32,699 nt of DNA from a virus: positions 1 through 32,699 of the IMG/VR virus record IMGVR_UViG_3300045988_140731. One strand, given 5' to 3'. Positions 1 to 32,699 of the stretch are shown here, one piece after another. Every line of letters begins with the position of its first letter. The stretch's first letter is position 1. The position numbers and the translations under genes were made by a program. Under the pieces are notes generated by a model, which did not search any database, was not told the DNA's origin, and saw only the letters and a program-made list of their open reading frames with translations.

Positions 1-55
1 CCGAAGAACAAAAGAAAAAATACCGTATTCTTGACAACAAGACAAACGAACTTGC
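1..55. repeat. 55-bp terminal direct repeat, identical to 32645..32699; probably assembly overlap of a circular or circularly permuted genome
   Basis: ccgaagaacaaaagaaaaaataccgtattcttgacaacaagacaaacgaacttgc occurs at both window ends. The reading frame is continuous across the junction. Confidence 0.9.
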
Positions 56-932
56 GGAATGGGACTTTGATTTGTTGGAAGAAGAAATCGACGGGTTGGA
101 TTTCGACGGGTTTGATTTTGGATTTGATTTCAATTCGGGCGAAGACGATGCGGAAATTATAGAAGATGAAGTTCCCGAGGTCAATGATGAGATAGAGCCG
201 ACAGTTAAACTTGGTGATATTTGGCAATTAGGCAGACACAGACTGATGTGTGGAGATAGCACTAATGCTGATGAAGTTTCAAAATTAACTGACGGAACAA
301 TTGTTGACTTACTGTTAACAGATCCGCCATATAATGTTAATTATACGGGGGGAACAGAGGATGAATTAAAGATCCAAAACGACAATATGGAGTCCGAGCA
401 GTTTAAGCAATTCTTAACCGATGCTTTTACGGCGGGAGTTTCTTGCCTTAAAGACGGCGGAAGTTTCTATATTTGGTTTGCGAGTCGTGAGCATTGCAAC
501 TTTGAAAATGCGTTAAATGCGAGCGGGTTGTCCGTAAGACAGGAATTGATATGGAAGAAAAATGCACTGGTTCTTGGGCGACAGGATTACCAATGGAAAC
601 ACGAGCCTTGTCTTTACGGATGGAAAGATGGTGCAAGCCATAACTGGTACGGGGACAGAAGTCAAACAACAATACTTGAATTCGATAAACCGACAAGAAG
701 TGCAGATCATCCTACAATGAAACCTGTTGAGCTTTTTGCGTATCAGATAAAAAACAGTACCAAAAAAGGGGAGACTGTTTTGGATCTATTCGGTGGAAGC
801 GGAACGACAATTATCGCTTGTGAGCAGACAGGCAGAACGGCATACTGTATGGAACTCGACGAGAGATATTGCGATGTAATAATTAAAAGATATGAAAACT
901 TAACAGGCGACACAGCGGTTAAGATAAATTAA
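1..932 (+). CDS. DNA methyltransferase (N6A/N4C, beta-class), C-terminal part of the ParB-domain fusion that starts at 32419
   Basis: The frame is open from base 3 and in frame with 32419..32699 through the 55-bp overlap. Motif IV is LLLTDPPYNVNY and it precedes motif I, LDLFGGSGTTIIACE. An acidic linker (DFDGFDFGFDF) separates the domains. Confidence 0.85.
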   Translation, partial: EEQKKKYRILDNKTNELAEWDFDLLEEEIDGLDFDGFDFGFDFNSGEDDAEIIEDEVPEVNDEIEPTVKLGDIWQLGRHRLMCGDSTNADEVSKLTDGTIVDLLLTDPPYNVNYTGGTEDELKIQNDNMESEQFKQFLTDAFTAGVSCLKDGGSFYIWFASREHCNFENALNASGLSVRQELIWKKNALVLGRQDYQWKHEPCLYGWKDGASHNWYGDRSQTTILEFDKPTRSADHPTMKPVELFAYQIKNSTKKGETVLDLFGGSGTTIIACEQTGRTAYCMELDERYCDVIIKRYENLTGDTAVKIN

Positions 933-946
933 ATAAGGAGCGATAT

Positions 947-1747
947 ATGATAGAGAAAGTAAACCCGATGCATCCCGATAAGATAGCTGATAGAATTGCA
1001 GGAGCGATTGTCGATCTTGCTTATACCAAAGCAGAAAATCCGAAAATTGCTGTCGAGGTTCTTATAGGGCATGGCGAGTGTACAATTATTGCTGAAAGTT
1101 CGGTTATAATTGAGTATGGCGAAGTTGTGGATATAGTCAGAAGAATAGCGGGAGCTGTTGGAGTAAGATTTAACCTAACTCCGCAAGACGAGAAACTTGC
1201 AGAAAATCAAAAAAGCGAGATAAGGTGTGGAGACAATGGGATATTCAAAGGTGTCCCTTTAACGGAAGAAGAAAAAACGATGTCGCAAATTGCGAAAGTA
1301 ATATACACGAGTTATCCATACGATGGCAAGTATATACTTGACAATAACAAGCTTATAATTTGTCAAAGTAACGCAAGTTCGGAGAGATTAGGCAATTTTA
1401 TAAGCGAATTGTGTCCGAAGTTTAAAGCGGTAATAAACCCGTTGGGAGACTGGACAGGCGGGACGAATGTTGACACGGGCGCAACAAACAGAAAACTCGG
1501 AAGCGACATGGCGCAAAGCGTAACGGGTGGCGGACTTCACGGCAAAGACCTTTCAAAGGCTGACGTATCGGTGAATATATATGCTTTTAGAAAGGCGCAG
1601 GAAACAGGAAAAACTGTTGAGTTGTGTTGTGCGATAGGAGACACGACAATAGACGGGAAACCGTATTCGGAAATTGTCGAAAAGGCAAGAGAATACATAA
1701 AGACCATTGGCGGGTTTGAAAAATTCGCAGAGTGGGGATTATATTAA
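947..1747 (+). CDS. metK: compact S-adenosylmethionine synthetase (MetK/MAT-like), 266 aa
   Basis: SD AAGGAG lies 6 nt upstream. NPMHPDKIADRIAGAIVD matches MetK GHPDKIADQISDAVLD. CGDNGIFKG matches GAGDQGLMFGY. INPLGDWTGG...DTGATNRKLGSD...GGGLHGKDLSKADVSVNIYA matches INPTGRFVIGGP...GLTGRKIIVDTYGG...[23 protein letters not shown]. Confidence 0.75.
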   Translation: MIEKVNPMHPDKIADRIAGAIVDLAYTKAENPKIAVEVLIGHGECTIIAESSVIIEYGEVVDIVRRIAGAVGVRFNLTPQDEKLAENQKSEIRCGDNGIFKGVPLTEEEKTMSQIAKVIYTSYPYDGKYILDNNKLIICQSNASSERLGNFISELCPKFKAVINPLGDWTGGTNVDTGATNRKLGSDMAQSVTGGGLHGKDLSKADVSVNIYAFRKAQETGKTVELCCAIGDTTIDGKPYSEIVEKAREYIKTIGGFEKFAEWGLY

Positions 1748-1769
1748 AGGAGAATGTGAAAATAAAATC

Positions 1770-2147
1770 ATGGCAACAGTACGAGGGAGACCTTTCGAGA
1801 AAGGGCGAAGCAGCGAAGAAGCAGCCGAAAGCGGAAGAAAGGGCGGAATAGCGTCAGGAGTTGCGAGAAGACAAGCGAAAGACTGGCGCAACTTAACTCT
1901 TGCCATATTAGAAATGCCGATTAAAGAGGGCGATATCGACGAAATAACTTCGCTTGCAAGCGTTAAAGGAAAGAATATAACAACAAGTCAAGCGATTATA
2001 TTGGCGCAGGTTCGACGGGCGATAGAAGGAGATACTCGATCTGCCGAGTTCATCTGTAAGGTATCGGGAAGCGATATAACAACAGAAGACAAGGAAACGG
2101 AACTTGCGGAGATGGCAAGATTACGAGATGAGGCGTTAAACAAATGA
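1770..2147 (+). CDS. terS: terminase small subunit (putative)
   Basis: Internal ATG of ORF 1707..2147, located after the metK stop. The N-terminus is basic (GRPFEKGRSSEEAAESGRKGG). It sits directly upstream of terL with an ATGA overlap. Confidence 0.6.
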   Translation: MATVRGRPFEKGRSSEEAAESGRKGGIASGVARRQAKDWRNLTLAILEMPIKEGDIDEITSLASVKGKNITTSQAIILAQVRRAIEGDTRSAEFICKVSGSDITTEDKETELAEMARLRDEALNK

Positions 2148-3466
2148 AACCTTATATGTTCACGGAAAAACAGCGCAAATGCATAAAAACGCCGCCAAAG
2201 ACCTGGAACATATGGTGCGGAGCGGTGCGAAGCGGTAAAAGTTATGCTACCATTATGGAGATGCCGTGGAAAATCGCAAAACACAAAGACGAGCCGTGCC
2301 TTATAGTAGCGAAAACGCTCGCAATGGTTGAAAAAAACGTTTTATCAATTGCACGGGCGCAATACGGGAACAAGATCGGTTTTATTCGAAGTACAGCGGA
2401 CGGCAGGCGAGTAGTAGACATATTCGGCAAAGAGATAGATTGTGTCGGAGCGAACGATGCGAGAAGCGCGGCGAAGATACACGGAACGGAGTACGGATAT
2501 GTATATGGCGACGAAGTAGTCTTGTGGGACGAAGCGTTTTTCACTATGTTGCAGTCAAGGTTAAGCCTTGCAGACAGTGAGTTTGACGGAACTTGTAACC
2601 CTGAAAGCCCGTCGCATTACTTGAAGCAGTTTATGGACAGCCCGACATTCGACGGAAACTGTTTCGAGTTTACGCTGTGGGATAACCCTTACTTGCCGAA
2701 GCATTACATAGAGCGGTTAGAGAACGAGTACAGGGGAACGATATATTACGACCGTTTCATTTTAGGAAAGTGGACGAGTTGTGAAGGGCAGGTCTTTCCG
2801 CTGTTCAGGAGAGACAAGCATTATATCACGCCTGACAGATACACCGAACTGTTCAATGAGAATATGGGCAAGATACGGTATTGTATTGTGGGCGGAGACG
2901 GGGCGACAACGAACGATAGTACGGCGTTAGTGCCTTTGATGATATTCTCGGACGGACACGCTTGCGTAGGTGATATATTTTATCATAACCCGAAAGAGAG
3001 CGGACAGTTATCGAACGCTGACCTTATTCCCTATATCCGACAATGGTATGATGACCTAATCAGGAAGTACGCATTGGATAGGGGCGGGGTTAGGTTTTAT
3101 ACGGCAGTGGACTGTGCGGCGGCGGACTTAGTGCTGACGATGCGGAAGAACTTGCCGACGAACTATAACATTACGGCGATGACGAAGAAGTCTATCACGC
3201 AGACGACGGATGTTGTGAACAACGCCTTTGCGAGGGACTTAGTACATATTCTTGATGTTGGTGGGACTTATAACTATGTGAGACGAAGATTTGAAAGCGG
3301 AGTGTCGCAGTTGGTTATAGACCTTGAACGGATGATATGGGCGAAAGGCAACGAAACTTACGATGCGAGCGTTCCGAACGACGTGGCTGACGCGTTCAGG
3401 TACGCCGTGAATACTTATTACAATAACCCGCTGAATATGTGGGACACGCCTGATTTCGGGCAATAG
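2144..3466 (+). CDS. terL: terminase large subunit
   Basis: 440 aa with a Walker A-like motif, CGAVRSGKSY. Walker B-like motif is YVYGDEV. It is followed by the portal gene. Confidence 0.85.
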   Translation: MKPYMFTEKQRKCIKTPPKTWNIWCGAVRSGKSYATIMEMPWKIAKHKDEPCLIVAKTLAMVEKNVLSIARAQYGNKIGFIRSTADGRRVVDIFGKEIDCVGANDARSAAKIHGTEYGYVYGDEVVLWDEAFFTMLQSRLSLADSEFDGTCNPESPSHYLKQFMDSPTFDGNCFEFTLWDNPYLPKHYIERLENEYRGTIYYDRFILGKWTSCEGQVFPLFRRDKHYITPDRYTELFNENMGKIRYCIVGGDGATTNDSTALVPLMIFSDGHACVGDIFYHNPKESGQLSNADLIPYIRQWYDDLIRKYALDRGGVRFYTAVDCAAADLVLTMRKNLPTNYNITAMTKKSITQTTDVVNNAFARDLVHILDVGGTYNYVRRRFESGVSQLVIDLERMIWAKGNETYDASVPNDVADAFRYAVNTYYNNPLNMWDTPDFGQ

Positions 3467-3477
3467 AAAGGTGAATT

Positions 3478-5124
3478 ATGGACTGTGATTTTAACTCATT
3501 AGAATTTGCACCGTGGCAGACTGGGGCGGCGTTCAACGCGTACCACACTTACAGTTTCGTCAACAACAGTGTATTCTATTCGATGATACCGTCGTATTAT
3601 CGGGAATATATGAAGCGTTATGTGCAGAATGCTTTGTGGTGGAACGATGGCTGGGTGCCGTATTTCCACAATCAGGACAAGGGCATTTTGTCGACGAGAC
3701 TGGCGGGAGCGATTGTTGATAGAGTTGCGAGAAAAGTTGCAGGCTCGCGCATTATGTACAAAAATGTGGGCGAACTCAAAGACGACAAGGGAAGCAATGT
3801 AACCCGTAACTTTATAGCCGACTGGGCAAAACGAGTAAGGTTTGAAAGCGCGTTGAAGCGTGGCATTAAGTACGCGGCGGCGGGCGGCACTGCATTGTTG
3901 AAGACAAACAAGAACGCTGACGGCGATTTGTGGGTGGAGAGTTTAAGGTTTGACAGATTTATACCCACGGTGGATGCTGCAACGGGGCTTGTGCGCGATG
4001 TGAAATGCTATTTGAACTTTGTCATTGACGAGAGCAAGAGCAAGGACGGCGAGAGAACGGGCGCGTATTGCCTTATAGAGCATAGGTATTTCGGGGAATA
4101 TACCACGGTGACGGGCGAAGTGATAAAGAACGCCGCATTGGTGGAGTACGAAGTAACAAGGGCTTACGGGAGCATTACGAACGGAGAATTCGTCGGAAAC
4201 TCTTATGAGCGCATAAAGTGGGTAAATTTGCCCGACAAGATAAGAAAAGCGTTCAAGGACAATTACGGCACGGTTAGGCTGGATGAGCCTATTTTAATGC
4301 CTTTTAAGGATTGGCTCGGTTGCGAACTTATGAACTGGACGGACGGTATAACGGGAATGCCTGGGATGCCGTTTGGTGAAAGTTTAATCTTAAAAGCAAT
4401 ACCGTTCTTGCAGGAATATGACTACCTTACAAGTGTCTATGGAACAGAGATGTATCTTGGGCGCGCAAGGGTTATATTATCGCAAGGACTTGACAGCGGA
4501 ACCAACAGAGCGGGGCTTGCTGGCGGCTGGGATAGCGCATTGAACGACCAGGCATTTGTGAGAACGCCGAGTGTAAATCCCGAAGATGATAAACCGTTGC
4601 CGATACAATTCGAGATACGCTCGGAAGCGTTGGCGAAGATGAGAAACAACCTGCTTGAAGCAATAGCGGTGAACATAGGGATATCCCCGTCAACATTGGC
4701 GCCGTTCTTACAGGATAGCAGTGCGAGAACCGCAAGGGAAGTATCCACGGAAGAAAACGAAACGGCTGCGTTTGTTGCGGACACAAGGTCTGTGCTGGAA
4801 ACGGCGATAAACGCAACATTGAAGCATATATGCGAATACTATCGTGCATTGCATCCTGAACTGGTGGATACGGTGGGGATAAGGTGGTCGCAGGCTGGAC
4901 TGTCTAACCCGTATATGACGACGGAAATGATGACACAGCAGTACAACGCAGGTCTTATCAGCCTTAAAGGAGCAATATCGGCATTGAACCCTGACGAAGA
5001 CGAAGCGCAGATTGACAAACTTGTCGAAGAAGCGAAAGCGGATGCAATGGGACACGCTGATTTTAACGATAAGGACTATTACGATGATAACGAGACAGTT
5101 GAACCCGCAGGCGATAACGCTTGA
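3478..5124 (+). CDS. portal protein
   Basis: 548 aa, immediately after terL and before the MuF-like and scaffold genes. It has an acidic C-terminus. Confidence 0.8.
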   Translation: MDCDFNSLEFAPWQTGAAFNAYHTYSFVNNSVFYSMIPSYYREYMKRYVQNALWWNDGWVPYFHNQDKGILSTRLAGAIVDRVARKVAGSRIMYKNVGELKDDKGSNVTRNFIADWAKRVRFESALKRGIKYAAAGGTALLKTNKNADGDLWVESLRFDRFIPTVDAATGLVRDVKCYLNFVIDESKSKDGERTGAYCLIEHRYFGEYTTVTGEVIKNAALVEYEVTRAYGSITNGEFVGNSYERIKWVNLPDKIRKAFKDNYGTVRLDEPILMPFKDWLGCELMNWTDGITGMPGMPFGESLILKAIPFLQEYDYLTSVYGTEMYLGRARVILSQGLDSGTNRAGLAGGWDSALNDQAFVRTPSVNPEDDKPLPIQFEIRSEALAKMRNNLLEAIAVNIGISPSTLAPFLQDSSARTAREVSTEENETAAFVADTRSVLETAINATLKHICEYYRALHPELVDTVGIRWSQAGLSNPYMTTEMMTQQYNAGLISLKGAISALNPDEDEAQIDKLVEEAKADAMGHADFNDKDYYDDNETVEPAGDNA

Positions 5125-6013
5125 AGACGCACAGGGCGAGATTAAGAAGACCATAAAGGACGCATATCTTGCGGGAAAGAGCCGCAGAGAGACCGAACGG
5201 CTTGTTGCTTTAATCATTGCGGCGGCGGTCAAGAAACTACATACTCCTGCGCTGATAGATTGCGCGCCACGGTCATTGTGGGCAATGGCGAGAAAGGTGT
5301 ACAGTAACTTTTCGACACTGAACGCAGAGACTTTGAAAACCATTGCAAAAGGTGTTCCGACGGGGCAATATCCGAAGACTTATATGAAGCAAGTCAACGA
5401 CACCTTGCGGAAGATAGCGGATATACAAGCGTTGGATGCGGACGATGTCACGGGACGAAACTCGTTGAGAAACCGTGCAGAGATGGAAGTGCGGTACGAG
5501 TATCATCAGAACGAGATTGCGGACTTTAAGAAACAAGGCGCGAAGTTGGTAATATGTAGCACGCACGCCGACTGTTCAGATAGGTGTTATCCGTGGCAGG
5601 GTAGGGTTTATAGTTTAGACCACACAACGGGTATTACGGCGGACGGAAAGCGGTATATTCCGCTCGAAACGGCAACGGATATATATTATACCACAAAGGC
5701 AGGAAAAACCTATAAAAACGGCTTGTTGGGCTTTAACTGCCGACACAGGTTATACGAGTACAAAGACGGAATGCAAGTGCCTTATGTTTCGGCAAAGGAA
5801 CAAAAGCAAGAGTATGCGATAACCGTGAGACAAAGGCAAATGGAAACGCAGATAAGACACTATCGGGAAGAATACCTGATTTACCACGGCACGACCGACG
5901 AAGCGTTGGCACAGAGAGCGAGAAAAAAGGCGATAGCACTGAACAAGCGATATATTGCTTTCAGCCAAAAGAACGAAAGGGCGTACTATCCCGACAGGGT
6001 TAAAATCATTTAA
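5084..6013 (+). CDS. minor head / head-morphogenesis protein (Mu F / SPP1 gp7-like)
   Basis: ATG 5084 has AAGGA 8 nt upstream. Cys/His-rich core: CSTHADCSDRCYPWQGRVYSL...GFNCRHRL. Position after the portal gene fits. Confidence 0.7.
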   Translation: MITRQLNPQAITLEDAQGEIKKTIKDAYLAGKSRRETERLVALIIAAAVKKLHTPALIDCAPRSLWAMARKVYSNFSTLNAETLKTIAKGVPTGQYPKTYMKQVNDTLRKIADIQALDADDVTGRNSLRNRAEMEVRYEYHQNEIADFKKQGAKLVICSTHADCSDRCYPWQGRVYSLDHTTGITADGKRYIPLETATDIYYTTKAGKTYKNGLLGFNCRHRLYEYKDGMQVPYVSAKEQKQEYAITVRQRQMETQIRHYREEYLIYHGTTDEALAQRARKKAIALNKRYIAFSQKNERAYYPDRVKII

Positions 6014-6149
6014 GTCAATAACAGTAGCAAAGTTTGCGGTTTGGACGGAGAGAACGGCACAGCCGTTGCAGAACGGACTAAAAGACGGAACGGCGGGGAA
6101 CTGTTGGAGAATAGAATATTCTAAATACATTAAAAAGGAGCAAAACATT

Positions 6150-6650
6150 ATGGCAATTTTTGGACGAAAGAAGCCGACACTCGAAGAAATCTTATCGATG
6201 ATTGACGGCTTGCCCGAAGAAGATAAAACCAAACTCACGGAACACCTGACCGAACGCCACGACGAAGAAGAAAAAGCGTATGAGGAAAAGGAACAGGGCG
6301 AAGAACTCGAAGAGAAAGGCGAAGTCGAAAAGGGCGAAGAAGAAGTGGAGCAAGCAGACGAAGCACACGAAGAAGCGACGGAAGATGCCGAAAAGGCAGA
6401 AGACGAAGCCGAGGCGGACAAAGAGTATGCGGAAGAAGAAAAGCACGACGAAGAAGACACGGAAAGCGTGGACGAACGAGAAGCGGTCTTTAAGGCATAC
6501 GAAGAACGAATTGCAAAACTCGAAGAAACCGTTGCGAGAATGGCTGAAAGGCTGGAAGACAAAGAATTCGGCGCAATGGGAACGGCAAACCCGACCACGG
6601 ACAATGGCGAGTGGGTGGGAAGACACACAAAAGCCTATTTTGGCAGATAA
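6150..6650 (+). CDS. scaffolding protein (highly acidic, Glu-rich coiled coil)
   Basis: ATG 6150 follows AAAAAGGAG. There is a long E/K/D-rich helical tract. It lies immediately upstream of the capsid gene. Confidence 0.7.
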   Translation: MAIFGRKKPTLEEILSMIDGLPEEDKTKLTEHLTERHDEEEKAYEEKEQGEELEEKGEVEKGEEEVEQADEAHEEATEDAEKAEDEAEADKEYAEEEKHDEEDTESVDEREAVFKAYEERIAKLEETVARMAERLEDKEFGAMGTANPTTDNGEWVGRHTKAYFGR

Positions 6651-6678
6651 CACAACAAATTAAAAGGAGATTTTTATT

Positions 6679-7974
6679 ATGGCAGCACAACTTGGTAATT
6701 ACAAAGAGCCGTTTGTAAACGGCGCAACTCTTAAAAGACTGTATTCGGCAGTCGTTAAGGATAACATTTTTCAAGACCTCTTTACGAGAGATGGCGAAGC
6801 GGTAACGGAAAAATACTGCGAAGACACTTCTGTCGCGCAGGTAACCGTTCTGCGTATTCTTCCTGGCAACGGCGCGGCTCGTGCTATCGGCGCGGACACG
6901 AACGGCGGTTTCTTCAACGACAACCCTGCGTTCTTCAACCAGACCGAAGCGTACAATATCGACTTGCTCGACGTTGTTGACTTTATGATTGATATCCCCG
7001 AAGTACAGCAGGATATGATGTCCACCGACCTTGTCGCACAAAGGGCTAAAATCCTGGGCGGTCAGGTATCTCGCGCGGTCAACGCTATGACCATTGCGGC
7101 ACAACTTGCAAGGAACTTCAACGATATCGCAAGCGGCAAAGTTGAGAAGAACTGGATTGTTATGGACGCAACTCCTGCAACTGGCGCATATCTCAAATAC
7201 ATCGTCAAAGCGAGCGCAAACCTTGACAACGGCAACCCTGACGAAGGTATCGACACCTATCCTATCGAAGAAAGGGCTATCTTCCTGCGTGCTGACTATA
7301 AGGGCGAACTTATGGCGGCTGGTCAACTCCTTGTTGGCGGCTCGAATGCGGCGCAGTATATGCTTAAAGACGGCGGTTTGTCTCCCGAAGACAAATCGGA
7401 CAACGTGACTGGTTTCAGCGGTCGTATCCTCGATATGCCTGTCTATATGGCTGGCGAAGCGGTATGGAATATGGCGGCATCGTATCTCGGCATCGCTCCC
7501 GACAAAATCAAAGGCGTTAAAGGTATTGTTGTATCGGGTATCGGCACTGGTCGTGGTCTTGCGTTCAACGCATCGATTAAACAAATCGACAGCCCGAACG
7601 GCGCAGGTCAGAGAATGCAACCTTTGTATCGCTTCGGTGCGGAATGCTGGGATGCACTTTCGGTTGTACCTATCGTCGAAAACGGCTTCACTAACCCTGC
7701 AACGGCTGTCGCGCAACTTACGGTCGTCGCTCCTGGCTCTCGTCTGTACACTGTAACTTACGATAAGGGCGCAGGCACGGGTACGGCTCCCGAGGCAGTA
7801 TCGGGCAAGAAATACGGCGAAGCAATCGTTCTTGCGGCAGGCACGGGCTTGACCTTGTCGGGTAAGACTTTCAAAGGTTGGGATGAAAACAAAGACGCAA
7901 CCGCTCCGAAATACGCGGCGGGCGCACAATATGTTGTCAAGACCAACGCAACGCTTTACGCAATCTTTGCTTAA
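6679..7974 (+). CDS. major capsid protein with C-terminal Listeria-Bacteroides (Flg_new-type) repeat domain
   Basis: SD AAAAGGAG. 431 aa, directly after the scaffold gene. The last ~74 aa are YTVTYDKGAGTGTAP...GKTFKGWDENKDATAPKYAAGAQYVVKTNATLYAIFA. Confidence 0.75.
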   Translation: MAAQLGNYKEPFVNGATLKRLYSAVVKDNIFQDLFTRDGEAVTEKYCEDTSVAQVTVLRILPGNGAARAIGADTNGGFFNDNPAFFNQTEAYNIDLLDVVDFMIDIPEVQQDMMSTDLVAQRAKILGGQVSRAVNAMTIAAQLARNFNDIASGKVEKNWIVMDATPATGAYLKYIVKASANLDNGNPDEGIDTYPIEERAIFLRADYKGELMAAGQLLVGGSNAAQYMLKDGGLSPEDKSDNVTGFSGRILDMPVYMAGEAVWNMAASYLGIAPDKIKGVKGIVVSGIGTGRGLAFNASIKQIDSPNGAGQRMQPLYRFGAECWDALSVVPIVENGFTNPATAVAQLTVVAPGSRLYTVTYDKGAGTGTAPEAVSGKKYGEAIVLAAGTGLTLSGKTFKGWDENKDATAPKYAAGAQYVVKTNATLYAIFA

Positions 7975-7982
7975 AGACAATA

Positions 7983-8000
7983 GGGGCGGGAAACCGCTCC
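7983..8000 (+). other. GC-rich hairpin after the capsid gene (ggggcgg-GAAA-ccgctcc)
   Basis: 7-bp stem including one G-U pair, with a GAAA tetraloop. There is no U-tract, so it may be an RNA stabiliser or processing element rather than a strong terminator. Confidence 0.35.
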
Positions 8001-8055
8001 TTATGTGCGAGTAAGAGTATAGCCGTGCAACTCGGCAAACTTGCAAGGAGACAAT

Positions 8056-8532
8056 ATGATACAGAAACCTTTTAACGATGCGGATTTAATCTACAATTAC
8101 GAAGAACACAGATATGTGCCGACAACCGACTTTATATTAAGGAAAACAGGCATAGACCTTGTGAACGGCAATATCCTTAACAGCGTTGACGATGCGAACC
8201 CGTCCGAACTCGGTGATAGAGTATTGGACGAGATAAGCGCGCATATTTACGCCACAATCTACGGAATGACGCTTAACGAGAACTATGTATCGTTTATGCT
8301 CGCGTGCGACACAGAGTACAGGGACAGGCTGAAAAGGGTGTTCGTCAACGAAGTGCGCTATGCGTTGAGAGCAGGCGACTTTTGGTTTACTTTGGATGAA
8401 ATGGAAAGAGCGAACTTTATCACGAGAGACAGCGTGAACTTGCTGAACAGGCAACACTCGGAAACGGGCATAAGGCTGTTATATAGGGGCAGATTTAATA
8501 TGCTGTGCCGCAAGGTAGATTGGGAGTGGTAG
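8056..8532 (+). CDS. head-tail connector/adaptor (putative)
   Basis: ATG 8056 is 5 nt after AAGGAG. The call rests only on its position after the capsid gene. Confidence 0.45.
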   Translation: MIQKPFNDADLIYNYEEHRYVPTTDFILRKTGIDLVNGNILNSVDDANPSELGDRVLDEISAHIYATIYGMTLNENYVSFMLACDTEYRDRLKRVFVNEVRYALRAGDFWFTLDEMERANFITRDSVNLLNRQHSETGIRLLYRGRFNMLCRKVDWEW

Positions 8533-8533
8533 A

Positions 8534-8917
8534 ATGGGACTGAACGCACTTAACAGGAATGACAAGTATAATGTGTCGGCGGTGTATTATAAGCGCGAAC
8601 ACATAATGACGGACGGGACGGCGATGTGCGGAACACATATCAAGGTCAAGATAGAAGACAAGCGCAACAAGAGCGTAAGTCAGCCGATACAAAACCTTAT
8701 GACCGACAGCACAACAATGCTTGTAAGCACAAGGAACTTGCAGGAATACGACAAGTATGACGAATTGTACCTTATGGGCAAGCGGTGGCAGATAGTCGAA
8801 TTACAGACGGCTTACGAGAACACCGAGATAAACGGACTGACTAACCCGCAACTGTTGGCAGTACACTATCTTGCGTTGAACGAGTTAGGGGGTGAGCCTT
8901 TGTGGATAAGACCATAG
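8534..8917 (+). CDS. structural (neck) protein, unknown function
   Basis: A 127-aa ORF with a GGGAGTGG SD, located in the neck module. Confidence 0.5.
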   Translation: MGLNALNRNDKYNVSAVYYKREHIMTDGTAMCGTHIKVKIEDKRNKSVSQPIQNLMTDSTTMLVSTRNLQEYDKYDELYLMGKRWQIVELQTAYENTEINGLTNPQLLAVHYLALNELGGEPLWIRP

Positions 8918-9204
8918 TATATGCTGTTTGGGAAACATTCTTTTATATTCGCGACCGCGCGCCTATTCGTACAGGGAATTTGCGCTACAATGCAATGACT
9001 TACGAAATGCTCAAAACAAGAGCGAATATCTATGTGGACGAAAAAATCGCTCCGTATATGAAATATACTAACGAGAATTGGAACAACTTTCGACCGCCTT
9101 TGTACGGCAGGCAAAACCCTAACGAAGGCTGGTGGGATAGAGCCGCGCACGATGCGGTGTATATGTTGGCTAATATGTTAGGGGGAACGGTACAAGAAGT
9201 ATGA
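8902..9204 (+). CDS. HK97 gp10-like head-tail joining protein (putative)
   Basis: GTG start 7 nt after GGGGGTGA. RDRAPIRTGNLRYN resembles the aP.dTG.Lr motif of the HK97 gp10 family. Confidence 0.5.
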   Translation: MDKTIVYAVWETFFYIRDRAPIRTGNLRYNAMTYEMLKTRANIYVDEKIAPYMKYTNENWNNFRPPLYGRQNPNEGWWDRAAHDAVYMLANMLGGTVQEV

Positions 9205-10064
9205 TTGAAGTTAAGCAATTTGTTGATATAATCGAAAATCAATTAAACGCGCTTGCGGTCGGAAAGGACTTCGTATTCAAGATATACCCGAACGAGGGCG
9301 AGTTTGTTGATGTTATACAGTCATCTCAAACGGAACTCCCGAAAGATGTAATCTATGGCGTGGTAACCTTTTTGCCGAACACAACTATCCCGTTGGCGAA
9401 CTTGGGTATTTTCAACATTACTGCGAGTTTGTCTATTTTAGCACCCGTAACAAGGGGCGCGTTAAGCAATGACGATACTTACGGACACGTCAATGAGATA
9501 GCGGATATCTTGCAGAATTACTACCAACAGCAGACGGGTGCGAGTGGCACTTTAACCGACAAAAGCAATACGGCATACAAGTATGTGCTGGGCATTAACA
9601 CTCCGCAGACAGGGCAAGAGAGCGTTTACGGGAAAGCAGGAAGAGCCGTGCCGTTGTCTATGGTGTTATCGTGGCAACTCATACGGGGCGGCGTGTTGTT
9701 CACCGATGTTCACGTACTTATCGACGGAACGGAAGTCGTATGCACGGACTTCGGCGCAGAACTGAATGTCGGGCAACAGACGGACAACATCCAAAATCAA
9801 GCGTATTTGAAGTCGTATCCGCAAAGTCAGAGCCTGTCGATGACGGTGCAAGTACCGTACCAAAACACGGCATTGTGCAGGAAACTCATTGCACAATTAT
9901 GGGACGGCACATTACAGCAGTCTTTCACGGTAAAATACTACGATGGCACAACCTACACGGAAGAAACAGCAATCACGAAGAATATGATTGCAAGCAGAAT
10001 AATCACGAACGCACAGCCTGGCACGAATATGGGCATTGTTGCAACATTTACTTTATCAAGGTAA
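9201..10064 (+). CDS. tail protein (terminator/tube-like, putative)
   Basis: 287 aa with an ATGA overlap to the upstream gene. The function is inferred from position only. Confidence 0.4.
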   Translation: MIEVKQFVDIIENQLNALAVGKDFVFKIYPNEGEFVDVIQSSQTELPKDVIYGVVTFLPNTTIPLANLGIFNITASLSILAPVTRGALSNDDTYGHVNEIADILQNYYQQQTGASGTLTDKSNTAYKYVLGINTPQTGQESVYGKAGRAVPLSMVLSWQLIRGGVLFTDVHVLIDGTEVVCTDFGAELNVGQQTDNIQNQAYLKSYPQSQSLSMTVQVPYQNTALCRKLIAQLWDGTLQQSFTVKYYDGTTYTEETAITKNMIASRIITNAQPGTNMGIVATFTLSR

Positions 10065-10070
10065 AGAGTT

Positions 10071-10526
10071 ATGGCGAACGAGAAACATTATATCATAACA
10101 ATCAAACAAAGCGGCGGCGGTGGCGGCGGAAATGGTGAACTCCGAGAAAAGACGGGGCAAGACGAGAACGGCGCAAGCGAAGGAACTGCTTTATCTTTAA
10201 GCAAGACCGTTGCGAAAGTATGGTCAAGCACTGCATTGCTTCGTACAACTTTGGATGCAACAATGCAGATTGTGTCGCGCAACGAAGGGAACAGCCTTAT
10301 TAACGAAAGATATAAGGCGGTCAAGGGTGTCGGAACAACCGCATTAACGCTCGGGCTTGCGTTCGCGGTGGGTGGCGTTGGTGCTGGCTTAACTGCAACA
10401 GCGGCGGTCGCAATATCTTATGGGCGACAGATTGAGCAATTCAATTACGAGCGTCGGTGGGAGATGTACGGACTGACAGAGAAACGCGCAAGAGCGGGTG
10501 CGAACTTCAACAGGAGTAGGTTATGA
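10071..10526 (+). CDS. Gly-rich hydrophobic protein occupying the tape-measure position (mini tape measure or ejection protein?)
   Basis: 151 aa. It has an N-terminal SGGGGGGNGEL tract and a glycine-zipper-like hydrophobic segment, GVGTTALTLGLAFAVGGVGAGLTATAAVAISYG. Confidence 0.4.
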   Translation: MANEKHYIITIKQSGGGGGGNGELREKTGQDENGASEGTALSLSKTVAKVWSSTALLRTTLDATMQIVSRNEGNSLINERYKAVKGVGTTALTLGLAFAVGGVGAGLTATAAVAISYGRQIEQFNYERRWEMYGLTEKRARAGANFNRSRL

Positions 10527-13456
10527 ACAATTTTCAGATTGATATACGCGAACAAGGCGGCTGGAACAACCTTGACGGGTGGGTGCGACCGTTCGACCTG
10601 ACCTTTGCGTTAGACGAAACGCTGGACAGCGGCTCTGTTCAAGTTACAGGAAGCACGAGAAGTGCGATAATCAAGCCCTACACGCTTATAAGACTGACGA
10701 TTAACTCAACGGTCAAGTATATGCTCGTACAGGACGCAAAACGCACGCAAAGCACCTTTTCGGGGACGATTAAGTACGATTGGAACATCACGCTTATCGA
10801 GACCACGAAAATGCTCGAAAGGATACCGTGCGACACAATGCGTTTCTCTAATTATTTGGGACACGACTATGCGGGCGGGATACCTATATATGCACAAATT
10901 ACATATAACGACCCGAACCAAACAGGATGGTTAGATGGCGACGAATTGAGCGAAAAAGCACCGTTCTATGTGAATGCATATAATCGCGGTGTTACCGCAA
11001 CTATTTATGGCACTCAAAACAAATTCAACTTAAAGGCGCGTGCGACCTGGAAGAATGCATATCAAGAGGTCAAGGTCAAAAAACCCAACGGCGAAATAGT
11101 ATATAGTCAGAAAACCTGGTGCGGCGATGACGGAGTATTAAATATGCCCGATGGCACTGTTGTTCTTACCGAGGCATATTATACAATAGAATATTCGGGA
11201 ACAATTCACGATGTTATACCCACAAGCGTAAATAGGGCAACTTACACGGCAACATACCAAATTGCGACCATAGAAGGCATTATACCGAAAACTAACCCGA
11301 CCATAACAAGCATTGTTGAGAAGATACTTCGTTCGGGCGTAACAAGGCGCGTCTATCGTGGAGCGGGTGCGCTTGACGATATAGACAAGCAACTTATCCG
11401 CTTTAACGCGGCGCAGGCGGAAAAATACAATGCAATCGAAACCGAGTACAGCACGACGAGAAACACATTTTTTGAAGCCTTGTCGGGCGTTGGCGAGATT
11501 ATCCACGCAATACCGAGACTGAACTTTATCGACACATTCGAGTATAAGGGATATGAACTTGTGTTTGACGAACTTGGCGGGAACGACGAATATACCGTTC
11601 CGACAACTGCCGAGATGACTTACGAGCAAATGTCTTTAACGGGCGACGAATACTGCGAAGCAATCGACAGCGTGGTTGAGAATATACTCAATACGACCGA
11701 TGTTGACAAGGGCGCGATAGTAGAGCCGTCCACGGGAACATACAAGACCGTAAGGACAGAACGCGGCGGGTATAAGATATCAGCCGACACGATGAGAATA
11801 CAGACCGAGAGACCTATTTACAGGCTTATTAAGTTAGAAGTCTTGTGTAACGGTAAAGCGGGCGATATTACGGCTTATGTCTACGAGAACGCGGAATATG
11901 AAGCCTTATCGGAATATGCGGGCGCAGTGTATCCGTACTCAAAGGCTTACGCGTTGAAGTACACTTCGGGACAGAAAGATATCACGGGGCTAACATTCAG
12001 GGACGCAGACGCTACACAAACAGCACAAGCATTTGCAAACTATGCCATTTATAACATCGTCAAACAAGCGTTAGACACGACAATATCGGACTATACGGCG
12101 TTAGCGTTCAGAGTGACCTATATCCCGTTGGTTACGGCGAGAATAACGCAAAGCAAGCCCTACACGGGGTGGGAGACGGACTTTTCGTCGAATGTATTGA
12201 TATCTAATCAAGGCGGGAATATGGTCGAGAGCGACCGCTATGGCGAACGCTTAAAGGGGTATATTGCAAGGCTGGGCAACAAACAAGTCGTGCGAACTTA
12301 CAATTTTGCACAGTTTGAAGATTTACCGCAATGCGGGCAACTTATGTATGTCGAAGACGAATATATGTATGTGTCGCTCATCAATGCAAATCTCGACCAA
12401 AACAAAGTTAAGGCAACAATTCTCTTAACGCCGCAATTCAACAGGCTGTCGGAATATGTCGGATTGAACAGTGAATACAGATTATATGATGTTTCTGAAA
12501 AACAAGCGGTCGAAAGACTTGTAAATTATACAGAAAAGTGTTATATTAATTATAGGGCAACATCGGCATCTTCAAAAGTGCCGTTCATCAAGAGCAATGC
12601 GTATTATTCGATTTTCCAAACGCTTGGAAGACGGGCAGACTACGATGCAGGAGAAGTACCGACCGCCGCCTTGGTGCAAGTGAGCGGGACTTGGTTTGCG
12701 AGAACGCTCGACAAGAGAGCAAGCGGCAATAGCCTTGTGTTCGAGTTTGCGTTTGATGACAACTACGGCGTGGGCTATCAGTCAATACCTAATTCGGTAT
12801 CAGGCGATGCGGCAAGGATACAACGATTAGTGCCTTATGGCAATGTCTATGGCGAGTTTGACACGATGAGAGTGCAGTTTGTGCCGACAGCGTTCACGAA
12901 CTCCGCCGACAAGATGAACAGTTATCCCGCAATCAATAGCGAGTACCTTACAGATGTATATCCGTTATTCGACACTTCGTCGCTGGATGATAACAGTGTC
13001 GTGTATCCGTTCCTTATCGACAAGGATAACAAGGAACAGATAAACTTCACTTATCAACTTAACTTCATATCGGAAATTAAGTCGGTAGTGCTGGGAACTG
13101 CGTTCTTCCGTAACAACGATTTGCTTATTGACAGGTCAGGGCTTACAGGCGAGCAAAGAGTAGCGTTAAACCCGTCGATATACCTGGTTAAAAAGCGACT
13201 TAATATGCTGTCGAAGCCCGACCTTACGGGTGCGTTGAAACTAACTGCTCCAAACGGGCTTGCGTGTGTATTTCAGGATAATTATGCGAACAATGCGGGC
13301 TTTAAGACGGGGCTACAAATAACGAACACAACAAACGAAACCTATGTTGGGTGGTGCGCGGTTGACGATAATACGGGAGAACTGTATATCGGAGACAACT
13401 ACGAACTGACACCTAATGCAACTGCACCGACACTATACTTCAACTTCAAGGAGTAA
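10523..13456 (+). CDS. large tail/baseplate hub protein (Tal-like, putative)
   Basis: 977 aa with SD AGGAG and an ATGA overlap to the upstream gene. The N-terminal region resembles siphovirus tail-hub proteins in layout, which is weak evidence. Confidence 0.5.
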   Translation: MNNFQIDIREQGGWNNLDGWVRPFDLTFALDETLDSGSVQVTGSTRSAIIKPYTLIRLTINSTVKYMLVQDAKRTQSTFSGTIKYDWNITLIETTKMLERIPCDTMRFSNYLGHDYAGGIPIYAQITYNDPNQTGWLDGDELSEKAPFYVNAYNRGVTATIYGTQNKFNLKARATWKNAYQEVKVKKPNGEIVYSQKTWCGDDGVLNMPDGTVVLTEAYYTIEYSGTIHDVIPTSVNRATYTATYQIATIEGIIPKTNPTITSIVEKILRSGVTRRVYRGAGALDDIDKQLIRFNAAQAEKYNAIETEYSTTRNTFFEALSGVGEIIHAIPRLNFIDTFEYKGYELVFDELGGNDEYTVPTTAEMTYEQMSLTGDEYCEAIDSVVENILNTTDVDKGAIVEPSTGTYKTVRTERGGYKISADTMRIQTERPIYRLIKLEVLCNGKAGDITAYVYENAEYEALSEYAGAVYPYSKAYALKYTSGQKDITGLTFRDADATQTAQAFANYAIYNIVKQALDTTISDYTALAFRVTYIPLVTARITQSKPYTGWETDFSSNVLISNQGGNMVESDRYGERLKGYIARLGNKQVVRTYNFAQFEDLPQCGQLMYVEDEYMYVSLINANLDQNKVKATILLTPQFNRLSEYVGLNSEYRLYDVSEKQAVERLVNYTEKCYINYRATSASSKVPFIKSNAYYSIFQTLGRRADYDAGEVPTAALVQVSGTWFARTLDKRASGNSLVFEFAFDDNYGVGYQSIPNSVSGDAARIQRLVPYGNVYGEFDTMRVQFVPTAFTNSADKMNSYPAINSEYLTDVYPLFDTSSLDDNSVVYPFLIDKDNKEQINFTYQLNFISEIKSVVLGTAFFRNNDLLIDRSGLTGEQRVALNPSIYLVKKRLNMLSKPDLTGALKLTAPNGLACVFQDNYANNAGFKTGLQITNTTNETYVGWCAVDDNTGELYIGDNYELTPNATAPTLYFNFKE

Positions 13457-13461
13457 ATAAT

Positions 13462-16400
13462 ATGATTTTTTATTGCGATTTACAAGGCAACCTCAAAGCG
13501 TTTCAAAACGAAACGGTGTATCAAGGCTCGAACAACGTAACGACGATTTATGTCGTTGCGCCGTTCAACCGTCCCGTGGGGCTTAACATCTCGTTCACGA
13601 AGCCGAACAAACTCGTTACAAGCCCTGCGATTATGAAGTGGGTGGGAACTCTTGGTAATGTCAAGATACCCGTTTCATTCGTCAATATCCCCGAACAATT
13701 CACCGATACATACAACGTGTGGGCGTATGCGTTGCCGTACTCTATTACGGAGCAGAGCGGTGTTGTCGGGGTGAGTGTAAACGCGGTTATTGCAGATAGT
13801 GTGGACGAAAGCGGACAACAGGCTTATAGGGGAAACCTTACGACCTTTACGGGGCAATTCACGGTGGCTTATTCCGCACTGCCTTCTCCGCCTACGGATA
13901 TTCCGACCGAGTGGACGCAGGATAAGGTGTTGGACTTGTTGAACAACTATTACAACGACGCCATTCAAAAGATAGGCGAAATGAACACCTTAAAGACCAA
14001 CGCAAAGGATACGCTTGTCAAGGCGATTAACGAAGTATTTGACGAAATAGCAAGTACGAACGCAACGATAGGCGACCTTTCCACGCTTACCACTGACGAA
14101 AAGACCACTATTGTGGGTGCAATCAATGAAGTCGATGCACACGCCGATGCGAATAAAGCCGAAATAGGCAACCTTTCTGCGCTTACAACGGACGAAAAGG
14201 CTACGCTTGTTGGTGCAATCAATGAAGTGGATAATCACGCGGACAACGCCACAACTTTGGCAAACAACGCTGTCGCAACGGCTAATGGTGCTGTCGCTAC
14301 GGCAAACGAAGCAAAGACCACCGCGCAGACCGCCGAGAATAACGCGAACAGTGCGGTAGACACTGCAAACGCCGCAAACGCGACCGCAGACGAAGCAAAG
14401 GCAATCGCGCAAGGAAGTCAGCGGGCAATCGGTTTTGCGACCTTACAAGCGGCAATAACGGCGTTAAACGGGTATAGCAACACGCAACTTAAAGTGGGCG
14501 ATAATGTCTATATTGTGGAAACGGGCGTGCCTGATTTATGGGTGGCGGCGGTTGAGCCGAACAGTGTGGCTTATAACTACACGACGAACGACGCGTTCAA
14601 CGATGACCTTGTGGAAAATACCCTTGTGCAAGTCGGGTATTACAAGTTTGCGTATCTTGAAAGCGACGGCAAGCCTTGCACGGTTGCGTGGCAGAATATG
14701 ACTGTTGCGGCGAGCGATTGGGTTGCGAGTACGGAGTTTGCAGACTTCCCGTATGAAGCGAAGATTGCTCTTACGGACTTTGTAAACTTTTCGTCTATTC
14801 CGCAAGTGGTGTTTGGGCTGACCGAAGCGACGAGCGGGAACTATGCGCCTATTTGTAAAGCGGGCGACAAAGGGGTTTATATTTACAGCAAAGTCAATAC
14901 TGCTATCACGCTCCCGACAGTCGTTACTTTTGCGCCGAATGTACACGGGGCGAGTATGCAGGGCGGCGGATATACGAACAAGGGCAAATGGGTTGCAAGC
15001 ACGACTTACGCAATCGACGACCTTGTTTACACCGATAACGGACAGTTTGTGTGTATCGAGGGTATCACTTCGACCACAAGTCCCGAACAAGACACTACGC
15101 ATTGGCAAGCGACTTTTGTTGCAACAGGAAAGACGAAAAATACGCTTACAATCAGCGGACAAGACAACGGAACGGAAGTGCAAAAGACTTTTGACGGCTC
15201 GCAAGCGGTTGAAATAGCGTTCGATGAAACTACGATGACCGCGAAAGAAGTCAACGGTGTTTTTAAAGTTGGAGCGAAAGGGACTATCCCCGAAGCGTTA
15301 CCTCAAGAAGCGAGTGCGTTGAAGAGTGGGAAAATGACGACAAGTGGGTGGACACCAACCGTCGGAAACTTCACCAACGCAAGAACATTAGATAAAGCAA
15401 ACTATTACTATAAGGAAGTAACTATATACTCGTCGGGATATGAAAAATATAGACGACTTACGGGGTGGGAAGTAAACATTGACGGCGAATGGCATAAATT
15501 TGTAAAAGAAAGCGATATAAAATACTATTATAATTCTTATAACATTGAATACATCGGTAGCACTGCAATAATAAGATATGAACCGAGCGGTGTGTATGCG
15601 TATTATCAGATATACACGGATGGACACGTTAGTGCGAAGACGATTTATAATGGCGATGTGCAAATGCCAGCATTCCGTAATACCGAAATAAGCGACCAAA
15701 CCTATACCATCTCCGACACTTCCATAACCGCCAACAGTGATGTTCTTATGGAACTCACTGACGACGGCGGAGTAAAGTCCTATTCAATGGAAGCAGGCAA
15801 GATAACCGTTATCCGCGACACAGTGCCTACACAGCCTATCCCGTACACCTACAAGGTCAAACAGACCAACGCAAGCGGGCAGTTTACTTTGGTAAATCAC
15901 TATGTGCCGAGCATACCCGACAGCCCGACGAGTTTACCCGTTTCGTATAAGAAAGCGAGCGGAAGTTTGCCGACAAGTGGGTGGAGTACGCTTGACGAAG
16001 GGTGGAAAGGAAATACTTTGCCTGCAAGCGCAGATTGGAGAAGGGTAACCTATGGCAACGGTAAATTTGTTGCCGTTACTGACGGAACTGGACGTTGTGC
16101 ATATTCAACCGATGGTATAAGTTGGAATGAAACCTCGTTGCCCACAAGTAGAAGATGGTTTGGTGTAACATATGGTGATGGAAAATTTGTAGCAGTCGCA
16201 TTAAGTACCGACAAGGGAGCATATTCTACCGACGGTATAAATTGGAACGAGTTTACTTTGCCTGCAAGTCAAGGCTGGCATAGCGTAACATACGGTAACG
16301 GTAAATTCGTTGCCGTAGCAGGCGAAAGTTCAACGGGAGCATATTCAACCGACGGCATTACTTGGAGCACTATGACTTTGCCAACAAGTCAAAGTTGGTA

Positions 16401-17670
16401 TGGTGTAACCTATGGTGATGGAAAATTTGTAGCGGTTGCAGTTAATAGCAATAAAGGTGCATACTCTACCGACGGAATAACTTGGACGGAAATGAGTATG
16501 CCCGAAAGTGCACCTTGGTTTAATGTGGTCTATGGGAATGGTAAATTCGTAGCGATTACACAAGGTTTAACGATAGCCGCATATTCCGCAAACGGCACAG
16601 CGTGGTCAAAAATCACTTTGCCTATTTCCGCCAGCGAGGGTATAGCATACGGTGATGGTAAGTTCGTTACAATAGAGAGTAATAGCAATAAAGGAGCATA
16701 TTCAACCGACGGCATAAATTGGACAACAATGACAATGCCGACAAGTCAAAGTTGGCGATATGTAACTTATGGCGACGGTAAGTTTGTTGCAGTAGCGCAG
16801 AGCGCAAACGGCGCATATTGGAAAGCCGCCGCCGATGTAACCTACACCATCTCCGATACTTCCATCACCGCAAACACTTCGGTCAAAATGTACTTAACCG
16901 ACAAAGGCGGTGTCAAAGCGTATAGCAAAGCAGTGGGCAGTATTCAGGTTATCCGTGATACCGTGCCGACAAACGCAATCCCGTATGAATACGAAGTCGA
17001 AGAAACGAGCGCGGAGGGACTTTTTGAGGTCATAAATGCTTATGTGCCAGAAGTACCGACCAAAACAAGCCAACTTGAAAACGACAGTGGGTTTGTCAAG
17101 GCATCGGAAGCGAACACCTTTACAGGCGTGCAGACTTTCAGCAACGCCGACGGCATAAAGACCGACCGAGTACATAACCTTGAGAATAATGACGCGTGGT
17201 ACAATTTCGACGGGTCGAATAATAGGTTTGGCAGCCCTTCAAGACCAACGATTATTAGGACGAGTGAAGCAAGACCGAGAGCGCAAGTGCCTAGCGGCGA
17301 AACAACGGTAACGAAAGAGATTGCGTTGTTGGAAGATATACCGAGTGCTGCAACAACCTGGGGCAGCGGTGCTGCTGGGAACCTTGTTATCTACGGCAAA
17401 GGCGCTGGCGTATATCAAATTAAACTGGATGTTGAAGGAAGTCCTTGCTGTTTTGCGTATTGGGACGGAACAAGTGATACAGGATATTGTTCAAGTTATG
17501 TGAGTATGCAACTGGACGCAGACGGTTTTTGGTTATTTAATTACGAGTTCTATATTGAAGCGAAACAAATTAAGTGCAAACATTACGCGTATAAAATGAA
17601 TGGCGGAACAGTAACAAAAGAAATTGACCAACTTACAACCAGTTTTACTTATCGCAAAATAACTAACTAA
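13462..17670 (+). CDS. tail fibre / receptor-binding protein, mosaic (AINEV repeats, duplicated 70-aa domain, BNR-type propeller, SQLENDSGFV junction)
   Basis: 1402 aa with SD AAGGAG. It carries repeats typical of phage fibres (TLVGAINEVD) and the motif SQLENDSGFV. Confidence 0.8.
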   Translation: MIFYCDLQGNLKAFQNETVYQGSNNVTTIYVVAPFNRPVGLNISFTKPNKLVTSPAIMKWVGTLGNVKIPVSFVNIPEQFTDTYNVWAYALPYSITEQSGVVGVSVNAVIADSVDESGQQAYRGNLTTFTGQFTVAYSALPSPPTDIPTEWTQDKVLDLLNNYYNDAIQKIGEMNTLKTNAKDTLVKAINEVFDEIASTNATIGDLSTLTTDEKTTIVGAINEVDAHADANKAEIGNLSALTTDEKATLVGAINEVDNHADNATTLANNAVATANGAVATANEAKTTAQTAENNANSAVDTANAANATADEAKAIAQGSQRAIGFATLQAAITALNGYSNTQLKVGDNVYIVETGVPDLWVAAVEPNSVAYNYTTNDAFNDDLVENTLVQVGYYKFAYLESDGKPCTVAWQNMTVAASDWVASTEFADFPYEAKIALTDFVNFSSIPQVVFGLTEATSGNYAPICKAGDKGVYIYSKVNTAITLPTVVTFAPNVHGASMQGGGYTNKGKWVASTTYAIDDLVYTDNGQFVCIEGITSTTSPEQDTTHWQATFVATGKTKNTLTISGQDNGTEVQKTFDGSQAVEIAFDETTMTAKEVNGVFKVGAKGTIPEALPQEASALKSGKMTTSGWTPTVGNFTNARTLDKANYYYKEVTIYSSGYEKYRRLTGWEVNIDGEWHKFVKESDIKYYYNSYNIEYIGSTAIIRYEPSGVYAYYQIYTDGHVSAKTIYNGDVQMPAFRNTEISDQTYTISDTSITANSDVLMELTDDGGVKSYSMEAGKITVIRDTVPTQPIPYTYKVKQTNASGQFTLVNHYVPSIPDSPTSLPVSYKKASGSLPTSGWSTLDEGWKGNTLPASADWRRVTYGNGKFVAVTDGTGRCAYSTDGISWNETSLPTSRRWFGVTYGDGKFVAVALSTDKGAYSTDGINWNEFTLPASQGWHSVTYGNGKFVAVAGESSTGAYSTDGITWSTMTLPTSQSWYGVTYGDGKFVAVAVNSNKGAYSTDGITWTEMSMPESAPWFNVVYGNGKFVAITQGLTIAAYSANGTAWSKITLPISASEGIAYGDGKFVTIESNSNKGAYSTDGINWTTMTMPTSQSWRYVTYGDGKFVAVAQSANGAYWKAAADVTYTISDTSITANTSVKMYLTDKGGVKAYSKAVGSIQVIRDTVPTNAIPYEYEVEETSAEGLFEVINAYVPEVPTKTSQLENDSGFVKASEANTFTGVQTFSNADGIKTDRVHNLENNDAWYNFDGSNNRFGSPSRPTIIRTSEARPRAQVPSGETTVTKEIALLEDIPSAATTWGSGAAGNLVIYGKGAGVYQIKLDVEGSPCCFAYWDGTSDTGYCSSYVSMQLDADGFWLFNYEFYIEAKQIKCKHYAYKMNGGTVTKEIDQLTTSFTYRKITN
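14068..14259 (+). repeat. 2 x 96-nt tandem repeat inside the fibre gene (IG(D/N)LS.LTTDEK.T.VGAINEVD.HAD)
   Basis: Units 14068..14163 and 14164..14259 encode near-identical 32-aa segments. Confidence 0.8.
15700..15909 (+). repeat. 70-aa domain, copy 1 (TYTISDTSITAN...VIRDTVPT...YVP)
   Basis: By my hand alignment, 46 of 70 residues are identical to copy 2 at 16840..17049. The first ~35 nt are nearly identical at DNA level. Confidence 0.8.
16036..16822 (+). repeat. about 7 tandem 120-nt (40-aa) repeats encoding BNR/Asp-box-like blades
   Basis: The repeated unit is W..VTYG(D/N)GKFVAV....(K)GAYSTDGI.W....(L/M)P.S... SxDGxxW is the Asp-box motif. Confidence 0.8.
16840..17049 (+). repeat. 70-aa domain, copy 2
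   Basis: See 15700..15909. The two copies bracket the propeller repeats. Confidence 0.8.
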
Positions 17671-17684
17671 AAGGAGATAAACAT

Positions 17685-18785
17685 ATGTACGGAATAACTA
17701 ACGCACAACAACTCGCCAACGGTGGCGGCGGTGGCGGTGGCGGCGGCGAACTCGACAAAATCTATGGTGTTGATTTAGTCGGCTCGGCTTCCCCGTCAGC
17801 ACTTACAAGAACGGACGACGCTGTCGGCTTGAATGTAACGGTCGGCACTTCGGAAATCACGAGCGACTTTGATAATTGCTACCCGTGGAGTAACATTGAA
17901 GAAGTCACGGACGACTTCGGAAACGTGTTCGTCAAGATACCGAAGTTTTACAGCAAAATCACAAAGAACGCCGATGGCACTTACAAACATCAACTGTCGG
18001 GAACGAAACACGAGGGCTTTGACACCTTGTTCAAGGTCGGCGCAAAAGAGATTGACTATGTAATGGTCGGCAAATACGAGGGAAGTGGCTCGTCGTCGCG
18101 CGCTTACTCAAAGAGTGGGCAAACCGTGCTTACAGAAATTACTTGCGACGACTTCCGCACGGCTTGTAAAGCAAACGGCACGGGTTATCAGCAGTATGAT
18201 TTTTTAATCGACTTGATTATTAAAGAATTGTGGCTCGTTGAGATGAAAACTACCGATTGTCAGTCGATTATGTATGGTTACGCGAACGGCAATTCGGATG
18301 CGATTGCCACTGGCGAAACGGACACCGTTGCAACCTCGTCGGGTTCAGCGGTAAGCAACACCGACGGCAAGCACGCTTGCAAGTACAGGGGAATAGAAAA
18401 CCCGTGGGGTAATATCTTTAAGTGGTGCGACGGCATATCTTTCAGTGGCTCGTCGGTTTATGTTTGCACCGAGCCCACAGCATATTCCGCGGGGAATACG
18501 ACATCGCCTTATGAGTATTACGGCAATCGTGCGTCAAGTGCTGGTATTGTCAAGACCGTTGCTCCGCTCACCGAAGGCTCCCTTATCCAATATGTTACGG
18601 AGGTAAGTGACAGCGTGAGCACTTATTACTGCGACAAGTCTTGGATTGACGGTTACGTTCTCCGTTGCGGTGGGCGTTGGAGCGATAAGACAAACGCTGG
18701 TTTGTGGAATTGGTCTGGTAATGCTACTGCGTCGGACACGGGCAGCAGCCGTGGTGGTCGCCTTTGCTATAAACCCACAGTATAA
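17685..18785 (+). CDS. tail-associated protein with SUMF1/FGE-like (C-type lectin fold) C-terminal domain and N-terminal poly-Gly
   Basis: SD AAAAGGAG. N-terminal NGGGGGGGGGEL tract. YRGIENPWGNIFKWCDGI and LRCGGRWSD resemble the GNVWEW and RGGSW signatures of FGE-sulfatase-fold proteins. Confidence 0.5.
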   Translation: MYGITNAQQLANGGGGGGGGGELDKIYGVDLVGSASPSALTRTDDAVGLNVTVGTSEITSDFDNCYPWSNIEEVTDDFGNVFVKIPKFYSKITKNADGTYKHQLSGTKHEGFDTLFKVGAKEIDYVMVGKYEGSGSSSRAYSKSGQTVLTEITCDDFRTACKANGTGYQQYDFLIDLIIKELWLVEMKTTDCQSIMYGYANGNSDAIATGETDTVATSSGSAVSNTDGKHACKYRGIENPWGNIFKWCDGISFSGSSVYVCTEPTAYSAGNTTSPYEYYGNRASSAGIVKTVAPLTEGSLIQYVTEVSDSVSTYYCDKSWIDGYVLRCGGRWSDKTNAGLWNWSGNATASDTGSSRGGRLCYKPTV

Positions 18786-18831
18786 CTTTTCGGCGCACCC
18801 GTCCGCTTCATAGGCGGGTAAAAATATAATT

Positions 18832-19065
18832 ATGGAAGAAAAAATCTTACTTATCGGCAAACTAATACAAGAAGGTATCGAGGGCGAAGCGGAAGCATTA
18901 AAAGACTACAACCGAGAACTCGCGGAAATCTATGCCCTTGACGCGGAAACGGGCGATAAATGCGCTCCTGTCATTGCGGAAATCATATCCGACGAACTCA
19001 ATCATATCGCTAAACTTACGGCATTGTACACCGAACTGACGGGCATTGCCGAAAACAAGGAGTAA
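18832..19065 (+). CDS. small rubrerythrin/ferritin-like half-domain protein (putative)
   Basis: 77 aa. EGEAEALKDY...(27 aa)...DELNHIAKL parallels the rubrerythrin pattern GE..A...Y......E..H..L. The SD is weak. Confidence 0.35.
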   Translation: MEEKILLIGKLIQEGIEGEAEALKDYNRELAEIYALDAETGDKCAPVIAEIISDELNHIAKLTALYTELTGIAENKE

Positions 19066-19068
19066 TCT

Positions 19069-19542
19069 ATGGAACTTAACATTAAACTTATCGGGAACAT
19101 CGGCAGGCTGAACAAGCGAGAGCCGTTCATTTTGGCAGACAATGAAAAACTTGTCCTTAACTTCTCTTGCGCCACACCGCTTACAGATTATTATATCGAA
19201 CTCAAAAACGGCGACAAATCGGCAAAATACAGGCTTAACGCTGTATCTTCCTATGAAGTGCCGAACGAACTCTTGCAAGCGGGTACTTTGGAAGTTACGG
19301 TCAGCCTTTTGTACTGCGGAAAAATCGTCGTTACCTACACAGTCGAGCCTATCGTCATTGCATTGATAGACAACGGCTACAAGGGCTTTGCGGAACTCGA
19401 CGAAGTAAAGGCGAAATACGACCTGCTTATGGCGAATTACAACGAACTTGTCAGCAAGATAAATCAAGTCATCGACACCGCGAACAGACAGTCAGAAGAT
19501 ATCCAAAAACTGTACAACGCTGTCGAACAAGGCGAATTTTAA
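19069..19542 (+). CDS. hypothetical protein (beta-rich N-terminal part plus C-terminal coiled coil)
   Basis: 157 aa with SD AAGGAG. I recognise no diagnostic motif. Confidence 0.55.
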   Translation: MELNIKLIGNIGRLNKREPFILADNEKLVLNFSCATPLTDYYIELKNGDKSAKYRLNAVSSYEVPNELLQAGTLEVTVSLLYCGKIVVTYTVEPIVIALIDNGYKGFAELDEVKAKYDLLMANYNELVSKINQVIDTANRQSEDIQKLYNAVEQGEF

Positions 19543-19609
19543 GCGTGCTACCGCTCAAAAATCTAACTGCTCTCGTCGGGTAGCAACGGCACGGGCAAAG
19601 GAGTAATTT

Positions 19610-20131
19610 ATGGTAACTTTATCACTTACAGCAGAGCAAATCGACCAACTTCGCAACATTGCGGCAGTCGGCGGCAAATGGCTTATGGCGGCTTTCACCG
19701 CTCTCGGCGGACTTGCAGGCATCGCAAAAATCATCACGACTTTTGTGGCAAGAAAGAAACCCGTAAAACTCAATCAATCAGACTACGAAGCAATCGCGAA
19801 CGCTATCGTCGATAAAACCAACGGCAGTATCGAAATCAATATGTCGTCCGAAATCGACAAGGCAACGCGTAACAGACTTACGGAAGTAGAAAAAGTCAAC
19901 GGCGAATTAGTCAAGGCTTGCAAACAACTTGTCAAATCGCAAAAGGCAATCGCAAACGCTGTTTCGGACTTTAAGACCATATCTACGAGTGCAAGAGACG
20001 AACTCAAAGCAAGTATGAATGACCTTGCGGACGGCGAAAACGGGCTCGTGGCGGTCGAAGCACCGAAAGTCGATAAACCTATCGTCAAAATAGAAAAAGT
20101 GGCAGAAAACGAAAATACGCCCTTGTATTAA
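19610..20131 (+). CDS. single-pass membrane protein with coiled-coil tail (holin / XhlA-like candidate)
   Basis: SD AAAGGAG. One TM segment, WLMAAFTALGGLAGIAKIITTFVA, is followed by KKP and then a helical domain. Confidence 0.5.
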   Translation: MVTLSLTAEQIDQLRNIAAVGGKWLMAAFTALGGLAGIAKIITTFVARKKPVKLNQSDYEAIANAIVDKTNGSIEINMSSEIDKATRNRLTEVEKVNGELVKACKQLVKSQKAIANAVSDFKTISTSARDELKASMNDLADGENGLVAVEAPKVDKPIVKIEKVAENENTPLY

Positions 20132-20143
20132 GGGGGTGAGAGT

Positions 20144-20650
20144 ATGAAACGAAACCCGAAAACCATAATGTCGGCTATAATGGAGTACATTGTGCTTATT
20201 GCGCCGACTGCGGGCTATGCGATATATTCGTACACCGATACATTGCAATACACGATGAGCGCGAACTCAAAGGGCTTCTTTTGGACACTTATCAGCCTTG
20301 CGATTTTATGCGCTATAATCTACGGCATATTTAAGTCAAGGTATGACGAGTATCTTAAAGGGTACTACCAACACAAGGCAGATTTGAAAGTCGCGGATAA
20401 CCCGTCGGAACTGTTAGTCAAGACCGTTGCGAAAGAAGAAAAGGTCGTATCTAACATAACCTACATACCGATTATGTTCTATCTTCTTATGGCGTTGGCT
20501 GTACTCTCGGCGTTCCGCGATGCGATTGAAAAGTTGGAACTCATTATCGAAATCATTGCAGGGAGCGTGTTCGGCAAAGTGTGCCTGCATTGTCTTACCG
20601 TTCATTTGCGGGAAGTTGCGACTATCAAAAAGGACGGTGAGACCGAATGA
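20144..20650 (+). CDS. multi-pass (about 4 TM) membrane protein, holin candidate
   Basis: SD GGGGGTGAG. Hydrophobic segments: IVLIAPTAGYAIYSY, FFWTLISLAILCAIIYGIF, ITYIPIMFYLLMALAVLSAF, IIEIIAGSVFGKVCLHCL. Confidence 0.5.
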   Translation: MKRNPKTIMSAIMEYIVLIAPTAGYAIYSYTDTLQYTMSANSKGFFWTLISLAILCAIIYGIFKSRYDEYLKGYYQHKADLKVADNPSELLVKTVAKEEKVVSNITYIPIMFYLLMALAVLSAFRDAIEKLELIIEIIAGSVFGKVCLHCLTVHLREVATIKKDGETE

Positions 20651-21687
20651 GTAACGAACGGAAAAGAGTTGTGCTTGTTGGTAGTCGAATAACCATTAAC
20701 GCGGCAATAGCGGTGTGTATCACGACGGCGTTGATTTTGTCGAGTTTTTTCATCTTCAAAGGTATCGAAACGCAAGTATCAGGAAAAGACTTTTGGATAC
20801 AAAAATCGGTTATGGCGGTCGCTACATTCTTGTTGATGTTCTCTATTGCGAACGTAACCGAAAACATAATGCTCGCAAAGGACAAGGATATAAACGACCG
20901 ACTGAACGCGTTAGACACGCACTATCAAACCATAATGGCGAACTACGAAACCGCCGACCTTGAAACCTACATCGAGAACTTGAACAAAGCGAACAAGTAT
21001 AAGAACTATATCCACAAATGGAAAAAGAAACTGCGCTTTGCAAGTCGCTTTAAGAAGTGGGGAACACCGAAAAGGCTTGAACGCATAAACAAAGCGTTGA
21101 CCGTTACGGCAGAAGAACTTTGGGAAAGCGGACAAAAAGTCAAGTATCATCGGATAACTTTCAGCCAAATGGTGAGCGGTGCGAACGATGTATCACCGAA
21201 CGATGATGAAAGCGATTTAAGGTCGCACAAAGCCCGCTACGGCGCACAAAAATTCGGTTGGAAGATTTTATCACTCGTTGCTTTTGGAGCGTTCTCGGGG
21301 CAATTATTGTACTCGTGGCAAGACTTCAACAAGGGTATGATTATCCCGCTTATTTTTCAGTGCGTAACGATTTTAATCTCTATCTACTCGGGAATATGTT
21401 TCGGTTGTGCGATGAACGAAAGGACGAAACAGACCTTAAAGCGCAAGTTAAAGATATTCTCGCAATTCAGATATAAAATGAACAACAAGGTCAACGGCGT
21501 TGCGAACTTGGGCGTGGAAGTAATCAAAGACCTTGAAGTCGAAAGAGCGAAAGAAAAATCTAATAACCCTATCAAGCGTACATTTGATGACACCTTTGGG
21601 AGCGGACAGCCCGTTAAGGCGGGAGCGTTCGTCGGAAAACTTATCTCGTCAACGATTGATATTGAAGCGGAAAAAATGGCTAACTAA
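20647..21687 (+). CDS. 346-aa membrane protein (2 TM + ~130-aa charged domain + 2 TM + ~90-aa tail), unknown function
   Basis: ATGA overlap with the upstream gene. TM segments: AAIAVCITTALILSSFFIF, VMAVATFLLMFSIANV, ILSLVAFGAFSGQLLY, IIPLIFQCVTILISIYSGICFGCA. Confidence 0.55.
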   Translation: MSNERKRVVLVGSRITINAAIAVCITTALILSSFFIFKGIETQVSGKDFWIQKSVMAVATFLLMFSIANVTENIMLAKDKDINDRLNALDTHYQTIMANYETADLETYIENLNKANKYKNYIHKWKKKLRFASRFKKWGTPKRLERINKALTVTAEELWESGQKVKYHRITFSQMVSGANDVSPNDDESDLRSHKARYGAQKFGWKILSLVAFGAFSGQLLYSWQDFNKGMIIPLIFQCVTILISIYSGICFGCAMNERTKQTLKRKLKIFSQFRYKMNNKVNGVANLGVEVIKDLEVERAKEKSNNPIKRTFDDTFGSGQPVKAGAFVGKLISSTIDIEAEKMAN

Positions 21688-21696
21688 AAGACAAAA

Positions 21697-21727
21697 CCCT
21701 CGGCATTTCGTCGGGGGCTTTGCTTTC
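21697..21727. terminator. bidirectional intrinsic terminator closing the late operon
   Basis: CCCTCG pairs with CGGGGG (6 bp, one G-U) around a 9-nt loop. The + strand tail is CTTTGCTTT and the - strand tail is TTTTGTCTTTT. Confidence 0.5.
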
Positions 21728-21790
21728 CAATAGGAGTGTAAAAATGATGTCAGTCGTTCGTGTGGCGACAATGGTATTATAGCATACTGA

Positions 21791-21949
21791 TTAAGGCTTG
21801 TCAATACCAAACCATATTTTTTTTGCGTTTTCGGGCAATTTGTCAGGCTCGGCGGGCTTTATGTGTGCAATAGAGTGTTCCGCTGACTGCAACGCCTTTC
21901 GTATTTCTTCGATTTTCTTTTTGTCGGTAATGATAACGTTCTCGTTCAT
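21791..21949 (-). CDS. only minus-strand candidate: 52-aa ORF (MNENVIITDKKKIEEIRKALQSAEHSIAHIKPAEPDKLPENAKKIWFGIDKP), or part of a non-coding transcript
   Basis: It lies downstream of a near-consensus minus-strand promoter (22053..22025) and upstream of the bidirectional terminator. There is no convincing SD. Confidence 0.3.
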   Translation of the reverse strand: MNENVIITDKKKIEEIRKALQSAEHSIAHIKPAEPDKLPENAKKIWFGIDKP

Positions 21950-22024
21950 AGTTATAGATTAAAGGCGACAAAGTGTTGCCACATCATCGCCTAAAACAAA
22001 GGGGGAAACTTAAATGATAATTTT

Positions 22025-22053
22025 ATTATAAGCGATTGTCCGCAAAAAGTCAA
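22025..22053 (-). promoter_or_regulatory. SigA/sigma70-type promoter on the minus strand (TTGACT-17-TATAAT)
   Basis: The reverse complement of 22048..22053 is TTGACT and of 22025..22030 is TATAAT. The 17-nt spacer ends with GACAATCGCT. Confidence 0.6.
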
Positions 22054-22099
22054 GCAAAAAATTTATAAAAAAATTGCAACAAAAGTATTGACAATCGCT
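22031..22099. repeat. 10-bp perfect inverted repeat AGCGATTGTC (22031..22040) / GACAATCGCT (22090..22099), operator candidate
   Basis: One arm abuts the -10 of the minus promoter. The other arm overlaps the -35 of the plus promoter. Centres are 59 bp apart. Confidence 0.6.
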
Positions 22100-22116
22100 G
22101 GAAAGTGGTGTATGAT
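22088..22116 (+). promoter_or_regulatory. SigA/sigma70-type promoter for the replication operon (TTGACA-17-TATGAT), with an A/T-rich upstream region
   Basis: TTGACA at 22088..22093 and TATGAT at 22111..22116. Upstream sequence is aaaaaatttataaaaaaatt. Confidence 0.7.
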
Positions 22117-22122
22117 ATAAGA

Positions 22123-22238
22123 GTAATCGATATTCGGTGAGTGGCTACTTCGGGTATCGCAAAACTGAATATCGGTTGTGAAAAGACGCCTTGACTATAT
22201 CCCGTTAGCCACCCTGGGGAAAAGTTAGGGCGTTTTTT
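22123..22238 (+). ncRNA. structured ~115-nt leader or small RNA: long 5' hairpin plus intrinsic terminator directly upstream of the rep gene SD
   Basis: Hairpin 1: 22128..22137 pairs with 22165..22174 (10 bp, extendable). Terminator: ACGCCTTGACT (22186..22196) pairs with AGTTAGGGCGT (22223..22233), followed by T6. The two loops are 7-nt complementary: GTGGCTA at 22141..22147 and TAGCCAC at 22206..22212. Confidence 0.5.
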
Positions 22239-22260
22239 CTATACGAAAAGGAGATTGCTT

Positions 22261-23463
22261 ATGGCAGAGAAAAGGTATTATTGGCTAAAACTTAAAGAGA
22301 ACTATTTTGATAGCCCAAAAATCAAAAAGTTGAGAAAAATTGCGGGTGGAGATACATACACGATTATCTATCTTAAACTGCAATTATTAAGCATTAAAAA
22401 CAATGGCATTATCGAATATGAAAAGATAGAGCCGACTTTTCAGGAAGAACTTGCTTTGAAACTTGACGAAGATGTCGAAAACATAAGTGTTACACTTTCT
22501 TACTTGCAATCGCAAGGGTTAGTAGATGTAAACGAAAACAATGATTTCTTCCTTATTGAAGCAAGTAATAACATAGGAAGCGAAAGCGAAAGTGCTGAAA
22601 GAGTTAGACTTTTTAGAGAACGTAAAAATCAAAAAGTGCTACAAGAACCAAAATCTAATGCTATAAGGCAAAGACAATTTCGTGCAAAAGAAATATGTAA
22701 ACAATCACAACATATCCCTATGATTGAAGATTATATCAACAACAAGAGATATAACGGGAACTATTATTTGGTTTTCAAGCGAGATGAAATGAAGTGTGCT
22801 ATTTGTGGAGAAACCGAAAACTTATGTGTTCATCATATAGACGGATATGACGAAAATAAACCACAAAATAGCAACGAGAACAAGATGATTACTTTATGCC
22901 GTGAATGTCATAGCAAAGTACATTCTCAAAGCATAGATATTCCGAAACTTAAACTTGAAAGCATTGGATATTTTGATGAGTGTAACGAAAGTAACGAAAT
23001 GTGTAACGATAGTGTAACGGAAGTGAAACAAATCTCTATATCTAATTCTAACTCTACTTCTAACTCTACCTCTAACTCTAATTCTACTTCTAATAACAAG
23101 GATAAGAAAGATAGCGAGATAGAACAAGAATTTGAAGAAGTCTGGAAAGTCTATCCACGCAAAGAAGATAAAAAGAAAGCATTTATGGCTTATAAGACTG
23201 CGAGAAAGAAAGCAAGTTTTGACGAAATCAAAAAAGGCGTTGAAACTTACAGCAATCATATTAAGGCAAGCAACACCGACAAACGCTACATAAAACTCGG
23301 AGCGACTTATTTCAACGGCGAGTGCTGGGCGAACAATTACGAGCAAAGCGAGCCGCAAGAAGAAACGGAAGAACAAAAGACACAGCGTGAACTTTTAGAA
23401 CTGCGCAAAGCAAGACCTGACCTTTCTAATTACAGCGACAAAGACTTATTGAGATATTTTTAA
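22261..23463 (+). CDS. replisome organiser (N-terminal domain) - HNH nuclease - Ser/Asn/Thr linker - C-terminal YPxK-type replication domain fusion
   Basis: ATG 22261 is 7 nt after GGAG. The N-terminus, KRYYWLKLKENYFDSPKIKKL...TYTIIYLKLQL, is typical of phage replisome organisers. HNH motif: CAICGETENLCVHHIDG...LCRECHSKVH. C-terminal motif: FEEVWKVYPRKEDKKKAFMAY. Confidence 0.7.
   Translation: MAEKRYYWLKLKENYFDSPKIKKLRKIAGGDTYTIIYLKLQLLSIKNNGIIEYEKIEPTFQEELALKLDEDVENISVTLSYLQSQGLVDVNENNDFFLIEASNNIGSESESAERVRLFRERKNQKVLQEPKSNAIRQRQFRAKEICKQSQHIPMIEDYINNKRYNGNYYLVFKRDEMKCAICGETENLCVHHIDGYDENKPQNSNENKMITLCRECHSKVHSQSIDIPKLKLESIGYFDECNESNEMCNDSVTEVKQISISNSNSTSNSTSNSNSTSNNKDKKDSEIEQEFEEVWKVYPRKEDKKKAFMAYKTARKKASFDEIKKGVETYSNHIKASNTDKRYIKLGATYFNGECWANNYEQSEPQEETEEQKTQRELLELRKARPDLSNYSDKDLLRYF
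22982..23019 (+). repeat. 4 x GTAACG direct repeats at 9-12 bp spacing (iteron candidates)
   Basis: GTAACG occurs at 22982, 22991, 23003 and 23014, inside the rep gene. Confidence 0.45.
23041..23094 (+). repeat. hexanucleotide microsatellite (TCTAAY/TCTACY) x 9
   Basis: tctaat tctaac tctact tctaac tctacc tctaac tctaat tctact tctaat encodes SNSNSTSNSTSNSNSTSN. Confidence 0.85.
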
Positions 23464-23475
23464 GGAGAACGAAAA

Positions 23476-24273
23476 ATGAAAAGAGATACACAATTATACT
23501 TATTGGCATTAAAAAGATACGAACGCACGATGATGACCGACGGCGAGTACATTAAAGACGATGTGTTGTATTGTGCGAACTGCAACACGCCGAAAGCGAT
23601 GCCTGACCTTATCGACCAAAACGGCAATCTTGTGATGTGTGCGTGCGAGTGTCGGGACAGGCGAAACCGTGAAGACGAAGAAGAAGAGCGCAAGTGGAAA
23701 CTTTTACAGAAAATAGCACAACTTAAAGAAATATCGCTTATGGACGAACGATATTCCAAAGTGAGTTTTGAAACGAGCGCAAGGGGGACGGACGAGTACG
23801 AAAAAGCCGTAGCCGTGTGTAAGGACTATTGCACGAACGCAAGACAGAACTTTAAGGACGGCAAAGGTTTATTCATTTACGGCAATACGGGAATGGGCAA
23901 AACGCATATATCGGCGTGTATGGCAAACGACCTTTTGGAACAGGGTTATAAAATCAAATTCACGAACATAAACCGCATAATCGACCTTATCTACGAGAAT
24001 GCGACCGCCGAACTGACGGAAATAAAGCGATGCGACTTTTTATTTTTGGACGACTTCGGGAAAGATGTTGTTATGAAGAACAATCAGGACACTTGGTTGC
24101 AGTCGAAAATCTACAACATAATCAACGACCGTTACATAGGCGAAAGACCGATTATAATCACTTCTAACAGCACATTGCGAACGCTTATGCAGAAAGGATA
24201 TGATATTGTTACAATCGACCGCATAAGGGAAATGTGCGAGCAAATTGAGGTCAAGGGGGAGAATTGGCGTTAA
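23476..24273 (+). CDS. DnaC/IstB-like AAA+ helicase loader with N-terminal Cys-rich segment
   Basis: SD AAGGAG. Walker A motif GNTGMGKTH and Walker B motif FLFLDDFG. N-terminal CANCN...CACEC. Confidence 0.8.
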   Translation: MKRDTQLYLLALKRYERTMMTDGEYIKDDVLYCANCNTPKAMPDLIDQNGNLVMCACECRDRRNREDEEEERKWKLLQKIAQLKEISLMDERYSKVSFETSARGTDEYEKAVAVCKDYCTNARQNFKDGKGLFIYGNTGMGKTHISACMANDLLEQGYKIKFTNINRIIDLIYENATAELTEIKRCDFLFLDDFGKDVVMKNNQDTWLQSKIYNIINDRYIGERPIIITSNSTLRTLMQKGYDIVTIDRIREMCEQIEVKGENWR

Positions 24274-24294
24274 ACCGATTTATAAGGAGTGAAT

Positions 24295-25164
24295 ATGGCA
24301 CTTATAGAATATAGGCTTGACGGAACGGTCAACAAAGTAGAAAACGCAATAAAACGCATACAATTAGCGAACTTATCCGAAGAACCGTTGTATGTATGTT
24401 ATAGCGGTGGCAAAGACAGTAAGGTCATTCGACACCTGATGGGTATGAGCGGAGTACCGCACGAACTGCATTATAACTTAACTACGGTAGATATTCCGTC
24501 AGTGGTACGCGAAATTATGGACGACAAGGAAGTTATCATCGAAAAGGCAAGATACTCTGACGGAACTCAAAAAACTATGTGGAACTTGATTGTCAAAAAA
24601 CATATGCCACCGACAAGAATATGCCGCTATTGTTGCTCCGAACTCAAAGAAGCGAGCGGGAAAGGACGGATATGTGTTACGGGCGTAAGAGCCGCCGAAA
24701 GCGTTTCTCGTGCGAAAAAAGCGGGGGAAGCAAAGATATTTGGCGGAAATGGCGTGGAAGTCATACACAATATGGACAATGACGAAAACCGCCGAATGAT
24801 TGAACAATGTTACCGAACTCAAAAAACGATTATCAATCCGATAATTGATTGGACGGACGACGATATTTGGGAGTTTTCAAAAGCCGAAAATATCAGACAA
24901 AATCCTTTGTATTTACAATGTGGCGGCACAAGGAAAAGACTTGGTTGTATTTTATGCCCTATGGCAAGAATAGAAGATAAACTTAACGACTTAAAGGACT
25001 ATCCTAAAATTGCCGAATGTTATATTAAAGCGTTCGACAAAATGCTTGAAAATATGCCAAACGATAAAAAAGTGTCGTGGAAGAACGGCACGGAAGTTAT
25101 GGACTGGTGGTTGTACGGAAACAAGGAAACCGACGAAAACCAAATCAGTTTTGACGACTTATAA
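24295..25164 (+). CDS. PAPS reductase / DndC-like PP-loop family protein
   Basis: ATG 24295 is 5 nt after AAGGAG. PP-loop motif YSGGKDS. Also CRYCCSELKE, TGVRAAES and a C-terminal LGCILCP cysteine pair. Confidence 0.75.
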   Translation: MALIEYRLDGTVNKVENAIKRIQLANLSEEPLYVCYSGGKDSKVIRHLMGMSGVPHELHYNLTTVDIPSVVREIMDDKEVIIEKARYSDGTQKTMWNLIVKKHMPPTRICRYCCSELKEASGKGRICVTGVRAAESVSRAKKAGEAKIFGGNGVEVIHNMDNDENRRMIEQCYRTQKTIINPIIDWTDDDIWEFSKAENIRQNPLYLQCGGTRKRLGCILCPMARIEDKLNDLKDYPKIAECYIKAFDKMLENMPNDKKVSWKNGTEVMDWWLYGNKETDENQISFDDL

Positions 25165-25291
25165 GCAATGCACCGTCGGGGCGGCGACGGCGTAAATAAA
25201 CAACAACATAATAAAATAACACCCTTGTCGAGAAACCGCCCTTTCTCGGCTGACAAAAAAGGACTTTACAAAACAAACAAAAGGTGATATA

Positions 25292-25483
25292 ATGAGTAAA
25301 TCAAAGGCGAACGAATTATTGCAGGAACTACATACCAACCTTTCGGCGAACTGGACGGGGAAAGCACGCTTCTCGTCGTCGGAAGCAATAAAGATGTGTC
25401 GGGAAATTGTCTATGAATACGATAACGATGATAGTAATCGGGATAACACTGATGATAGTGTTTCCGCTGTTGGCGAACAATGA
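25292..25483 (+). CDS. hypothetical protein, acidic C-terminus
   Basis: 63 aa with SD AAAGGTGA. Confidence 0.5.
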   Translation: MSKSKANELLQELHTNLSANWTGKARFSSSEAIKMCREIVYEYDNDDSNRDNTDDSVSAVGEQ

Positions 25484-25746
25484 TTGATTTTGACGAAAAG
25501 TGGAAAGAATACCGTAATCGGGCGATACAGGCGTTAGGAACGGCGATTGTAATCACCTTGATAGTTGTGGCGAACATAGGTCTTATAGCGTGCATAGGGC
25601 GTTTATCGGCGCAACAAACGAAGTATCTTTTGTATGCTCAATGCGGACTTGTTGATATACTCGGGTGCGTTGGAATGATACATTGTTATCACTACTTTGA
25701 CAAATGGAAGGAGAAAAAGAAAAATGGGAATGATAAGAACAAATGA
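25480..25746 (+). CDS. small 2-TM membrane protein
   Basis: ATGA overlap with the upstream gene. TM segments: TAIVITLIVVANIGLIACIG and GLVDILGCVGMIHCY. Confidence 0.5.
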   Translation: MIDFDEKWKEYRNRAIQALGTAIVITLIVVANIGLIACIGRLSAQQTKYLLYAQCGLVDILGCVGMIHCYHYFDKWKEKKKNGNDKNK

Positions 25747-25906
25747 CGGCAGGGTGATTGTGGCAATTCCGTCGGTATGGAAAATCGGAGATAGTAAGTG
25801 GGCGGTTTATTTTATGGAAGATAACCAACTTTATACCGCTATATACTACACGGAAGAAAAGGCTCGGCACAGATACGAAAAGGAACTTGAAAAATGCACT
25901 CGATAA
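25724..25906 (+). CDS. hypothetical protein (60 aa)
   Basis: Internal ATG following GGAAGGAG. The gene ends inside the terminator hairpin. Confidence 0.45.
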   Translation: MGMIRTNDGRVIVAIPSVWKIGDSKWAVYFMEDNQLYTAIYYTEEKARHRYEKELEKCTR

Positions 25907-25921
25907 CGGGTGTGTTTTTTT
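25897..25921 (+). terminator. intrinsic terminator
   Basis: CACTCG-ATAA-CGGGTG stem-loop (6 bp, one G-U) followed by TG and then T7. Confidence 0.6.
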
Positions 25922-25968
25922 GTGCGAAAAATTTTTGAAAAAACTTTGAAAAAAATATTGAAAAACTA

Positions 25969-25997
25969 TTGACAATAGGACGGGGCGGGTGTATAAT
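25969..25997 (+). promoter_or_regulatory. SigA-type promoter TTGACA-17-TATAAT preceded by three phased TTGAAAAA tracts
   Basis: TTGACA at 25969..25974 and TATAAT at 25992..25997. TTGAAAAA repeats begin near 25935, 25946 and 25958. Confidence 0.75.
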
Positions 25998-26041
25998 GTA
26001 ATTGTAAAGATTAAGAAAGGCGCAAGCCGAAGGAGTTAAAA

Positions 26042-26290
26042 ATGACAAAACAAGAAGCAACAGAAATCAAGAAGGCAATTAAAGGTTTCACCGTTTACTT
26101 CCAAAGCAAAACAGGGAAATTGAGAGTTAGAGCCTACACATACACAAGCAATTATGACAAAGAAACCGAACAGAAAAGAATAGTTGAGTTGCTGAACAGA
26201 GTTTCGGAAAGCGGGTATAGACCGAAATACGAAATCGAACATAGAACATATCAAGGTTTCATTCACGATACAGACATTGTTTTTCAATAA
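26042..26290 (+). CDS. hypothetical early protein (82 aa)
   Basis: SD GAAGGAG. It is the first gene after the promoter cassette. Confidence 0.6.
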   Translation: MTKQEATEIKKAIKGFTVYFQSKTGKLRVRAYTYTSNYDKETEQKRIVELLNRVSESGYRPKYEIEHRTYQGFIHDTDIVFQ

Positions 26291-26337
26291 AGTAAAAGCC
26301 GAGCGGGGACGGCTAAATCCCCGCAAAGGAGAAAGAT

Positions 26338-26505
26338 ATGAACGCGAGAGAATTGGCGGAAAAACACGGTGTGAGTCATACATTGATTTACAATATGGCG
26401 AAGAAACTCGGCAGATTGCCGACTGATGAAGAAATCGAAAACCGCAACCGCAAGACGGGAAGACCGCAGAAGTACAGGAGTATCGAAGATGAAGACGGAA
26501 AATAG
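26338..26505 (+). CDS. small helix-turn-helix DNA-binding protein (55 aa)
   Basis: SD AAAGGAG. ELAEKHGVSHTLIYNMAKKLG resembles an HTH. It is below the 60-aa cutoff of the ORF track. Confidence 0.5.
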   Translation: MNARELAEKHGVSHTLIYNMAKKLGRLPTDEEIENRNRKTGRPQKYRSIEDEDGK

Positions 26506-26656
26506 TTGCTATCAATGCCCGAACAGAAAGGAAGCGTGTCACGATAATTGCGAAGTCTATAAGGCGTGGAAAGCCGAGTATCAGCGCAAGGAAAAGGAAG
26601 AAACGAAGACACGCAAAGCGTATTACAATTACGTCTATTATAGGAGCAAGGACTAA
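26489..26656 (+). CDS. small Cys-rich protein (55 aa)
   Basis: Internal ATG 8 nt after AGGAG. Cys-rich motif: CYQCPNRKEACHDNCEVY. Confidence 0.45.
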   Translation: MKTENSCYQCPNRKEACHDNCEVYKAWKAEYQRKEKEETKTRKAYYNYVYYRSKD

Positions 26657-26826
26657 TGTACACGGTATTTTGCGGAAGAGTATGTTGCAATTTCAGCAAG
26701 TTAAGCGATGCGGACTATTTTGCGAGAAAGAACGGCACAGTGGTGTTCGGCATTGCGAGAGCGGAAAACGAAAAAGGAGTGAATGAAAATGGTAAAGAGT
26801 ACAGAATTGACAGACGCGTTCTATGA
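26656..26826 (+). CDS. possible 56-aa ORF (MYTVFCGRVCCNF...)
   Basis: The ATG overlaps the previous TAA stop, with AGGAG 9 nt upstream. It overlaps the next gene by ~40 nt. Confidence 0.3.
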   Translation: MYTVFCGRVCCNFSKLSDADYFARKNGTVVFGIARAENEKGVNENGKEYRIDRRVL

Positions 26827-27115
26827 TTATTGGAGCGACGGAGAAAAGGTTGAGTACCTTGAAGCACTTGACGGGGCGATTGCCGAGATAGAAGAATTAG
26901 GCTTTGAAACCTACGCAAAGAGAACACTTGCGAAACTCAAAGAAATGCGAGAATACTGCAAGGAAGATATTAAGGAAGAAGCGGAGTTCGAGGGTGTTTG
27001 CCCTTATTGCGGAGCGGACTTGGAATATGACGAAAGAAGCGGAGAATATGAGTGCCACGAATGCGGATACAATGGCGGATATGTACCCGACGACGACAGA
27101 CTTGAAGATTACTGA
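26789..27115 (+). CDS. zinc-ribbon protein
   Basis: CPYCGADLEYDERSGEYECHECGY. ATG 26789 has better SD spacing (9 nt) than ATG 26783 (3 nt). Confidence 0.6.
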   Translation: MVKSTELTDAFYDYWSDGEKVEYLEALDGAIAEIEELGFETYAKRTLAKLKEMREYCKEDIKEEAEFEGVCPYCGADLEYDERSGEYECHECGYNGGYVPDDDRLEDY

Positions 27116-27287
27116 CGAACTTCCAACCGCTGCCGACCTTATTGAACTTATCGAGACCTTGAATGCGGTTAAGGCGGAGAAGATAGCAAGGCTTGAACGG
27201 TACATTGAGTATCGTGAAGAACGAAACAAACACGACCGCGACGATATTGAGCGGATGAAAGAATACTTAAAGGAGTGCAAAAAATGA
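27072..27287 (+). CDS. hypothetical coiled-coil protein (~71 aa; start uncertain)
   Basis: This is the 3' portion of ORF 26904..27287. It is ATGA-coupled to the Sak-like gene. Confidence 0.4.
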   Translation: MADMYPTTTDLKITDELPTAADLIELIETLNAVKAEKIARLERYIEYREERNKHDRDDIERMKEYLKECKK

Positions 27288-28090
27288 AATTCAGAACGTT
27301 AAAAGAAGATGAAATCGAGTGCCGAGTTGGACAAATCAGCGCAAAGGGCTTTACGCTCTTACTGTACAAGAACGCAAGGGTAGATATGGACTTGTTGGAC
27401 GAAACGGTAGGCGCGGGGAATTGGCAACGCGACCACAAGGAACTCAAAGGCAACATCTATTGCGGAGTGTCGATTTGGGATGAAACCAAAAAGCAATGGA
27501 TAACCAAATGGGACTGCGGGACTGAAAGCAACACGGAAAAGGAAAAAGGCGAAGCGTCCGACAGTTTCAAGAGAGCGTGCGTTAATGTGGGCATCGGCAG
27601 GGAACTGTACACATCGCCGTTCGTATGGATATCGGGGAATGTGTCGAAGATTGACCGCAACGGAAGAGAAGCGTATGTTCCGACGATTAGAAATATGAAA
27701 GTGCAGGAAATCGGCTACACCGACGACCGCAAGATAAACCGACTTGTAATTATAGGCGACGGAGAAGTTATATTCGAGTACGGCAAGGAAACGCCGAAAA
27801 AGGCGGCTAAAACCGACGAAACGCCGAAAGTCGATAAATGGAGCGAAGAAGAACGCAAGGTGTTTGAAATGGGCGAATTTACGGAGCAGAACATCGGATA
27901 CATCAAGACCGTAGAGTTGAAGTACGACAATCGCTATAACGGAAAGACCGTCGGAGACCTGACTTACGAAGAAATTTGCGACCTTATCGGCACGACCAAA
28001 AGTCAGTGGCTGAAAGATAGATTGTGTACTTACAGAGATTTTTTAGCGCAAACGCGCATTGTGGGCGGAGAAGAAGAAACGCCGTTTTAA
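27284..28090 (+). CDS. Rad52-family single-strand annealing protein (Sak-like)
   Basis: ATG is 8 nt after AGGAG. ARVDMDLLDETVGAGNWQRDH...EKEKGEASDSFKRACVNVGIGRELY matches the Rad52/Sak core pattern. Confidence 0.7.
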   Translation: MKFRTLKEDEIECRVGQISAKGFTLLLYKNARVDMDLLDETVGAGNWQRDHKELKGNIYCGVSIWDETKKQWITKWDCGTESNTEKEKGEASDSFKRACVNVGIGRELYTSPFVWISGNVSKIDRNGREAYVPTIRNMKVQEIGYTDDRKINRLVIIGDGEVIFEYGKETPKKAAKTDETPKVDKWSEEERKVFEMGEFTEQNIGYIKTVELKYDNRYNGKTVGDLTYEEICDLIGTTKSQWLKDRLCTYRDFLAQTRIVGGEEETPF

Positions 28091-28093
28091 GAT

Positions 28094-28612
28094 ATGATAG
28101 AATTCACAAGCAAAAAACCAAAGTTATCAATAAGCCTTGACGGGGCGGTAGAAGTAACGTTCACCGCTCCACGGGCGAAACTTGAAGCCTTAACCAACCT
28201 TTCGGACAAAGACTTTGACATCACAGTCAAACAGCACCGAGAGAAACGAAGCCTTGATGCGAACGCGTATGCGTGGGTTTTAATCACTGCGATTGCGGAC
28301 GAACTACGAGCAAGCAAAGACGAGATTTACTTTGATATGTTGAAGAAGTACGGGCAGGGCGAACTCATAAGCGTTAAAACGGGTATCGACATCAACGGGT
28401 TTGTCAAGTACTCCGAAATCGCAGGATATGGAAAGGTCAACGGTGTCGAGTTTACGCATTATAGGGTTTACAAAGGCAGTAGCGAGTACGACACAAGAGA
28501 AATGGCAATTTTCATCGATGGTATCGTATCAGAAGCGCAGGCGTTGGGCATTGACACGAGAACGCCTGACGAATTGGCGGAAATGAAATCACTATGGGAG
28601 AACGGGAAATGA
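28094..28612 (+). CDS. NinB/Orf-like recombination mediator (putative)
   Basis: KRSLDANAYAWV matches lambda NinB RSLDQNRKLWA. GSSEYDTREMAIFIDGIVSEAQALGID matches STSRMRVGEFAELLELIQAFGTERGV. Confidence 0.5.
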   Translation: MIEFTSKKPKLSISLDGAVEVTFTAPRAKLEALTNLSDKDFDITVKQHREKRSLDANAYAWVLITAIADELRASKDEIYFDMLKKYGQGELISVKTGIDINGFVKYSEIAGYGKVNGVEFTHYRVYKGSSEYDTREMAIFIDGIVSEAQALGIDTRTPDELAEMKSLWENGK

Positions 28613-29211
28613 ACAATAAGCAACGATACGCGATATTGCAAAAGAACAAGAAAGAATGGCTTAAATACTACGACCTTAAAGACGAGAGCGGAATATATAT
28701 CCTTACGAGATACGACGACAACGGCTTTAAGTTTGCGTATGTAGGGCAGGCAAAAAAGGTGCTTACACGGCTCGCGGAACACCCTATGGGGTATAAACAA
28801 CACATAGATTTTTCTTTGCGTAAACACGGCATCGGCGCACCGTTCGCAAAGGATGACAAATGGAAATGCGAGAAAGTCTTTTATTGTCCCGAAACCGAAC
28901 TCAACGATTTGGAGCAAGAATGGATAAGGAAGTGCCACGAACTCGGCTATCAATTACTTAACAAAACGACGGGAAGTCAAGGTCAAGGCAAGCAAGCATT
29001 GGGCGAGCAAAAGCCCGCAAAAGGCTATTACGACGGAATTAAGCAAGGTCGCAAGAAAGTAATCGACGAAATCAATAACAGGCTTACAAAGGGCGATATT
29101 CGGCTTATAATCGAGTGTCCGAACAAGCGCAAGGAACAACACCTTGCAAAACTTATGGAAATATTGGGAGAAAACGACAATGAAGATACGGAATACAGCG
29201 GAGATTGTTAA
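28609..29211 (+). CDS. GIY-YIG nuclease
   Basis: ATGA overlap with the upstream gene. SGIYILTR...FAYVGQAKKVLTRLAEH. Confidence 0.65.
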   Translation: MNNKQRYAILQKNKKEWLKYYDLKDESGIYILTRYDDNGFKFAYVGQAKKVLTRLAEHPMGYKQHIDFSLRKHGIGAPFAKDDKWKCEKVFYCPETELNDLEQEWIRKCHELGYQLLNKTTGSQGQGKQALGEQKPAKGYYDGIKQGRKKVIDEINNRLTKGDIRLIIECPNKRKEQHLAKLMEILGENDNEDTEYSGDC

Positions 29212-29479
29212 GGAAATTTTGGAACAGAAGCCGAGAGCAAGGGACTGCGATTTTGTCCTTTATGGTTTTGTCCTTAATAAATATGGGTACTCGGTCAATA
29301 TCCCGTTCAACGAGTTGGCGAATTTAGTCAAGGCGGAAGAATTACCGAGTATGGAAACCGTGGGACGCGCGAGAAGAAAGGTTATGGAACTCTACCCGTC
29401 GTTGCGGGGCGATAGTTACAAGGTCAGGTTAGACAACACAGCGGAGTACATAGAATTCGCACAAGACAGGAGTATATGA
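29180..29479 (+). CDS. hypothetical protein (99 aa)
   Basis: Internal ATG following GGGAG. I recognise no motif. Confidence 0.45.
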   Translation: MKIRNTAEIVKEILEQKPRARDCDFVLYGFVLNKYGYSVNIPFNELANLVKAEELPSMETVGRARRKVMELYPSLRGDSYKVRLDNTAEYIEFAQDRSI

Positions 29480-29766
29480 AATCAATCATTCAAGGCGATA
29501 GCGAAGATAGGTGTTACATTTGCGGTAGAACGGAGTGGATAGAGCGACATCACATCTTCAACGGAACGGCAAACAGGAAGAAGTCGGAAAAGTACGGACT
29601 AACCGTTCACTTGTGCCACTGGTGTCATAACGAGCCGCCGAACGGGGTACATTACAATCAGGCAGCGGACACACGCTTGAAGCAAATCGGGCAACAAACG
29701 GCGATGCGTGAGTACGGTTGGACGGTTGACGAGTTTCGGGAAGTGTTCGGGAAAAATTATTTATAA
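29476..29766 (+). CDS. HNH-type zinc-binding nuclease (NinG/Rap-like layout)
   Basis: CYICG...ERHHIFNG..NRK...LCHWCHN...GVH. SD AGGAG and an ATGA overlap with the upstream gene. Confidence 0.5.
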   Translation: MKSIIQGDSEDRCYICGRTEWIERHHIFNGTANRKKSEKYGLTVHLCHWCHNEPPNGVHYNQAADTRLKQIGQQTAMREYGWTVDEFREVFGKNYL

Positions 29767-29782
29767 AATTGTTGAAAAACTA

Positions 29783-29811
29783 TTGACAAACACGGGACGG
29801 GGGTGTATAAT
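29783..29811 (+). promoter_or_regulatory. SigA-type promoter TTGACA-17-TATAAT (second copy of the promoter cassette)
   Basis: TTGAAAAACTATTGACAA is identical to the 25958..25975 copy. GGACGGGG..GGTGTATAAT is also shared. Confidence 0.75.
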
Positions 29812-29855
29812 AAGAGTAGAAATAAAGGAAAGGGCAATGCCCGAAGGAGTGTAAA

Positions 29856-30014
29856 ATGTATTATGTAATCAAACGCAATGGCGATGAAATGGTGGGACAA
29901 GTGAAGTTTAAGACTTTTTCGGATGCAATGGATTTTTTTGCCACGAATAATTATGACGAAGTTGTAACAAGGGACGCGAACGGTTATATTTGCGACACTT
30001 TGGTTAGCAGATAA
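29856..30014 (+). CDS. hypothetical early protein (52 aa; MYYVIKRNGDEMVGQVKFKTF...)
   Basis: Its translation initiation region, GAAGGAGTGTAAAATG, is nearly identical to that of the next gene. It is below the ORF-track cutoff. Confidence 0.55.
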   Translation: MYYVIKRNGDEMVGQVKFKTFSDAMDFFATNNYDEVVTRDANGYICDTLVSR

Positions 30015-30025
30015 AGGAGTGTAAA

Positions 30026-30355
30026 ATGACTAAACAAGAGCAAATAGAAGAAATAGCGAAAATCGTTGACGAAATGTACAATGTATACACAACGACAGCG
30101 GAAGATATTGCAGAGGGATTATATAACGCGGGTTATCGAAAGATTGACGATTTGAAAGCCGAAAATAAGCAACTTAAAACCGAGTGCGCCTTGTTGGACG
30201 ATGAATTACGCATTGCAAGACAGAACATAATCGACGTGCTGAATGAGTTGAAAACAAAAGCGTTCGACAAAGACGCTTTTAACGGGTGGGCAGGCTCGAC
30301 TTTTGTGGTTCTTGTTAGAGATATAGACAAGATGATTGAGGAGTATGTAAAATGA
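30026..30355 (+). CDS. hypothetical coiled-coil protein
   Basis: 109 aa with translation initiation region AAAGGAGTGTAAAATG. Confidence 0.6.
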   Translation: MTKQEQIEEIAKIVDEMYNVYTTTAEDIAEGLYNAGYRKIDDLKAENKQLKTECALLDDELRIARQNIIDVLNELKTKAFDKDAFNGWAGSTFVVLVRDIDKMIEEYVK

Positions 30356-30564
30356 AACAAATCAGAGCGTTAAGAGCGAACGGCATCGTAATGTTGGTAT
30401 CCTCGGTGATAACAGCGGTATGTGTCGGGGTGTGTTGGAAGCACTTTCCGATTGCGGTGCAGGCGATATACATCTGCATATCGTTGATGTTTGCGGTGTT
30501 CGGCGGAGTAATGGTTGGACGGAGTATTTGGTTGACAAAACAGGAAAAGGAGAATAGAAAATGA
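30352..30564 (+). CDS. small 2-TM membrane protein
   Basis: ATGA overlap with the upstream gene. TM segments: IVMLVSSVITAVCVGVCW and AIYICISLMFAVFGGVMVG. Confidence 0.6.
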   Translation: MKQIRALRANGIVMLVSSVITAVCVGVCWKHFPIAVQAIYICISLMFAVFGGVMVGRSIWLTKQEKENRK

Positions 30565-30890
30565 CAGCATCAGAAATTTGTATAGTTGTGTTTCTTGGAA
30601 TAGGAACATTGTTGATTGCAATTCCTGCAATATATATGGGAGTTGATTATTTCCAAGAAAGGCAAAAGAGAAAAAGATCGCTTTTTACACGTATTCTGTA
30701 CGAAATGGAAAAGTTGCACAAACAGAAACACGAAGTCAATTTCATACTTTTAAGCGACGACGTTCGATATGTTGATTTTGACCGAGTAATGGGCATCCCC
30801 GTTGAACGCGCAACATTGCCGAAAGGTGTTCAATTTGTTGTGGCAGAAAGAAAAGCAAAGGAGAACGAAAAATGGATGCAGGACAAATAA
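30561..30890 (+). CDS. N-terminally anchored membrane protein
   Basis: ATGA overlap with the upstream gene. TM segment: ICIVVFLGIGTLLIAIPAIYMGV. Confidence 0.6.
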   Translation: MTASEICIVVFLGIGTLLIAIPAIYMGVDYFQERQKRKRSLFTRILYEMEKLHKQKHEVNFILLSDDVRYVDFDRVMGIPVERATLPKGVQFVVAERKAKENEKWMQDK

Positions 30891-31249
30891 TGATAATGTG
30901 CTTGCTTGCGGTGGCATTGATTTTATGTGCTATTATAATGGGCAGGGAGATAGACAATATCAAATCCATAGGAGAATTACCTGTCAGCGACACGGAGAGA
31001 GAGCGAGAAAAACACAAAAAGGAAATTGCGAAAGAACTGGCAAAATTACGTCGAAAACCTGACCTTATTTTGTGCGAATGTTGGTATTTATGGGCTAACA
31101 TTGACGGCAAAGTAATATCAGAAATCTGCGGTGTTCCTGTGCTATATGCAGGATTATATGGAAAGACTCATATGTTTGTTTGGTTTGACGACTTTGACAA
31201 AGATGCAAATGAACAATGCGAAAAAATATTAAAGGAGCAGAAGAAATGA
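30872..31249 (+). CDS. N-terminally anchored membrane protein
   Basis: SD AAAGGAG. TM segment: IMIMCLLAVALILCAIIMG. Confidence 0.6.
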   Translation: MDAGQIMIMCLLAVALILCAIIMGREIDNIKSIGELPVSDTEREREKHKKEIAKELAKLRRKPDLILCECWYLWANIDGKVISEICGVPVLYAGLYGKTHMFVWFDDFDKDANEQCEKILKEQKK

Positions 31250-31689
31250 AGAAACTTTTAATCGTATCAACAATCATAGCAATAATGTGCGTGTGCCTTG
31301 TCGGGTGCGTAGAAGACGAAAAGCCCGCACAAGCAGTTTTTACGGCAACGGCTGGAACTTGTCAAGAACTTGGCGAAGTCAAAGCAAGCGATTACAACGA
31401 CGGTTATCATACAAATGACTACTTCATTGCTGTCTTGCTGACAACGGAAAATGTCGAAGCGATATCCTTGTTGAACGAAGAGACGAACACTTATAACTTT
31501 ATGCTTTTAATGTCCGATGGCGACGAACTTATGGAAGCGATTAAGCCGATAGACACGCTTTTCGGGACAAAAGATAACGAGTATGCACTTGTGTTTCACT
31601 CGAATTACACACTTGAAGAGTACGATTTTGCGTTGAGTATCAATGTCGGCGGGAAGCACGAAGTTGTTAAGTTAGGTGCGGAAAAATGA
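31246..31689 (+). CDS. lipoprotein (147 aa)
   Basis: ATG follows AAGGAG and forms an ATGA overlap with the upstream gene. Signal peptide MKKLLIVSTIIAIMCVCLVGC contains the lipobox LVGC. Confidence 0.7.
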   Translation: MKKLLIVSTIIAIMCVCLVGCVEDEKPAQAVFTATAGTCQELGEVKASDYNDGYHTNDYFIAVLLTTENVEAISLLNEETNTYNFMLLMSDGDELMEAIKPIDTLFGTKDNEYALVFHSNYTLEEYDFALSINVGGKHEVVKLGAEK

Positions 31690-31961
31690 AAAAATCGTTC
31701 AAATCACTCATTATAGCACTTATTATAGTAATGTGTATAGTGGTATTAACGGGGTGCGTAACACGGTCGCGGATGATTGACAAGACGACGAATTCATTAA
31801 CGATACGGATGACGGACGGCAATATCGCCACATATCGGGGGCAAATCAAGAACATTGAAGAAACGAAGAACCTTATCATTCTTACCGTTGATTACGGGAA
31901 CGGCATTGTATCTACCGTTGTGTTCAACAAAGAAAATATAACTTATGTCGAATATGCTTGA
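31686..31961 (+). CDS. lipoprotein (91 aa)
   Basis: ATGA overlap with the upstream gene. Signal peptide MKKSFKSLIIALIIVMCIVVLTGC contains the lipobox LTGC. Confidence 0.7.
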   Translation: MKKSFKSLIIALIIVMCIVVLTGCVTRSRMIDKTTNSLTIRMTDGNIATYRGQIKNIEETKNLIILTVDYGNGIVSTVVFNKENITYVEYA

Positions 31962-31986
31962 CAAGCGGTCAAAGTTATGGTACAAT
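31958..31986 (+). promoter_or_regulatory. SigA-type promoter TTGACA-17-TACAAT with extended -10 (TGgTACAAT)
   Basis: TTGACA at 31958..31963 overlaps the stop codon of the preceding gene. TACAAT is at 31981..31986. Confidence 0.65.
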
Positions 31987-32014
31987 GGTTGTATAACGAA
32001 TAGGAGAACAGCCT

Positions 32015-32070
32015 ATGATTTTATCGGTGAAACTTCATAGGAGTGCGAAGTAGACAGGGAAGCCTGTCTA
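32015..32070 (+). promoter_or_regulatory. leader with a 12-codon uORF (MILSVKLHRSAK) whose stop codon lies in an 8-bp hairpin
   Basis: SD TAGGAG is 8 nt before ATG 32015. TAGACAGG-GAAG-CCTGTCTA spans 32051..32070 and is followed by TTTG. Confidence 0.35.
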
Positions 32071-32088
32071 TTTGCCGTTGTAAACGAA

Positions 32089-32418
32089 ATGAGATTTACG
32101 GACGAAAACAATAACATATCGGTCAAGGACATACGCATTAAGGGCGACAAGGCATCGGGACAGCCGATAACGAAACTTGCGATGTACGAGAACATAGCCG
32201 ACACGCCTGCGGAGTTTGCGAAGATAATCAGGTCGGCGCAGGAGATGTTGGACGGTATCGCATTCACGCCGAAGCAGGCGGAAACGGTCAAAAGCGTTGT
32301 TCAGAGCAGGGCGGCAGAAGCCGTACAAAAGGCTGTGGACGCTATTTTAAGGGAACTTGACGAACAGGGCTATTCGGAAGCGAAAGAAGCGATACAACGA
32401 TTTGTGGGGGCGGAGTAA
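32089..32418 (+). CDS. hypothetical protein (109 aa), no obvious SD
   Basis: A long ORF in the sense orientation. It is in the same frame as the next gene and separated from it by a single TAA. Confidence 0.5.
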   Translation: MRFTDENNNISVKDIRIKGDKASGQPITKLAMYENIADTPAEFAKIIRSAQEMLDGIAFTPKQAETVKSVVQSRAAEAVQKAVDAILRELDEQGYSEAKEAIQRFVGAE

Positions 32419-32699
32419 TTGGAAATCATAAAACTTAACATTAACGAAGTAATACCGTATTCGAATAACCCGAGAAAAAACGACAACGCTGTTGATGCAG
32501 TTGCGGAAAGCATAAAACAATGCGGATATTGTTCACCGATTGTTATCGACGAAGACAATGTTATTCTTGCGGGACACACAAGGCTTAAAGCACTTAAAAA
32601 GTTAAAATGGAAAGAAGTCGAGTGCGTAAGGAAAACGGGGTTGACCGAAGAACAAAAGAAAAAATACCGTATTCTTGACAACAAGACAAACGAACTTGC
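32419..32699 (+). CDS. ParB-like N-terminal (nuclease/CTPase-fold) domain, 5' part of the ParB-MTase gene that continues at 1..932
   Basis: TTG start. EIIKLNINEVIPYSNNPRKNDNAVDAVAESIKQCGYCSPIVIDEDNVILAGHTRLKALKKL is a typical ParB-N domain. The start codon is uncertain. Confidence 0.75.
   Translation, partial: MEIIKLNINEVIPYSNNPRKNDNAVDAVAESIKQCGYCSPIVIDEDNVILAGHTRLKALKKLKWKEVECVRKTGLTEEQKKKYRILDNKTNEL
32645..32699. repeat. second copy of the 55-bp terminal repeat
   Basis: Identical to 1..55. Confidence 0.9.

Follow-up and report, generated by a model that had tools for sequence, protein, structure and literature searches.

Phage T3 escapes SAM-dependent restriction and BREX by means of a SAM lyase (gp0.3) that destroys SAM. 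Other phages encode homologs of MetK, the enzyme that makes SAM. In 2014 the SAM synthetase of phage Phi1207.3 was proposed to supply the methyl donor for adjacent phage methylases (PMC4260502). The MetK of the Phi1207.3/Javan244 module is a longer protein (345-353 aa) with all three Pfam domains of the canonical enzyme, and its gene lies upstream of terminase together with genes for a ParB-domain methylase and a C5 methylase. For prophage 12/111phiA of S. agalactiae (group B Streptococcus), a MetK with a '135-amino-acid truncation' was noted in 2021; the accompanying genetics pointed to host phenotypes (aggregation, biofilm) and not to DNA methylation (PMC8223999). Kieft et al. found viral metK to be frequent in human-gut viromes, to keep the substrate-binding motifs and to be under purifying selection, and observed that it co-occurs with dcm in Streptococcus suis phages. 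They read viral metK in terms of sulfur and methionine metabolism, neither separating the compact form nor quantifying its link to ParB-methyltransferases. The locus described below does not represent a new category, because both the concept (PMC4260502) and the truncated form (PMC8223999) have been reported before.

Here we analyze a MetK-like gene and its neighborhood in a 32,699-nt stretch of viral DNA (IMG/VR record IMGVR_UViG_3300045988_140731), referred to as the window.

Organization of the methyltransferase-MetK module

The window is a circular assembly, in which the last 55 nt are an exact terminal direct repeat of the first 55. The circularized sequence is 32,644 bp long and contains the corresponding ENA locus exactly. 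Because of the terminal duplication, the methyltransferase frame is continuous only when one copy of the repeat is removed. An earlier note on this DNA had the module wrap around the ends of the window as 32419..32699 + 1..1747; the wrap itself is correct, but the true junction is at 32644, the remaining 55 nt being the duplicate. In the ENA record of this 32,699-nt contig, which has a different rotation, the methyltransferase gene is uninterrupted and encodes exactly the 385 aa obtained by stitching. The features of the region are as follows.

31958..31986, + strand: promoter-like site, TTGACA-17-TACAAT with a TG extension (consensus scan only, 11/12 matches)
32089..32418, + strand: 109-aa ORF with no assigned function (ORF list; annotated as a gene in ENA)
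32419..32644, + strand: methyltransferase gene, 5' part, with a ParB-like domain at the N terminus (stitched ORF; continues at position 1)
32645..32699, no strand: assembly duplicate, a copy of window positions 1..55 and not extra sequence
1..932, + strand: methyltransferase gene, 3' part, with an acidic linker and a beta-class N6/N4 methyltransferase domain (Pfam, PHROG, translation)
947..1747, + strand: putative compact MetK-like methionine adenosyltransferase (MAT), 266 aa (Pfam, PHROG, PDB, AlphaFold, ligand mapping)
1770..2147, + strand: 125-aa ORF, probably the small terminase subunit (TerS; position directly before TerL)
2144..3466, + strand: terminase large subunit, TerL (Pfam Terminase_6N, 55.4 bits, cut-off 22; phrog_2, 2.3e-33)
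3478..5124, + strand: portal protein, SPP1 Gp6-like (Pfam SPP1_portal, 27.2 bits, cut-off 25.5)

The promoter-like site falls within a 127-nt gap ahead of the module and is a possible start of the transcription unit. Between this site and TerL, no terminator-like sites were found on the + strand except for a weak 5-bp stem inside the methyltransferase gene. The 109-aa ORF has no PHROG, Pfam or NCBIfam match, and its TAA stop is followed immediately by the TTG with which the methyltransferase begins. The MetK-like ORF begins with ATG 14 nt after the methyltransferase stop, as noted earlier (gap 933..946), and the gap includes GGAG 6 nt before this ATG. Packaging genes lie directly downstream, again as previously stated: the TerS-like gene, TerL and portal. 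The 125-aa ORF, which overlaps the TerL start by 4 nt, matches phrog_2412 of unknown function (5.9e-20) and has no Pfam or NCBIfam match; its probable TerS role is suggested by its position only. No integrase was detected among the ORFs scanned in the window, and deposited phages include no close nucleotide relative. Seven of the 16 four-base palindromes are almost absent from the genome, which suggests strong restriction pressure.

The stitched methyltransferase gene (32419..32644 + 1..932) comprises 1158 nt and encodes 385 aa. Its product was described in the earlier note as a ParB-domain DNA methyltransferase, and the domain assignments largely agree with this. The N6_N4_Mtase domain scores 96.1 bits against the Pfam cut-off of 26.7, and the protein matches phrog_498, a DNA methyltransferase family, at 4e-156. 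Reading of the translation places motif IV (TDPPY) before motif I (LFGGSGTT). ParB_N, at 23.3 bits, is just under its Pfam cut-off of 26.3, whereas the ParB-like phrog_620 matches at 3.7e-49. The precomputed Pfam annotation of the ENA gene lists both ParB_N and N6_N4_Mtase, with ParB_N unmarked, which by the tool's own statement corresponds to E <= 1e-5. In NCBIfam, adenine-specific methyltransferases rank highest, with none reaching its cut-off, and the target is probably N6-adenine.

Sequence and predicted structure of the MetK-like protein

Canonical MetK is typified by the 384-aa E. coli enzyme (PDB 1FUG, 7LL3), which consists of domains PF00438, PF02772 and PF02773 and is represented by the NCBIfam equivalog TIGR01034. 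The window protein shares with it the fold family and the ligands, yet is only 27% identical and 118 aa shorter, close to the difference of about 120 aa estimated at first. According to the alignment, the segments missing from it correspond roughly to E. coli residues 78-90, 129-137 and 156-161; the 165-188 hairpin is incomplete and several C-domain loops are absent. In addition, its sequence stops at the equivalent of E. coli residue 341, so that the last ~42 residues of bacterial MetK are missing. The MetK hallmarks recognized previously are all in place, namely HPDKIADRI at residues 9-17, GDNG at 95-98, INPLG at 163-167, DTGATNRKLGSD at 176-187 and GGGLHGKDLSKAD at 194-206.

Domain searches reflect the same trimming. 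The N-terminal domain (S-AdoMet_synt_N, PF00438) is recognized at residues 3-73 with 43.2 bits against a cut-off of 33.1 (E = 6e-11). The central domain PF02772 gives no match even at E <= 1, the region being shortened by about 45 residues, and the C-terminal PF02773 match is sub-threshold (14.3 bits against 25, profile positions 2-48 of 138). TIGR01034 scores only 46.2 bits against 309.4, and by this measure the protein is classified as not being an equivalog of housekeeping MetK. In contrast, a PDB search with the family profile returned only MATs, with E = 2e-22 to 1e-15 over profile positions 2-236 of 282. Judged by the N-domain match and by this profile search, the resemblance to MetK is far beyond chance.

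The closest relatives form a compact phage family of about 260-290 aa, PHROG 1569, whose profile phrog_1569 covers the window protein at full length (residues 1-265, 3.3e-70). Phage and prophage members found in databases show 64-71% identity from end to end. Members are very common among phages and prophages from the gut, the rumen and streptococci: a set of 5.8 billion proteins contains at least 8000 relatives, and those at E <= 1e-30 make up 215 clusters at 50% identity. From the published description of the protein we infer that the 12/111phiA MetK belongs here as well.

PDB contains only distant canonical MATs and no structure of the compact family; BFVD yielded no match for the family either. 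An AlphaFold model of the window protein (pLDDT 86.8, pTM 0.87) was compared with known structures using Foldseek, a check proposed in the earlier note. The best 50 PDB matches were all MATs, each with a probability of 1.00, and yet TM-scores to solved MATs were only 0.58-0.68, with rmsd of 7-9 A. The order of helices and strands in the model is, as we take it, that of the three MAT domains. The glycine-rich catalytic loop (194-199) is modeled with low confidence. Based on the model, the protein is predicted to be a substantially trimmed member of the MAT fold family.

Retention of the ATP, methionine and metal ligands was another point raised earlier. In a motif-anchored map, all 16 ligand and catalytic residues mapped from E. 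coli MetK have a counterpart, 15 of them identical and one, F230, conservatively changed to Trp (W169). The pairs (E. coli>phage) are H14>H9, D16>D11, K17>K12, E42>E37, E55>E50, Q98>Q80, D118>D96, D163>D126, K165>K128, F230>W169, D238>D176, R244>R182, K245>K183, K265>K200, K269>K204 and D271>D206. D163>D126 and K165>K128 were assigned by the DxK motif and the predicted strand topology, whereas the MAFFT alignment placed them differently. The mapped residues are the most conserved columns of the compact family, and most are invariant or nearly so in a set of 24 representatives with 41-63% identity to the window protein. The latter also contains each of the eight substrate-binding motifs of MetK listed by Kieft et al. 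(citing Komoto 2004). The isoleucine of the 'AIG' motif, I230, is conserved in the compact family. This residue presumably lines the methionine side-chain pocket. In some of the more divergent relatives (P0167, P0185, P0206 and P0132), catalytic residues of HPDK, RK or GDNG have been lost.

Genomic association with SAM-using enzymes

Among 80 IMG/VR loci with a short MetK, 72 have a ParB/N6_N4 methyltransferase in the flank. In 66 of the 80 the methyltransferase lies on the same strand within 150 nt, either upstream as in the window (15) or downstream (51), and a C5 methyltransferase is additionally present in 35 loci. Thus, two gene orders occur. The commoner one, TerS -> MetK -> ParB-methyltransferase -> (C5 methyltransferase), prevails among compact-family relatives, whereas the window has methyltransferase -> MetK -> TerS-like -> TerL. 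The same compact family and the same methyltransferase/terminase neighborhood are found for vB_Gva_AB1 ORF19 and in Javan streptococcal prophages; the pairing with a ParB-methyltransferase is seen in Gardnerella phage vB_Gva_AB1, Terrisporobacter phage TPDSL_ph1 and Streptococcus phage Javan105, and overall hundreds of phages from the gut and from streptococci show it. Where the ParB-methyltransferase is missing, the neighbors of short MetK include radical-SAM proteins (6 ORFs), C5 methylases (3), an N6_N4 methylase and a Dam-type methylase. Short MetK is therefore almost always located beside a ParB-methyltransferase or other SAM-using enzymes, and this supports functional coupling. Some genomic copies reside in apparently chromosomal settings, for example, near HrcA or a peptidase.

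The dependence is one-sided, as only 6 of the 80 closest ParB-methyltransferase loci contain a short MetK. This fits an optional helper of the methyltransferase. Since most ParB-methyltransferase phages do without MetK, its benefit would be conditional.

In the Phi1207.3/Javan244 module, as in the window, a same-strand MetK homolog adjoins a methyltransferase and the terminase genes, the module logic and the ParB-like + N6_N4 methylase partner being shared. However, the window module has no adjoining C5 methyltransferase, the window protein does not match all three Pfam domains, and Javan244 MetK is only 29% identical to it. The longer MetK occupies the corresponding position, ahead of the genes for the adenine and C5 methyltransferases.

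Possible roles of the compact MetK

Our explanation is based on the fold family, the conserved ligands, the gene order and the synteny with SAM-consuming enzymes. With a probability of roughly 0.6, ORF 947..1747 encodes a competent minimized MAT, an accessory SAM supply for phage self-methylation located in the packaging operon. Such an enzyme would catalyze ATP + L-methionine -> SAM + PPi + Pi, keeping all three MAT domains in trimmed form and a complete active site. Its gene would be cotranscribed with the methyltransferase at the head of the packaging operon, probably with translational coupling of the two. The enzyme would raise or secure SAM while newly replicated phage DNA is methylated prior to packaging, and methylated progeny genomes would be protected from restriction in the next host. 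The enzyme activity, the activity and target of the methyltransferase, the timing, and the fitness and anti-defense benefits are each something that we infer. Several observations weigh against this explanation: the low TIGR01034 score, the undetected central domain and sub-threshold C-terminal domain, the modest TM-scores, the uncertain model of the catalytic loop, the location of MAT active sites at a dimer interface, the many ParB-methyltransferase phages that do without MetK, the loss of catalytic residues in divergent relatives, and the host phenotypes associated with a streptococcal prophage metK. The reading put forward in the earlier note, a MetK-like SAM synthetase coupled to the methyltransferase, is supported by the MAT fold, the full ligand set and the recurrent synteny in two orders. 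Its other suggestion, that the gene counters SAM-depleting defenses, found no support in our analysis.

It might be argued that the protein does synthesize SAM, but that its gene serves auxiliary metabolism in general, or lysogenic conversion, and is not linked specifically to phage DNA methylation; it would then reprogram the physiology of the host or its metabolism of methionine, sulfur, polyamines or AI-2. Kieft et al. indeed count viral metK among the auxiliary metabolic genes for organosulfur compounds, and describe it as abundant in viromes of the human gut and subject to purifying selection, deletion and complementation of the truncated prophage metK altered aggregation, chain length and glycocalyx of group B Streptococcus (PMC8223999), and the apparently chromosomal copies (HrcA, peptidase) would also fit. 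However, we consider this role unlikely because a methyltransferase gene adjoins short MetK tightly on the same strand, in either of two orders, at 66 of the 80 viral loci, and many of the remaining ones have radical-SAM proteins or other methyltransferases as neighbors. Moreover, the window gene is inside the packaging operon and not in a moron position, no integrase was seen among the ORFs scanned, and a nonorthologous longer MetK occupies the same slot beside methyltransferases.

A more elaborate version of the self-methylation reading may be envisaged, in which the compact MAT physically partners the ParB-methyltransferase and channels SAM to it, trimming has removed the tetramerization and regulatory elements of cellular MetK, and the protein is the smallest functional MAT known and part of a portable cassette. 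The ParB domain would then link MAT and methyltransferase to DNA or to the packaging machinery, phage DNA methylation would no longer depend on SAM from the host or on how host MetK is regulated, and the recurrent radical-SAM pairing would point to a portable SAM-supply cassette for mobile elements. Taken jointly, these propositions are rather improbable.

MAT active sites are formed across subunits, at the dimer interface. A trimmed subunit could therefore poison host MetK, and the protein might be a noncatalytic mimic that binds SAM or co-assembles with host MetK and lowers or sequesters SAM. It would thereby disarm SAM-dependent defenses (type I/III R-M, BREX), functionally resembling T3 SAM lyase. 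That lyase is known to bind MetK, and PDB 8bb1 is among the fold matches; the divergent P0167, P0185, P0206 and P0132, lacking HPDK, RK or GDNG residues, are also compatible with a mimic. Yet the window protein keeps all 16 mapped ligands, which a decoy would not need, and lower SAM would starve the methyltransferase 14 nt upstream as well as the C5 and radical-SAM partners elsewhere, making a mimic very unlikely. Still less credible is a MAT-fold enzyme of altered chemistry that makes a SAM analog or uses another nucleotide or amino acid, with the methyltransferase installing a non-methyl DNA modification: the trimmed architecture and F230>W169 near the adenine site leave room for changed specificity, and phage DNA hypermodification pathways are generally known to be diverse, but the methionine/adenosine ligands E50, Q80, D126, D176 and K204 and also I230 are conserved, the partner is an ordinary DPPY beta-class methyltransferase and no further modification genes are adjacent.

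Implications

If the accessory SAM synthetase that we favor is active, a MAT works with about 30% less polypeptide, which would be of interest to enzymologists and to those who make SAM analogs using MATs. The compact family is labeled 'unknown function' in PHROGs and mostly 'hypothetical protein' in GenBank records; therefore, its firm assignment would improve many annotations. The T3 SAM lyase likewise works on SAM inside the infected cell, and in the same setting of restriction and BREX. However, it has an unrelated fold with no homology to the window protein, and it destroys SAM and inhibits MetK, whereas synthesis is proposed here. The near-obligate pairing of short MetK with DNA methyltransferases or radical-SAM proteins suggests that phage self-methylation can be limited by how much SAM is supplied, and the supply of SAM by a phage would be a testable counterpart to the T3 strategy of SAM destruction.

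Circular genome and layout of the module

The first 55 nt of the window recur exactly as its last 55 (1-55 = 32645-32699), a terminal direct repeat of the type that k-mer assemblers leave on circular contigs. The window thus holds a circular assembly, in which the genome measures 32,644 bp once the duplicate is discounted. The earlier note had read the methyltransferase gene as wrapping around the window ends. This reading stands, the sole correction being the 55-nt duplicate: once one repeat copy is removed, the ORF opens with a TTG at 32419, crosses the junction and closes at 932 (1158 nt, 385 aa). ENA record ERZ1689984 NODE_329_length_32699 holds this 32,699-nt contig rotated to a different start; there the gene is unbroken, and its 385-aa product matches the stitched protein exactly. 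The MetK ORF does open 14 nt past the methyltransferase stop, as had been observed, and 6 nt past a GGAG. Its 266-aa product is 118 aa shorter than E. coli MetK (384 aa), close to the ~120 aa first estimated.

Module and surrounding genes (window coordinates)
31958-31986 (+): promoter-like site, followed by a 109-aa ORF that ends directly against the start of the methyltransferase gene
32419-32644 + 1-932: ParB-domain DNA methyltransferase, 385 aa
947-1747 (+): compact MetK-like protein, 266 aa
1770-2147 (+): 125-aa ORF in the small-terminase position
2144-3466 (+): TerL
3478-5124 (+): SPP1-type portal

The module appears to stand at the head of the packaging operon, because a promoter-like site lies upstream, terminase and portal genes lie downstream, and a terminator scan revealed nothing convincing either inside the module or between the promoter-like site and TerL. 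At gathering thresholds, an Rfam scan of the whole window for a SAM riboswitch or another RNA close to the module returned no family; a tRNA scan was likewise empty. When 25 kb of the window were compared with deposited phages by megablast, the sole match was a 260-nt patch within the methyltransferase gene (75% identity).

Other features of the genome

6679-7974 (+): 431-aa structural-region protein with a C-terminal Listeria-Bacteroides repeat (Flg_new) domain
22255-23463: replisome-organiser protein
23476-24273: DnaC/IstB-like loader
24289-25164 (+): PAPS-reductase/DndC-like gene (Pfam PAPS_reduct, phrog_424)
25266-26542 (-): three successive ORFs (109, 130 and 168 aa)

The PAPS-reductase/DndC-like gene, preceded by the replisome-organiser and loader genes, is the second gene here that would normally be classed among the sulfur auxiliary metabolic genes; its product may act instead on DNA or nucleotides. 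The replisome-organiser protein has a weak, sub-threshold HNH match. The 431-aa protein has no PHROG match, and the three minus-strand ORFs, the sole plausible leftward genes where all others run in one direction, have no family matches. Among the larger remaining ORFs scanned, no integrase or repressor was recognised.

Predicted fold of the compact MetK

In the window protein, the Pfam model of the MetK N-terminal domain scored above its cut-off, the C-terminal domain gave a partial, sub-threshold match and the central domain was undetected. The NCBIfam metK equivalog model gave 46 bits where its cut-off is 309; a score so far under this cut-off explains why the relatives mostly appear in GenBank as 'hypothetical protein'. 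An end-to-end match was obtained to PHROG 1569, annotated 'unknown function'. Searches of the PDB, made with the protein alone and with a family profile of 24 sequences, found significant matches exclusively to methionine adenosyltransferases (MATs), with E-values down to 2e-22.

An initial AlphaFold model, built from a shallow alignment (101 sequences, 72-87% identical), had a pLDDT of 71.9 with residues 171-205 unresolved and was replaced. With a more diverse alignment (150 sequences, 49-87% identity) pLDDT rose to 86.8 and pTM was 0.87, the glycine-rich loop 194-199 alone being uncertain. The MetK-like fold that the earlier note had claimed was recovered by Foldseek: the best 50 PDB matches were all MATs with probability 1.00. 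Their TM-scores (0.58-0.68) are modest, consistent with heavy trimming. Against the viral structures of BFVD there was no match at E <= 1e-3. We considered and rejected that the ORF is a pseudogene remnant of host metK, since thousands of sequences share its length and its ends.

Active-site residues and trimming

We mapped 16 E. coli MetK residues, which contact triphosphate, Mg2+/K+, methionine or adenine in the E. coli structures, onto the window protein by anchoring on shared motifs. All positions have a counterpart (E. coli residue first): H14/H9, D16/D11, K17/K12, E42/E37, E55/E50, Q98/Q80, D118/D96, D163/D126, K165/K128, F230/W169, D238/D176, R244/R182, K245/K183, K265/K200, K269/K204 and D271/D206. 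The predicted ATP, methionine and metal ligands are thus in place, with F230 represented by W169. Most of these residues are invariant or nearly so in 24 representatives, each 41-63% identical to the window protein. The five MetK motifs quoted in the earlier note were all found, at protein positions 9-17, 95-98, 163-167, 176-187 and 194-206. The shared motifs that served as anchors for the mapping are also those listed by Kieft et al., who cite Komoto 2004.

The automatic alignments were rejected around K165: MAFFT paired the family DGK with the 'DDGK' hairpin turn, and in HMMER the true K165 segment fell into an insertion. Unlike them, we equate D163-A164-K165 with D126-G127-K128 on account of the DxK motif, its family-wide invariance and the predicted helix-strand-strand order. 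The window protein ends at the YGLI equivalent of E. coli residue 341, so the last 42 residues are absent; the remaining deletions affect loops and the central hairpin region. Taken together, the protein is predicted to have a MAT fold with a complete catalytic set and hence activity, yet it does not qualify as a housekeeping MetK equivalog.

Two kinds of unusual relatives were encountered. One relative of 582 aa (P0121) carries a ~316-aa insertion exactly within the catalytic GGGL^(H)GKD loop. The insertion ends look intein-like (CLSGDSE... ...TGN|C), and Pfam detected no Hint or endonuclease domain in it; if it is an intein, it would mark the glycine-rich loop as functionally essential. Four representatives of 50%-identity clusters (P0167, P0185, P0206 and P0132) lack parts of the HPDK, GDNG, R-K or GGG motifs, while their length and C-terminal GGFEK..EWGL motif are preserved. 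Judging by these sequences, they may be non-catalytic offshoots.

Distribution and gene neighbourhood

In a large protein set the compact family, short MetK, numbers at least 8000 relatives, about 260-290 aa long. Clusters formed at 50% identity and matching with E <= 1e-30 number 215. At least 567 IMG/VR contigs carry short MetK, as do at least 306 genomes of species or MAGs, which belong mainly to Clostridia and Bacilli but also to Gardnerella, Prevotella and others. Deposited phages with short MetK include Javan streptococcal prophages, Terrisporobacter TPDSL_ph1 and Gardnerella vB_Gva_AB1, where it is annotated as S-adenosylmethionine synthetase.

A ParB/N6_N4 methyltransferase homologue was present in the flanks of 72 of 80 IMG/VR loci, in 66 of them within 150 nt on the same strand. 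Among these 66, the methyltransferase lies upstream in 15, the order of the window, and downstream in 51 (TerS - MetK - ParB-methyltransferase). A C5 methyltransferase is also present in 35 of the 80. Named phages show the same arrangement. For 80 genome loci with shorter flanks, the corresponding numbers were 50 with a methyltransferase and 39 adjacent. The reverse test was asymmetric: only 6 of the 80 closest methyltransferase relatives have a short MetK within 3 kb.

Where the ParB-methyltransferase was lacking, the scanned neighbours included radical-SAM enzymes (6), C5 methylases (3), an N6_N4 methylase (1) and a Dam-type methylase (1); some of these loci have plainly chromosomal neighbours. 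A radical-SAM enzyme was often the neighbour where no ParB-methyltransferase is adjacent, as at L010 and L029 (viral) and at L085, L087, L097, L152 and L157 (genome contigs). The radical-SAM proteins are of two kinds, one of ~266-332 aa upstream of short MetK (just below the Pfam cut-off at L010) and one of ~455-480 aa, with a Cys-rich C-terminus, downstream. Some radical-SAM-linked loci seem to be part of the chromosome proper and not of a prophage.

A longer phage MetK (345-353 aa; 29% identity between Javan244 and window proteins) occupies the same slot before adenine and C5 methyltransferases, so that two MetK forms have been recruited to one type of module. Examples are Streptococcus phage Javan244 (L245, 3986-5023) and Phi1207.3 orf29, which has all three Pfam domains.

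Partner methyltransferase and restriction pressure

The N6_N4_Mtase domain of the 385-aa protein scored far over the Pfam cut-off. At the N-terminus, the ParB_N match fell slightly below the Pfam cut-off here, while the ParB-like match was strong in PHROGs and ParB_N is listed in precomputed Pfam. Motif IV (TDPPY) precedes motif I (LFGGSGTT), the beta-class order. The target is likely N6-adenine, because the closest curated models are adenine methyltransferases.

In the circularised genome, seven 4-bp palindromes with expected counts of 26-121 are depleted (CCGG 0, GGCC 0, CTAG 1, CATG 3, AGCT 4, GATC 8, ACGT 23), whereas TCGA, GTAC, TGCA, GCGC and TTAA occur near expectation. In addition, 37 six-base palindromes with expectation >= 5 are found 0-1 times, and the non-palindromic GAGG and CCAG are also scarce on the + strand. 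This avoidance suggests strong restriction pressure on the phage genome and may mean that the methyltransferase recognises one of the sites that are not depleted.

Proposed role and known systems

We propose, with a probability of roughly 0.6, that the phage expresses a minimal MAT jointly with the DNA methyltransferase at the onset of packaging, which would secure SAM for methylating replicated genomes ahead of encapsidation. As far as sequence reaches, the predicted fold, the ligands and the synteny support the earlier idea of a phage making its own SAM beside a SAM consumer. An active enzyme with a general metabolic or lysogenic-conversion role is a distinctly less probable alternative, suggested by the study of deletion mutants of a prophage MetK, shortened by 135 aa, in group B Streptococcus (Renard et al. 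2021, PMC8223999) and by the cataloguing of viral metK, with conserved motifs, as a common gut-virome auxiliary gene (Kieft et al.), but opposed by synteny and operon position. That the protein is a non-catalytic mimic lowering SAM is improbable: a few divergent relatives do lack catalytic residues, but here the active site is fully conserved and the neighbour needs SAM. Altered chemistry on a MAT fold is less probable still, given the conserved methionine and adenine ligands.

SAM supply for self-methylation is not a new kind of proposal. Phi1207.3 was annotated with a SAM synthetase, a ParB-domain DNA methylase and a C5 methylase before the terminase, and the synthetase was suggested as a methyl-donor source (Iannelli et al. 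2014, PMC4260502). Phi1207.3 and Javan244 have the longer MetK in this slot, whereas the window has the compact one. Our literature search, which is not proof of absence, turned up neither biochemical nor structural work on a phage, minimal or compact MAT, and no anti-defence role of a SAM synthetase. The kind of system is already known; added here are a residue-level case for an intact active site, a fold model and a quantified, asymmetric synteny. Short MetK is nearly always found beside SAM consumers, which themselves usually occur without it, and in this it behaves like an optional helper of SAM-dependent enzymes.
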